Shown here: positions 1 through 64,000 of the stretch, piece by piece
Layout: every line of letters begins with the position of its first letter
Position numbering within the stretch: position 1 is the stretch's first letter
Assembly: GCA_964016885.1 (NCBI GenBank)
Contig: OZ024740.1
Span: 153,760,001-153,824,000, forward strand
Source of the DNA: Eledone cirrhosa
Lineage: Eukaryota
Reading direction: 5' to 3'
DNA length: 64,000 bases
The notes under the pieces: generated by a model
What the model was told of the DNA's origin: nothing
Database searches by the model: none
Seen by the model: the letters and a program-made list of their open reading frames with translations, nothing else
Translations under genes and position numbers: made by a program

Positions 1-73
1 CTTATGGGGTCGATAACATAAAGTTCCAGTAATGTACTGAGTAATTGCTGGCCTTGTGCCTAAAGTAGAAACA
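1..73 (+). mobile_element. SINE 3' part (cut by the window edge)
   Basis: GGGGTCGATAACATAAAG...GTGCCTAAAGTAGAAACA. Confidence 0.8.
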
Positions 74-251
74 GTTATTTCTTTCTAGCATGTGTAGAGA
101 CTTGTCGAAAGTGGGTTTTTATCGTGGGGTTAGGGGGGGGGGGGTACAGTGAGAATAATAGAGAGAAAGAAAAAGGGAGATTATGAAATTGAACGAGAGG
201 GAGAGAGGGAGAGAGGGAGTAAGAGTGATCATTACCAATGATAAAGTAATT

Positions 252-288
252 AATAATTTAATATGCCTCATCTAATTATAGTTTAAAA
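252..288 (+). promoter_or_regulatory. Conserved tRNA leader with a TATA-like element (about -38 to -20); representative copy
   Basis: AATATGCYTYRTCTAATTATWGTTWAAA precedes essentially every full-length copy at a similar distance, on either strand. Confidence 0.55.
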
Positions 289-308
289 GGTACCTTCATA
301 ATCAGTAA

Positions 309-392
309 GTCAGGATGGCCGAGCGGTCTAAGGCGCTGCGTTCAGGTCGCAGTCGGGTTTTCCCGGCGTGGGTTCGAATCCCACTTCTGACA
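309..392 (+). tRNA. trnL-CAG: tRNA-Leu(CAG), class A (variable loop TTTT)
   Basis: GTCAGGATGGCCGAGCGGTCTAAGGCGCTGCGTTCAGGTCGCAG...GGTTCGAATCCCACTTCTGACA; 84 nt; all stems pair; A and B boxes intact; T5 downstream. Confidence 0.93.
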
Positions 393-397
393 TTACA

Positions 398-402
398 TTT
401 TT
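398..402 (+). terminator. Pol III T5 terminator of a class A gene; representative copy
   Basis: GACA-TTACA-TTTTT-G. Confidence 0.75.
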
Positions 403-472
403 GTTATTTCAATACAAACTGATGGTTTAAACCACCCTTATCTTACAGATTCATTATCTACAATTTAGTAGT

Positions 473-652
473 GGTGGTTTGGCAGTATCGGTAGAGAGTC
501 GGATGCCATGCTTCCAGCATAGTTACGCCCCTTTACGGTCTGAGTTCAAATCCAGCCGGGGTTCACTTTGCCTTTCAACCTTACGGGGTCGATAAAATAA
601 AGTACCAGTAATGTACTGGGTAATTGCTGACTTTGTGCCAAAAGTAGAAACA
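473..652 (+). mobile_element. tRNA-derived SINE (octopus-type), near full length
   Basis: A box TGGCAGTATCGG; B box GAGTTCAAATCC; central GCCTTTCAACCTTACGGGGTCGATAAAATAAAGTACC; direct repeats at 453-472 and 653-672. Confidence 0.85.
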
Positions 653-1100
653 ATTATTTACAATTTGGTAGTCAAACAGTTTTAGATTGTAAACCTAAAT
701 CAGTTAGAAGCAGTTATGAATACATTCAGTTGTTAAAGATAATGTTTCATCGTTTTTAGCCAATGTACTATCCCTTAACGTTACTAGGTGCCTTGCACAA
801 AGTTAACTTTCGATATACAAAGATACGTACAGGTCACAGCTGGAGGATATTGTATTGTAACTATTCTAGACCGGAGATGGACGTTACTGGACACAAAGAA
901 ATTACAATATACGTCTTTCATGATTTCACAAATATATTTAAAATGTTTAAGTCTATTTCAAACTTAAAGTTTCATCAAGCCCAAGCTTATCCTATATTAA
1001 CTAACGTTAGGCAAATGAGATTACAACATTCCCATCTTGACGAGACTCAAATCCGTCGGGAAATTAAGCCTCAGTTACTGCCAGTATAATTTGTTTACTA

Positions 1101-1152
1101 AAGGCGCTGCGTTCAGATCGCAGTCTTCTCGGTTCGAATCCCACTTCTGACA
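1101..1152 (+). pseudogene. tRNA-Leu fragment, class E (no A box, variable arm partly deleted)
   Basis: AAGGCGCTGCGTTCAGATCGCAGTCTTCTCGGTTCGAATCCCACTTCTGACA. Confidence 0.85.
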
Positions 1153-1446
1153 ACAATATTATCACATATAAATACGATATCGAAAGTATGATGTCTTAAA
1201 CCAATCTTCAATAGCAGAATTACTATTTACAAATTCACCAGGTCGTAGTTTATCCAATATTTACTATTAAATGAAAGTACAACGTTCCCATCTTGACGGG
1301 ACACAAATCCATCAGAAGATAGATCCCTACTTTCTCTCAATATTCGATCTTTTACAAATTTTTTGATGATGGTGTCATTATTTATTTATTTGTTTATTTA
1401 TGTGTTTATTTATTTTCATTAGTTTAATTAAGGAGCGAACCTATCG

Positions 1447-1518
1447 TTGATATCACTATGATAATTCATATTGATATCACTATGAAAATTCATATTGATA
1501 TCACTATGAAAATTCATA
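1447..1518. repeat. 24-bp minisatellite TTGATATCACTATGAWAATTCATA (copy number varies among units)
   Basis: 3 copies here, about 5 at 12737, about 7 at 45282; gives the MIIHIDIT peptide repeats in the ORF track. Confidence 0.9.
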
Positions 1519-1532
1519 CTTATTTAGTAATC

Positions 1533-1762
1533 CGAAAGAGAGAGAGAGAGAGAGAGATAGAGAGAAAGAAACAGAGATTTAGAAATATAGAGAGAGATAC
1601 AGAGGGAGAGAAAGAGAGAGTGAGAGAGAGTAATAGGGAGAGAGAGAGTGGGGAATGGAGAAAGAGAAATAGAGAGAGAGAGAGAGAGAGAAAGAGGGAG
1701 ATAGATAGATAGATAGACAGAGAGAGACAGAGAGACAGAGAAAAAGAAAGAGAGAGAGGGAG

Positions 1763-1813
<51 letters not shown>

Positions 1814-2021
1814 AAGAGAGGCAGAGGGAAACTACCACCAACGAAAAATAGTTAATATGAGAGAGAGATAGAGAGAGAGAAACAGAGATTTAGAAATATA
1901 GAGAGAGATACAGAGAGAGAGAAAGAGAGAGTGAGGGAGAGTAATAGGGAGAGAGAGAGAGTGGGGAATGGAGAAAGAGAAATAGAGAGAGATAGAGAAA
2001 GAGGGAGATAGATAGATAGAT

Positions 2022-2090
<69 letters not shown>

Positions 2091-2130
2091 TAGATAGATA
2101 GAGAGAGAGAGACAAAGAGATGCAGAGGGA
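1533..2130. repeat. Compound (GA)n/(GATA)n microsatellite upstream of a class B gene; homologous purine tracts precede most copies
   Basis: Direct reading. Confidence 0.95.
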
Positions 2131-2208
2131 AACCACTACCAACGATAAATAGTTAATAAAATATGCCTTGTCTAATTATTGTTAAAATGTTCTCCGCGAA
2201 GCTGGTGA

Positions 2209-2292
2209 GTCAGGATGGCCGAGCGGTCTAAGGCGCTGCGTTCAGGTCGCAGTCGGGTCTTCCCGACGTGGGTTCGAATCCCACTTCTGACA
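2209..2292 (+). tRNA. trnL-CAG: tRNA-Leu(CAG), class B (variable loop TCTT)
   Basis: Full cloverleaf; T4 downstream. Confidence 0.93.
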
Positions 2293-2460
2293 ATACAGTT
2301 TTGTTACTTCAATATGAAAACAACTGTTTGTTGTTTTAAACTATCCTTCTGTTAGAGAATTATTATTTAATTTTATAACCCTAATGTTTTAGATTGCAGA
2401 TCAAAATCAGTTAGAACCAGTAATGAAACAAATCATTTGTTAAAAATAATGTTAAGAATG

Positions 2461-2841
2461 AGGAATATAATAGCTGGAGAAATTCAAGCAACAATATATG
2501 CTTTGAGACGGGATAAAATATCACCCGGATTATTCATAAGTATGAATTTTCAAAGTGATATAAACGATAGTTTTGCTTCTTAAATAAACCACGAATGAGA
2601 TAACAACATTCCCATCTTGACGTGTCTCAAATCCGTCGTAAAATTAATCCACAGTTACTCTCAATTACTTATCTTTTACTAAATGATATAGGCCTGCATT
2701 ATTATTATCATTATTTATTATTATCAAATTTATCGTTGATATCATTATGAAAATTTATAATTATTAATATTTCGGATGATTTTATCCCGTCTCAAAGAAT
2801 ATATCGTACCTTGAATTCCGCCATCCATTACGTTACTCCTT
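2461..2841. repeat. Inverted repeat with about 110-bp arms, present in each unit
   Basis: TTTGAGACGGGATAAAAT at 2502-2519 and ATTTTATCCCGTCTCAAA at 2779-2796. Confidence 0.85.
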
Positions 2842-3091
2842 GTGAAGCAAATAGGAGAGTTGCTTGTTATTTCTTTCTAGCTAGTAGAGAGACCTAATGC
2901 ATAGTGGGTGTCCCGTGGGGTCAGGGAGAATACGGTGAGAATAATAGAGAGAAAGAAAGAGGGAGGATATGAGATTTAGAGGGAGAGAGAGTGAGAGAGA
3001 GAGAGAGAGATGGAGAGAGAGAGATTGAGAGAGAGAGAGAGAGAGTGAGAGAGAGAGAGTGAGAGAGAGTGAGAGAGAGAGAGAGAGAGAG

Positions 3092-3162
<71 letters not shown>

Positions 3163-3245
3163 AATCTCCACCAACGATAAATCAGGTAAACAATTTAATA
3201 TGCTTCGTGTAATTATTGTCAAAATGTTACTTCTAGATCCGGTAG

Positions 3246-3329
3246 GTCAGGATGTCAGAGCTCTCTAAGGTGTTGTGTTCAGATCACAGTCGGGTCTCCC
3301 TTCCGTGGGTTAGAATCCCACTTCTGACA
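3246..3329 (+). pseudogene. tRNA-Leu(CAG) pseudogene, class C
   Basis: 84 nt collinear; A box (ATGTCAGAGCTC) and B box (GGTTAGAAT) both mutated. Confidence 0.85.
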
Positions 3330-3661
3330 TTACTTTATTGTTATTTCAATATGAAACCAAACTGTTTGTTGGTTTAAACCATCCTTCTGTTACAGATATA
3401 TTATTTACTATTTTGTAATCTTACACATTTAGATTATAAACTAAAATCAGTTTGAACCAGTTATCAAAAAGTATATGACTGTCCTAAACCTCGAGTTTCA
3501 TCAAGCCGTAGCTTATCCTATATTAACCTTTCTACTTGTTTAGGATGAGAATGATAAAGTTAAAAAGTGAGAGAGTGTGAGTGACCACGAATGATAAAGC
3601 AAGTAATAATTTAATAAGACTCGTCTAATTGTAGTTTAAAAGTTATCCTTGCAAACAGTAA

Positions 3662-3745
3662 GTCATGATGGCCGAGCGGTGTAAGGCGCTGCGTTTAGGT
3701 CGCAGTCAGGTGTTCCAGGCGTGAGTTCGAATCCCACTTCTGACA
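3662..3745 (+). pseudogene. tRNA-Leu(TAG)-like copy, class D (anticodon-shifted)
   Basis: Anticodon loop TTTAGGT; A and B boxes near intact; acceptor, T-stem and variable-arm mismatches. Confidence 0.75.
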
Positions 3746-3977
3746 ACAGTTTGATCACATTTTAATAATATATCGAAAGTATAATCAATCTTCAGTGACA
3801 GAATTACTATTTACAAATTTATCAGGTCGTAGTTTATTCAATATTTACTACCAAATCAGAGTACCACGTTCCCATGTCGAGGGGACAGACATCCATCAGA
3901 CGATAGATCCCTACTTTCTATCAATATTCTTTTTTTTTTACAAAATTCTATAGGATGGTCTCATTATTTAATCATTT

Positions 3978-4108
3978 GTTACGTCCCTTTACGGTCTGAG
4001 TTCAAATCCCGCCGAGGTTTACTTTGACTTTCATCCTTATGGGGTCGATAACATAAAGTTCCAGTAATGTACTGAGTAATTGCTGGCCTTGTGCCTAAAG
4101 TAGAAACA
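3978..4108 (+). mobile_element. 5'-deleted SINE; also at 8039-8169, 11226-11355, 18811-18941, 26172-26302, 33688-33818, 41406-41536
   Basis: B box through 3' end of the same SINE family. Confidence 0.82.
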
Positions 4109-4347
4109 GTTATTTCTTTCTAGCATGTGTAGAGACTTGTCGAAAGTGGGTTTTTATCGTGGGGTTAGGGGGGGGGGGGTACAGTGAGAATAATAGAGAG
4201 AAAGAAAAAGGGAGATTATGAAATTGAACGAGAGAGAGGGAGAGAGGGAGAGAGGGAGTAAGAGTGATCATTACCAATGATAAAGTAATTAATAATTTAA
4301 TATGCCTCATCTAATTATAGTTTAAAAGGTACCTTCATAATCAGTAA

Positions 4348-4431
4348 GTCAGGATGGCCGAGCTGTGTAAGGCGCTGCGTTCAGGTCGCAGTCGGGTTTT
4401 CCCGGCGTGGGTTCGAATCCCACTTCTGACA
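4348..4431 (+). tRNA. trnL-CAG: tRNA-Leu(CAG), class A, D-loop GG mutated (possible pseudogene)
   Basis: Full length, but GAGCTGTGTAA replaces GAGCGGTCTAA. Confidence 0.7.
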
Positions 4432-4511
4432 TTACATTTTTGTTATTTCAATACAAACTGATGGTTTAAACCACCCTTATCTTACAGATTCATTATCTAC
4501 AATTTAGTAGT

Positions 4512-4693
4512 GGTGGTTTGGCAGTATCGGTAGAGAGTCGGATGCCATGCTTTCCAGCATAGTTACGCCCCTTTACGGTCTGAGTTCAAATCCAGCCGGG
4601 GTTCACTTTGCCTTTCAACCTTACGGGGTCGATAAAATAAAGTACCAGTAATGTACTGGCTAATTGCTGACTCTGTGCCAAAGGTAGAAAACA
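4512..4693 (+). mobile_element. SINE (same insertion, amplified with the array)
   Basis: As 473-652. Confidence 0.85.
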
Positions 4694-5141
4694 ATTATTT
4701 ACAATTTGGTAGTCAAACAGTTTTAGATTGTAAACCTAAATCAGTTAGAAGCAGTTATGAATACATTCAGTTGTTAAAGATAATGTTTTATCGTTTTTAG
4801 CCAATGTACTATCCCTTAACGTTACTAGGTGCCTTGCACAAAGTTAACTTTCGATATACAAAGATACGTACAGGTCACAGCTGGAGGATATTGTATTGTA
4901 ACTATTCTAGACCGGAGATGGACGTTACTGGACACAAAGAAATTACAATATACGTCTTTCATGATTTCACAAATATATTTAAAATGTTTAAGTCTATTTC
5001 AAACTTAAAGTTTCATCAAGCCCAAGCTTATCCTATATTAACTAACGTTAGGCAAATGAGATTACAACATTCCCATCTTGACGAGACTCAAATCCGTCGG
5101 GAAATTAAGCCTCAGTTACTGCCAGTATAATTTGTTTACTA

Positions 5142-5193
5142 AAGGCGCTGCGTTCAGATCGCAGTCTTCTCGGTTCGAATCCCACTTCTGACA
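5142..5193 (+). pseudogene. tRNA-Leu fragment, class E
   Basis: Same as 1101-1152. Confidence 0.85.
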
Positions 5194-5803
5194 ACAATAT
5201 TATCACATATAAATACGATATCGAAAGTATGATGTCTTAAACCAATCTTCAATAGCAGAATTACTATTTACAAATTCACCAGGTCGTAGTTTATCCAATA
5301 TTTACTATTAAATGAAAGTACAACGTTCCCATCTTGACGGGACACAAATCCATCAGAAGATAGATCCCTACTTTCTCTCAATATTCGATCTTTTACAAAT
5401 TTTTTGATGATGGTGTCATTATTTATTTATTTGTTTATTTATGTGTTTATTTATTTTCATTAGTTTAATTAAGGAGCGAACCTATCGTTGATATCACTAT
5501 GATAATTCATATTGATATCACTATGAAAATTCATATTGATATCACTATGAAAATTCATACTTATTTAGTAATCCGAAAGAGAGAGAGAGAGAGAGAGATA
5601 GAGAGAAAGAAACAGAGATTTAGAAATATAGAGAGAGATACAGAGGGAGAGAAAGAGAGAGTGAGAGAGAGTAATAGGGAGAGAGAGAGTGGGGAATGGA
5701 GAAAGAGAAATAGAGAGAGAGAGAGAGAGAGAAAGAGGGAGATAGATAGATAGATAGACAGAGAGAGACAGAGAGACAGAGAAAAAGAAAGAGAGAGAGG
5801 GAG

Positions 5804-5858
<55 letters not shown>

Positions 5859-6108
5859 AAGAGAGGCAGAGGGAAACTACCACCAACGAAAAATAGTTAA
5901 TATGAGAGAGAGATAGAGAGAGAGAAACAGAGATTTAGAAATATAGAGAGAGATACAGAGAGAGAGAAAGAGAGAGTGAGAGAGAGTAATAGGGAGAGAG
6001 AGAGAGTGGGGAATGGAGAAAGAGAAATAGAGAGAGATAGAGAAAGAGGGAGATAGATAGATAGATAGACAGAGAGAGAGAGAGAGAGAGAGAGAGTGAG
6101 ACAGAGAG

Positions 6109-6147
<39 letters not shown>

Positions 6148-6261
6148 TAGATAGAGAGAGAGAGACAAAGAGATGCAGAGGGAAACCACCACCAACGATA
6201 AATAGTTAATAAAATATGCCTTGTCTAATTATTGTCAAAACGTTCTCTTCGAAGCTGGTGA

Positions 6262-6345
6262 GTCAGGATGGCCGAGCGGTCTAAGGCGCTGCGTTCAGGT
6301 CGCAGTCGGGTCTTCCCGGCGTGGGTTCGAATCCCACTTCTGACA
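6262..6345 (+). tRNA. trnL-CAG: tRNA-Leu(CAG), class B
   Basis: Consensus copy. Confidence 0.94.
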
Positions 6346-7143
6346 ATACAGTTTTGTTACTTCAATATGAAAACAACTGTTTGTTGTTTTAAACTATCCT
6401 TCTGTTAGAGAATTATTATTTAATTTTATAACCCTAATGTTTTAGATTGCAGATCAAAATCAGTTAGAACCAGTAATGAAACAAATCATTTGTTAAAAAT
6501 AATGTTAAGAATGAGGAATATAATAGCTGGAGAAATTCAAGCAACAATATATGCTTTGAGACGGGATAAAATATCACCCGGATTATTCATAAGTATGAAT
6601 TTTCAAAGTGATATAAACGATAGTTTTGCTTCTTAAATAAACCACGAATGAGATTACAACATTCCCATCTTGACGTGTCTCAAATCCGTCGTAAAATTAA
6701 TCCACAGTTACTCTCAATTACTTATCTTTTACTAAATGATATAGGCCTGCATTATTATTATCATTATTTATTATTATCAAATTTATCGTTGATATCATTA
6801 TGAAAATTTATAATTATTAATATTTCGGATGATTTTATCCCGTCTCAAAGAATATATCGTACCTTGAATTCCGCCATCCATTACGTTACTCCTTGTGAAG
6901 CAAATAGGAGAGTTGCTTGTTATTTCTTTCTAGCTAGTAGAGAGACCTAATGCATAGTGGGTGTCCCGTGGGGTCAGGGAGAATACGGTGAGAATAATAG
7001 AGAGAAAGAAAGAGGGAGGATATGAGATTTAGAGGGAGAGAGAGTGAGAGAGAGAGAGAGAGATGGAGAGAGAGAGATTGAGAGAGAGAGAGAGAGAGAG
7101 TGAGAGAGAGAGAGTGAGAGAGAGTGAGAGAGAGAGAGAGAGA

Positions 7144-7223
<80 letters not shown>

Positions 7224-7306
7224 AATCTCCACCAACGATAAATCAGGTAAACAATTTAATATGCTTCGTGTAATTATTGTCAAAATGTTACTTCTAGATC
7301 CGGTAG

Positions 7307-7390
7307 GTCAGGATGTCAGAGCTCTCTAAGGTGTTGTGTTCAGATCACAGTCGGGTCTCCCTTCCGTGGGTTAGAATCCCACTTCTGACA
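7307..7390 (+). pseudogene. tRNA-Leu pseudogene, class C
   Basis: As 3246-3329. Confidence 0.85.
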
Positions 7391-7722
7391 TTACTTTATC
7401 GTTATTTCAATATGAAACCAAACTGTTTGTTGGTTTAAACCATCCTTCTGTTACAGATATATTATTTACTATTTTGTAATCTTACACATTTAGATTATAA
7501 ACTAAAATCAGTTTGAACCAGTTATCAAAAAGTATATGACTGTCCTAAACCTCGAGTTTCATCAAGCCGTAGCTTATCCTATATTAACCTTTCTACTTGT
7601 TTAGGATGAGAATGATAAAGTTAAAAAGTGAGAGAGTGTGAGTGATCACGAATGATAAAACAAGTAATAATTTAATAAGACTCGTCTAATTGTAGTTTAA
7701 AAGTTATCCTTGCAAACAGTAA

Positions 7723-7806
7723 GTCATGATGGCCGAGCGGTGTAAGGCGCTGCATTTAGGTCGCAGTCAGGTGTTCCAGGCGTGAGTTCGAATCCCACTT
7801 CTGACA
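7723..7806 (+). pseudogene. tRNA-Leu(TAG)-like copy, class D
   Basis: As 3662-3745. Confidence 0.75.
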
Positions 7807-8407
7807 ACAGTTTGATCACATTTTAATAATATATCGAAAGTATAATCAATCTTCAGTGACAGAATTACTATTTACAAATTTATCAGGTCGTAGTTTATTC
7901 AATATTTACTACCAAATCAGAGTACAACGTTCCCATGTCGAGGGGACAGACATCCATCAGACGATAGATCCCTACTTTCTATCAATATTCTTTTTTTTTT
8001 ACAAAATTCTATAGGATGGTCTCATTATTTAATCATTTGTTACGTCCCTTTACGGTCTGAGTTCAAATCCCGCCGAGGTTTACTTTGACTTTCATCCTTA
8101 TGGGGTCGATAACATAAAGTTCCAGTAATGCACTGGGTAATTGCTGGCCTTGTGCCTAAAGTAGAAACAGCTATTTCTTTCTAGCATGTGTAGAGACTTG
8201 TCGAAAGTGGGTTTTTATCGTGGGGTTAGGGGGGGGGGGTACAGTGAGAATAATAGAGAGAAAGAAAAAGGGAGATTATGAAATTGAACGAGAGAGAGGG
8301 AGAGAGGGAGAGAGGGAGTAAGAGTGATCATTACCAATGATAAAGTAATTAATAATTTAATATGCCTCATCTAATTATAGTTTAAAAGGTACCTTCATAA
8401 TCAGTAA

Positions 8408-8491
8408 GTCAGGATGGCCGAGCGGTCTAAGGCGCTGCGTTCAGGTCGCAGTCGGGTTTTCCCGGCGTGGGTTCGAATCCCACTTCTGACA
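8408..8491 (+). tRNA. trnL-CAG: tRNA-Leu(CAG), class A
   Basis: Consensus copy. Confidence 0.93.
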
Positions 8492-8571
8492 TTACATTTT
8501 TGTTATTTCAATACAAACTGATGGTTTAAACCACCCTTATCTTACAGATTCATTATCTACAATTTAGTAGT

Positions 8572-8751
8572 GGTGGTTTGGCAGTATCGGTAGAGAGTCG
8601 GATGCCATGCTTCCAGCATAGTTACGCCCCTTTACGGTCTGAGTTCAAATCCAGCCGGGGTTCACTTTGCCTTTCAACCTTACGGGGTCGATAAAATAAA
8701 GTACCAGTAATGTACTGGGTAATTGCTGACTTTGTGCCAAAGGTAGAAACA
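8572..8751 (+). mobile_element. SINE (same insertion)
   Basis: As 473-652. Confidence 0.85.
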
Positions 8752-9199
8752 TTTATTTACAATTTGGTAGTCAAACAGTTTTAGATTGTAAACCTAAATC
8801 AGTTAGAAGCAGTTATGAATACATTCAGTTGTTAAAGATAATGTTTTATCGTTTTTAGTCAATGTACTATCCCTTAACGTTACTAGGTGCCTTGCACAAA
8901 GTTAACTTTCGATATACAAAGATACGTACAGGTCACAGCTGGAGGATATTGTATTGTAACTATTCTAGACCGGAGATGAACATTACTGGACACAAAGAAA
9001 TTACAATATACGTCTTTCATGATTTCACAAATATATTTAAAATGTTTAAGTCTATTTCAAACTTAAAGTTTCATCAAGCCCAAGCTTATCCTATATTAAC
9101 TAACGTTAGGCAAATGAGATTACAACATTCCCATCTTGACGAGACTCAAATCCGTCGGGAAATTAAGCCTCAGTTACTGCCAGTATAATTTGTTTACTA

Positions 9200-9251
9200 A
9201 AGGCGCTGCGTTCAGATCGCAGTCTTCTCGGTTCGAATCCCACTTCTGACA
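9200..9251 (+). pseudogene. tRNA-Leu fragment, class E
   Basis: Same as 1101-1152. Confidence 0.85.
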
Positions 9252-9969
9252 ACACTATTATCACATATAAATACGATATCGAAAGTATGATGTCTTAAAC
9301 CAATCTTCAATAGCAGAATTACTATTTACAAATTCACCAGGTCGTAGTTTATCCAATATTTACTATTAAACGAAAGTACAACGTTCCCATCTTGACGGGA
9401 CACAAATCCATCAGAAGATAGATCCCTACTTTCTCTCAATATTCGTTTTTTTAACAAATTTTTTTACGATGGTGTCATTATTTATTTATTTGTTTATTTA
9501 TGTGTTTATTTATTTTCATTAGTTTATTTTAGGAGCGAACCTATCGTTGATATCACTGTGATAATTCATATTGATATCACTATGAAAATTCATACTTATT
9601 TACTAATCCGAAAGAGAGAGAGAGAGAGAGATAGAGAGAGAGAAACAGAGATTTAGAAATAGAGAGAGAGATACAGAGAGAGAGAAAGAGAGAGTGAGAG
9701 AGAGAGAGTAATAGGGAGAGAGAGAGTGGGGAATGGAGAAAGAGAAATAGAGAGAGAGAGAGAGAGAGAGAAAGAGGGAGATAGATATATAGATAGACAG
9801 AGAGAGAGAGACAGAGAGAAAGAAAGAGAGAGAGGGAGAGAGAAAGAGAGAGAGAGAGATAGAGAGAGAGAGAGAAAGAGAGGCAGAGGGAAACCACTAC
9901 CAACGATAAATAGTTAATAAAATATGCCTTGTCTAATTATTGTTAAAACGTTTTGCAAGAAGCTGGTGA

Positions 9970-10053
9970 GTCAGGATGGCCGAGCGGTCTAAGGCTCTGC
10001 GTTCAGGTCGCAGTCGGGTCTTCCCGGCGTGGGTTCGAATCCCACTTCTGACA
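9970..10053 (+). tRNA. trnL-CAG: tRNA-Leu(CAG), class B
   Basis: Full length; one G>T just 5' of the anticodon stem. Confidence 0.85.
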
Positions 10054-10737
10054 ATACAGTTTTGTTACTTCAATATGAAAACAACTGTTTGTTGTTTTAA
10101 ACTATCCTTCTGTTAGAGAATTATTATTTAATTTTATAACCCTAATGTTTTAGATTGCAGATCAAAATCAGTTAGAACCAGTAATGAAACAAATCATTTG
10201 TTAAAAATAATGTTAAGAATGAGGAATATAATAGATGGAGGAATTCAAGCAACAATATATGCTTTGAGACGGGATAAAATATCACCCGGATTATTCATAA
10301 GTATGAATTTTCAAAGTGATATAAACGATAGTTTTGCTTCTTAAATAAACCACGAATGAGATTACAACATTCCCATCTTGACGTGTCTCAAATCCGTCGT
10401 AAAATTAATCCACAGTTACTCTCAATTACTTATCTTTTACTAAATGATATAGGCCTGCATTATTATTATCATTATTTATTATTATCAAATTTATCGTTGA
10501 TATCATTATGAAAATTTATAATTATTAATATTTCGGATGATTTTATCCCGTCTCATAGAATATATCGTACCTTGAATTCCGCCATCCATTACGTTACTCC
10601 TTGTGAAGCAAATAGGAGAGTTGCTTGTTATTTCTTTCTAGCTAGTAGAGAGACCTAATGCATAGTGGGTGTCCCGTGGGGTCAGGGAGAATACGGTGAG
10701 AATAATAGAGAGAAAGAAAGAGGGAGGATATGAGATT

Positions 10738-10802
<65 letters not shown>

Positions 10803-10880
10803 CCACCAACGATAAATCAGGTAAACAATTTAATATGCTTCGTGTAATTATTGTCAAAATGTTACTTCTAGATCCGCTAG

Positions 10881-10964
10881 GTCAGGATGTCAGAGCTCTC
10901 TAAGGTGTTGTGTTCAGATCACAGTCGGGTCTCCCTTCCGTGGGTTAGAATCCCACTTCTGACA
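10881..10964 (+). pseudogene. tRNA-Leu pseudogene, class C
   Basis: As 3246-3329. Confidence 0.85.
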
Positions 10965-11596
10965 TTACTTTATTGTTATTTCAATATGAAACCAAACTGT
11001 TTGTTGGTTTAAACCATCCTTCTGTTACAGATATATTATTTACTATTTTGTAATCTATTTAGAAATTTATCAGGTCGTAGTTTATTCAATATTTACTACC
11101 AAATCAGAGTACAACGTTCCCATGTTGACGGGACAGACATCCATCAGACGATAGATCCCTACTTTCTATCAATATTCTTTTTTTTTTACAAAATTCTATA
11201 GGATGGTCTCATTATTTAATCATTTGTTACGTCCCTTTACGGTCTGAGTTCAAATCCCGCCGAGGTTTACTTTGCCTTTCATCCTTATGGGGTCGATAAC
11301 ATAAAGTTCCAGTAATGTACTGGTGATTGCTGGCCTTGTGCCTAAAGTAGAAACAGTTATTTCTTTCTAGCATGTGTAGAGACTTGTCGAAAGTGGGTTT
11401 TTATCGTGGGGTTAGGTGGGGGGGGGGGTACAGTGAGAATAATAGAGAGAAAGAAAAAGGGAGATTATGAAATTGAACGAGAGAGAGGGAGAGAGGGAGA
11501 GAGGGAGTAAGAGTGATCATTACCAATGATAAAGTAATTAACAATTTAATATGCCTCATCTAATTATAGTTTAAAAGGTACCTTCATAATCAGTAA

Positions 11597-11680
11597 GTCA
11601 GGATGGCCGAGCGGTCTAAGGCGCTGCGTTCAGGTCGCAGTCGGGTTTTTCCGGCGTGGGTTCGAATCCCACTTCTGACA
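11597..11680 (+). tRNA. trnL-CAG: tRNA-Leu(CAG), class A with internal T5
   Basis: Full length; variable arm GGGTTTTTCC. Confidence 0.82.
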
Positions 11681-11760
11681 TTACATTTTTGTTATTTCAA
11701 TACAAACTGATGGTTTAAACCACCCTTATCTTACAGATTCATTATCTGCAATTTAGTAGT

Positions 11761-11941
11761 GGTGGTTTGGCAGTATCGGTAGAGAGTCGGATGCCATGCT
11801 TTCCAGCATAGTTACGCCCCTTTACGGTCTGAGTTCAAATCCAGCCGGGGTTCACTTTGCCTTTCAACCTTACGGGGTCGATAAAATAAAGTTCCAGTAA
11901 TGTACTGGGTAATTGCTGACTCTGTGCCAAAGGTAGAAACA
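11761..11941 (+). mobile_element. SINE (same insertion)
   Basis: As 473-652. Confidence 0.85.
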
Positions 11942-12389
11942 ATTATTTACAATTTGGTAGTCAAACTGTTTTAGATTGTAAACCTAAATCAGTTAGAAGC
12001 AGTTATGAATACATTCAGTTGTTAAAGATAATGTTTCATCGTTTTTAGCCAATGTACTATCCCTTAACGTTACTAGGTGCCTTGCACAAAGTTAACTTTC
12101 GATATACAAAGATACGTACAGGTCACAGCTGGAGGATATTGTATTGTAACTATTCTAGACCGGAGATGAACGTTACAGGACACAAAGAAATTACAATATA
12201 CGTGTTTCATGATTTCACAAATATATTTAAAATGTTTAAGTCTATTTCAAACTTAAAGTTTCATCAAGCCCAAGCTTATCCTATATTAACTAACGTTAGG
12301 CAAATGAGATTACAACATTCCCATCTTGACGAGACTCAAATCCGTCGGGAAATTAAGCCTCAGTTACTGCCAGTATAATTTGTTTACTA

Positions 12390-12441
12390 AAGGCGCTGCG
12401 TTCAGATCGCAGTCTTCTCGGTTCGAATCCCACTTCTGACA
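12390..12441 (+). pseudogene. tRNA-Leu fragment, class E
   Basis: Same as 1101-1152. Confidence 0.85.
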
Positions 12442-13032
12442 ACAATATTATCACATATAAATACGATATCGAAAGTATGATGTCTTAAACCAATCTTCAA
12501 TAGCAGAATTACTATTTACAAATTCACCAGGTCGTAGTTTATCCAATATTTACTATTAAATGAAAGTACAACGTTCCCATCTTGATGGGACACAAATCCA
12601 TCAGAAGATAGATCCCTACTTTCTCTCAATATTCGTTTTTTTAACAAATTTTTTGAAGATGGTGTCATTATTTATTTATTTGTTTATTTATGTGTTTATT
12701 TATTTTCATTAGTTTATTTAAGGGGCGAACCTATCGTTGATATCACTATAATAATTCATATTGGTATCACTATAATAATTCATATTGGTATCACTATGAA
12801 AATTCATATTGGTATCACTATAATAATTAATATTGATATCACTATGAAAATTCATACTTATTTATTAATTCGAAAGAGAGAGAGAGAGAGAAACAGAGAT
12901 TTAGAAATATAGAGAGAGATACAGAGAGAGAGAAAGAGAGAGTGAGAGAGAGTAATAGGGAGAGAGAGAGTGGGGAATGGAGAAAGAGAAATAGAGAGAG
13001 AGAGAGAGAAAGAGGGCGATAGATAGATAGAT

Positions 13033-13074
<42 letters not shown>

Positions 13075-13096
13075 AAAGAGAGAGAGAGTGAGAGAG

Positions 13097-13127
<31 letters not shown>

Positions 13128-13233
13128 AAGAGAGAGAGAAAGAGAGGCAGAGGGAAACCACCACCAAATATAAATAGTTAATAAAATATGCCTTGTCTAA
13201 TTATTGTCAAAACGTTCTCTTCGAAGCTGGTGA

Positions 13234-13317
13234 GTCAGGATGGCCGAGCGGTCTAAGGCGCTGCGTTCAGGTCGCAGTCGGGTCTTCCCGGCGTGGGTTC
13301 GAATCCCACTTCTGACA
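13234..13317 (+). tRNA. trnL-CAG: tRNA-Leu(CAG), class B
   Basis: Consensus copy. Confidence 0.94.
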
Positions 13318-14067
13318 ATACAGTTTTGTTACTTCAATATGAAAACAACTGTTTGTTGTTTTAAACTATCCTTCTGTTAGAGAATTATTATTTAATTTTA
13401 TAACCCTAATGTTTTAGATTGCAGATCAAAATCAGTTAGAACCAGTAATGAAACAAATCATTTGTTAAAAATAATGTTAAGAATGAGGAATATAATATAT
13501 GGAGGAATTCAAGCAACAATATATGCTTTGAGACGGGATAAAATATCACCCGGATTATTCATAAGTATGAATTTTCAAAGTGATATAAACGATAGTTTTG
13601 CTTCTTGAATAAACCACGAATGAGATTACCACATTCCCATCTTGACGTGTCTCAAATCCGTCGTAAAATTAATCCACAGTTACTCTCAATTACTTATCTT
13701 TTACTAAATGTTATACGACTGCATTATTATTATTATAGTTTATTTTAGAACTAAATCTATCATTGATATCATTATGAAAATTTATAATTATTAATATTTC
13801 GGATGATTTTATCCCGTCTCAAAGAATATATCGTAGCTTGAATTCCGCCATCCATTACGTTACTCCTTGTGAAGCAAATAGGAGAGTTGCTTGTTATTTC
13901 TTTCTAGCTAGTAGAGAGACCTAATGCATAGTGGGTGTCCCGTGGGGTCAGGGAGAATACGGTGAGAATAATAGAGAGAAAGAAAGAGGGAGGATATGAG
14001 ATTTAGAGGGAGAGAGAGTGAGAGAGAGAGAGAGAGATGGAGAGAGAGAGGGAGAAAGAGAGAGAGA

Positions 14068-14100
<33 letters not shown>

Positions 14101-14210
14101 GGGGAGAGAGAGAGAGAGAGGGAGAGAAATCTCCACCAACGATAAATCAGGTAAACAATTTAATATGCTTCGTGTACTTATTGTCAAAATGTTAATTCTA
14201 GATCCGCTAG

Positions 14211-14294
14211 GTCAGGATGTCAGAGCTCTCTAAGGTGTTGTGTACAGATCACAGTCGGGTCTCCCTTCCGTCGGTTAGAATCCCACTTCTGACA
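14211..14294 (+). pseudogene. tRNA-Leu pseudogene, class C
   Basis: As 3246-3329, plus U33>A. Confidence 0.85.
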
Positions 14295-14626
14295 TTACTT
14301 TATTGTTATTTCAATATGAAACCAAACTGTTTGTTGGTTTAAACCATCCTTCTGTTACAGATATATTATTTACTATTTTGTAATCTTACAATTTTAGATT
14401 ATAAACTAAAATCAGTTTGAACCAGTTATCAAAAAGTATATGACTGTCCTAAACCTCGAATTTCATCAAGCCGTAGCTTATCCTATATTAACCTTTCTAC
14501 TTGTTTAGGATGAGAATGATAAAGTTAAAAAGTGAGAGCGTGTGAGTGACCACGAATGATAAAGCAAGTAATAATTTAATATAACTCGTCTAATTGTAGT
14601 TTAAAAGTTATCTTCGTAAACAGTAA

Positions 14627-14710
14627 GTCAAGATGGCCGAGCGGTGTAAGGCGCTGCGTTTAGGACGCAGTCAGGTGTTCCCGGCGTGAGTTCGAATCCC
14701 ACTTCTGACA
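14627..14710 (+). pseudogene. tRNA-Leu(TAG)-like copy, class D
   Basis: As 3662-3745. Confidence 0.75.
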
Positions 14711-15255
14711 ACAGTTTTATCTATGTTGTATTAAACCAATCAATCTTCAGTGACAGAATTAATCAGGTCGTAGTTTATTCAATATTCACTACCAAATCAG
14801 ACGATAGATCCCTACTTTCTATCAATATTCGTTGTTTTACGAAATTCTATAGAATGATCTCATTATGTATTCATTTGTTTACTTATGTGTTTATTTTCAT
14901 TGGTTTATTTCAGAAGCGAAACTATCGTTGATATCACATCTCAAATTCATATTGATATCACTATGATAATTGATATTGATATCACTATGATAATTCATAT
15001 TGATATCACTATGATAATTCATACTTATTTAATCATCCGTGCGAAAGAGAGAGAGAAACAGAGACAAATAAATATATCGAGAGAAACGGTGAGAGAGAAA
15101 GAGAGAGTGAGAGAGAGAGTGAGAAATATAGAGAGAGAAAGAAAGAGAGTGAGAAAAAGAGAAAGAGAGAAAGAGAGAGAAAGCACCACCAACTATAAAT
15201 AGTTAATAAAATATGCATTGTCTAATTATTAAAACTTTTTTCCGGAACGTATTAA

Positions 15256-15338
15256 GGAAGGATGGGCAAGTGGTCTAGGGCACTGCGTTCAGGTCGCAGT
15301 CGGATGTCCCGTCGTGGGTTCGAATCCCACTCCTGACG
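15256..15338 (+). pseudogene. tRNA-Leu(CAG) pseudogene, class F1
   Basis: GGAAGGATGGGCAAG start breaks the acceptor and D stems. Confidence 0.8.
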
Positions 15339-15350
15339 TAACTTTTTTTT

Positions 15351-15790
15351 GTAATTTCAATATGAAAACAACTGTTTGTTATTTTAAACCATCATTTCTG
15401 TAACAGAATTATTATTTACAATTTGTAATCCTAATGTTTTAGATTACTGACCAAAATCAGTTAGAACCAGTAATGAACGCAATCATTTGTTAAAAATAAT
15501 GTTGAAATGTTTGAGACAATGTGTTGACTAGGTGAGATATCATATCTAGAACGTTGGAATGAAAGTATACTAAAGAAAAATTCGGTTTTGTATCTTCCTC
15601 ACCTAGTCAACATGTGGGGATAGCACATTCGCTCCAAAAATTATAACAAATCATTGCGTTCATTACTAGTTCTAACTGATTTTGGTCCGCAATCCAAAAG
15701 ATTAGGATTATAAAATAATAAATATTAATTCTGTAACAGAAGGATGGTTTAAAACAAGAAACAGTTGTTTTCATATTGAAATAACAAAAC
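15351..15790. repeat. Fold-back palindrome of the tRNA trailer; also near 22970-23410, 30480-30920, 37960-38400, 45807-46250, 51735-52130
   Basis: Arms of about 150 bp; inner TGTTGACTAGGTGAG at 15522-15536 and CTCACCTAGTCAACA at 15598-15612. Confidence 0.88.
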
Positions 15791-16164
15791 TGTAATATCA
15801 ACGATAGTTTCGCTTCTTAAATAAACCACTGGCAATAAATAAATATATAAATAATGACACTACCATATACAATTTCGTAAAAAATGAATAGTGTGAGTAT
15901 TAGGGATCTATCTTCTGGTGGATATGTGTCACGTCATGTTGGGGACGTTGTACTTTCATTTGGTAGTAAATATTGGATAAACTACGACCTGATAAATTTG
16001 CATATAATAAATCTGTCACTGAAGAAAATAGAGGGAGAGTTACTTGTTATTTCTTTCTAACTAGTAGAGAGACCTAATGCATACCGGGTGTCCCGTGGGG
16101 TCAGGAAGAATACGGTGAGAATAATAGAGAGAAAGAAAGAGGGAGGATATGAAATTAAGAGAGG

Positions 16165-16201
<37 letters not shown>

Positions 16202-16281
16202 CACCACCAACGATAAATCAGGTAAACAATTTAATATGCTTCGTCTATTTATTGTTAAAATGTTACTTCTAGATCCGGTAG

Positions 16282-16323
16282 GTCAGGATGTCAGAACTCT
16301 CTAAGGTGTTGCCTCCAGATCAC
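16282..16323 (+). pseudogene. 5' half of a class C tRNA-Leu pseudogene
   Basis: Truncated after the anticodon and fused to a class A leader. Confidence 0.75.
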
Positions 16324-16369
16324 CCTTTTAAACTAATTATAGTTTAAAAGTTACCTTCATAATCAGTAA

Positions 16370-16453
16370 GTCAGGATGGCCGAGCGGTCTAAGGCGCTGC
16401 GTTCAGGTCGCAGTCAGGTTTTCCCGGCGTGGGTTCGAATCCCACTTCTGACA
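16370..16453 (+). tRNA. trnL-CAG: tRNA-Leu(CAG), class A
   Basis: Full length; one variable-arm mismatch (TCAGG). Confidence 0.85.
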
Positions 16454-16533
16454 TTACATTTTTGTTATTTCAATACAAACTGATGGTTTAAACCACCCTT
16501 ATCTTACAGATTCATTATTTAAAATTTAGTAGT

Positions 16534-16714
16534 GGTGGATTGGCAGTATCGGTAGAGAGTCGGATGCCATGCTTTCCAGCATAGTTACGCCCCTTTACGG
16601 TCTGAGTTCAAATCCAGCCGAGGTTCACTTTGCCCTTCAACCTTACGGGGTTGATAAAATAAAGTACCAGTAATGTACTGGGTAATTGCTGACTTTGTGC
16701 CAAAAGTAGAAACA
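16534..16714 (+). mobile_element. SINE (same insertion)
   Basis: As 473-652. Confidence 0.85.
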
Positions 16715-17084
16715 ATTATTTACAATTTGGTAGTCAAACAGTTTTAGATTGTAAACCTAAATCAGTTAGAAGCAGTTAAAAAAACGAATATTGAGAGAAA
16801 GTAGGGATCTATCTTCTGATGGATTTGTGTCCCGTCAAGATGGGAACATTGTACTTTCATTTAATAGTAAATATTGGATAAACTACGACCTGGTGAATTT
16901 GTAAATAGTAATCCGAAAGAGAGAGAGAGAGAAACAGAGATTTAGAAATATAGAGAGAGTAAGAGAGAGAGAGTAATAGGGGGAGCGAGAGTGGGGAATG
17001 GAGAAAGACAAATAGAGAGAGAGAGAGTCAGAAAGAGGGAGATAGATAGATAGAGAGAGAGACAGAGAGAAAGAGAGAGAGAGT

Positions 17085-17115
<31 letters not shown>

Positions 17116-17202
17116 GCAGAGGGAAACCACCACCAAATATAAATAGTTAATAAAATATGCCTTGTCTAATTATTGTTAAAATGTTCTCCAGGAAGCTGGT
17201 GA

Positions 17203-17286
17203 GTCAGGATGGCCGAGCGGTGTAAGGCGCTGCGTTCAGGTCGCAGTCGGGTCTTCCCGGCGTGGGTTCGAATCCAACTTCTGACA
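17203..17286 (+). tRNA. trnL-CAG: tRNA-Leu(CAG), class B, T-stem mismatch
   Basis: Full length; GGTGTAA and AATCCAAC substitutions. Confidence 0.7.
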
Positions 17287-18078
17287 GTACAGTTTTGTTA
17301 CTTCAATATGAAAACAACTGTTTGTTGTTTTAAACTATCCTACTGTTAGAGAATTATTATTTAATTTTATAACCCTAATGTTTTAGATTGCAGATCAAAA
17401 TCAGTTAGAACCAGTAATGAAACAAATCATTTGTTAAAAATAATGTTAAGAATGAGGAATATAATAGATGGAGGAATTCTAGCAACAATATATGCTTTGA
17501 GACGGGATAAAATATCACCCGGATTATTCATAAGTATGAATTTTCAAATAAACGATAGTTTTGCTTCTTAAATAAACCACGAATGAGATTACAACATTCC
17601 CATCTTGACGTGTCTCAAATCCGTCGTAAAATTAATCCACAGTTACTCTTAATTACTTATCTTTTACTAAATGATATAGGCCTGCATTATTATTATCATT
17701 ATTTATTATTATCAAATCTATCGTTGATATCATTATGAAAATATATAATTATTAATATTTCGGATGATTTTATCCCGTCTCCAAGTATATATCGTAGCTT
17801 GAATTCCGCCATCCATTACGTTACTCCTTGTGAAGAAAAGAGAAGGAGAGTTGCTTGTTATTTCTTTCTAACTAATAGAGACCTAATGCATAGTGGGTGT
17901 CCCGTGGGGTCAGAGAGAATACGGTGAGAATAATAGAAAGAAAGAAAGAGGGAGGATATTAGATTAAGAGAGAGAGAGAGAGAGTGGGGGAGAGAAAGCA
18001 CCACCAACGATAAATCAGATAAACAATTTAATATGCTTCGTCTAATTATTGTTAAAATGTTACTTCTAGATACAGTAG

Positions 18079-18162
18079 GTCAGAATGTAAGAGCTCTCTA
18101 AGGTGTTGTGTACAGATCACAGTCGGGTCACCCTTGTGTGGGTTAGAATCCCACTTCTGACA
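18079..18162 (+). pseudogene. tRNA-Leu pseudogene, class C
   Basis: As 3246-3329, more diverged. Confidence 0.82.
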
Positions 18163-18494
18163 TTACTTTATTGTTATTTCAATATGAAAACAAACTGTTT
18201 GTTGGTTTAAACCATCCTTCTGTTACATATATATTATTTACTATTTTGTAATCTTACACTTTTAGATTATAAACTAAAATCAGTTTGAACCAGTTATCAA
18301 AAAGTATATGACTGTCCTAAACCTCGAGTTTCATCAAGCCGTAGCTTATCCTATATTAACCTTTCTACTTGTTTAGGATGAGAATGATAAAGTTAAAAAG
18401 TGAGAGAGTGTTAGTGACAACGAATGATAAAGCAAGTAATAATTTAATATGACTCGTCTAATTGTAGTTTAAAAGTTATCTTCGTAAACAGTAA

Positions 18495-18578
18495 GTCATG
18501 ATGGCCGAGCGGTGTAAGGAGCCGCGTTTAGGTCGCAGTCAGGTGTTCCCGGCGTGAGTTCGAATGCCACTTCTGACA
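18495..18578 (+). pseudogene. tRNA-Leu(TAG)-like copy, class D
   Basis: As 3662-3745, more diverged. Confidence 0.78.
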
Positions 18579-19168
18579 ATAGTTTTATCACATTTTAATA
18601 ATATATCGAAAGTATAATCAATCTTCAGTGACAGAATTACTATTTAGAAATTTATCAGGTCGTAGTTTATTCAATATTTACTACCACACTAGAGTACAAC
18701 GTTCCCATGTTGACGGGACAGACATCCATCAGACGATAGATCCCTACTTTCTATCAATATTCTTTTTTTTTTACAAAATTCTATAGGATGGTCTCATTAT
18801 TTATTCATTTGTTACGTCCCTTTACGGTCTGAGTTCAAATCCCGCCGAGGTTTACTTTGCCTTTCATCCTTACGGGGTTGATAAAATAAAGTTCCAGTAA
18901 TGTACTGGGTAATTGCTGGCCTTGTGCCTAAAGTAGAAACAGTTATTTCTTTCTAGCATGTGTAGAGACTTGTCGAAAGTGGGTGTCTCGTGGGGTTAGG
19001 GGGGTACAGTGAGAATAATAGAGAGAAAGAAAGAGGGAGATTATGAAATTGAACGAGAGAGAGAGAGGGAGAGAGGGAGTGAGAGTGATCATTACCAATG
19101 ATAAAGTAATTAACAATTTAATATGCCTCATCTAATTATAGTTTAAAAGGTACCTTCATAATTAACAA

Positions 19169-19252
19169 GTCAGGATGGCCGAGCGGTGTAAGGCGCTGCG
19201 TTCAGGTCGCAGTCGGGTTTTCCCGGCGTGGGTTCGAATCCCACTTCTGACA
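19169..19252 (+). tRNA. trnL-CAG: tRNA-Leu(CAG), class A
   Basis: Full length; D-loop C>G only. Confidence 0.9.
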
Positions 19253-19332
19253 TTACATTTTTGTTATTTCAATACAAACTGATGGTTTAAACCACCTTTA
19301 TCTTACAGATTCATTATTTACAATTTAGTAGT

Positions 19333-19513
19333 GGTGGATTGGCAGTATCGGTAGAGAGTCGGATGCCATGCTTTCCAGCATAGTTACGCCCCTTTACGGT
19401 TTGAGTTCAAATCCAGCCGCGGTTCACTTTGCCTTTCAACCTTACGGTGTCGATAAAATAAAGTACCAGTAATGTACTGGCTAATTGCTGACTCTGTGCC
19501 AAAGGTAGAAACA
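19333..19513 (+). mobile_element. SINE (same insertion)
   Basis: As 473-652. Confidence 0.85.
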
Positions 19514-19961
19514 TTTATTTACAATTTGGTAGTCAAACTGTTTTAGATTGTAAACCTAAATCAGTTAGAAGCAGTTATGAATGCATTCAGTTGTTAAAGA
19601 TAATGTTTTATCGTTTTTAGTCAATGTACTATCGCTTAACGTTACTAGGTGCCTTGCACAAAGTTAACTTTCGATATACAAAGATACGTACAGGTCACAG
19701 CTGGAGGATATTGTATTGTAACTATTCTAGACCGGTGATAAACGTTACTGGACACAAAGAAATTACAATATATGTGTTTCATGATTTCACAAATATATTT
19801 AAAATGTTTAAGTCTATTTCAAACTTAAAGTTTCATCAAGCCCAAGCTTATCCTATATTAACTAACGTAAGGCAAATGAGATTACAACATTCCCATCTTG
19901 ACGAGACTCAAATCCGTCGGGAAATTAAGCCTCAGTTACTGCCAGTATAATTTGTTTACTA

Positions 19962-20013
19962 AAGGCGCTGCGTTCAGATCGCAGTCTTCTCGGTTCGAAT
20001 CCCACTTCTGACA
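19962..20013 (+). pseudogene. tRNA-Leu fragment, class E
   Basis: Same as 1101-1152. Confidence 0.85.
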
Positions 20014-20422
20014 ACAATATTATCACATATAAATACGATATCGAAAGTATGATGTCTTAAACCAATCTTCAATAGCAGAATTACTATTTACAAATTCACC
20101 AGGTCGTAGTTTATCCAAAATTTACTATTAAATGAAAGTACAATGTTCCCATCTTGACGGGACACAGATCCATCAGAAGATAGATCCCTACTTTCTCTCA
20201 ATATTCGTTTTTTTAACAAATTTTTTGACGATGGTGTCATTATTTATTTATTTGTTTATTTATGTGTTTATTTATTTTCATTAGTTTATTTAAGGAGCGA
20301 ACCTATCGTTGATATCACTGTGATAATTCATATTGGTATCACTATAATAATTCATATTGGTATCACTATGATAATTCATATTGATATCACTATGAAAATT
20401 CATACTTATTTAGTAATCCGAA

Positions 20423-20455
<33 letters not shown>

Positions 20456-20560
20456 GAGAGAAACAGAGATTTAGAAATATAGAGAGAGATACAGAGAGAG
20501 ATACAGAGAGAGTGAGAGAGAGTAATAGGGAGAGAGAGAGTGGGGAATGGAGAAAGAGAA

Positions 20561-20593
<33 letters not shown>

Positions 20594-20621
20594 GAAAGAG
20601 GGAGAGGGAGAGAGAGAGAGA

Positions 20622-20657
<36 letters not shown>

Positions 20658-20775
20658 TAGATAGATAGAGAGAGAGAGAGAAAGAGAGGCAGAGGGAAAC
20701 CACCACCAACGATAAATAGTTAATAAAATATGCCTTGTCTAATTATTGTTAAAACGTTTTGCTTGAAGCTGGTGA

Positions 20776-20859
20776 GTCAGGATGGCCGAGCGGTCTAAGG
20801 CGCTGCGTTCAGGTCGCAGTCGGGTCTTCCCGTCGTGGGTTCGAATCCCACTTCTGACA
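20776..20859 (+). tRNA. trnL-CAG: tRNA-Leu(CAG), class B
   Basis: Full length; one variable-arm change. Confidence 0.88.
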
Positions 20860-21551
20860 ATACAGTTTTGTTACTTCAATATGAAAACAACTGTTTGTTG
20901 TTTTAAACTATCCTACTGTTAGAGAATTATTATTTAATTTTATAACCCTAATGTTTTAGATTGCAGATCAAAATCAGTTAGAACCAGTAATGAAACAAAT
21001 CATTTGTTAAAAATAATGTTAAGAATGAGGAATATAATAGCTGGAGAAATTCAAGCAACAATATATGCTTTGAGACGGGATAAAATATCACCCGGATTAT
21101 TCATAAGTATGAATTTTCAAAGTAATATAAACGATAGTTTTGCTTCTTAAATAAACCACGAATGAGATTACAACATTCCCCTCTTGACGTGTCTCAAATC
21201 CGTCGTAAAATTAATCCAGTTACTCTCAATTACTTATCTTTTACTAAATGATATACGACTGCATTATTATTATCATTATTTATTATTATCAAATTTATCG
21301 TTGATATAATTATGAAAATTTATAATTATTAATATTTCGGATGATTTTATCCCGTCTCAAAGAATACATCGTAGCTTGAATTCCGCCATCCATTACGTTA
21401 CTCCTTGTGAAGCAAATAGGAGAGTTGCTTGTTATTTCTTTCTAGCTAGTAGAGAGACCTAATGCATAGTGGGTGTCCCGTGGGGTCAGGGAGAATACGG
21501 TGAGAATAATAGAGAGAAAGAAAGAGGGAGGATATGAGATTTAGAGGGAGA

Positions 21552-21631
<80 letters not shown>

Positions 21632-21710
21632 TCCACCAACGATAAATCAGGTAAACAATTTAATATGCTTCGTCTAATTATTGTCAAAATGTTACTTCTA
21701 GATCCGCTCG

Positions 21711-21794
21711 GTCAGGATGTCAGAGCTCTCTAAGGTGTTGTGTACAGATCACAGTCGGGTCTCCCTTCCGTGGGTTAGAATCCCACTTCTGACA
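21711..21794 (+). pseudogene. tRNA-Leu pseudogene, class C
   Basis: As 3246-3329. Confidence 0.85.
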
Positions 21795-22126
21795 TTACTT
21801 TATTGTTATTTCAATATGAAACCAAACTGTTTGTTGGTTTAAACCATCCTTCTGTTACAGATATATTATTTACTATTTTGTAATCTTACACTTTTAGATT
21901 ATAAACTAAAATCAGTTTGAACCAGTTATCAAAAAGTATATGACTGTCCGAGACCTCGAGTTTCATCAAGCCGTAGCTTATCCTATATTAACCTTTCTAC
22001 TTGTTTAGGATGAGAATGATAAAGTTAAAAAGTGAGAGAGTGTGGGTGACCACGAATGATAAAGCAAGTAATAATTTAATATGACTCGTCTAATTGTAGT
22101 TTAAAAGTTATCTTCGTAAACAGTAA

Positions 22127-22210
22127 GTCATGATGGCCGAGCGGTGTATAGCGCTGCGTTTAGGTCGCAGTCAGGTGTTCCCGACGTGAGTTCGAATCCC
22201 ACTTCTGACA
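22127..22210 (+). pseudogene. tRNA-Leu(TAG)-like copy, class D
   Basis: As 3662-3745. Confidence 0.75.
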
Positions 22211-22868
22211 ACAGTTTTATCACATTTTTAATAAGAAATTGAATCTATGATGTATTAAACCAATCAATCTTCAGTGACAGAATTAATATTTAGAAATTTA
22301 TCAGGTCGTAGTTTATTCAATATTCACTACCAAATCAGACGATAGATCCCTACTTTCTATCAATATTCGTTTTTTTTACGAAATTCTATAGAATGGTGTC
22401 ATTATGTATTCATTTGTTTACTTATGTGTTTATTTTCATTGGTTTATTTCAGAAGCGAAACTATCGTTGATATCACATCTCAAATTCATATTGATATCAC
22501 TATGATAATTGATATTGATATCACTATGATATTTGATATTGATATCACTATGATAATTCATATTGATATGACTGATAATTCATACTTATTTAATCCTCCG
22601 TGAGAAAGAGAGAGAAACAGAGACAAAGAAATATATAGAGAGAGACGGAGAGAGAGAAAGAGAGGGGGAGAGAGTGAGAGAGTGAGAAATAGAGAGAGAG
22701 AAATAGAAAGAGAGAGAAAGTAAGAGAGTGAGAAAAAGAGAAAGATAGAGAAAGTAAGAGAGTGAGAAAAAGAGAAAGAGAGAAAGAGAGAGAAAGCACC
22801 ACCAACGATAAATAGTTAATAAAATATGCATTGTCTAATTATTAAAACTTTTTTACGGAGCCTATTAA

Positions 22869-22950
22869 GTCAGGATGGCCAAGTAGTCTTGGGCGCTGCG
22901 TTCAGGTCGCAATCGGGTGTCCCGCGTGGGATCGAATCCCACCCTTGACA
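22869..22950 (+). pseudogene. tRNA-Leu(CAG) pseudogene, class F2
   Basis: B box GGATCGAAT; several stem mismatches. Confidence 0.8.
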
Positions 22951-23695
22951 TAACTTTTTTTTTCTTTTGTAATTTCAATATGAAAACAACTGTTTGTTAT
23001 TTTAAACCATCCTTCTGTTACAGAATTATTATTTACAATTTGTAATCCTAATGTTTTAGATTACTGACCAAAATCAGTTAGAACCAGTAATGAACGCAAT
23101 CATTTGTTAAAAATAATGTTGAAATGTTTGAGACAATGTGTTGACTAGGTGAGATATCATATCTAGAACGTTGGAATGAAAGTATACTAAAGAAAAATTC
23201 GGTGTTGTATCTTCCTCACCTAGTCAACATGTGGGGATAGCACATTCGCTCCAAAAATTATAACAAATCATTGCATTCATTACTAGTTCTAACTGATTTT
23301 GGTCCGCAATCCAAAAGATTAGGATTATAAAATAATAAATATTAATTCTGTAACAGAAGGATGGTTTAAAACAAGAAACAATTGTTTTCATATTGAAATA
23401 ACAAAACTGTAATATCAACGATAGTTTCGCTTCTTAAATAAACCACTGGCAATAAATAAATATATAAATAATGACACTACCATATACAATTTCGTAAAAA
23501 ATGAATAGTGTGAGTATTAGGGATCTATCTTCTGGTAGATTTGTGTCCCGTCATGTTGGGGACGTTGTACTTTCATTTGGTAGTAAATATTGGATAAACT
23601 ACGACCTGATTAATTTGCATATAATAAATCTGTCACTGAAGATTAATTCAATACAACAAACATTCGCTTTCCGTATATAGATGTGATAAAGCTAT

Positions 23696-23779
23696 TGCTA
23701 GAAGTGGGATTCGAACGCACGTCGGGAAGACCCGACAGCAACCTGAAAGCAGTGTTTTGGGCTACTAGGCCATCCTGAC
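23696..23779 (-). pseudogene. Degenerate inverted tRNA-Leu
   Basis: GAAGTGGGATTCGAAC...GGCCATCCTGAC on the + strand; many mismatches. Confidence 0.8.
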
Positions 23780-24413
23780 TTAGTTGGTTTAAGATGTTCG
23801 TTTTAACAAGAATTTGAAGAGGTATATTATATTGTTAACTATTCATCGTTGGTGGTGCTTTCTCTCTCTCACCCCCTCTCTCTTTCTCTCTATCCCTCTC
23901 TATCCGCCCTCTTTCTCTCTCTGTATCTCTCTCTCTATTTCTATCTCCCTATTTCTCACTTTCTCTCTCATATACACTCTCTTTATCATTCTCATCCTAA
24001 ACAACTAGAAGCGTTAGTTAATATAGGATAAGCTACGTCTTGATGAAACTCGAGGTTTCGGCGAGGATTATACTTTTTCAATATAGCCTTGATATGAAAC
24101 ACGTATATTGTTGTTCGAGTCTGTTTCTGGTCTAGGATAATTACGATATACGATCCTTCATCTGTGACCTCGGATCTTTGTATATCGATGTCAACTTTGT
24201 GCAATGGAATGTATCTACAACGGTGGATAGAAAATGAGAGGCGGGTGGCACAATGTCTCAAAATTTATTTTTACCAAGTGAGTCTGTTCATAACTAATTT
24301 GGCTTTGTAATCTGAAACATTAGGACTACAAACTTGTAAATAATATCTCTGCAATAGTATGATGGTTTAAACAAACAAACAGTTGTTTTCATTTCGAAAT
24401 ATCAAAAACGTTA

Positions 24414-24497
24414 TGTCAGAAGTGGGATTCGAACCCACGCCGGGAAAACCCGACTGCGACCTGAACGCAGCGCCTTAGACCGCTCGGCCATCCTGAC
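24414..24497 (-). tRNA. trnL-CAG: tRNA-Leu(CAG), inverted copy (TTTT loop)
   Basis: Exact reverse complement of the class A consensus; T5 downstream on minus strand. Confidence 0.93.
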
Positions 24498-25308
24498 TCA
24501 CTGATTACGAGTATAAAATTTTGAACTATAATTAGAGGAGGCATATTAAATTGTTACTTGTTTTATCATTCTTAGCGACCACTCGGGCACCCTGACTCAC
24601 TGATTACTGTTACTTGTTTTATCATTGTTAGCGATCACTCTCACTTGCTCTATCACACAGTCTCTCGTTCTATTATTCGTATTGTCTCCCTCCTCTTCCA
24701 ACGAGACACCCAATATGCAAGAGGCCTCTCAACTTGCTAGAAAGAAATAACAAGTGAATCTCCTTCAATTTTCACTCTATTTTCTTCACAAGAAGGAATA
24801 TAATAGATGGAGAAATTCAAGCAACAATATATGCTTTGAGACGGGATAAAATATCACCCGGATTATTCATAAGTATGAATTTTCATGGTGATATAAACGA
24901 CAGTTTTGCTTTTTTAATTAAACCACGAATGAGATCACAGCTTTCCCATATTGACGTGACTCAAATCCGTCGTAAAATTAATCCACAGTTACTCACTATA
25001 ATCATTTACTAAATTATATTATTATCAATTTGTTTTCAGTAGTTTATTTAAGAAGAAAAGCTATCGTTGATATCATTATGAAAATTTATACTTATTCATA
25101 ATCCGGATGATTTTATCCCGTCTCAAATTATATATCGTAGCTTGAATTCCACCATCCATTACGTTACTCCTCGTGAAGAAAATAGAGGGAGAGTTACTTG
25201 TTATTTCTTTCTAACTAGTAGAGAGACCTAATGCATACTGGGAGTCCCGAAGGGTCAGGAAGAATACGGTGAGAATAATAGAGAGAAAGAAAGAGGGAGG
25301 ATATGAAA

Positions 25309-25360
<52 letters not shown>

Positions 25361-25439
25361 TCCACCAACGATAAATCAAGTAAACAATTTAATATGCTTC
25401 GTGTAATTATTGTTAAAATGTTACTTCTAGATCCGGTAG

Positions 25440-25523
25440 GTCAGGATGTCAGAGCTCTCTAAGGTGTTGTGTACAGATCACAGTCGGGTCACCCTTGTGT
25501 GGGTTAGAATCCCACTTCTGACA
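25440..25523 (+). pseudogene. tRNA-Leu pseudogene, class C
   Basis: As 3246-3329. Confidence 0.85.
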
Positions 25524-25855
25524 TTACTTTATTGTTATTTCAATATGAAAACAAACTGTTTGTTGGTTTAAACCATCCTTCTGTTACATATATATTATTT
25601 ACTATTTTGTAATCTTACACTTTTAGATTATAAACTAAAATCAGTTTGAACCAGTTATCAAAAAGTATATGACTGTCCTAAACCTCGAGTTTCATCAAGC
25701 CGTAGCTTATCCTATATTAACCTTTCTACTTGTTTAGGATGAGAATGATAAAGTTAAAAAGTGAGAGAGTGTGAGTGACCACGAATGATAAAACAAGTAA
25801 TAATTTAATATGACTCGTCTAATTGTAGTTTAAAAGTTATCTTCGTAAACAGTAA

Positions 25856-25939
25856 GTCATGATGGCCGAGCGGTGTAAGGCGCTGCATTTAGGTCGCAGT
25901 CAGGTGATCCAGGCGTGAGTTCGAATCCTACTTCTGACA
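25856..25939 (+). pseudogene. tRNA-Leu(TAG)-like copy, class D
   Basis: As 3662-3745. Confidence 0.78.
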
Positions 25940-26528
25940 ACAGTTTGATCACATTTTAATAATATATCGAAAGTATAATCAATCTTCAGTGACAGAATTA
26001 CTATTTACAAATTTATCAGGTCGTAGTTTATTCAATATTTACTACCACACCAGAGTACAACGTTCCCATGTCGAGGGGACAGACATCCATCAGACGATAG
26101 ATCCCTACTTTCTATCAATATTCTTTTTTTTTTACAAAATTCTATAGGATGGTCTCATTATTTAATCATTTGTTACGTCCCTTTACGGTCTGAGTTCAAA
26201 TCCCGCCGAGGTTTACTTTGACTTTCATCCTTACGGGGTCGATAAAATAAAACTCCAGTAATGCACTGAGTAATTGCTGGCCTTGTGCCTAAAGTAGAAA
26301 CAGTTATTTCTTTCTAGCATGTGTAGAGACTTGTCGAAAGTGGGGTCTCGTGGTGTTAGGGGGGTACAGTGAGAATAATAGAGAGAAAGAAAGAGGGAGA
26401 TTATGAAATTGAACGAGAGACAGAGAGGGAGAGAGGGAGTGAGAGTGATCATTACCAATGATAAAGTAATTAACAATTTAATATGCCTCATCTAATTATA
26501 GTTTAAAAGGTACCTTCATAATCAGTAA

Positions 26529-26612
26529 GTCAGGATGGCCGAGCGGTCTAAGGCGCTGCGTTCAGGTCGCAGTCGGGTTTTCCCGGCGTGGGTTCAAATC
26601 CCACTTCTGACA
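26529..26612 (+). tRNA. trnL-CAG: tRNA-Leu(CAG), class A
   Basis: Full length; T-loop TTCAAAT (tolerated purine change). Confidence 0.9.
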
Positions 26613-26688
26613 TTACATTTTTGTTATTTCAATACAAACTGATGGTTTAAACCACCCTTATCTTACAGATTCATTATTTACAATTTAG

Positions 26689-26872
26689 GGCGGTGGATTG
26701 GCAGTATCGGTAGAGGGTCGGATGCCATGCTTTCCAGCATAGTTACGCCCCTTTACGGTCTGAGTTCAAATCCAGCCGAGGTTCACTTTGCCTTTCAACC
26801 TTACGGGGTCGATAAAATAAAGTACCAGTAATGTACTGGCTAATTGCTGACTTTGTGCCAAAAGTAGAAACA
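26689..26872 (+). mobile_element. SINE (same site, 5' end GGCGGTGG)
   Basis: As 473-652. Confidence 0.85.
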
Positions 26873-27320
26873 ATTATTTACAATTTGGTAGTCAAACAGT
26901 TTTAGATTGTAAACCTAAATCAGTTAGAAGCAGTTATGAATGCATTCAGTTGTTAAAGATAATGTTTTATCGTTTTTAGTCAATGTACTATCACTTAACG
27001 TTACTAGGTGCCTTGCACAAAGTTAACTTTCGATATACAAAGATACGTACAGGTCACAGCTGGAGGATATTGTATTGTAACTATTCTAGACCGGAGATGG
27101 ACGTTACTGGACACAAAGAAATTACAATATACGTGTTTCATGATTTCACAAATATATTTAAAATGTTTAAGTCTATTTCAAACTTAAAGTTTCATCAAGC
27201 CCAAGCTTATCCTATATTAACTAACGTTACGTAAATGAGATTACAACATTCCCATCTTGACGAGACTCAAATCCGTCGGGAAATTAAGCCTCAGTTACTG
27301 CCAGTATAATTTGTTTACTA

Positions 27321-27372
27321 AAGGCGCTGCGTTCAGATCGCAGTCTTCTCGGTTCGAATCCCACTTCTGACA
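27321..27372 (+). pseudogene. tRNA-Leu fragment, class E
   Basis: Same as 1101-1152. Confidence 0.85.
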
Positions 27373-27755
27373 ACAATATTATCACATATAAATACGATAT
27401 CAAAAGTATGATGTCTTAAACCAATCTTCAATAGCAGAATTACTATTTACAAATTCACCAGGTCGTAGTTTATCCAATATTTACTATTAAATGAAAGTAC
27501 AACGTTCCCATCTTGACGGGACACAAATCCATCAGAAGATAGATCCCTACTTTCTCTCAATATTCGTTTTTTTAACAAATTTTTTTGACGATGGTGTGAT
27601 TATTTATTTATTTGTTTATTTATGTGTTTATTTATTTTCATTAGTTTATTTAAGGGGCGAACCTATCGTTGATATCACTATGATAATTCATATTGTTATC
27701 ACTATGATAATTCATATTGATATCACTATGAAAATTCATACTTATTTAGTAATCT

Positions 27756-27803
<48 letters not shown>

Positions 27804-27954
27804 GAGAGAAACAGAGATTTAGAAATATAGAGAGAGATACAGAGAGAGAGAAAGAGAGAGTGAGAGAGAGTAATAGGGAGAAAGAGAGTGGGGAATGGAG
27901 AAAGAGAAATAGAGAGAGAGAGAGAGAAAGAGGGAGACAGATAGATAGATAGAC

Positions 27955-27986
<32 letters not shown>

Positions 27987-28131
27987 AAAGAGAGAGAGGG
28001 AGAGAGAGAGAGATAGATAGTTAGAGAGAGAGAGACAAAGAGAGGCAGAGGGAAACCACTACCCACGATAAATAGTTAATAAAAGATGCCTTGTCTAATT
28101 ATTGTTAAAATGTTCTCCTCGAAGCTGGTGA

Positions 28132-28215
28132 GTCAGGATGGCCGAGCGGTCTAAGGCGCTGCGTTCAGGTCGCAGTCGGGTCTTCCCGGCGTGGGTTCAA
28201 ATCCCACTTCTGACA
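28132..28215 (+). tRNA. trnL-CAG: tRNA-Leu(CAG), class B
   Basis: Full length; T-loop TTCAAAT. Confidence 0.9.
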
Positions 28216-28626
28216 ATACAGTTTTGTTACTTCAATATGAAAACAACTGTTTGTTGTTTTAAACTATCCTTCTGTTAGAGAATTATCATTTAATTTTATA
28301 ACCCTAATGTTTTAGATTGCAGATCAAAATCAGTTAGAACCAGTAATGAAACAAATCATTTGTTAAAAATAATGTTAAGAATGAGGAATATAATAGATGG
28401 AGGAATTCTAGCAACAATATATGATTTGAGACGGGATAAAACATCACCCGGATTATTCATAAGTATGAATTTTCAAAGTGATATAAACGATAGTTTTGCT
28501 TCTTAAATAAACCACGAATGAGATTACAACATTCCCATCTTGACGTGTCTCAAATCCGTCGTAAAATTAATCCACAGTTACTCTCAATTACTTATCTTTT
28601 ACTGAACGATATACGACTGCATTATT

Positions 28627-28807
28627 GGTGGATTGGCAGTATCGGTGGAGGGTCGGATGCCATGCTTTCCAGCATAGTTACGTCCCTTTACGATCTGAGT
28701 TCAAATCATGCCGAGATTGACTTTGCCTTTCATCCATACGGGGTCGATAAAATAAAGTACCAGTAATGCACTGGGTAATTGCTGGCCGTGTGCCTAAAGT
28801 AGAAACA
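28627..28807 (+). mobile_element. SINE, independent insertion in an (ATT)n tract
   Basis: Absent at paralogous sites near 2700, 6750 and 10460. Confidence 0.88.
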
Positions 28808-29151
28808 ATTATTATTATCATTATTTATTATTATCAAATCTATTGTTGATATCATTAAAAAAATTTATAATTATTAATATTTCGGATGATTTTATCCCGT
28901 CTCAAAGAATATATCGTAGCTTGAATTCCGCCATCCATTACGTTACTCCTTGTGAAGAAAATAGGAGAGTTGCTTGTTATTTCTTTCTAGCTAGTAGAGA
29001 GACCTAATGCATAGTGGGTGTCCCGTGGGGTCAGGGAGAATACGGTGAGAATAATAGAGAGAAAGAAAGAGGGAGGATATGAGATTTAGAGGGAGAGAGA
29101 GAGAGAGAGAGAGGGAGAAAGAGAGAGAGAGAGTGAGAGAGAGAGAGAGAG

Positions 29152-29182
<31 letters not shown>

Positions 29183-29265
29183 AATCTCCACCAACGATAA
29201 ATCAGGTGAACAATTTAATATGCTACGTCTAATTATTGTTAAAATGTTACTTCTAGATCCGCTAG

Positions 29266-29349
29266 GTCAGGATGTCAGAGCTCTCTAAGGTGTTGTGTTC
29301 AGATCACAGTCGGGTCTCCCTTCCGTGGGTTAGAATCCTACTTCAGACA
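29266..29349 (+). pseudogene. tRNA-Leu pseudogene, class C
   Basis: As 3246-3329. Confidence 0.85.
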
Positions 29350-29682
29350 TTACTTTATCGTTATTTCAATATGAAACCAAACTGTTTGTTTGGTTAAAAC
29401 CATCCTTCTGTTACAGATATATTATTTACTATTTTGTAATCTTACAATTTTAGATTATAAACTAAAATCAGTTTGAACCAGTTATCAAAAAGTATATGAC
29501 TGTCCTAAACCTCGAGTTTCATCAAGCCGTAGCTTATTCTATATTAACCTTTCTACTTGTTTAGGATGAGAATGATAAAGTTAAAAAGTGAGTGCGTGTG
29601 AGTGACCACGAATGATAAAGCAAGTAATAATTTAATATGACTCGTCTAATTGTAGTTTAAAAGTTATCTTCGTAAACAGTAA

Positions 29683-29766
29683 GTCAAGATGGCCGAGCGG
29701 TGTATAGCGCTGCGTTTAGGTCGCAGTCAGGTGTTCCCGACGTGAGTTCGAATCCCACTTCTGACA
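29683..29766 (+). pseudogene. tRNA-Leu(TAG)-like copy, class D
   Basis: As 3662-3745. Confidence 0.75.
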
Positions 29767-30380
29767 ACAGTTTTATCTATGTTGTATTAAACCAATCAAT
29801 CTTCAGTGACAGAATTAATCAGGTTTATTCAATATTCACTACCAAATCAGACGATAGATCCCTACTTTCTATCAATATTCGTTTTTTTTACGAAATTCTA
29901 TAGAATGGTGTCATTATGTATTCATTTGTTTACTTATGTGTTTATTTTCATTGGTTTATTTCAGAAGCGAAACTATCGTTGATATCACATCTCAAATTCA
30001 TATTGATATCACTATGATAATTGATATTGATATCACTATGATATTTGATATTGATATCACTATGATAATTCATATTGATATGACTGATAATTCATACTTA
30101 TTTAATCCTCCGTGAGAAAGAGAGAGAAACAGAGACAAAGAAATATATAGAGAGAGACGGAGAGAGAGAAAGAGAGGGGGAGAGAGTGAGAGAGTGAGAA
30201 ATAGAGAGAGAGAAATAGAAAGAGAGAGAAAGTAAGAGAGTGAGAAAAAGAGAAAGATAGAGAAAGTAAGAGAGTGAGAAAAAGAGAAAGAGAGAAAGAG
30301 AGAGAAAGCACCACCAACGATAAATAGTTAATAAAATATGCATTGTCTAATTATTAAAACTTTTTTACGGAGCCTATTAA

Positions 30381-30462
30381 GTCAGGATGGCCAAGTAGTC
30401 TTGGGCGCTGCGTTCAGGTCGCAATCGGGTGTCCCGCGTGGGATCGAATCCCACCCTTGACA
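30381..30462 (+). pseudogene. tRNA-Leu(CAG) pseudogene, class F2
   Basis: Same as 22869-22950. Confidence 0.8.
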
Positions 30463-31211
30463 TAACTTTTTTTTTCTTTTGTAATTTCAATATGAAAACA
30501 ACTGTTTGTTATTTTAAACCATCCTTCTGTTACAGAATTATTATTTACAATTTGTAATCCTAATGTTTTAGATTACTGACCAAAATCAGTTAGAACCAGT
30601 AATGAACGCAATCATTTGTTAAAAATAATGTTGAAATGTTTGAGACAATGTGTTGACTAGGTGAGATATCATATCTAGAACGTTGGAATGAAAGTATACT
30701 AAAGAAAAATTCGGTGTTGTATCTTCCTCACCTAGTCAACATGTGGGGATAGCACATTCGCTCCAAAAATTATAACAAATCATTGCGTTCATTACTAGTT
30801 CTAACTGATTTTGGTCCGCAATCCAAAAGATTAGGATTATAAAATAATAAATATTAATTCTGTAACAGAAGGATGGTTTAAAACAAGAAACAATTGTTTT
30901 CATATTGAAATAACAAAACTGTAATATCAACGATAGTTTCGCTTCTTAAATAAACCACTGGCAATAAATAAATAAATATATAAATAATGACACTACCATA
31001 TACAATTTCGTAAAAAATGAATAGTGTGAGTATTAGGGATCTATCTTCTGGTAGATTTGTGTCCCGTCATGTTGGGGACGTTGTACTTTCATTTGGTAGT
31101 AAATATTGGATAAACTACGACCTGATTAATTTGCATATAATAAATCTGTCACTGAAGATTAATTCAATACAACAAACATTCGCTTTCCGTATATAGATGT
31201 GATAAAGCTAT

Positions 31212-31295
31212 TGCTAGAAGTGGGATTCGAACGCACGTCGGGAAGACCCGACAGCAACCTGAAAGCAGTGTTTTGGGCTACTAGGCCATCCTGAC
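31212..31295 (-). pseudogene. Degenerate inverted tRNA-Leu
   Basis: Same as 23696-23779. Confidence 0.8.
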
Positions 31296-31929
31296 TTAGT
31301 TGGTTTAAGATGTTCGTTTTAACAAGAATTTGAAGAGGTATATTATATTGTTAACTATTCATCGTTGGTGGTGCTTTCTCTCTCTCACCCCCTCTCTCTT
31401 TCTCTCTATCCCTCTCTATCCGCCCTCTTTCTCTCTCTGTATCTCTCTCTCTATTTCTATCTCCCTATTTCTCACTTTCTCTCTCATATACACTCTCTTT
31501 ATCATTCTCATCCTAAACAACTAGAAGCGTTAGTTAATATAGGATAAGCTACGTCTTGATGAAACTCGAGGTTTCGGCGAGGATTATACTTTTTCAATAT
31601 AGCCTTGATATGAAACACGTATATTGTTGTTCGAGTCTGTTTCTGGTCTAGGATAATTACGATATACGATCCTTCATCTGTGACCTCGGATCTTTGTATA
31701 TCGATGTCAACTTTGTGCAATGGAATGTATCTACAACGGTGGATAGAAAATGAGAGGCGGGTGGCACAATGTCTCAAAATTTATTTTTACCAAGTGAGTC
31801 TGTTCATAACTAATTTGGCTTTGTAATCTGAAACATTAGGACTACAAACTTGTAAATAATATCTCTGCAATAGTATGATGGTTTAAACAAACAAACAGTT
31901 GTTTTCATTTCGAAATATCAAAAACGTTA

Positions 31930-32013
31930 TGTCAGAAGTGGGATTCGAACCCACGCCGGGAAAACCCGACTGCGACCTGAACGCAGCGCCTTAGACCGCT
32001 CGGCCATCCTGAC
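31930..32013 (-). tRNA. trnL-CAG: tRNA-Leu(CAG), inverted copy
   Basis: Same sequence as 24414-24497. Confidence 0.93.
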
Positions 32014-32824
32014 TCACTGATTACGAGTATAAAATTTTGAACTATAATTAGAGGAGGCATATTAAATTGTTACTTGTTTTATCATTCTTAGCGACCACTC
32101 GGGCACCCTGACTCACTGATTACTGTTACTTGTTTTATCATTGTTAGCGATCACTCTCACTTGCTCTATCACACAGTCTCTCGTTCTATTATTCGTATTG
32201 TCTCCCTCCTCTTCCAACGAGACACCCAATATGCAAGAGGCCTCTCAACTTGCTAGAAAGAAATAACAAGTGAATCTCCTTCAATTTTCACTCTATTTTC
32301 TTCACAAGAAGGAATATAATAGATGGAGAAATTCAAGCAACAATATATGCTTTGAGACGGGATAAAATATCACCCGGATTATTCATAAGTATGAATTTTC
32401 ATGGTGATATAAACGACAGTTTTGCTTTTTTAATTAAACCACGAATGAGATCACAGCTTTCCCATATTGACGTGACTCAAATCCGTCGTAAAATTAATCC
32501 ACAGTTACTCACTATAATCATTTACTAAATTATATTATTATCAATTTGTTTTCAGTAGTTTATTTAAGAAGAAAAGCTATCGTTGATATCATTATGAAAA
32601 TTTATACTTATTCATAATCCGGATGATTTTATCCCGTCTCAAATTATATATCGTAGCTTGAATTCCACCATCCATTACGTTACTCCTCGTGAAGAAAATA
32701 GAGGGAGAGTTACTTGTTATTTCTTTCTAACTAGTAGAGAGACCTAATGCATACTGGGAGTCCCGAAGGGTCAGGAAGAATACGGTGAGAATAATAGAGA
32801 GAAAGAAAGAGGGAGGATATGAAA

Positions 32825-32876
<52 letters not shown>

Positions 32877-32955
32877 TCCACCAACGATAAATCAAGTAAA
32901 CAATTTAATATGCTTCGTGTAATTATTGTTAAAATGTTACTTCTAGATCCGGTAG

Positions 32956-33039
32956 GTCAGGATGTCAGAGCTCTCTAAGGTGTTGTGTACAGATCACAGT
33001 CGGGTCACCCTTGTGTGGGTTAGAATCCCACTTCTGACA
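32956..33039 (+). pseudogene. tRNA-Leu pseudogene, class C
   Basis: As 25440-25523. Confidence 0.85.
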
Positions 33040-33371
33040 TTACTTTATTGTTATTTCAATATGAAAACAAACTGTTTGTTGGTTTAAACCATCCTTCTGT
33101 TACATATATATTATTTACTATTTTGTAATCTTACACTTTTAGATTATAAACTAAAATCAGTTTGAACCAGTTATCAAAAAGTATATGACTGTCCTAAACC
33201 TCGAGTTTCATCAAGCCGTAGCTTATCCTATATTAACCTTTCTACTTGTTTAGGATGAGAATGATAAAGTTAAAAAGTGAGAGAGTGTGAGTGACCACGA
33301 ATGATAAAACAAGTAATAATTTAATATGACTCGTCTAATTGTAGTTTAAAAGTTATCTTCGTAAACAGTAA

Positions 33372-33455
33372 GTCATGATGGCCGAGCGGTGTAAGGCGCT
33401 GCATTTAGGTCGCAGTCAGGTGATCCAGGCGTGAGTTCGAATCCTACTTCTGACA
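33372..33455 (+). pseudogene. tRNA-Leu(TAG)-like copy, class D
   Basis: As 25856-25939. Confidence 0.78.
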
Positions 33456-34044
33456 ACAGTTTGATCACATTTTAATAATATATCGAAAGTATAATCAATC
33501 TTCAGTGACAGAATTACTATTTACAAATTTATCAGGTCGTAGTTTATTCAATATTTACTACCACACCAGAGTACAACGTTCCCATGTCGAGGGGACAGAC
33601 ATCCATCAGACGATAGATCCCTACTTTCTATCAATATTCTTTTTTTTTTACAAAATTCTATAGGATGGTCTCATTATTTAATCATTTGTTACGTCCCTTT
33701 ACGGTCTGAGTTCAAATCCCGCCGAGGTTTACTTTGACTTTCATCCTTACGGGGTCGATAAAATAAAACTCCAGTAATGCACTGAGTAATTGCTGGCCTT
33801 GTGCCTAAAGTAGAAACAGTTATTTCTTTCTAGCATGTGTAGAGACTTGTCGAAAGTGGGGTCTCGTGGTGTTAGGGGGGTACAGTGAGAATAATAGAGA
33901 GAAAGAAAGAGGGAGATTATGAAATTGAACGAGAGACAGAGAGGGAGAGAGGGAGTGAGAGTGATCATTACCAATGATAAAGTAATTAACAATTTAATAT
34001 GCCTCATCTAATTATAGTTTAAAAGGTACCTTCATAATCAGTAA

Positions 34045-34128
34045 GTCAGGATGGCCGAGCGGTCTAAGGCGCTGCGTTCAGGTCGCAGTCGGGTTTTCCC
34101 GGCGTGGGTTCAAATCCCACTTCTGACA
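34045..34128 (+). tRNA. trnL-CAG: tRNA-Leu(CAG), class A
   Basis: Same sequence as 26529-26612. Confidence 0.9.
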
Positions 34129-34204
34129 TTACATTTTTGTTATTTCAATACAAACTGATGGTTTAAACCACCCTTATCTTACAGATTCATTATTTACAAT
34201 TTAG

Positions 34205-34388
34205 GGCGGTGGATTGGCAGTATCGGTAGAGGGTCGGATGCCATGCTTTCCAGCATAGTTACGCCCCTTTACGGTCTGAGTTCAAATCCAGCCGAGGTTC
34301 ACTTTGCCTTTCAACCTTACGGGGTCGATAAAATAAAGTACCAGTAATGTACTGGCTAATTGCTGACTTTGTGCCAAAAGTAGAAACA
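34205..34388 (+). mobile_element. SINE (same site)
   Basis: As 26689-26872. Confidence 0.85.
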
Positions 34389-34836
34389 ATTATTTACAAT
34401 TTGGTAGTCAAACAGTTTTAGATTGTAAACCTAAATCAGTTAGAAGCAGTTATGAATGCATTCAGTTGTTAAAGATAATGTTTTATCGTTTTTAGTCAAT
34501 GTACTATCACTTAACGTTACTAGGTGCCTTGCACAAAGTTAACTTTCGATATACAAAGATACGTACAGGTCACAGCTGGAGGATATTGTATTGTAACTAT
34601 TCTAGACCGGAGATGGACGTTACTGGACACAAAGAAATTACAATATACGTGTTTCATGATTTCACAAATATATTTAAAATGTTTAAGTCTATTTCAAACT
34701 TAAAGTTTCATCAAGCCCAAGCTTATCCTATATTAACTAACGTTACGTAAATGAGATTACAACATTCCCATCTTGACGAGACTCAAATCCGTCGGGAAAT
34801 TAAGCCTCAGTTACTGCCAGTATAATTTGTTTACTA

Positions 34837-34888
34837 AAGGCGCTGCGTTCAGATCGCAGTCTTCTCGGTTCGAATCCCACTTCTGACA
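34837..34888 (+). pseudogene. tRNA-Leu fragment, class E
   Basis: Same as 1101-1152. Confidence 0.85.
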
Positions 34889-35271
34889 ACAATATTATCA
34901 CATATAAATACGATATCAAAAGTATGATGTCTTAAACCAATCTTCAATAGCAGAATTACTATTTACAAATTCACCAGGTCGTAGTTTATCCAATATTTAC
35001 TATTAAATGAAAGTACAACGTTCCCATCTTGACGGGACACAAATCCATCAGAAGATAGATCCCTACTTTCTCTCAATATTCGTTTTTTTAACAAATTTTT
35101 TTGACGATGGTGTGATTATTTATTTATTTGTTTATTTATGTGTTTATTTATTTTCATTAGTTTATTTAAGGGGCGAACCTATCGTTGATATCACTATGAT
35201 AATTCATATTGTTATCACTATGATAATTCATATTGATATCACTATGAAAATTCATACTTATTTAGTAATCT

Positions 35272-35321
<50 letters not shown>

Positions 35322-35472
35322 GAGAGAAACAGAGATTTAGAAATATAGAGAGAGATACAGAGAGAGAGAAAGAGAGAGTGAGAGAGAGTAATAGGGAGAA
35401 AGAGAGTGGGGAATGGAGAAAGAGAAATAGAGAGAGAGAGAGAGAAAGAGGGAGACAGATAGATAGATAGAC

Positions 35473-35504
<32 letters not shown>

Positions 35505-35649
35505 AAAGAGAGAGAGGGAGAGAGAGAGAGATAGATAGTTAGAGAGAGAGAGACAAAGAGAGGCAGAGGGAAACCACTACCCACGATAAATAGTTAATAA
35601 AAGATGCCTTGTCTAATTATTGTTAAAATGTTCTCCTCGAAGCTGGTGA

Positions 35650-35733
35650 GTCAGGATGGCCGAGCGGTCTAAGGCGCTGCGTTCAGGTCGCAGTCGGGTC
35701 TTCCCGGCGTGGGTTCAAATCCCACTTCTGACA
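35650..35733 (+). tRNA. trnL-CAG: tRNA-Leu(CAG), class B
   Basis: Same sequence as 28132-28215. Confidence 0.9.
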
Positions 35734-36144
35734 ATACAGTTTTGTTACTTCAATATGAAAACAACTGTTTGTTGTTTTAAACTATCCTTCTGTTAGAGAA
35801 TTATCATTTAATTTTATAACCCTAATGTTTTAGATTGCAGATCAAAATCAGTTAGAACCAGTAATGAAACAAATCATTTGTTAAAAATAATGTTAAGAAT
35901 GAGGAATATAATAGATGGAGGAATTCTAGCAACAATATATGATTTGAGACGGGATAAAACATCACCCGGATTATTCATAAGTATGAATTTTCAAAGTGAT
36001 ATAAACGATAGTTTTGCTTCTTAAATAAACCACGAATGAGATTACAACATTCCCATCTTGACGTGTCTCAAATCCGTCGTAAAATTAATCCACAGTTACT
36101 CTCAATTACTTATCTTTTACTGAACGATATACGACTGCATTATT

Positions 36145-36325
36145 GGTGGATTGGCAGTATCGGTGGAGGGTCGGATGCCATGCTTTCCAGCATAGTTACG
36201 TCCCTTTACGATCTGAGTTCAAATCATGCCGAGATTGACTTTGCCTTTCATCCATACGGGGTCGATAAAATAAAGTACCAGTAATGCACTGGGTAATTGC
36301 TGGCCGTGTGCCTAAAGTAGAAACA
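36145..36325 (+). mobile_element. SINE (duplicate of 28627-28807)
   Basis: Same junctions. Confidence 0.88.
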
Positions 36326-36669
36326 ATTATTATTATCATTATTTATTATTATCAAATCTATTGTTGATATCATTAAAAAAATTTATAATTATTAATATTT
36401 CGGATGATTTTATCCCGTCTCAAAGAATATATCGTAGCTTGAATTCCGCCATCCATTACGTTACTCCTTGTGAAGAAAATAGGAGAGTTGCTTGTTATTT
36501 CTTTCTAGCTAGTAGAGAGACCTAATGCATAGTGGGTGTCCCGTGGGGTCAGGGAGAATACGGTGAGAATAATAGAGAGAAAGAAAGAGGGAGGATATGA
36601 GATTTAGAGGGAGAGAGAGAGAGAGAGAGAGGGAGAAAGAGAGAGAGAGAGTGAGAGAGAGAGAGAGAG

Positions 36670-36700
<31 letters not shown>

Positions 36701-36783
36701 AATCTCCACCAACGATAAATCAGGTGAACAATTTAATATGCTACGTCTAATTATTGTTAAAATGTTACTTCTAGATCCGCTAG

Positions 36784-36867
36784 GTCAGGATGTCAGAGCT
36801 CTCTAAGGTGTTGTGTTCAGATCACAGTCGGGTCTCCCTTCCGTGGGTTAGAATCCTACTTCAGACA
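36784..36867 (+). pseudogene. tRNA-Leu pseudogene, class C
   Basis: As 29266-29349. Confidence 0.85.
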
Positions 36868-37200
36868 TTACTTTATCGTTATTTCAATATGAAACCAAAC
36901 TGTTTGTTTGGTTAAAACCATCCTTCTGTTACAGATATATTATTTACTATTTTGTAATCTTACAATTTTAGATTATAAACTAAAATCAGTTTGAACCAGT
37001 TATCAAAAAGTATATGACTGTCCTAAACCTCGAGTTTCATCAAGCCGTAGCTTATTCTATATTAACCTTTCTACTTGTTTAGGATGAGAATGATAAAGTT
37101 AAAAAGTGAGTGCGTGTGAGTGACCACGAATGATAAAGCAAGTAATAATTTAATATGACTCGTCTAATTGTAGTTTAAAAGTTATCTTCGTAAACAGTAA

Positions 37201-37284
37201 GTCAAGATGGCCGAGCGGTGTATAGAGCTGCGTTTAGGTCGCAGTCAGGTGTTCCCGACGTGAGTTCGAATCCCACTTCTGACA
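37201..37284 (+). pseudogene. tRNA-Leu(TAG)-like copy, class D
   Basis: As 3662-3745. Confidence 0.75.
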
Positions 37285-37865
37285 ACAGTTTTATCTATGT
37301 TGTATTAAACCAATCAATCTTCAGTGACAGAATTAATCAGGTTTATTCAATATTCACTACCAAATCAGACGATAGATCCCTACTTTCTATCAATATTCGT
37401 TTTTTTACGAAATTCTATAGAATGGTCTCATTATGTATTCATTTGTTTACTTATGTGTTTATTTTCATTGATTTATTGCAGAAGCGAAAGTATCGTTGAT
37501 ATCACATCTCAAATTCATATTGATATCACTATGATAATTGATATTGATATCACTATGATAATTCATATTGATATCACTATGATAATTCATACTTATTTAA
37601 TCATCCGTGCGAAAGAGAGAGAGAAACAGACACAAATAAATATATCGAGAGAAACGGTGAGAGAGAAAGAGAGAGGGAGAGAGTGAGAGAGAGGGAGAGA
37701 GTGAGAGAGAGAGTGAGAAATATATAGAGAGAAATAGAAAGAGAGAGAAAGAAAGAGAGTGAGAAAAAGAGAAAGAGAGAAAGAGAGAGAATGCACCACC
37801 AACGATAAATAGTTAATAAAATATGCATTGTCTAATTATTAAAACTTTTTTCCGGAACGTGTTAA

Positions 37866-37948
37866 GGAAGGATGGGCAAGTGGTCTAGGGCACTGCGTTC
37901 AGGTCGCAGTCGGATGTCCCGTCGTGGGTTCGAATCCCACTCCTGACG
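37866..37948 (+). pseudogene. tRNA-Leu(CAG) pseudogene, class F1
   Basis: Same as 15256-15338. Confidence 0.8.
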
Positions 37949-38768
37949 TAACTTTTTTTGTAATTTCAATATGAAAACAACTGTTTGTTATTTTAAACCA
38001 TCCTTCTGTTACAGAATTATTATTTACAATTTGTAATCCTAATGTTTTAGATTACTGACCAAAATCAGTTAGAACCAGTAATGAACGCAATCATTTGTTA
38101 AAAATAATGTTGGAATGTTTGAGACAATGTGTTGACTAGGTGAGATATCATATCTAGAACGTTGGAATGAAAGTATACTAAAGAAAAATACGGTGTTGTA
38201 TCTTCCTCACCTAGTCAACATGTGGGGATAGCACATTCGCTCCAACAATTATAACAAATCATTGCGTTCATTACTAGTTCTAACTGATTTTGGTCCGCAA
38301 TCCAAAAGATTAGGATTATAAAATAATAAATATTAATTCTGTAACAGAAGGATGGTTTAAAACAAGAAACAATTGTTTTCATATTGAAATAACAAAACTG
38401 TAATATCAACGATAGTTTCGCTTCTTAAATAAACCACTGGCAATAAATAAATATATAAATAATGACACTACCATATACAATTTCGTAAAAAATGAATAGT
38501 GTGAGTATTAGGGATCTACCTTCTGGTGGATGTGTGTCACGTCATGATGGGGACGTTGTACTTTCATTTGGTAGTAAATATTGGATAAACTACGACCTGA
38601 TAAATTTGCATATAATAAATCTGTCACTGAAGAAAATAGAGGGAGAGTTACTTCTTATTTCTTTCTAACTAGTAGAGAGACCTAATGCATACCGGGTGTC
38701 CCGTGGGGTCAGGATGAATACGGTGAGAATAATAGAGAGAAAGAAAGAGGGAGGATATGAAATTAAGA

Positions 38769-38821
<53 letters not shown>

Positions 38822-38901
38822 CACCACCAACGATAAATCAGGTAAACAATTTAATATGCTTCGTCTAATTATTGTTAAAATGTTACTTCTAGATCCGGTA
38901 G

Positions 38902-38943
38902 GTCAGGATGTCAGAGCTCTCTAAGGTGTTGCCTCCAGATCAC
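38902..38943 (+). pseudogene. 5' half of a class C tRNA-Leu pseudogene
   Basis: Same junction as 16282-16323. Confidence 0.75.
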
Positions 38944-38989
38944 CCTTTTAAACTAATTATAGTTTAAAAGTTACCTTCATAATCAGTAA

Positions 38990-39073
38990 GTCAGGATGGC
39001 CGAGCGGTCTAAGGCGCTGCGTTCAGGTCGCAGTCGGGTTTTCCGGGCGTGGGTTCGAATCCCACTTCTGACA
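38990..39073 (+). tRNA. trnL-CAG: tRNA-Leu(CAG), class A
   Basis: Full length; one variable-arm mismatch. Confidence 0.85.
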
Positions 39074-39153
39074 TTACATTTTTGTTATTTCAATACAAAC
39101 TGATGGTTTAAACCACCCTTATCTTACAGATTCATTATTTACAATTTAGTAGT

Positions 39154-39334
39154 GGTGGTTTGGCAGTATCGGTAGAGAGTCGGATGCCATGCTTTCCAGC
39201 ATAGTTACGCCCCTTTACGGTCTGAGTTCAAATCCAGCCGGGGTTCACTTTGCCTTTCAACCTTACGGGGTCGATAAAATAAAGTACCAGTAATGTACTG
39301 GCTAATTGCTGACTCTGTGCCAAAAGTAGAAACA
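39154..39334 (+). mobile_element. SINE (same insertion)
   Basis: As 473-652. Confidence 0.85.
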
Positions 39335-39814
39335 TTTATTTACAATTTGGTAGGCAAACAGTTTTAGATTGTAAACCTAAATCAGTTAGAAGCAGTTATG
39401 AAAACGAATATTGAGAGAAAGTAGGGATCTATCTTCTGATGGATTTGTGTCCCGTCAAGATGGGAACGTTGTACTTTCATTTAATAGTAAATATTGGATA
39501 AACTACGACCTGGTGAATTTGTAAATAGTAATCCGAAAGAGAGAGAGAGAGAAACAGAGATTTAGAAATATAAAGAGAGAGTAAGAGAGAGAGTAATAGG
39601 GGGAGAGAGAGTGGGGAATGGAGAAAGAGAAATAGAGAGAGAGAGAGTCAGAAAGAGGGAGATAGATAGATAGAGGTAGATAGTGAAAGAGAGAGGGAGA
39701 GGGAGTGAGAGAGAGAGAGAGAGAAAGACAGGCAGAGGGAAACCACCACCAAATATAAATAGTTAATAAAATATGCCTTGTCTAATTATTGTTAAAACGT
39801 TCTCCTCGAAGCTG

Positions 39815-39875
39815 GGCGCTGCGTTCAGGTCGCAGTCGGGTCTTCCCGGCGTGGGTTCGAATCCCACTTCTGACA
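39815..39875 (+). pseudogene. Class B tRNA-Leu with a 27-bp 5' deletion (A box lost)
   Basis: GAAGCTGG joined directly to GCGCTGCGTTCAGG. Confidence 0.88.
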
Positions 39876-40673
39876 GTACAGTTTTGTTACTTCAATATGA
39901 AAACAACTGTTTGTTGTTTTAAACTATCCTTCTGTTAGAGAATTATTATTTAATTTTATAACCCTAATGTTTTAGATTGCAGATCAAAATCAGTTAGAAC
40001 CAGTAATGAAACAAATCATTTGTTAAAAATAATGTTAAGAATGAGGAATATAATAGATGGAGGAATTCTAGCAACAATATATGCTTTGAGACGGGATAAA
40101 ATATCACCCGGATTATTCATAAGTATGAATTTTCAAAGTGATATAAACGATAGTTTTGCTTCTTAAATAAACCACGAATGAGATTACAACATTCCCCTCT
40201 TGACGTGTCTCAAATCCGTCGTAAAATTAATCCACAGTTACTCTCAATTACTTATCTTTTACTAAATGATATACGACTGCATTATTATTATCATTATTTA
40301 TTATTATCAAATTTATCGTTGATATCATTATGAAAATTTATAATTATTAATATTTCGGATGATTTTATCCCGTCTCAAAGAATATATCGTAGCTTGAATT
40401 CCGCCATCCATTACGTTACTCCTTGTGAAGAAAAGAGAAGGAGAGTTGTTTGTTATTTCTTTCTAGGTAGTAGAGATACCTAATGCATAGTGGGTGTCCC
40501 GTGGGGTCAGGGAGAATACGGTGAGAATAATAGAGAGAAAGAAAGAGGGAGGATATTAGATTAAGAGAGAGAGAGAGAGTGGGGGAGAGAAAGCACCACC
40601 AACGATAAATCAGGTAAACAATTTAATATGCTTCGTCTAATTATTGTTAAAATGTTACTTCTAGATACAGTAG

Positions 40674-40757
40674 GTCAGAATGTAAGAGCTCTCTAAGGTG
40701 TTGTGTACAGATCACAGTCGGGTCTCCCTTCCGTGGGTTAGAATCCCACTTCAGACA
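40674..40757 (+). pseudogene. tRNA-Leu pseudogene, class C
   Basis: As 18079-18162. Confidence 0.82.
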
Positions 40758-41089
40758 TTACTTTATTGTTATTTCAATATGAAACCAAACTGTTTGTTGG
40801 TTTAAACCATCCTTCTGATACAGATATATTATTTACTATTTTGTAATCTTACTCTTTTAGATTATAAACTAAAATCAGTTTGAACCAGTTATCAAAAAGT
40901 ATATGACTGTCCTAAACCTCGAGTTTCATCAAGCCGTAGCTTATCCTATATTAACCTTTCTACTTGTTTAGGATGAGAATGATAAAGTTAAAAAGTGAGA
41001 GAGTGTGAGTAACCACGAATGATAAAGCAAGTAATAATTTAATATGACTCGTCTAATTTTAGTTTAACAGTTATCTTCGCAAACAGTAA

Positions 41090-41173
41090 GTCATGATGGC
41101 CGAGCGGTGTAAGGAGCTGCGTTTAGGTCGCAGTCAGGTGTTCCCGGCGTGAGTTCGAATCCCACATCTGACA
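41090..41173 (+). pseudogene. tRNA-Leu(TAG)-like copy, class D
   Basis: As 3662-3745. Confidence 0.78.
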
Positions 41174-41763
41174 ACAGTTTTATCACATTCTAATATTATA
41201 TCGAAAGTATAATCAATCTTCAGTGACAGAATTACTATTTACAAATTTATCAGGTCGTAGTTTATTCAATATTTACTACCAAATCAGAGTACAACGTTCC
41301 CATGTCGAGAGGACAGACATCCATCAGACGATAGATCCCTACTTTCTATCAATATTCTTTTTTTTTTACAAAATTCTATAGGATGGTCTCATTATTTAAT
41401 CATTTGTTACGTCCCTTTACAGTCTGAGTTCAAATCCCGCCGAGGTTTACTTTGCCTTTCATCCTTACGATGTCGATAAAATAAAGCTCCAGTAATGTAC
41501 TGGGTAATTGCTGGCCTTGTGCCTAAAGTAGAAACAGTTATTTCTTTCTAGCATGTGTAGAGACTTGTCGAAAGTGGGTGTCTCGTGGGGTTAGGGGGGT
41601 ACAGTGAGAATAATAGAGAGAAAGAAAGAGGGAGATTATGAAATTGAACGAGAGAGAGAGAGGGAGAGAGGGAGTGAGAGTGATCATTACCAATGATAAA
41701 GTAATTAACAATTTAATATGCCTCATCTAATTATAGTTTAAAAGGTACCTTCATAATCAGTAA

Positions 41764-41847
41764 GTCAGGATGGCCGAGCGGTCTAAGGCGCTGCGTTCAG
41801 GTCGCAGTCGGGTTTTCCCGGCGTGGGTTCGAATCCCACTTCTGACA
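41764..41847 (+). tRNA. trnL-CAG: tRNA-Leu(CAG), class A
   Basis: Consensus copy. Confidence 0.93.
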
Positions 41848-41927
41848 TTACATTTTTGTTATTTCAATACAAACTGATGGTTTAAACCACCCTTATCTTA
41901 CAGATTCATTATCTACAATTTAGTAGT

Positions 41928-42108
41928 GGTGGTTTGGCAGTATCGGTAGAGAGTCGGATGCCATGCTTTCCAGCATAGTTACGCCCCTTTACGGTCTGAG
42001 TTCAAATCCAGCCGGGGTTCACTTTGCCTTTCAACCTTACGGTGTCGATAAAATAAAGTACCAGTAATGTACTGGCTAATTGCTGACTCTGTGCCAAAGG
42101 TAGAAACA
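41928..42108 (+). mobile_element. SINE (same insertion)
   Basis: As 473-652. Confidence 0.85.
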
Positions 42109-42556
42109 ATTATTTACAATTTGGTAGTCAAACAGTTTTAGATTGTAAACCTAAATCAGTTAGAAGCAGTTATGAATGCATTCAGTTGTTAAAGATAATG
42201 TTTTATCGTTTTTAGTCAATGTACTATCCCTTAACGTTACTAGGTGCCTTGCACAAAGTTAACTTTCGATATACAAAGATACGTACAGGTCACAGCTGGA
42301 GGATATTGTATTGTAACTATTCTAGACCGGAGATGGACGTTACTGGACACAAAGAAATTACAATATACGTGTTTCATGATTTCACAAATATATTTAAAAT
42401 GTTTAAGTCTATTTCAAACTTAAAGTTTCATCAAGCCCAAGCTTATCCTATATTAACTAACGTTAGGCAAATGAGATTACAACATTCCCATCTTGACGAG
42501 ACTCAAATCCGTCGGGAAATTAAGCCTCAGTTACTGCCAGTATAATTTGTTTACTA

Positions 42557-42608
42557 AAGGCGCTGCGTTCAGATCGCAGTCTTCTCGGTTCGAATCCCAC
42601 TTCTGACA
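42557..42608 (+). pseudogene. tRNA-Leu fragment, class E
   Basis: Same as 1101-1152. Confidence 0.85.
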
Positions 42609-43342
42609 ACAATATTATCACATATAAATACGATATCAAAAGTATGATGTCTTAAACCAATCTTCAATAGCAGAATTACTATTTACAAATTCACCAGGTC
42701 GTAGTTGATCCAATATTTACTATTAAATGAAAGTACAACGTTCCCATCTTGACGGGACACAAATCCATCAGAAGATAGATCCCTACTTTCTCTCAATATT
42801 CGTTTTTTTAACAAATTTTTTGATGATGGTGTCATTATTTATTTATTTGTTTATTTATGTGTTTATTTATTTTCATTAGTTTATTTAAGGAGCGAACCTA
42901 TCGTTGATATCACTGTGATAATTCATATTGATATCACTATGAAAATTCATATTGATATCACTATGAAAATTCATACTTATTTAGTAATCCGAAAGAGAGA
43001 GAGAGAGAGAGATAGAGAGAGAGAAATAGAGATTTAGAAATATAGAGAGAGATACAGGGGGAGAGAAAGAGAGAGTGAGAGAGAGTAATAGGGAGAGAGA
43101 GAGTGGGGAATGGAGAAAGAGAAATAGAGAGAGAGAGAGAGAAAGAGGGAGATAGATAGATAGATAGATAGACAGAGAGAGAGAGAGACAGAGAGAAAGA
43201 AAGAGAGAGAGGGAGAGAGAGAGATAGATAGATAGAGAGAGAGAGAGAAAGAGATGCAGAGGGAAACCACCACCAACGATAAATAGTTAATAAAATATGC
43301 CTTGTCTAATTATTGTTAAAACGTTTTGCAAGAAGTTGGTGA

Positions 43343-43426
43343 GTCAGGATGGCCGAGCGGTCTAAGGCGCTGCGTTCAGGTCGCAGTCGGGTCTTCCCGG
43401 CGTGGGTTCGAATCCCACTTCTGACA
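43343..43426 (+). tRNA. trnL-CAG: tRNA-Leu(CAG), class B
   Basis: Consensus copy. Confidence 0.94.
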
Positions 43427-43870
43427 GTACAGTTTTGTTACTTCAATATGAAAACAACTGTTTGTTGTTTTAAACTATCCTTCTGTTAGAGAATTATTAT
43501 TTAATTTTATAACCCTAATGTTTTAGATTGCAGATCAAAATCAGTTAGAACCAGTAATGAAACAAATCATTTGTTAAAAATAATGTTAAGAATGAGGAAT
43601 ATAATAGATGGAGGAATTCTAGCAACAATATATGATTTGAGACGGGATAAAATATCACCCGGATTATTCATAAGTATGAATTTTCAAAGTGATATAAACG
43701 ATAGATTTGCTTCTTGAATAAACCACGAATGAGATTACAACATTCCCATCTTGACGTGTCTCAAATCCGTCGTAAAATTAATCCACAGTTACTCTCAATT
43801 ACTTATCTTTTACTAAATGATATACGACTGCATTATTATTATCATTATTTATTATTATCAATTATTATTA

Positions 43871-44057
43871 GGGCGGTGGATTGGCAGTATCGGTAGAGGG
43901 TCTGACGCCATGCTTTGCAGCAAAGAGTTACGCCCCTTTATGGTTTGAGTTCAAATCCCGCCGAGGTTAACTTTGCCTTTCATCCTTACGGGGTCGATAA
44001 AATAAAGTACCAGTAATGCACTGGATAATTGCTGGCCTTGTGCCAAAAGTAGAAACA
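43871..44057 (+). mobile_element. SINE, independent insertion
   Basis: 18-bp direct repeat ATTATTTATTATTATCAA at 43844-43861 and 44058-44075. Confidence 0.88.
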
Positions 44058-44338
44058 ATTATTTATTATTATCAAATTTATCGTTGATATCATTATGAAA
44101 ATTTATAATTATTAATATTTCGGATGATTTTATCCCGTCTCAAAGAATATATCGTAGCTTGAATTCCGCCATCCATTACGTTACTCCTTGTGAAGAAAAT
44201 AGGAAAGTTGCTTGTTATTTCTTTCTCGCTAGTAGAGAGACCTAATGCATAGTGGGTGTCCCGTGGGGTCAGGGAGAATACGGTGAGAATAATAGAGAGA
44301 AAGAAAGAGGGAGGATATGAGATTGAGAGGGAGAGAGA

Positions 44339-44369
<31 letters not shown>

Positions 44370-44395
44370 GGGAGGGAGAGAGAGAGAGTGAGGGA

Positions 44396-44433
<38 letters not shown>

Positions 44434-44510
44434 TCCACCAACGATAAATCAGGTAAACAATTTAATATGCTACGTCTAATTATTGTTAAAATGTTACTTC
44501 TAGATCCGGT

Positions 44511-44583
44511 AGAGCTCTCTAAGGTGTTGTGTACAGATCACAGTCGGGTCTCCCTTCCGTGTGTTAGAATCCCACTTCTGACA
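44511..44583 (+). pseudogene. tRNA-Leu pseudogene, class C, 5'-deleted
   Basis: First ~11 nt missing. Confidence 0.8.
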
Positions 44584-44915
44584 TTACTTTATTGTTATTT
44601 CAATATGAAACCAAACTGTTTGTTGGTTTAAACCATCCTTCTGTTACAGATATATTATTTACTATTTTGTAATCTTACTCTTTTAGATTATAAACTAAAA
44701 TCAGTTTGAACCAGTTATCAAAAAGTATATGACTGTCCTAAACCTCGAGTTTCATCAAGCCGTAGCTTATCCTATATTAACCTTTCTACTTGTTTAGGAT
44801 GAGAATGATAAAGTTAAAAAGTGAGAGAGTGTGAGTGACCACGAATGATAAAGCAAGTAATAATTTAATATGTCTCGTCTAATTGTAGTTTAACAGTTAT
44901 CTTCGTAAACAGTAA

Positions 44916-44999
44916 GTCATGATGGCCGAGCTGTGTAAGGCACTGCGTTTAGGTCGCAGTCAGGTGTTCCCAACGTGAGTTCGATTCCCACTTCTGACA
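44916..44999 (+). pseudogene. tRNA-Leu(TAG)-like copy, class D
   Basis: As 3662-3745, more diverged. Confidence 0.78.
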
Positions 45000-45715
45000 A
45001 CAGTTTTATCACATTTTAATAATATATCGAAAGTATAATCAATCTTCAGTGACAGAATTACTAATTTACAAATTTATCAGGTCGTAGTTTATTCAATATT
45101 TACTACCAAATCAGAGTACAACGTTCCCATGTCGAGGGGACAGACATCCATCAGACGATAGATCCCTACTTTCTATCAATATTCGTTTTTTTACGAAATT
45201 CTATAGAATGGTGTCATTATGTATTCATTTGTTTACTTATGTGTTTATTTTCATTGGTTTATTTCAGAAGCGAAACCATTGTTGATATCACATCTCAAAT
45301 TCATATTGATATCACTATGATAATTGATATTGATATCACTATGATAATTGATATTGATATCACTATAATAATTCATATTGATATCACTATGATAATTCAT
45401 ATTGATATCAGTATGATAATTCATATTGATATCACTATGATAATTCATACTTATTTAATCCTCCGTGCGAAAGAGAGAGAGAAACAGGGACAAATAAATA
45501 TATATAGAGAGACGGTGAGAGAGAAAGAGAGAGGGAGAGAGTGAGAGAGAAAGTGAGAAATAGAGAGAGAGAAATAGAAAGAGAAAGAAAGAAAGAGAAT
45601 GAGAAAAAGGGAAAGAGAGAAAGAGAGAAAGAGAGAGAGAAAGCACCACCAACGATAAATATTTAATAAAATATGCATTGTCTAATTATTAAAACTTTTT
45701 TACGGAGCCTATTAA

Positions 45716-45796
45716 GTCAGGATGGCCAAGTGGTCTAGGGCGCTGCATCAGGTCGCAGTCGGGTGTCCCGCGTGGGTTCGAATCCCACTCCTGACA
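45716..45796 (+). pseudogene. tRNA-Leu(CAG) pseudogene, class F2-like
   Basis: Deletion in the anticodon arm (GCATCAGGT). Confidence 0.78.
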
Positions 45797-46783
45797 TAAC
45801 TTTTTTGTAATTTCAATATGAAAACAACTGTTTGTTATTTTAAACCATCCTTCTGTTTCAGAATTATTATTTACAATTTGTAATCCTAAAGTTTTAGATT
45901 ACTGACCAAAATCAGTTAGAACCAGTAATGAACGCAATCATTTGTTAAAAATAATGTTGAAATGTTTGAGACAATGTGTTGACTAGGTGAGATATCATAT
46001 CTAGAACGTTGGAATGAAAGTATACTAAAGAAAAATTCGGTGTTGTATCTTCCTCACCTAGTCAACATGTGGGGATAGCACATTCGCTCCAAAAATTATA
46101 ACAAATCATTGCGTTCATTACTAGTTCTAACTTATTTTGGTCCGCAATCCAAAAGATTAGGATTATAAAATAATAAATATTAATTCTGTAACAGAAGGAT
46201 GGTTTAAAACAAGAAACAATTGTTTTCATATTGAAATAACAAAACTGTAATATCAACGATAGTTTCGCTTCTTAAATGAACCACTGGCAATAAATAAATA
46301 TATAAATAATGACACTACCATATACAATTTCGTAAAAAATGAATAGTGTGAGTATTAGGGATCTATCTTCTGGTGGATTTGTGTCCCGTCATGTTGGGGA
46401 CGTTGTACTTTCATTTGGTAGTAAATATTGGATAAACTACGACCTGATAAATTTGCATATAATAAATCTGTCACTGAAGATTGATCAATACAACAATAAT
46501 AGGATAATTATGATACAAGATCCTTCAGCTGTGACCTTCTCGGATCTTTGTATATCGATGTCAACTTTGTGCAATGGAATGTATCTACAACGGTGTATAG
46601 AAAATGAGAGGCGGGTGGCACAATGTCTCAAAATTTATTTTTACCAAGCGAGTCTGTTCATAACTAATTTGGCTTTGTAATCTGAAACATTAGGACTACA
46701 AAATTGTAAATAATATCTCTGTAATAGTATGATGGTTTAAACAAACAAACAGTTGTTTTCATATCGAAATATCAAAAACGTTA

Positions 46784-46867
46784 TGTCAGAAGTGGGATTC
46801 GAACCCACGCCGGGAAAACCCGACTGCGACCTGAACGCAGCGCCTTAGACCGCTCGGCCATCCTGAC
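46784..46867 (-). tRNA. trnL-CAG: tRNA-Leu(CAG), inverted copy
   Basis: Exact reverse complement of the class A consensus. Confidence 0.93.
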
Positions 46868-47614
46868 TCACCGTTTATGAGTATAACTTTTGAACTATAA
46901 TTAGACGAGGCATATTAAATTGTTACTTGTTTTATCATCGTTAGCGATCACTCTCACTTGCTCTATCACACAGTCTCTCGTTCTATTATTCGTATTGTCT
47001 CCCTCCTCTTCCAACGAGACACCCAATATGCGAGAGGCCTCTCAACATGCTAGAAAGAAATAACAAGTAAATCTCCTTCAATTTTCACTCTATTTTCTTC
47101 ACAAGAAGGAATATAATAAATGGAGAAATTCAAGCAACAATATATGCTTTGAGACGGGATAAAATATCACCCGGATTATTCATAAGTATGAATTTTCATG
47201 GTGATATAAACGATAGTTTTGCTTTTTTAATTAAACCACGAATGAGATCACAGCTTTCCCATATTGACGTGACTCAAATACGTCGTAAAATTAATCCACA
47301 GTTACTCACTATAATCTTTTACTAAATTATGTTATTATCAATTTGTTTTCAGTAGTTTATTTAAGAAGAAAAGCTATCGTTGATATCATTATGAAAATTT
47401 ATACTTATTCATAATTCGGATGATTTTACCCCGTCTCAAATTATATATCGTAGCTTGAATTCCGCCATCCATTACGTTACTCCTCGTGAAGAAAATAGAG
47501 AGAAGGTTGCTTCTTTCTAGCTAGTAGAGAGACGTAATGCATATTGAGTGTCCTGTGGGGTCAGGGAGAATATGGTGAGAATAATAGAGAGAAAGAAAGA
47601 GGGAGGATATGAGA

Positions 47615-47676
<62 letters not shown>

Positions 47677-47721
47677 GAGATAGATAGATAGATAGAGAGA
47701 GAGAGAGCGAGAAAGAGAGTG

Positions 47722-47771
<50 letters not shown>

Positions 47772-47851
47772 CACCACCAACGATAAATCAAGTAAACAAT
47801 TTAATATGCTTCGTGTAATTATTGTTAAAATGTTACTTCTAGATCCGGTAG

Positions 47852-47935
47852 GTCAGGATGTCAGAGCTCTCTAAGGTGTTGTGTTCAGATCACAGTCGGG
47901 TCTCCCTTCCGTGGGTTAGAATCCCACTTCAGACA
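47852..47935 (+). pseudogene. tRNA-Leu pseudogene, class C
   Basis: As 3246-3329. Confidence 0.85.
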
Positions 47936-48128
47936 TTACTTTTTTGTTATTTCAATATGAAACCAAACTGTTTGTTGGTTTAAACCATCCTTCTGTTACA
48001 GATATATTATTTACTATTTTGTAATCTTACTCTTTTAGATTATAAACTAAAATCAGTTTGAACCAGTTATCAAAAAGTATATGACTGTCCGAGACCTCGA
48101 GTTTCATCAAGCCGTAGCTTATCCTATA

Positions 48129-49111
48129 CTAGCTGGCCTGTCTGGCTGGCGTCCGGCTAGGTATACCCGCACTTTATCGTTTCAGGAATCCCCCCTCCAG
48201 TCAAGTGCAATGATACCGCACGCCCTCTCAAGTCTGCGAGGTTGGGGGGGGGGGGGGGTATTAACGTGCTCTGATTTTGGGTTTGAATACTTTTTGGATT
48301 CTCCAGTTCAGCAGCCAATACTTTAATAAAAATTGATTGTTACAACAATAAAGGCTGCCTGAGCTATGTTGATGGTAATCGGGAAGCTTAGCCTCATTGG
48401 AAACTGAAGTCGCTTAACATGTTCTGTAACTGGCGAAGGGTTTCAAGTCTGGTTCCTGGGATGGCTCGATGGCAACGTATCGCTTGTGAATCTGCATCTC
48501 CAATGAAGTAGATTTGCAAAAACTTGTAGAGATTTGCAAAACTTGAAGTAGATTTGCAAAGACTTCCAATCATGTGGTACACTTGGCCCTGTACTTTAAA
48601 TGTGGGTATGTATCCGTGCTTTCGTGAAATAACTAGATTTTTGTTTTTGTGTATGCAAAAATATCTGTATACGAATATATATATTAAAATAACAGATTAA
48701 AGTTTAAGCAAAGAATCGCTGCTTTCACCCTTAACGGAATCTTCTGAAACTAAAAAAATCAACCTGTGAACGCAGAAGTAAGTATTTCGAAAAACCTTAT
48801 CTAATGCAGACAGCCAGACATACAGAGACATATTATAAGGGCGCAACGTTATAGCTATGTATCTATCTGAAAAGACAGACTAAGAAAAAGTGAGGAATGT
48901 CGTATAACCGGAAGTGTTGACATTTGATATTTTAAAGAAGTGAATATTTAAATAATGTCTTTAATCTTTTAACAAAATTCAGTAGACAAAAATCCCCTCA
49001 CTTTTTTACTTGGAAAAAGTTACATCAATGGTGCAAATTTGGTGCTGTTTGATTCAGCCGTTTCGCGAAAAGTTTGTTACATCCATACGGCCGTCAGCTT
49101 TATAATATAGA
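48129..49111 (-). mobile_element. Non-autonomous Helitron (983 bp)
   Basis: Minus strand starts TCTATATTATAAAG and ends CTAG, with an imperfect subterminal GC hairpin; inserted between A and T of CCTATA^TTAAC without a TSD; empty site in all paralogous spacers. Confidence 0.85.
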
Positions 49112-49252
49112 TTAACTAACGTTTCTACTTGTTTAGCATGAGAATGATAAAGAAAGTTAAAAGTGAGAGAGTGTGAGTGTCCACGAATGATAAAGCAAGT
49201 AATAATTTAATATGACTCGTCTAATTGTAGATTAAAAGTTCATAATCAGTAA

Positions 49253-49336
49253 GTCAAGATGGCCGAGTGGTCTAAGGCGCTGCGTGTAGGTCGCAGTCGG
49301 GTCTTCCCGGCATGGGTTCAAATGTCACTTCTGACA
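49253..49336 (+). pseudogene. tRNA-Leu(TAG)-like divergent copy
   Basis: Anticodon loop TGTAGGT; T-stem broken. Confidence 0.78.
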
Positions 49337-49691
49337 ACAGTTTTATCACATTTTAATAAGAAATCGAAAGTATGATGTATTAAACCAATCAATCTTCAGT
49401 GACAGAATTACTATTTACAAATTTATCAGGTCGTAGTTTATTCAATATTTACTACCAAATCAGAGTACAACGTTCCCATGTTGACAGGACACAAATCCAT
49501 CAGACGATAGATCCCTACTTTCTATCAATATTCGTTTTTTTACGAAATTCTATAGGATGGTGTCATTATTTATTTATTTGTTTATTTATTGTTTATTTAT
49601 TTTCATTGGTTTATTTAAGGAGCGAAATTATCGTTGATATCACTATGATAATTGATATTGATATCACTATGAAAATTCATACTTTAATAAG

Positions 49692-49728
<37 letters not shown>

Positions 49729-50002
49729 ATAGAGAGAGACGGAGAGAGAGAAAGAGTGAGAGAGAGTAATAGAGGGAGAGAGAGGGAGAGAGAGAGTGAG
49801 AGAGAGTGAGAGAGAGTGAGTGAGAGTGAGGAATATATAGAGAGAAATAGTGAGAGAGAGAAAGAAAGAGAGAGATAGATAGATAGATAGAGAGATAGAG
49901 ATAGATAGAGAGAGAGAGAGAGAAAGAAAGAGAGGGAGAGAGAAAGAGAGGGAGAGAGAAAGAGAAAGAGAGAGAAAACACAACCAAGCCTTGTCTAATT
50001 AT

Positions 50003-51728
50003 CACCGAGGAACATGTGTTTTGTTCCCCGGTTCTAACTGTTATTTCCATTATTATAAAGAAAAACTATTATTTAATTAGAAGTTTGGGTTTACGGTCAG
50101 GAGTTTGATATTTCGAAATTTTCATATTTTTCAAGAAAAAACACATTTTTTTAAAATTTATCAGTTCATATAATTAAATCAACAGAGTATATATTTATTT
50201 TATTACACAAGCGTATCAAAAGCAAACAAGTAAAACCAAATAACACCTATAAAGCAACTTATACACGTCAGAAATGACTGGATTTGCTGGATTTGCAGTT
50301 GTAGTCCAGGTCACATTCCCGCACTAGCCCCCAGATATAGTTTCCCATAATTTTTTCATTGTAGTGGCCTTGGTACCTCCGCTCTATCTCTTTCACATCT
50401 TGGTGGAATCATTCGCCTTGTTCTTCTGAGTAGGCGCCCATATTGTCCTTGAATTTTTCCAGGTGAGCGTCCAGCATATGGAGTTTAAGCGACATCCTGC
50501 ATCTCATGGCGCCAAAAGCCTTTATCAGATCCTGCACCAGTTGCTGGTAGTTTTCAGCTCTGTAGTTGCCCAGGAAGCCCTTAACAACTGCCTTGAAACA
50601 GTTCCATGCTGTTCTCTCAATCCTATTGAGCTTATTGGAGAACTTTGTAGACTCAAACACCTTCTTTATCTGAGGTCCAACCAAAATTCCACCTTTGATT
50701 TTGGCCTCAGACAACTTGGGGAAGAACTCAAGAAGGTACTTAAAAGCGGTTGATTCTTGGTTGAGAGCCTTCACAAACTGCTTCATCAACCCAAACTTAA
50801 TGTGCAGTGGCGGCATGAGCACAATCCTGGGATCAACCAGTGGCTCCCACATGACGTTCCGGGTCCCAACTACAAATTCTGTTCGCTGCTCCCAGTTCTT
50901 TCTTTTGTAGTGGTCAGAGGTGGCTCTGCTGTCCCAAAGGCAGAGGAAGCATTGCAATTTGATAAAGCCTCCTTGGAGTCCAAGCAGGAAAGTGACCATC
51001 TTGAAGTCTCCAATGATTTCCCAATTGTACTGGTTGTATTGCAGAGCTTCCAAGAGGACTTTCACACTGTAGTAATCTTCCTTCAGGCAGACTGAATGAG
51101 CTAGGGGCAGTGTCGGGAACTTGTTTCCATTGTGGAGGAGGACAGCCTTCAAACTTGTGGTGGAGCTGTCTATAAATAGCCGCCACTCCTTGGGTACAAA
51201 CGGCAACCCAATAACGTCAAACTGTCCAGACACGTCATGGCAGAAGTAGAGGCCATCCCTAAGAGTGTAAAAGCCTGAGAAAGGTTCGTGTCGACTTCTC
51301 TGACTTGTCACCTGCACTTCCGCCTTGACCAAGTTCCACTGCTTCATCCTGGAGACGAATGCTTAAAACATAACTTACCCTTTATTCAGGGTGCGATAAT
51401 TCAGTATCAATAAATCTCTTTAATCCAATTTTTAACAATTTTATACTTTATTGCACTTTTATAATTTTCTTTAGGTATTATTCTTTATTTTATAATTTTA
51501 ATTTAACCTGAAACATATATAAAAAAAATCATTTAACATAAGCAAATTAAACTTACATACAACGTAAAATCCAGCATACAAATAATTCTAGTGAATAGCT
51601 TAGAATTTTTACAAACCCAAACTTTTAACTGTTTAATAGCACTTTTAAAAAATTTATTTGGGACCTAAGCAACACAAAAAAGTGATTACAAGCCAGGAAC
51701 AGAGAAAAAAAAATTTTGTTACACGGGG
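50003..51728 (-). mobile_element. DNA transposon remnant, probably Chapaev/Chapaev3-like
   Basis: Imperfect TIRs CACCGAGGAACA and TGTTACACGGGG; TTAT on both flanks; transposase-like ORF inside; superfamily recalled from motifs, not searched. Confidence 0.65.
50268..51347 (-). pseudogene. Transposase pseudogene (C-terminal portion)
   Basis: Motifs WRLFIDSS..SLKAVLLHNGN, CFLCLWDSR, PPLHIKFGLMKQFVKAL, MSLKLHMLDAH, SEEQGE*FHQD; the frame continues past an internal TGA to the stop at 50268. Confidence 0.8.
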
Positions 51729-52413
51729 TTATTTATAATTTTATAACCCTAATGTTTTAAATTGCGGATCAAAATCAGTTAGAACTAGTAATGAATGCAA
51801 TCATTTGTTAAAAATAATGTAAACATTTTTTGTGACTATGTGCTATCCCTCTTGTTGACTAGGTGAGATATCATATCTAGAACGTTAGAATGAAAGTATA
51901 CTAAAGAAAATTTTCGGATTTGTGTCTACCTCAACTAGTCAACATGTAGGGATAGCACATTCGCTCAAAAAATTAAACATTAATTATAGCGAATGATTGC
52001 GTTCATTACTAGTTCTAACTGATTTTGGTCTAAAAGATTAGGGTTATAAAATTGTAAATATTAATTCTGTAACAGAAGGATGGTTTAAAACAAGAAACAG
52101 TTGTTTTCATATTGAAATAACAAAACTGTAATATCAACGATAGTTTCGATAACCACTGGCAATAAATAAATATATAAATAATGACACTACCATATACAAT
52201 TTCGTAAAAAATGAATAGTGTGAGTATTAGGGATCTACCTTCTGGTGGATTTGTGTCCCGTCATGATGGGGACGTTGTACTTTCATTTGGTAGTAAATAT
52301 TGGATAAACTACGACCTGATAAATTTGCATATAATAAATCTGTCACTGAAGATTGATTCAATACAACAAACATTCTCTTTCCTTATATAAATGTGATGAA
52401 ACTATTTCTGTAA

Positions 52414-52497
52414 TGTCAGAAGTGGGAATCGAACCCACACCGGGAAGACCCGACAGTGACCTGAACGCAGCGCATTAGACCGCTCTGCCATCTTGAC
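52414..52497 (-). pseudogene. Degenerate inverted tRNA-Leu(CAG)
   Basis: 84 nt collinear; anticodon-stem and D-arm mismatches. Confidence 0.8.
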
Positions 52498-52617
52498 TTA
52501 GGTGATATAAGATTTCCGTGTTAACAAGAATTAGAAGGGGCACATTATATTGTTAACTATTTATCGTTGGTGGTGCTTTCTCTCTCTCTCTTTCTCCCCC
52601 CTCTATTTCTATCTACC

Positions 52618-52667
<50 letters not shown>

Positions 52668-52773
52668 ACATACACATGCTTTCTTTATCATTCTCATCCT
52701 AAACAACTAGAAACGTTGTTACTGCCAATATAATTTTTTACTAAATTATATACGACCGCATTATTATTATTAA

Positions 52774-52882
52774 CTCAAATCCCGCCAAGGTTAACTTTGC
52801 CTTTCATCCTTACGGGGTCGATAAAATAAAGTACCAGTAATACACTGGGATAATTGCTGGCCTTGTGCCAAAAGTAGAAACA
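52774..52882 (+). mobile_element. 5'-truncated SINE in an (ATT)n tract
   Basis: CTCAAATCCCGCC...GTAGAAACA flanked by ATT repeats. Confidence 0.82.
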
Positions 52883-53285
52883 ATTATTATTATTAACTTG
52901 TTTTCAGTGGGGTATTTAAGAAGCAAAACTATCATTGATATCACCATGAAAAATCATACTTAATAATAATCCGGGTGATTTTATTCCTTCTCAAAGAATA
53001 TATCATAGCTAGAATTCTGGCATCCGTTAAAGCCCTGCATGTTAAAAAATTAGAGAGACCTCTTTCACAGTGGTGGCCCCGTTGTATCGTGAGGAAAACA
53101 GTGAGATTAATAGAACGCGAGTGAGTGTGTGAGAGAAAGTGAAAGAGTGTGTGTGAGAGAGAAAGCGAGAGAGAGAGAGTGTGTGAGAGAAAAAGTGAGT
53201 GTGATCACCACCAATTATAAAACAAGGAACAATTTAATATGCCTCGTCTAATTATAGTTCAAAAATTTAAGTTTGTATATAGTAC

Positions 53286-53307
53286 GTCATGATGGCCGAG
53301 CGGTCTA
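53286..53307 (+). pseudogene. 5' stub of tRNA-Leu
   Basis: GTCATGATGGCCGAGCGGTCTA after the standard leader, then a deletion into the trailer. Confidence 0.7.
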
Positions 53308-53380
53308 CAGTTTTATAGTCCTACTGTTTTAGATTACAAACCAAAATCAGTTATGAACGCAATCATTTGTTAAAAATAAT

Positions 53381-53544
53381 TGTTTCTAATTTTGGCACAA
53401 CGCCAGTAATTATATCAGTGCATTACTGGTACTTTATTTTATTGACCCCGTAAGGATGAACGGCAAAGTTAACCCCGGCGGGCTTTAATCTCAGACCGTA
53501 AAGGGACGTAACTATGCTGGAAAGCATGGTGTCCGACCCTTTAC
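53381..53544 (-). mobile_element. SINE, diverged
   Basis: Reverse complement of the family body. Confidence 0.8.
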
Positions 53545-54108
53545 GTTAACTAGGTGAGGTAGAAGCAATACCTAAATTTGTCTTGAATTACATTCCACCG
53601 TTATACAAAGATACGTGGAAGATCTTGTATCCTAATTGCTGTAAACTGGGACCGTACTGGACTATATATATATAGAACAACACCTTCTTTTACCCCTTCT
53701 GTCGGTCACACTCTCTCTCAACTGGCCTCTTCCTCACACTTCCACTCACTCACTCTCTGCTTCACCCCCTCTCTCATTTCCCCCCGTTTGACCTGTGTGA
53801 AATCCTTTTCTCGCTCACATCTCACCCATGTCAGATGGTCTGTATATCTCTCGTCCATAAATTCACCAAGCTTAAGCTTAATAGATATCATGTACTTGTT
53901 TCTTTCTATCTTTCCGTTGCATTACCATCTTTCTTTGTTTACATGTCTCGCTCGCTTGTCCCAATAGCTTTATTTAGCTATTGCTCGCATCAACTAGAGG
54001 TATATGATTTTTAAAGCGATGAAATACCAATGACGGTTGGAAAATCACTGATGAAGGACTAATTTTATTCATATGTAACCCACGTGCAACCACGCAGCAC
54101 TCCATTCT

Positions 54109-54139
<31 letters not shown>

Positions 54140-54432
54140 CTATAAAGTATGTCCATAGAATCATTTGATAATACATATACACCATTTCCTCTCCCAATTA
54201 GCATAATCAACCACACAAAAACCAATTAAACCAGGCTATAAGATTAAAAGGCACCTATGAAGAAATAGTAGATAAATAAACGACACCAATCTATTCGCAA
54301 TCAACCGCTATAGAATATTTAACCAACTCTTCAATAGCACGTAGAAATCGATTAAATATAACGTCAACCATGCACAATTAGGTATAAAATTAAAGTTAGA
54401 AGAAAAAATGCATATACACATATCAGGATTAC

Positions 54433-54513
54433 GTTTCTACCCCTAGGGTTTCGTTCGCTTTCGGAAATATCCTATCAAGGATAAATTCTCGAGCTTCGAA
54501 CTCATCAGGAAAC
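54433..54513 (-). ncRNA. Type I hammerhead ribozyme motif
   Basis: Minus strand: GTTTC-CTGATGA-GTTCG-[hairpin insert]-CGAAC-GAAA-CCC-TAG-GGG-TA/GAAAC; all core nucleotides and three stems present. Confidence 0.8.
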
Positions 54514-54893
54514 AAACTCACTTAGACAAAGATTTTTCTTAAATGATCCACGCCAGAAACGAATTCAAAATGGCTAAGAACTGTGACGTGGCCGTGGTCA
54601 AGTCAAAAAGAATATGATTGGTGCCTCACGGCGAGTGGGCTATTTGCTAGAAAGCGCAGCCCTATATTGCTCAAATTGCATCTCAACCTTATGGGAGATA
54701 GATTATCAAATATAAAGATTTACATATACACAAACTAGACAAGGTCACAGATATATATGTTTTGGCAACCATTCACGCTGTGGCTCAATGATGATGATAT
54801 ATATATATATATACAAATAAAGATTCAGCGAGAATCGCATTTCGGCGGGCAAGGAAAGCGAAGTGAAACGCAAAAATCAGAAATGATATAATG

Positions 54894-54977
<84 letters not shown>

Positions 54978-54979
<2 letters not shown>

Positions 54980-55169
54980 GGAAAAGAGTCAGAACCCCAA
55001 CGGCTGAGCTCCGGCCGTTTCAACAGCAATATCTAAGCTAGTTGTCGAAACGGCCGGAGCGCAGCCGTCGGGCTCTTGACTCTTTTCCTATTACCCAATC
55101 TACTACCCTAAGTATCGAGTACTCTGGTGCGTTATGGTCCACCTGGTTCCTTACCACACTTCCTTCGTT
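54978..55169. mobile_element. Fold-back hairpin element with an about 80-bp tail, inside (TA)n
   Basis: TAGGAAAAGAGTC...GACTCTTTTCCTA hairpin of 113 nt; second copy at 60901-61091. Confidence 0.7.
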
Positions 55170-55532
55170 ATATAAATATATATATATATATATATAAATT
55201 TCATAATCTCTCTCTTTCTTTCTCTTTCTTTCTTTCTATTATTCTCACTGTCCCCGCTGACCCCAAGAGACACCCACTATGCAAGAAGCCTCGACACATG
55301 CTGGAAAGAAAAAACAAGTAAATCTCCTTCAACTTTCGCCCTATTTTCTTAAAAATATGGAATATAATGGATGGTGGAATTCTAGCTACAATATATTTTT
55401 TGAGATGTGATAAAATATCCCCTGGGTTATTAAATAAGTATGAATTATCGTAGTGATATCAACGATAGTCCCGCTCCTTAAATAAACCAATGAAAATAAA
55501 TAAAAACATAAACAAACAAATGAATAAATAAT

Positions 55533-55695
55533 TGTTTCTACTTTTGGCACAAGGCCAGCAATTATCCCAGTACATTACTGGTACTTTATTTTATCGACCC
55601 CGTAAGGATGAAAGGCAAAGTAAACCTCGGCGGGATTTGAACTCAGATCGTAAAGGGACGTAACTATGCTGCCAATCTACCGATACTGCCAATCC
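55533..55695 (-). mobile_element. SINE with a 17-bp TSD
   Basis: ACAAATGAATAAATAAT at 55516-55532 and 55696-55712. Confidence 0.88.
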
Positions 55696-56066
55696 ACAAA
55701 TGAATAAATAATGACACCATCTTATAGAATTTCGTAAAAAAAGAATATTGATAAAAAGCAGCGATCTATCTTCTGATGGATTTCTGTCCCGTCAACATGG
55801 GAACGTTGTACACTGATTTGGTAGTGAATATTGAATAAACTACGACCTGATAAATTTGTAAATTAGTAATTCTGTCACTGAAGATTGATTGGTTTAATAC
55901 ATCATACTTTCGATATCTTTTTTTAATGTGACATTATTGGTTCTATCTGATTTCGGTCAGTAATCTAAAACATTAGGATTACAAATTGTAAATCATAAAT
56001 CTGTAACAGAAGGGTGGTTTAAAACAACAAACAGTTGATTTCATATTGAAATAAAAGAAACTGTAA

Positions 56067-56150
56067 TGTTAGAAGTGGGATTCGAACCCACGCCGGGAAC
56101 ACCCAACTGCGACCTGAACACAGCGCCTTAGACCACTCGGTCATCCTGAC
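56067..56150 (-). pseudogene. Diverged inverted tRNA-Leu(CAG)
   Basis: 84 nt collinear; A box TGAC; several transitions. Confidence 0.72.
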
Positions 56151-56236
56151 ATATTAGTGGCCAGAAGAACGTTTTAAATATAATTAGAAGAGGCATATTA
56201 TTAACTATTTATCAATCATATGGTTGTGCTCTCTCT

Positions 56237-56300
<64 letters not shown>

Positions 56301-56720
56301 TATATATATATATCCATTTCTCTCTGTATATATTTCTACATCTCCTTTTCTCACTCTCTCTTTTTTTTTTTTTTAAACTCTCTTTATCTTTACGTATCTT
56401 TGTATATCGAAAGTTAACTTTGTGCAATAGGTCATTTCTAAGACAATGGAATGTAATTCAAGATAAATTTAGGTGTTGCATCTACCTCACCTAGTAACGG
56501 GAAGGGATAGTACATTGGCTGAAAACGATAATACAATATCTTTAACAACTGAATGCATTCATAACTGCTTCTAACTGATTTAGGTTTACAATCTAAAACT
56601 GTTTGACTACTAAATTATAAATAATGAATCTGTAAGATAAGGGTGGTTTAAACGATAACTTTGTATTCGTATTGAAATAACAAAAGTGTAGTGTCAGAAG
56701 CGAGCATATGTCTCTCTCTC

Positions 56721-56801
<81 letters not shown>

Positions 56802-56803
<2 letters not shown>

Positions 56804-56847
56804 GATGATTTCTAAAGAATGAAACAGTTCTAGTCCTGTAGAATCTC
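56802..56847 (+). ncRNA. Hammerhead ribozyme core remnant
   Basis: CTGATGA-TTTC-TAAA-GAAT-GAAA-CAG-(8 nt)-CTG-TA; the 5' strand of stem I is replaced by (TA)n. Confidence 0.5.
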
Positions 56848-56849
56848 AT

Positions 56850-56898
<49 letters not shown>

Positions 56899-57099
56899 TT
56901 GTAATAAACAACACAAGATAATTATTTCATTTACCAGTGATTACTTGAGAGCAACCAAAATTGCTTTCATTCATCAGAATGAAAAAATCCTGGTGTCTTT
57001 ATTGACAGTGGATTTGAAAAACAAAAATATAACAGATATGAAAGTGAGGCTTGAGGAAAAAAAAGGGGGGGGGGGGGGGGGTAATAATAAATAAGAATA

Positions 57100-57267
57100 T
57101 ATAACACAGACGTACACACACACACGCACACAGTCTGACATATACACACATATATACATATATATATATACACATATACACGCATATATACACATATATA
57201 TATACACAGAGACACATATACACACACATACATATACATATATATATATCCATACATAAATACACCA

Positions 57268-57310
<43 letters not shown>

Positions 57311-57460
57311 TATACACATGCACACACATACATATATATATATATACATATATATACATACACATATATTCATACATACACACACACATACATACACCCA
57401 TATATACACACATGCATACGTACTCACATATAAAAGGATACATATGCACACACACAAATA
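57100..57460. repeat. Compound (CA)n/(TA)n microsatellite
   Basis: Direct reading. Confidence 0.95.
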
Positions 57461-57584
57461 AGAATAAATATTCATAACAAGCCGTCACATACAAATAAGC
57501 AAATAAAAAATAAGGATTAGGAAAATAAAAAAATAAAAAATATTATTAAGTTGACAGCGATACAAGACTGCAAAATTTAAAATA

Positions 57585-58610
57585 AAAATAAAAATAATAA
57601 TAATAATGATTTCATTTATTGGCCACAAGGGCCGACATATAGGGGACAATACAAAAGACTGGGACAGTGGGGTTTTACAGAAAAATCGAGTAAACAATAT
57701 GAATCACAATAACAAAGTAACAATAAAATTAGAAGAAAAAATTCCCCAATAGGGGGGTTGACCACCCAGGGTTCGCTCAGGTACCCCACCAATCCTGAAC
57801 GACCCAACGCTTCGAGAGCACCCTAGAAGTGCACCCCCTCTCCTCCTCAAATTTACCTACGTACAGCCGCATGACCAGAGTAGGCCCACTCACACGGGCC
57901 ATTCTCGCCACATTCACCCACCTTTCAGCAAATGTACTGGGGTGTAGCACTTCTCTCTCTACCCTCACCTTCCTTTCCAAGTGAAACTTGAACAAGTTGA
58001 TGAGGGATTGGCCGAAGAGAAAAGTGTCTGTCTTCAGTCCTTTCAACCTCGTCCACCATACAACCTCTTTCGCTACTGCCACCAGACAGAGGAAAATTGC
58101 CTGCCCTTCCTGGCCAAAAGAAGGCGGCGGGTCGATCTTCACTATGGACTCGGCCGATAGCCAGATCCGTTCTACACGTGACAACAGCTGTTCAACATAA
58201 CTCCACAAGTCAGTAATGCACGGACACAGGACGAGTGCGTGCAGAACGGTTTTGTCGCTCTGCGCGCATCTCAGGGAGGTCCGTCTGTCAGCACTTCCGT
58301 ACCTGTAGAGTTTATCTCGAACCGGCAGTGCCCCCCGGTAGCACTGCCAAGCGAGGGATTTTTGGAAATTATCCATCGTTCCCGGCTCGAAAATCCTCCG
58401 GTACAGACTGGCTAGTTCGACTTCGTTGACTCCCAGAGCCTCTCCGAGTGCGTCGTCGCACTTTGCCATCACTAATCCTCTATAGAACTCAAGAGTGGAA
58501 GTTCCACTGACCGCATTGCCCGCCTGGAAGAGGGCAGTGAGTGCCTGGCAACATTCCAGATGCCAGTCACCCAGTCTCGGTCTCTTCTTGACCCAGGACT
58601 GCAGATCAGT
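57585..58610 (-). mobile_element. 5'-truncated LINE (L1/Tx1-like), ORF2 C-terminus plus 3' UTR
   Basis: ORF 57777-58613 with zf-RVT-like LAWQCYRGALPVRDKL...RC...TVLHALVLCP; AATAAA followed by an (ATT)n tail. Confidence 0.75.
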
Positions 58611-59765
58611 CAAAGGGCCGTTGCTGTTCTTTTATCAGAGTGTTTAAAAGAAGCGACATGTGCATAAAACCTGGTTTTGAACCTGTCTTGAGTCATACCA
58701 ACATATCGTTCACTCCTGGCTGGCTGGTTGTTAATCAAAGGTGTTATTTTTGCCTCATATACAACGGATTTGGTGTTACATTTGCCCTGTAATGGGCATT
58801 CATCCGGCTTTCTGCAACTGCATCCTGGATTTATACGATTAGAGTTGGTGATTTTAGACTTCATAGATGGGCAGCAAGAGTAACTAATTTTAACTACATT
58901 TCTATTAAATATCTTATAATATCTATGATTAGGGGGAAAATGCTTATCTAGGAGGTCAAGGAATTTCCTTCCTACATTAGTTTTGGCAGTTAGCGAGAAG
59001 GGGGGGGGGTGTGTAAACCAAATAATTGTCCTTTTCTTATTATTGTGATTAGTTTTAGGGGAGGGGTAGGTAAATATGTAATCTGTTCTGTAAAGCCGCT
59101 GTTATTGAGGGCTTTATTATAATAAGGGGCAGCTTTATGTATAGAGAAGAAGATAAAGTAGAAATCCTACGGCTAATATTGGGAATAAGATTTTTAAAAA
59201 CTATAGGGGGATGGCAAGACTCTTTGTCTATATATCTTAGATTCTTGTTAGATTTATGATAAGGTTTAAAAGAGGCAGTAAGTAGATCAAGATTAATGTC
59301 AAGAAAGTTAGCATTGGTAAGGTTCGTATCTATAGTAATTTTAAGGTTAAGATTAGCAAAAGTATTGATTAAATCTTTACGGAATTTATCAAGGTTATGG
59401 CCGTTGGTGGTATGAGAAACTGCCAATCCGTCGTCACGGTATAAACTGATAATATGGGAAGGAAATTTCTCTTTAAGGGTGTGGAGAAGGAATACTCCTA
59501 CTAAGTCACACACATTCGCACTATCATATGAACCCATTGCAACATCGAAAGAGTTTTCAGGGCTTGACTTTTTAACCCAAATACTTTCATTAGTAAAGAG
59601 TAGAGTTTTCCTAGCATTAAAAATAATGTCTTCTTCTAATTTAGAAATATTAATGAAAGGTCTTGCAAAATCTAAGGCTTTATTTAATAAGAAAACAGTA
59701 ATAGAGGGGTAAAAATCAACAATATCGAATTGGGTAAATCTACACTTATTTTTACCTTGTACATT
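58610..59765 (-). mobile_element. Penelope-like retroelement fragment (RT plus GIY-YIG endonuclease), frameshifted
   Basis: MGSYDSANVCDLVG, YRDDGL, FLDINLDL, YIDKESCHPP; GCSCR..CPLQGKC..VVYEA..YVGMT..FKTRFYAH. Confidence 0.88.
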
Positions 59766-59852
59766 ATTAAAGATTTAATAAAGTAAAGATTTAATCAATA
59801 CTTTAATCAATACTTTATTAGTAAAGATTTAATCAATACTTTTGCTAATCTT

Positions 59853-60420
59853 AAGACAGGTTCAAAACCAGGTTTTATGCACATGTCGCTTCTTTTAAAC
59901 AGTCTGATAAAAGAACAGCAACAGCCCTCGCTAATAAGGTGTGGGAATTCAAAGATAATAACATCCCGTACTCTATCGATTGGTCTATTTTAGACCATAC
60001 GAGGGAATACCAAAGGGGCAGAAAGAATTGTTCTTTGTGTACCACTGAACAATTTAGAATTCTACAGAATTTGAAAGCCACTTCAACTTGCCTTAACTCC
60101 AAGACAGAGATCTTCAGATGTTGGCCTCACCTGAAATCACATCTGCTCTGTAACTGGATTGACATTCCTACGATGACTCAACCACCTTGAACTTCTTTGC
60201 TACGATGACTTAACCACCTTTAACTTCTTCTTTTCTCTTTACGCCTTACATCTACTACGACCTTTATTACTCTCAGAACTTACTTTCTGTACCCTTATTT
60301 TCTCTTTCTCCCTTATCTCCTCTTATTTTTTAACTTTTTCTTATGTTATTTATTTTCCTTATTCCCACCTACTCACTACCTTACCCTTTACATACCCACC
60401 CCATTTTGATTTTTAGATAT
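59853..60420 (+). mobile_element. Inverted terminal segment (pseudo-LTR) of the Penelope-like element, encoding the GIY-YIG C-terminus
   Basis: 59853-59927 is the inverted copy of about 58614-58689; it continues WEFKD..IDWSIL..CSLC..CLNSKTE. Confidence 0.8.
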
Positions 60421-60429
60421 TAATTTTAC

Positions 60430-60636
60430 GTGTATATATGTTGTCGTGTATATGTGTATATAAGTGTATGTATATATCTATCTATATGTGTATATGTATG
60501 TATACATTTTTATATATATGTGTATGTGTATGTGTATATATATGTGTGTGTGTGTGTTTATATGTGTGTATGTGTGTATTTTTATTTTTGTGGTGTTGTA
60601 ACCCTTTGTACTTATGTGTGTGTGTATATAGACATA

Positions 60637-60720
<84 letters not shown>
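60430..60720. repeat. (TG)n/(TA)n microsatellite
   Basis: Direct reading. Confidence 0.95.
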
Positions 60721-60724
<4 letters not shown>

Positions 60725-60819
60725 AACAAGTACTTGTTCCTATTACCCACTCTAATACCCTAAGTATTGAGTACTTTGGTGCGTTATGGTCCACCTGGTT
60801 CCTTACCACATTTCCTTCG

Positions 60820-60820
<1 letters not shown>
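60721..60820. mobile_element. Short fold-back variant: 22-bp perfect palindrome plus the same tail
   Basis: TAGGAACAAGTACTTGTTCCTA followed by TTACCCACTCTAATACCCTAAG...CCTTCGT. Confidence 0.65.
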
Positions 60821-60900
<80 letters not shown>

Positions 60901-60904
<4 letters not shown>

Positions 60905-61089
60905 AAAAGAGTCAGAACCCTGACGGCTGAGCTCCGACCGTTTCAACAGCAAGGTCTAAACTAGTTGTCGAAACGGCCGGATCTCAGCCGTCGGATTCTG
61001 TCTCTTTTCCTATTATCCATTCTACTACCCTAAGTATCGAGTACTCTGGTGCGTTATGGTCCACCTGGTTCCTTACCACACCTCCTTCG

Positions 61090-61091
<2 letters not shown>
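60901..61091. mobile_element. Fold-back hairpin element with tail, inside (TA)n
   Basis: Homologue of 54978-55169. Confidence 0.7.
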
Positions 61092-61172
<81 letters not shown>

Positions 61173-61173
<1 letters not shown>

Positions 61174-64000
61174 TAGCAGTTTAGCCCGGTGTTGCTCGGG
61201 TTTGTTCATTTGCTATGAAAAGTTACATACAGGTAAACGTAGCTTGAAAGCGCATAAGCTTATCAATTAAGTGCATAAAGCATTTGAACCGGTTATTAAT
61301 AGTTACGAACCAATTAGCATTTTGGACAATCAATGATGGGATAATAATCTTCCAATAGCGAATTTACTAGACTAAAGTTGCAAGATGATTGCCCTGATGC
61401 CGCTGGGTGTCAGATGTGTCCGTTATGGGTGACCCTACCAGTTTTCCAGACGGCATAGCTCCAACACCTCCAAGACCTGCACCAACATCTATAGCACCCA
61501 TAGAGGAGTGTAAGCAAAAAGTCCATTCCTGCTCCCTACGTGGGAACAGGCAACATAAAGTTGGCCATGGGAGAAGCATGGTTCCCCCAAATGGATGCCC
61601 GCAACCGACAATGTTTGCCCCTGTGAGTTGTTAATGGACATGGCAAAACATGGTCTCAACGGGAATTGGGATCGCCGGAAATCGAACGGGATATCTGACG
61701 CCGAGGGGAAAAGGTTCATCCTTGGAATGAAAATATTCTCCCCTCTCCCGCACCCCGTTACAATGGTGGCCTCAATCAAGTGGGGCGTCAGTGACTTGAC
61801 GACCATGCGAGTACCGTTGCACTGCTTTGGTGGACGCAAGTTCCTTATTAGCATAATGGGACAGCCAACCCTAAGCTTAAGAATGTGAGGTGGGAGCCCT
61901 GGGGGCTCAAGGGAATTTAATAACTCAACCGGATAATTAACGATATCGTCGGGGTCTGACGTCCGGTCGATAGATTTGAAGATGTGTTCTTTACCGGGAA
62001 TCTTCTCAATCAGCTGCTTGTTAATAAAATTAACCATGGTATTTTTCGGAGCAAGGGTGGCTCTTTCGCTGAGCCAATCGAGGTTTTTAAAGTTAGATGA
62101 GACATTAGGAAAAACTGCTTCCCAAAGGTCAGAAGGGCTGCTCACAATGTTGCACAGGGAGTCGATTGCTATGCCGCCCTTGTCATCCGCAGGGACCTTG
62201 CCCTCACCAAGTGCTAAAATATTCTGAGCAAATGCTGCAGACATGTTGTCACCATGCAAATGAGCACGCATATTTGTGCTCAGGTACAAACTCTTCACCT
62301 GGAGCCACAACATGGACATCTTAAGGCAGGCACGCACTTCATCAGCTGATGTCCCTTTGGGGATGACAGGCAGCGTTTGCCGAAAATCCCCTGATAGCAG
62401 AAGGGTTACGCCACCCATAGGAGCCGTAGAATCCCTAATGTCTTTCAGGGTCCTGTCCAATGCCTCAAGGGCCCTCTTGTGTGCCATTGTGCAATCATCC
62501 AAAACAATGAGGCAACGTTTTTTGAGAACGAGAGCTTCGTGTGAACTCTTGCTGATATTGCATGTTGGTGTCTCAGTTTTTACTAAACCCAAGGGGAGTT
62601 TAAAGGTTGAATATGCTGTCCTGCCTCCCGGCAGCAAAGTAGCAGCGATCCCGGACGATGCAACGGCCAACGCATCTTTTTCTCCTGACGAATCTTAGCG
62701 AGAATCAATTTCGTTACATAAGTTTTTCTGGTGCCCCCAGAAGCATCGAGAAAGTAAATACTCCCAGTCTGATTTTGAACCGCGTCAATTATAGTTAAAT
62801 AGGCCAACCTTTGGTGCGACAGAAGTTTGGGCTCATATTTCTCTAAGTATTGGGAAAGAGATTCGATGTCATATGTTGTTTCCCGCAACAAATCCGGGGC
62901 CAACGTGTTAGCTTTCTCTCTGACGGTTGACGGCAAGCCATACGTCGCCAACTCACTTCCACCCATGTCGAGGAGGGCGTCCTCGATATCAATGAGTGCC
63001 CTGTTGTAGATAATATCGCTGTAACCAACTTCCACTGAAGTATACTGCAGATGAGCCAGGCGCAGGAAGTCCTCAGAAATGAAGTCTCTGTACTTGACCC
63101 ATAAAGATTTGGGATAACCCAATTCACAATTTTGAAGCAAAATGGCAAAGAGTTCCCGTAGACTTTTAGGTGATTTCAACAAAGCACCCTCTGCTAAAGT
63201 GGAATCCCATTGCGAATCATCTTCCAAAAGACCACGCTTAAAGCAGGCTTACCGGTACATATCACATATTTCTCCATCAACAGTTTTGCGGTCCTGAAAA
63301 CTTTGTGGGCCTATAACTTCATGCAGAAGAAGGCGGAGATGAAAGCACTCATGCTGACTTGGGGTTACAGTGTAAACCCTTCCAAGACAGCTGTCCAATT
63401 TTACACCAGGATGTCTTTCAGCAGCCTGACCTGACTTTCTTCGCACCCAAGTGTTTTTAGACAATATAAAGTAGGATGGAACCTGGCAGTACACAATTGT
63501 TTGCGCAAATGTATCGAACTGGCAAAGTTTGAAGAAACTCGTCAGAGTGGTCTCTTTTGCATCGGCGGCCAACTTGGCGGCGGTTTGGTCCGTAAAGTAA
63601 ACCCTTTGCCCATTTTCCAAATGTACCGCAAGCTGTACGATGGCGGGGTGACGTTGGTGTAGGGGTAAACCAAATAGGCGCCAACAAGCTTCATTGCTAC
63701 TGATGTACCGCCCCGCCAGGTATTCTGTGACCTCGTTCCTGCTATTTTCAGCTTGAAATGCGAACATTGCGGCATCAGAGCCCTTATTTACATATTTGCA
63801 TATGTATTTTATCGACTTGACGGAGTTGCAAAACTCAACGTTGATGTAGGCGTTAAACATCTTCAAGAGAAGCGGGTAGTAAGGGACCACCCATCTATTG
63901 TCGACTTGACCTCCCCTTACTATTGTGGTGAAGCCACCGTTCTCGGGCCGTCTCCGCCTGTACAGGGGGTACCCGTCGCCACCAGTCTGAGTCTGGTCAA
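61173..64000 (-). mobile_element. Autonomous-type Helitron, 3' part (runs off the window)
   Basis: 3' CTAG at 61173-61176 inside (TA)n; subterminal hairpin CCCGGTGTTGCTCGGG; RepHel coding sequence. Confidence 0.92.
61489..64000 (-). pseudogene. Helitron Rep/PIF1-like helicase, disrupted
   Basis: Three ORF pieces (63249-63890, 62583-63227, 61489-62670): IKYICKYVNKGSD, LAVHLENGQ, degenerate Walker A DASGGTRKT, GDFRQTLPV, CNGTR, QFPL..FAMSIN.SQGQT, FSHGQLYVACS. Confidence 0.92.

What the first reader, a model, noticed from the sequence alone, without database searches (positions are those of the whole stretch)
1..56700. Single-isoacceptor tRNA-Leu mega-array with a satellite-like higher-order structure
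About 68 copies of one tRNA lie in 57 kb, and the array continues off the left edge. Shared leaders and trailers imply one ancestral monomer. Monomers are fixed in the order A-E-B-C-D in an about 4 kb unit and assembled into about 7.5 kb blocks (class F copies at 15256, 22869, 30381, 37866, 45716). About two thirds of copies are defective yet amplify with the intact ones. This resembles alpha-satellite HOR evolution or the tRNA-STR arrays of Entamoeba. A structural role (TFIIIC/insulator platform, heterochromatin) beyond tRNA dosage is my inference.
Basis: partly seen in the sequence, partly recalled or inferred. Interest (0 to 1): 0.75.

Follow-up and report, generated by a model that had tools for sequence, protein, structure and literature searches.

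The report
Mostly decayed leucine tRNA gene array
This is a real run of about 65 copies of one leucine transfer-RNA gene, about 70% of them broken, in an animal genome that arrays several other tRNA types the same way; it likely grew by ordinary uneven crossing-over and likely serves as the main supply of this tRNA, with broken copies carried along as passengers.

Summary
The observation largely holds: 65 tRNA-Leu(CAG)-derived copies plus 2 fragments, 20 intact. There are eight A-E-B-C(-D) cores and F copies 7.5-7.9 kb apart. Corrections: the array ends 7 kb left of the window (about 63 kb in all, not 'mega'); 7 copies are on the minus strand; 12 read TAG; the four F-to-F blocks are two variants (X-Y-Y-X), and the Y pair is at least 99.9% identical, so one may be an assembly duplicate. 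Intact classes keep bodies 0-1% apart while flanks differ 18-35%, avoid damaging mutations (2 of 12, 7.2 expected) and show the 5'-flank hypermutation of transcribed tRNA genes. Broken classes decay neutrally with no significant B-box retention (P=0.10). The locus holds 29 of the genome's 40 best Leu-CAG matches. Thr, Asp/Glu, Asn/Phe and Arg tRNAs are arrayed or clustered too; the scan had already noted Thr, Val, Pro and Met arrays elsewhere in this genome. Verdict: a tandem tRNA gene array under birth-and-death turnover, like the Arabidopsis and Hydractinia arrays; the structural role is unsupported.

The parts
1..49700 (.). Dense part of the tRNA-Leu(CAG) array; begins about 7 kb left of the window (G000:C1:~153,753,000)
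49700..56400 (.). Degenerate tail: two damaged minus-strand copies (52497, 56150) among non-array insertions
309..4347 (+). One 4,039-bp A-E-B-C-D unit (example; 8 A-E-B-C cores in the window, 0-3.5% apart)
309..391 (+). Class A tRNA-Leu(CAG), intact, T5 terminator (also 4348, 8408, 11597, 19169, 26529, 34045, 41764; 7 of 8 without core damage; A2 variants at 16370, 38990)
1100..1151 (+). Class E: 5'-truncated pseudogene, no A box, short variable arm, B box intact, no terminator (8 copies)
2209..2291 (+). Class B tRNA-Leu(CAG), T4 terminator (8 of 8 without core damage; B2 variants at 17203 and 39792 damaged)
2192..2197 (+). Hypervariable 5' flank of class B (-17 to -12), the zone where transcription-associated mutagenesis peaks in active tRNA genes
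   Evidence: PMC6130373 passages
3246..3328 (+). Class C pseudogene: A box and B box both broken (13 copies)
3662..3744 (+). Class D: CAG body with anticodon changed to TAG and an acceptor-stem and a T-stem mismatch; A and B boxes mostly kept (11 copies, plus related 49253)
15256..15338 (+). Class F damaged copy marking block starts (also 22869, 30381, 37866, 45716); two sub-lineages
15256..22868 (+). Block X1: F-(C fragment)A2-B2-C-D-A-E-B-C-D
22869..30380 (.). Block Y1: F-G(-)-H(-)-C-D-A-E-B-C-D
30381..37865 (.). Block Y2, at least 99.9% identical to Y1 (22311-~29900 vs 29823-~37420); very recent duplication or assembly duplicate
37866..45715 (+). Block X2 (about 97% identical to X1 in aligned columns)
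23698..24497 (-). Minus-strand cassette: damaged class G (23698-23779) and perfect class H (24414-24497); repeated at 31214-32013; H alone at 46784-46867; same cassette at the array's left end
450..700 (.). Interspersed-repeat (SINE-like) fragment in the A trailer, with a B-box-like motif; second fragment at 3950-4150
   Evidence: hits in up to 61 of 97 other loci
1447..2120 (+). 24-bp minisatellite and AG-rich microsatellite ahead of class B; their length changes set most unit-length variation

Best explanation
This is a tandem array of one tRNA-Leu(CAG) gene, 20 intact and 45 damaged copies in the window, that likely grew by repeated unequal crossing-over and likely works as the genome's main source of this tRNA, with the broken copies likely carried as neutral passengers. 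Steps: (1) shown by homology: one ~1-kb monomer (leader, gene, trailer, later SINE and microsatellite insertions) was duplicated locally, some copies inverted, giving classes whose flanks are now 11-40% apart; (2) shown: classes A, B and H kept the canonical body, while C, D, E, F and G decayed; (3) inferred: crossovers misaligned by whole multi-gene segments then copied first the ~4-kb A-E-B-C-D segment and later ~7.5-kb segments, so dead copies multiplied with live neighbours, which yields a higher-order pattern without any selection for it; (4) inferred: intact copies are transcribed by Pol III from their internal A/B boxes and are under purifying selection weakened by redundancy.
For: Bodies of A/B/H differ by 0-1 of 82 nt while their flanks differ 18-35%; C, D, F and G bodies differ 12-20% from A. 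New mutations in A/B copies spare the core: 2 of 12 disruptive, 7.2 expected, P=0.002; with the outlying Y copies 6 of 18, 9.8 expected, P=0.046. Defective lineages are neutral: 57 of 116, 60.1 expected. The inner 5' flank (-20..-1) of A/B/H has 16 changes against 3.2 expected (p=1e-6); promoter-dead C/G/E 5 against 3.2, not significant; PMC6130373 (passages) ties this zone to active tRNA genes. 29 of the 40 best genome matches (96% or more) lie in this locus, window -7 to +74 kb. Copies group by class in a flank-only tree, with chimeras. Other tRNAs are arrayed too: Thr, Asp/Glu, Asn/Phe and Arg; their spacers are unrelated to this one's.
Against: Within classes A and B the overall body mutation rate is no lower than the far flanks (ratios 0.82 and 0.96; A/B/H pooled 0.69, p=0.36), so recent selection per copy is weak. 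The disruptive-site test rests on 12 events, and my choice of core sites is a rule of thumb. Class A itself shows only 3 inner-flank changes, all in one copy. No RNA data could be laid, so transcription is not shown. The genome search scored only 40 of 152 candidates. Unequal crossing-over cannot be told from other duplication routes or gene conversion here.
Confidence: 0.75

Rival explanations
1. Structural platform: the array is kept as a dense row of B boxes (broken tRNA copies and SINE fragments) that binds TFIIIC and acts as an insulator or chromatin boundary.
For: B-box core intact in E (8 of 8), D (10 of 11), G (2 of 2) and F (3 of 5) window copies. E shows almost no new change (1 against 4.8 expected). 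A SINE-type B-box-like pattern has 23 matches in the 64-kb window (a few are variant tRNA copies) against 95 in 1 Mb of other loci. A human tRNA macrosatellite binds CTCF (PMC4041453, abstract).
Against: B-box core hits in 9 defective lineages: 4 observed, 7.8 expected, P=0.10; 11-nt box 12 against 14.7, P=0.28. Class C, the commonest broken class, lost the box in 13 of 13. One unit lost D and block variants differ in content, so the order is not held fixed.
Confidence: 0.1
2. Neutral satellite: the array is junk amplification of a tRNA-bearing monomer; the eleven or so dispersed Leu-CAG genes supply the tRNA and array copy number is unselected.
For: 70% of copies are broken; body mutation rate within A/B equals the flank rate; intact dispersed copies exist on C1 and C7. 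In Arabidopsis, array size did not follow codon use (PMC2886086, passages).
Against: Three independent old lineages (A, B, H) kept the canonical body through 18-35% flank divergence, and recent changes avoid the core. Gene conversion from functional copies could mimic the first but not easily the second.
Confidence: 0.12
3. Assembly artefact: part of the higher-order structure, block Y2, is a false duplication; the array as a whole is not real.
For: Y1 and Y2 match over about 7.6 kb with one 4,347-bp stretch at 100% and only a few differences elsewhere.
Against: All other units differ by 0.5-3.5% with private changes; no N in the window or 200 kb around it. Contigs of one run and RAD reads of three other samples of the same species label (35, 25 and 7 reads) lie on one spacer. 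This shows presence, not copy number. The whole-array version is very unlikely; the confidence given is for Y2 alone.
Confidence: 0.2

Closest known systems
Arabidopsis chromosome 1 tRNA-Ser/Tyr/Tyr array (81 genes, 27 triplet units; PMC2886086, passages seen)
   Same: Similar gene number; multi-gene unit as the unit of expansion; stepwise higher-order duplication explained by unequal crossing-over; pseudogenes inside, most diverged copies at the ends.
   Different: Here all monomers descend from one gene; 70% are broken and fixed as position-specific classes; inverted cassettes and two nested unit sizes.
Hydractinia tandem tRNA arrays (PMC11067881, passages seen)
   Same: An animal genome in which tRNAs for many amino acids lie in arrays of tens to hundreds of copies with similar spacers.
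   Different: Those are described as evenly spaced, near-identical copies; this array is irregular and mostly decayed. The Asp/Glu and Asn/Phe arrays of this genome are closer to that picture.
Human 1q23.3 tRNA VNTR (PMC4041453, abstract and outline seen)
   Same: Multi-kilobase tRNA-bearing unit (7.3 kb), copy-number instability expected.
   Different: GC-rich and CTCF-bound, with 9-43 units per allele; here AT-rich, four unequal blocks, no binding data.
Alpha-satellite and 'complex' higher-order repeats (PMC5615363, passages seen)
   Same: Monomers far apart within a unit, counterpart monomers over 95% alike between units; complex HORs with inverted monomers and foreign sequence are described as usual in some animals.
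   Different: Monomers are ~0.4-1.1 kb gene cassettes, only 8 cores and 4 blocks, about 63 kb; no sign of a centromere.
Entamoeba tRNA-STR arrays (PMC2652664, start of abstract and passages seen)
   Same: tRNA genes in tandem with short repeats in the spacers.
   Different: Those are homogeneous, over 10% of the genome, show no clear pseudogenes and are proposed to cap chromosome ends; this one is interstitial, about 0.002% of the genome and mostly pseudogenes.

Membership tests
Eukaryotic tRNA-Leu(CAG) gene | Cloverleaf with long variable arm, CAG anticodon, A and B boxes, oligo-T terminator | tested here: met
   20 of 65 window copies
Eukaryotic tRNA-Leu(CAG) gene | Transcribed by Pol III and processed to charged tRNA | not testable with these tools
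   No RNA run of this organism was offered; only the indirect 5'-flank signature
Tandem tRNA gene array (Arabidopsis/Hydractinia type) | Tens of tRNA genes in tandem with homologous spacers | tested here: met
Tandem tRNA gene array (Arabidopsis/Hydractinia type) | Multi-gene segment as unit of duplication, with pseudogenes carried along | tested here: met
Tandem tRNA gene array (Arabidopsis/Hydractinia type) | Growth by unequal crossing-over | tested here: inconclusive
   Adjacent duplicates, a unit lacking D and chimeric monomers fit it; no population data
Alpha-satellite-type HOR array | Monomers 70-90% alike, counterpart units over 95% alike | tested here: met
   Flanks of the main classes 11-40% apart; A-E-B-C cores 0-3.5% apart
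Alpha-satellite-type HOR array | Long regular head-to-tail run of one HOR built from ~170-bp non-genic monomers | tested here: not met
   About 63 kb, 8 cores, blocks X-Y-Y-X, 7 minus-strand copies, gene-bearing monomers
Alpha-satellite-type HOR array | Centromeric chromatin (CENP-A) | not testable with these tools
   No ChIP data
Entamoeba-type tRNA-STR array | Short tandem repeats between tRNA genes | tested here: met
   AG microsatellites and a 24-bp minisatellite in some spacers
Entamoeba-type tRNA-STR array | Homogeneous units without pseudogenes, large genome share, proposed chromosome-end position | tested here: not met
   45 of 65 damaged; 153.8 Mb into a 442.9-Mb sequence
TFIIIC/insulator platform | B boxes conserved in non-functional copies beyond neutral expectation | tested here: inconclusive
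   4 hits against 7.8 expected, P=0.10; class C lost the box
TFIIIC/insulator platform | TFIIIC occupancy and boundary activity | not testable with these tools
   No ChIP, Hi-C or reporter data

The most novel reading that the evidence does not exclude
The fold-broken but promoter-intact classes D and F are still loaded with TFIIIC and transcribed by Pol III, so the array is a Pol III hub that turns out aberrant tRNAs (including a TAG-anticodon variant) and displays transcription-driven mutation of tRNA bodies unmasked by selection: body changes run 2.2-fold over background in D/F, 1.1-fold in promoter-dead C/G/E and 0.7-fold in intact A/B/H. Across the genome, such arrays would tune tRNA pools by copy number.
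Probability: 0.15. Interest if true: 0.55.

Novelty: new member of a known kind. Interest (0 to 1): 0.25.

Why it matters
As an object it is ordinary for this genome: one of at least five tRNA arrays or clusters seen here. Its value is as a compact record of birth-and-death evolution. Intact, promoter-intact-but-broken and promoter-dead copies were amplified side by side in the same units, so they share age and chromatin neighbourhood. That gives a built-in control for measuring transcription-associated mutagenesis inside tRNA bodies, which selection normally hides. The genome-wide habit of arraying tRNA genes is of some interest, since a 2024 paper calls it unusual in animals (PMC11067881); my three searches naming octopus or cephalopods (listings only) turned up no description for that group.

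Tried and rejected
(1) 'Mega-array running far left': rejected; 100 kb each side shows 9 copies within 7 kb on the left and 8 hits at 66-74 kb. (2) Class D as a working new Leu-TAG isoacceptor: not favoured; all 11 window copies have an acceptor-stem mismatch and a T-stem mismatch, the related copy at -3723 has the acceptor change but not the change at the first anticodon base, and D-type bodies occur only in this array among 40 scored of 69 candidates. (3) B-box or 3'-end conservation in broken copies: not significant. mis-paired the variable arm, so its intact/defective labels were discarded and redone; its position-based B-box test is unaffected. (4) The D/F against C/G mutation contrast is weak taken apart: D alone 1.8-fold (p=0.12), C+G 1.55-fold (p=0.21); the pooled signal leans on F (two sub-lineages, possibly conversion) and on E. 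Rows dropped: the second copy of the Y duplication throughout, and a few copies with rearranged flanks (39792, 44500; 10881, 14627, 22127, 29683, -6738 or -5023 in some tests). (5) Ala-AGC query found only dispersed hits, no array, in 40 scored of 103: 1 of 4 tRNA DNA queries for other types was negative. (6) All 36 of 36 read variants occur in some assembled copy, but with 131 alignments that is easily met by chance and I do not use it. (8) Read depth over the Y blocks was not obtained. (9) The 317-aa frame at 50409-51362 had no Pfam match and stays unidentified. (10) No look-alike stretches in other genomes in the scan's notes.
Full report
What is there. ARAGORN tRNA genes in the window, 31 Leu-CAG, 12 Leu-TAG and 1 unassigned; Rfam finds 36 tRNA matches and nothing else. 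nhmmer with the copy at 309 gives 68 hits: 65 copies, two 5' fragments of class C and one weak match that I do not count. Seven copies are on the minus strand. The window is G000:C1:153,760,001-153,824,000 of a 3.0-Gb genome; C1 is 442.9 Mb. The clade is not tested here: an earlier scan note calls the genome a mollusc, and the interspersed repeat in the spacers recalls octopod SINEs from memory only.

Extent. In 100 kb on each side, 9 more copies lie within 7 kb to the left and 8 hits (2 weak) at 66-74 kb. Array-like sequence starts at about -7 kb and is continuous to about 49.7 kb, then patchy to 56.4 kb. The array is about 63 kb, not a mega-array.

Order. The class string from the left end is H(-) G(-) H(-) C D* E B C D | A E B C D | A E B C D | A E B C | A E B C D | F A2 B2 C D A E B C D | F G(-) H(-) C D A E B C D | F G(-) H(-) C D A E B C D | F A2 B2 C D A E B C D | F H(-) C D* G*(-) X(-). 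So there are 8 A-E-B-C cores, 0-3.5% apart with microsatellites removed, and four F-to-F blocks of two kinds, X-Y-Y-X. X1 and X2 differ at 200 of 7,439 aligned sites. Y1 and Y2 are nearly identical: 2 substitutions between 22,311 and 29,900, and one 4,347-bp stretch at 100%. This is a very recent duplication or an assembly duplicate; I could not decide. Without Y2 the window holds 56 copies and three blocks.

One ancestor. Leaders and trailers align across classes. A, B and H flanks differ 18-35%, against about 40% for shuffled controls; a few pairs with G, D or Y72 reach the control level on one side. A flank-only tree groups copies by class, with chimeras such as -3723 (D-type leader, A-type trailer) (class E, 39792 and 44500 left out). 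The Leu-CAG genes at C1:154.52-154.91 Mb and on C7 have the same body but unrelated flanks. One 4-kb unit hits the other 97 loci only at tRNA bodies with a little flank and at two SINE-like fragments, 450-700 and 3950-4150.

Live and dead copies. After correcting a variable-arm pairing error, 9 of 65 copies are perfect, 11 carry no core damage (2 with a variable-arm mismatch) and 45 are damaged. A, B and H have T4-T6 terminators about 10 nt downstream; C, E and G mostly have none. C has lost both boxes; E has lost its 5' 21 nt; D reads TAG and has mismatches in the acceptor and T stems. Between classes, A/B/H bodies differ by 0-1 of 82 nt and C, D, F, G by 12-20%. New mutations in A/B copies avoid the core (2 of 12, 7.2 expected, P=0.002; 6 of 18, P=0.046 with the outlying copies), whereas defective lineages do not (57 of 116, 60.1 expected). 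Against this, the total body rate in A and B equals the far-flank rate, so selection per copy is weak.

Signs of transcription. In humans, mouse, fly and Arabidopsis, the 20 nt upstream of tRNA genes are hypervariable, peaking 10-15 nt upstream, most in active genes (PMC6130373, passages). With base-context correction, that zone has 16 changes against 3.2 expected in A/B/H (p=1e-6), 7 against 2.3 in D/F (p=0.016) and 5 against 3.2 in C/G/E (p=0.38). Class B varies at -17 to -12. Bodies run 0.69, 2.19 (p=0.005) and 1.08 times background in the same three groups. The gradient fits transcription-driven mutation that selection removes in working genes and that stops when the promoter dies. It is suggestive only: adjacent changes may be single events, D alone and C+G alone are not significant, and F has two sub-lineages. 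PMC13034040 (abstract and outline) treats this process in nematode tRNAs.

Structural role. In 9 defective lineages the six invariant B-box positions took 4 hits against 7.8 expected (P=0.10), the 11-nt box 12 against 14.7, the 3' end 28 against 31.6. No significant retention; class C lost the box in all 13 window copies. A search for extra-TFIIIC sites with tandem or pseudogene terms listed 3 papers, none opened.

Genome context. 29 of the 40 best matches to the intact gene lie in this locus (40 scored of 152 candidates). An Rfam search of the genome led to a Thr-AGT array at C1:243.64-243.70 Mb (81 ARAGORN calls there, 65 intron-less AGT). DNA searches with four other tRNAs found an Asp/Glu array on C3 (147 calls in 100 kb, ~1.34-kb period), an Asn/Phe array on C4 (156 calls in 100 kb, ~1.26-kb period) and an Arg cluster on C6 (32 of 40 hits in 51 kb); Ala gave only dispersed hits. 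Earlier scan notes report Thr, Val, Pro and Met arrays in the same genome; I checked only Thr.

Reality of the sequence. Three runs of one sample hold 55-60% of the unit's words and may be the assembly's own source. On one spacer (2320-2960), 17 contigs of one of them and 35, 25 and 7 RAD reads from three other samples of the same species label were laid; most reads fit only in part, and two loose ends match, by eye, the A-E spacer and the F trailer. This shows the spacers exist in other individuals, not their number.

Mechanism and comparison. A single gene cassette was duplicated locally, diverged into live and dead classes, and was then amplified in 4-kb and 7.5-kb segments, most likely by unequal crossing-over; the higher-order pattern follows from that alone. 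The closest described case is the 81-gene Arabidopsis array, with the same model and with pseudogenes tolerated by redundancy (PMC2886086, passages). Hydractinia has tRNA arrays for all 20 amino acids (PMC11067881, passages); plants have many tandem clusters (PMC12652284, passages); clustering varies widely among animals (PMC2888827, passages). The HOR identity rule is met, but not the scale or regularity of alpha satellite (PMC5615363, passages). Entamoeba arrays show no clear pseudogenes (PMC2652664, passages). Searches (listings only) showed no paper on such arrays in cephalopods; the genome papers and their supplements were not opened and may list them.

Verdict. Real; a new member of a known kind; interest 0.25.

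Noticed in passing
G000:C1:243,640,000-243,700,100 (L070, L042-L045, L071): tRNA-Thr(AGT) array, 81 ARAGORN calls, with anticodon mutants (ACT, AAT, TGT, AAA, AGA).
   Followed up: partly
G000:C3:277,240,001-277,340,000 (L081-L090): Regular Asp(GTC)/Glu(TTC) two-gene array on opposite strands, ~1.34-kb period, 147 calls, both ends beyond the fetched 100 kb.
   Followed up: partly
G000:C4:117,363,000-117,460,000 (L091-L100): Regular Asn(GTT)/Phe(GAA) two-gene array, ~1.26-kb period, 156 calls, right end not reached.
   Followed up: partly
G000:C6:63,122,634-63,173,239: Irregular cluster of Arg(TCG)-like genes, 32 of 40 hits.
   Followed up: no
L046, L048-L051, L053-L055: Isolated tRNA-like elements with GGC, GAC or GGT anticodons, unusual for eukaryotic tRNA genes; Ala-like copies are scattered over many contigs and look like a young SINE family.
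   Followed up: no
L010, window coordinate -3723: Chimeric copy with D-type leader, A-type trailer and anticodon CGT, called Thr by ARAGORN; damaged stems.
   Followed up: partly
L011-L012, window coordinates 66,400-74,000: Outlying, mostly minus-strand cluster of older monomers of the same family (2 intact, plus 1 intact gene with unrelated flanks); the copy at 56150 is duplicated at 66486.
   Followed up: partly
G000:C1:154,522,000-154,915,000 (L022-L036): Second, loose family of Leu-CAG genes sharing a different leader, 9 hits.
   Followed up: no
window 57777-59774 and 61489-63248 (minus strand): Broken frames with a weak zf-RVT match (retroelement remnant) and PIF1 helicase matches in two frames, likely a Helitron-type transposon.
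   Followed up: no
window 50409-51362 (minus strand): 317-codon open frame in a non-array insertion in the array's tail; no Pfam match.
   Followed up: partly

What the first reader, a model, noticed from the sequence alone, without database searches (positions are those of the whole stretch)
354..366. GC-flanked TTTT (Pol III terminator-like) inside a highly conserved tRNA variant
Class A and the three intact inverted copies (13 genes) read GGG-TTTT-CCC or a one-base variant in the variable arm (T5 at 11646-11650), while class B reads TCTT. In vertebrate 5S studies, T4 flanked by G/C terminates Pol III efficiently. These genes keep intact A and B boxes and a downstream T5. Either this organism's Pol III reads through T4, or the array is a source of about 50-nt primary 5' tRNA-Leu fragments. 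Class B genes have only T4 as their first downstream T-run, which suggests T4 can terminate here.
Basis: partly seen in the sequence, partly recalled or inferred. Interest (0 to 1): 0.7.

Follow-up and report, generated by a model that had tools for sequence, protein, structure and literature searches.

The report
tRNA-Leu variant with leaky internal stop
About half of this animal's leucine(CAG) tRNA genes carry a one-letter change that puts four Ts, a weak polymerase III stop signal, inside the gene, but their back halves are as well preserved as in sister genes without it, so the polymerase likely reads through most of the time and the genes likely make ordinary tRNA.

Summary
Observation confirmed: 13 tRNA-Leu(CAG) genes in the window have T4 (one T5) as the variable-arm loop; genome-wide 19 of 41 matches do, on two chromosomes. 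The run arises from one C/T difference at loop position e2, the only loop position that varies (T, C, A, G all seen). The 'fragment factory' reading is not supported. Downstream of the T4 and outside the B box, T4 genes differ from consensus at 2 of 380 positions (TCTT genes 6 of 400, decayed copies 77 of 680), while their flanks diverge by 20% or more. All 72 tRNA-Lys(TTT) matches here also contain T4, and other Pol III genes mostly end in longer runs (at least T5 in 50 of 58). Most likely T4 is a leaky signal in this genome and these are working isodecoders. Against this: class B genes have only T4-type signals, and an isolated T4 stops human Pol III at 18-75% in cells or more in vitro, so a minority of abortive 5' transcripts is plausible. 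No RNA was examined. Closest precedents: tRNA-Lys(UUU), EBER1's internal U4, human C47d/T47d isodecoders. The scan's notes showed no earlier report of this.

The parts
309..392 (+). tRNA-Leu(CAG) gene, class A, 84 nt, identical to the genome-wide T4 isodecoder
   Evidence: cloverleaf with no mispairs
316..327 (+). A box region (D arm)
   Evidence: sequence; box consensus recalled
354..365 (+). variable arm: 4-bp stem closing a UUUU loop
358..361 (+). internal T4; base 359 is loop position e2, the C/T/A/G-variable site
371..381 (+). B box (T arm)
   Evidence: consensus recalled
398..402 (+). downstream T5, likely the working terminator
4397..4400 (+). internal T4, gene 4348-4431 (A box damaged)
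8457..8460 (+). internal T4, gene 8408-8491
11646..11650 (+). internal T5, gene 11597-11680 (private C-to-T change, leaves a G-U pair)
16419..16422 (+). internal T4, gene 16370-16453
19218..19221 (+). internal T4, gene 19169-19252
24445..24448 (-). internal T4, inverted gene 24414-24497
26578..26581 (+). internal T4, gene 26529-26612
31961..31964 (-). internal T4, inverted gene 31930-32013
34094..34097 (+). internal T4, gene 34045-34128
39039..39042 (+). internal T4, gene 38990-39073 (one arm mispair)
41813..41816 (+). internal T4, gene 41764-41847
46815..46818 (-). internal T4, inverted gene 46784-46867
6262..6345 (+). class B comparator gene with TCTT loop, otherwise identical to 309-392
6352..6358 (+). 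class B first downstream signal, T4-G-T2

Best explanation
These are tRNA-Leu(CAG) genes in which a single C-to-T difference at the second base (e2) of a UNUU variable loop creates a T4 run, and polymerase III likely pauses there but likely passes it most of the time, stopping at the T5 or longer run after the gene to give ordinary full-length tRNA. Shown: the run, its origin in one variable base, the conserved 3' half, the long downstream runs. Inferred: that T4 is a weak signal in this genome, that the T allele is nearly neutral and has arisen or spread several times, and that any transcripts ending at U51-U53 are a minority and are degraded. A side effect would be that T alleles cannot carry the m3C that human Leu(CAG) has at e2 (untested here).
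For: (1) 3' half under constraint: at 20 positions downstream of the T4 and outside the B box, 19 near-consensus T4 genes differ at 2 of 380 sites and at 0 of 152 acceptor-strand sites; 20 TCTT genes 6 of 400 and 1 of 160; 34 decayed copies 77 of 680 and 13 of 272. Representative T4 genes of five flank lineages have 0 body differences while 40-nt flanks are about 78% alike (class A vs inverted) or near the alignment floor (other loci); chance of 0 changes in 20 sites at 22% divergence is 0.007. (2) Only loop base e2 varies among near-consensus genes: TTTT 19, TCTT 18, TGTT 2, TATT 2 of 41; by flank lineage T 5, C 11, A 2 of 18, so no visible deficit of T (counted). Flank trees pair T with C sisters twice (support 0.996 and 0.926). 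(3) All 72 Lys(TTT) matches have T4 in the anticodon loop (by construction of the pattern; intact genes seen), so one T4 context must be passed here. (4) Longest T-run within 30 nt of other Pol III genes is at least 5 in 50 of 58 distinct trailers, 4 in 4, under 4 in 4; 50 of 54 with a run, against 37% of 39,634 background windows that hold a T4 or longer run; only 48% of human tRNA genes have T5 within 100 bp (PMC12675287, passage). (5) T4 is 18-75% efficient in human cells (PMC5725217) and is read through by S. pombe Pol III (PMC4982682); EBER1 has an internal U4 loop yet is made full length, and mutagenesis did not support termination there (PMC5932547); Lys anticodon T-runs slow human Pol III (bioRxiv 2025.10.17.683076).
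Against: Class B and three other conserved TCTT lineages have no run over T4 within 30 nt, class B none within 600 nt in the window, so T4-type signals probably stop Pol III here at least cumulatively. An isolated T4 after a tRNA gene terminated very efficiently in HeLa extract (PMC3141230, section 14). A hairpin next to U4 raised termination in human cells (bioRxiv 2020.09.11.294140), and the anticodon hairpin ends 5 nt before this run. The Lys control is flanked C/A, not G/C. In an Ile(TAT)-like family the three copies with a G/C-flanked T4 in the intron are all damaged elsewhere and the two intact copies lack it (a single event). Conservation shows that some full-length tRNA is selected, not what share. 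Near-consensus groups were defined by total differences (3 or fewer), which biases their counts low; the lineage comparison does not depend on this. Long T-runs are favoured by slippage in an AT-rich genome.
Confidence: 0.68

Rival explanations
1. The internal T4 stops most polymerases; T4 genes are low-output genes kept by their residual full-length product, and the abortive 5' transcripts are waste.
For: Isolated T4 very efficient in HeLa extract; 75% with a U6 promoter; hairpin 5 nt upstream; class B manages with T4-type signals; T4-intron Ile copies are decayed; all 5 T4 lineages have a terminator of at least T5 against 6 of 13 others, as if two handicaps are not tolerated (post hoc, hand-computed one-sided p about 0.054; 0.04 before the thirteenth lineage was read).
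Against: No deficit of T among e2 alleles (5 of 7 non-C lineages); T4 genes are no more decayed than TCTT genes (12 of 19 vs 9 of 20 perfect); long terminators elsewhere in the genome.
Confidence: 0.2
2. The T allele is a selected attenuator: the genes are dual-output and make La-bound, leader-bearing 5' tRNA halves with their own role.
For: T alleles recur in five flank lineages and make up 19 of 41 matches; the truncated RNA would keep the anticodon hairpin and end in oligo-U; EBER1's 23-nt 5' piece binds La.
Against: A and G alleles occur at the same site, and C-to-T is the commonest expected change; no feature beyond the T4 marks these genes; EBER1's piece was judged a cleavage product; recurrence is equally explained by drift plus array amplification.
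Confidence: 0.06
3. T4 genes are silent or useless passengers whose bodies are kept identical by recent amplification and gene conversion from working genes.
For: Tandem array with near-identical repeats and many decayed copies; conversion could also move the e2 allele between lineages.
Against: Decayed classes in the same array differ at 5-19 of 84 sites and are not corrected; identity ends at the discriminator base; T4 genes at dispersed loci are perfect.
Confidence: 0.06

Closest known systems
tRNA-Lys(UUU) genes (internal T4 in the anticodon loop); Xenopus tRNA-Lys gene of Mazabraud et al. 1987
   Same: T4 inside a tRNA coding region that must be passed. Local slowing in human cells (bioRxiv 2025.10.17.683076, part 3 of 6 read). 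Mazabraud: only the title and its citation for read-through were seen; that part of the transcripts stop at the internal T4 in vitro is recalled.
   Different: There the T4 is forced by U33 plus the anticodon and flanked C/A; here it is optional, G/C-flanked, in the variable loop, and has one-base-different paralogues without it.
EBV EBER1 internal U4 (PMC5932547; passages and section 3.1 part 1 read)
   Same: U4 in a hairpin loop of an abundant Pol III RNA, same hypothesis, tested by T-to-C mutagenesis and not supported; full-length RNA abundant.
   Different: Viral non-tRNA in human cells; run at nt 23-26; its G/C flanks are recalled, not seen in the text.
Human C47d/T47d (e2) isodecoders of tRNA-Ser and m3C47d of tRNA-Leu(CAG) (PMC9072684; passages)
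   Same: Natural C/T isodecoder split at variable-loop position e2; T forms cannot be methylated.
   Different: Shown for human Ser; here in Leu(CAG) with a 4-nt UNUU loop, so the change yields T4. m3C in this organism is untested.
Vertebrate 5S T4 terminator with G/C flanks (Bogenhagen and Brown 1981; recalled, not read)
   Same: G/C-flanked T4 after a structured RNA segment.
   Different: This genome's 5S genes use T12-T19; the run here lies between A and B boxes.

Membership tests
Functional eukaryotic tRNA-Leu(CAG) gene | Cloverleaf with all stems paired, CAG anticodon, long variable arm | tested here: met
   (no mispairs; same energy as TCTT form)
Functional eukaryotic tRNA-Leu(CAG) gene | Intact A and B boxes and downstream oligo-T | tested here: met
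   12 of 13 window genes; 4348 has a damaged A box; box consensus recalled
Functional eukaryotic tRNA-Leu(CAG) gene | Body conserved above flanks through the 3' acceptor strand | tested here: met
Functional eukaryotic tRNA-Leu(CAG) gene | Mature, charged tRNA detected | not testable with these tools
   needs tRNA-seq
Efficient Pol III terminator | At least four Ts on the non-template strand, G/C flanks (vertebrate rule) | tested here: met
Efficient Pol III terminator | Length typical of this organism's terminators | tested here: not met
   50 of 58 other Pol III trailers have at least T5, median 8; T4-only trailers exist but in T-rich context
Efficient Pol III terminator | RNA 3' ends at the run | not testable with these tools
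   needs nascent or small RNA data
Gene for a primary 5' tRNA fragment | Relaxed constraint downstream of the stop outside the B box | tested here: not met
   2 of 380 differences, 0 of 152 in the acceptor strand
Gene for a primary 5' tRNA fragment | Stable leader-bearing RNA ending in oligo-U | not testable with these tools
   needs RNA data
m3C-e2 (47d) isodecoder pair | C/T difference at second variable-loop base | tested here: met
   position definition from PMC9072684
m3C-e2 (47d) isodecoder pair | m3C present on the C form in this organism | not testable with these tools
   needs modification mapping

The most novel reading that the evidence does not exclude
The e2 U allele is a built-in attenuator: half of the Leu(CAG) genes split their output between full-length tRNA and primary, leader-bearing 5' halves ending in UUU-OH, in a ratio set by UTP level, temperature or promoter context, giving nuclease-free tRNA-fragment biogenesis and tunable supply of one isoacceptor.
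Probability: 0.07. Interest if true: 0.72.

Novelty: new member of a known kind. Interest (0 to 1): 0.22.

Why it matters
If the best reading holds it is ordinary biology: one more tolerated internal T4, and indirect evidence that this invertebrate's Pol III threshold lies nearer T5 than the mammalian T4. Its residual value is as a natural experiment: about 19 versus 18 genes that differ by one base let allele-resolved tRNA-seq measure in vivo how much a G/C-flanked T4 between the A and B boxes costs. If the novel case held, it would be a route to tRNA halves without a nuclease.

Tried and rejected
Sequencing runs: no RNA holder listed (three runs of one study, kind not recorded); this says nothing on expression. 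Lys(TTT) searches assuming no intron found no true gene (one search had a wrong spacer); the genes have 16-24-nt introns. A search for other Leu(NAG) families found 0 matches, so their loops were not compared. Ser genes: 7 loop variants among the 30 true Ser matches of 35, none with T4; too few to show avoidance. The Rfam tRNA search scored only 63 candidates and gave mostly SINE heads, so the terminator survey is a sample of nine non-Leu groups, not a census. RNA:DNA hybrid energy (internal -10.7, class A -5.3, class B -7.1 kcal/mol) was not used as evidence, since G/C-rich context favours termination under the recalled vertebrate rule. A T4-bearing SINE head was not used: its share of the family is unknown. 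Mazabraud 1987 and a Maraia review were not held. Paper searches listed no paper on a T4 in a tRNA variable loop; listings only, subscription papers are not covered, supplements were not read. Searches of the scan's notes by words and near this place were blank.

Full report
Setting. The window lies at C1:153.76-153.82 Mb of a 3.0-Gb animal genome. Bases 1-57 kb hold a tandem array of tRNA-Leu(CAG) genes and decayed copies: 44 ARAGORN calls, 36 Rfam tRNA hits. The organism does not look like a vertebrate: its Lys(TTT) genes have introns (that vertebrate ones do not is recalled). Unreviewed notes of this scan call the genome octopus-like; I did not test that.

Observation. Confirmed in detail: 13 window genes have T4 (one T5, 11646-11650) as the loop of a 4-bp variable arm, each with T5 at +6; class B reads TCTT with T4-G-T2 at +7 and no T5 within 600 nt in the window. 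Gene 4348 has a damaged A box. Both loop forms give the same cloverleaf and energy.

What the variant is. A genome-wide gapped pattern gave 41 Leu(CAG) matches, all with a 12-nt arm insert and a TNTT loop: TTTT 19, TCTT 18, TGTT 2, TATT 2 (a lower bound). T4 genes also lie at C1:154.54 and 154.64 Mb and on C7, identical over 84 nt, with different flanks. Among near-consensus genes only the second loop base varies. By flank lineage there are 11 C, 5 T and 2 A (my count). Rough flank trees join class A (T) to a C gene and the 154.64-Mb gene (T) to a C gene, so the site has flipped or been converted more than once. This base is e2, which in humans is C or T among Ser isodecoders and carries m3C in Leu(CAG) (PMC9072684, passages). 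With a UNUU loop, the commonest kind of mutation at this free base makes T4 as a by-product (inference).

Is the 3' half still needed? If these genes served only to make 50-nt pieces, the sequence after the run would need only the B box. Of 95 blast hits, 76 were ungapped and full length; I used 19 T4 and 20 TCTT genes with up to 3 differences and 34 copies with 5 or more, leaving out 3. At the 20 non-B-box 3' positions the differences are 2 of 380, 6 of 400 and 77 of 680; in the acceptor strand 0 of 152, 1 of 160 and 13 of 272. The grouping biases the first two low, but the lineage comparison does not depend on it: class A and the inverted class differ at about 22% of 40-nt flank positions and at 0 of 84 gene positions. 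Conversion is a caveat, yet decayed classes in the same array are not corrected. Full-length tRNA from T4 genes is therefore likely selected; the share of polymerases that get through is not measured.

How strong is T4 here? All 72 Lys(TTT) matches contain T4, in a C/A context. Among 58 distinct trailers of Ser, Lys, Thr, Asp, Asn, Ile, 5S and U6 genes, the longest T-run within 30 nt is at least 5 in 50, 4 in 4 and under 4 in 4, median 8; A-runs of 5 occur in 2. Background windows that hold a T4 or longer run reach 5 in 37%. 5S ends in T12-T19 (6 of 7 trailers; one has no run) and U6 in T7-T10. In humans T4 is the commonest tRNA terminator (PMC3141230, Introduction) and 48% of genes have T5 within 100 bp (PMC12675287, passage). 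This points to a weak T4, with slippage and related copies as confounders.

Evidence the other way. Six of 13 distinct non-T4 Leu trailers top out at T4, so T4-type signals probably work, at least in T-rich context or in series; distant termination is tolerated at many human tRNA genes. An isolated T4 was very efficient in HeLa extract, and 75%, 27% or 18% in cells depending on the promoter (PMC5725217, abstract and passages). A hairpin beside U4 raised termination, while U4 alone did not terminate (bioRxiv 2020.09.11.294140, parts 1-2 of 4); here the anticodon hairpin ends 5 nt upstream. A CRAC study found 4T a good terminator and also that folding behind Pol III promotes elongation. Three Ile(TAT)-like copies with a G/C-flanked intron T4 are all damaged, two intact ones lack it. 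All 5 T4 lineages have at least T5 downstream against 6 of 13 others, a post hoc trend that is not significant.

Mechanism committed to. Internal promoter boxes recruit Pol III; it slows at U50-U53, mostly continues, and releases at the T5 or longer run; normal processing gives tRNA-Leu(CAG) with U at e2. A minority of transcripts may end at U51-U53 and be degraded. All transcription steps are inferred; no RNA was seen. Odds: 0.68 mostly read through, 0.20 mostly aborted but wasteful, 0.06 functional fragments, 0.06 silent passengers.

Comparison and novelty. It works like tRNA-Lys(UUU) and EBER1, Pol III units with an internal U4 that are made full length; for EBER1 the premature-termination idea was tested and not supported (PMC5932547). 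S. pombe Pol III reads through T4 (PMC4982682, passages), so the threshold is species-specific. My eight paper searches listed no report of a variable-loop T4, which is weak evidence of absence. It is a new member of a known kind; its interest lies in the one-base paralogue pairs as a clean in vivo test.

Noticed in passing
L080-L099, L110-L113, L116-L124 (Lys-TTT loci): tRNA-Lys(TTT) genes, 72 matches, carry 16-24-nt introns of variable sequence in the copies read; three copies read have an internal T5 together with a variable-loop change.
   Followed up: partly
L116:6013-6113, L116:8243-8343, L117:217-317: Intron-bearing Ile(TAT)-like copies with a G/C-flanked T4 in the intron, each damaged elsewhere; intact copies at L116:3186 and L117:2464 have T3.
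   Followed up: partly
window 3662-3745 and 11 more 'Leu(TAG)' calls: These are decayed Leu(CAG) copies with a C-to-T anticodon change and 6-10 other differences, not a native Leu(TAG) family; similar anticodon-shifted copies occur in the Thr(AGT) array (L125-L127).
   Followed up: partly
window 26529, 28132, 34045, 35650: Neighbouring class A and class B genes share the same G-to-A change in the T loop, hinting at conversion between classes or a parallel change before a segmental duplication.
   Followed up: no
L067, L071-L075, L077, L079: Dispersed tRNA-headed SINE-like copies, several next to TA repeats, whose head contains T4.
   Followed up: no
window 50409-51362, 57777-59774, 61489-63248: Broken reading frames resembling a DNA transposon, reverse-transcriptase retroelements and a helicase-bearing element (resemblance recalled, not searched).
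   Followed up: no
L012:4099-4182, L080, L086, L087: Near-perfect tRNA genes followed directly by (TA)n with no T-run in 30 nt; possibly moved copies or genes using non-canonical stops.
   Followed up: no
L013:1501-1574: A high-scoring tRNA-Thr(TGT) gene with an internal T4 at the anticodon stem-loop junction.
   Followed up: no
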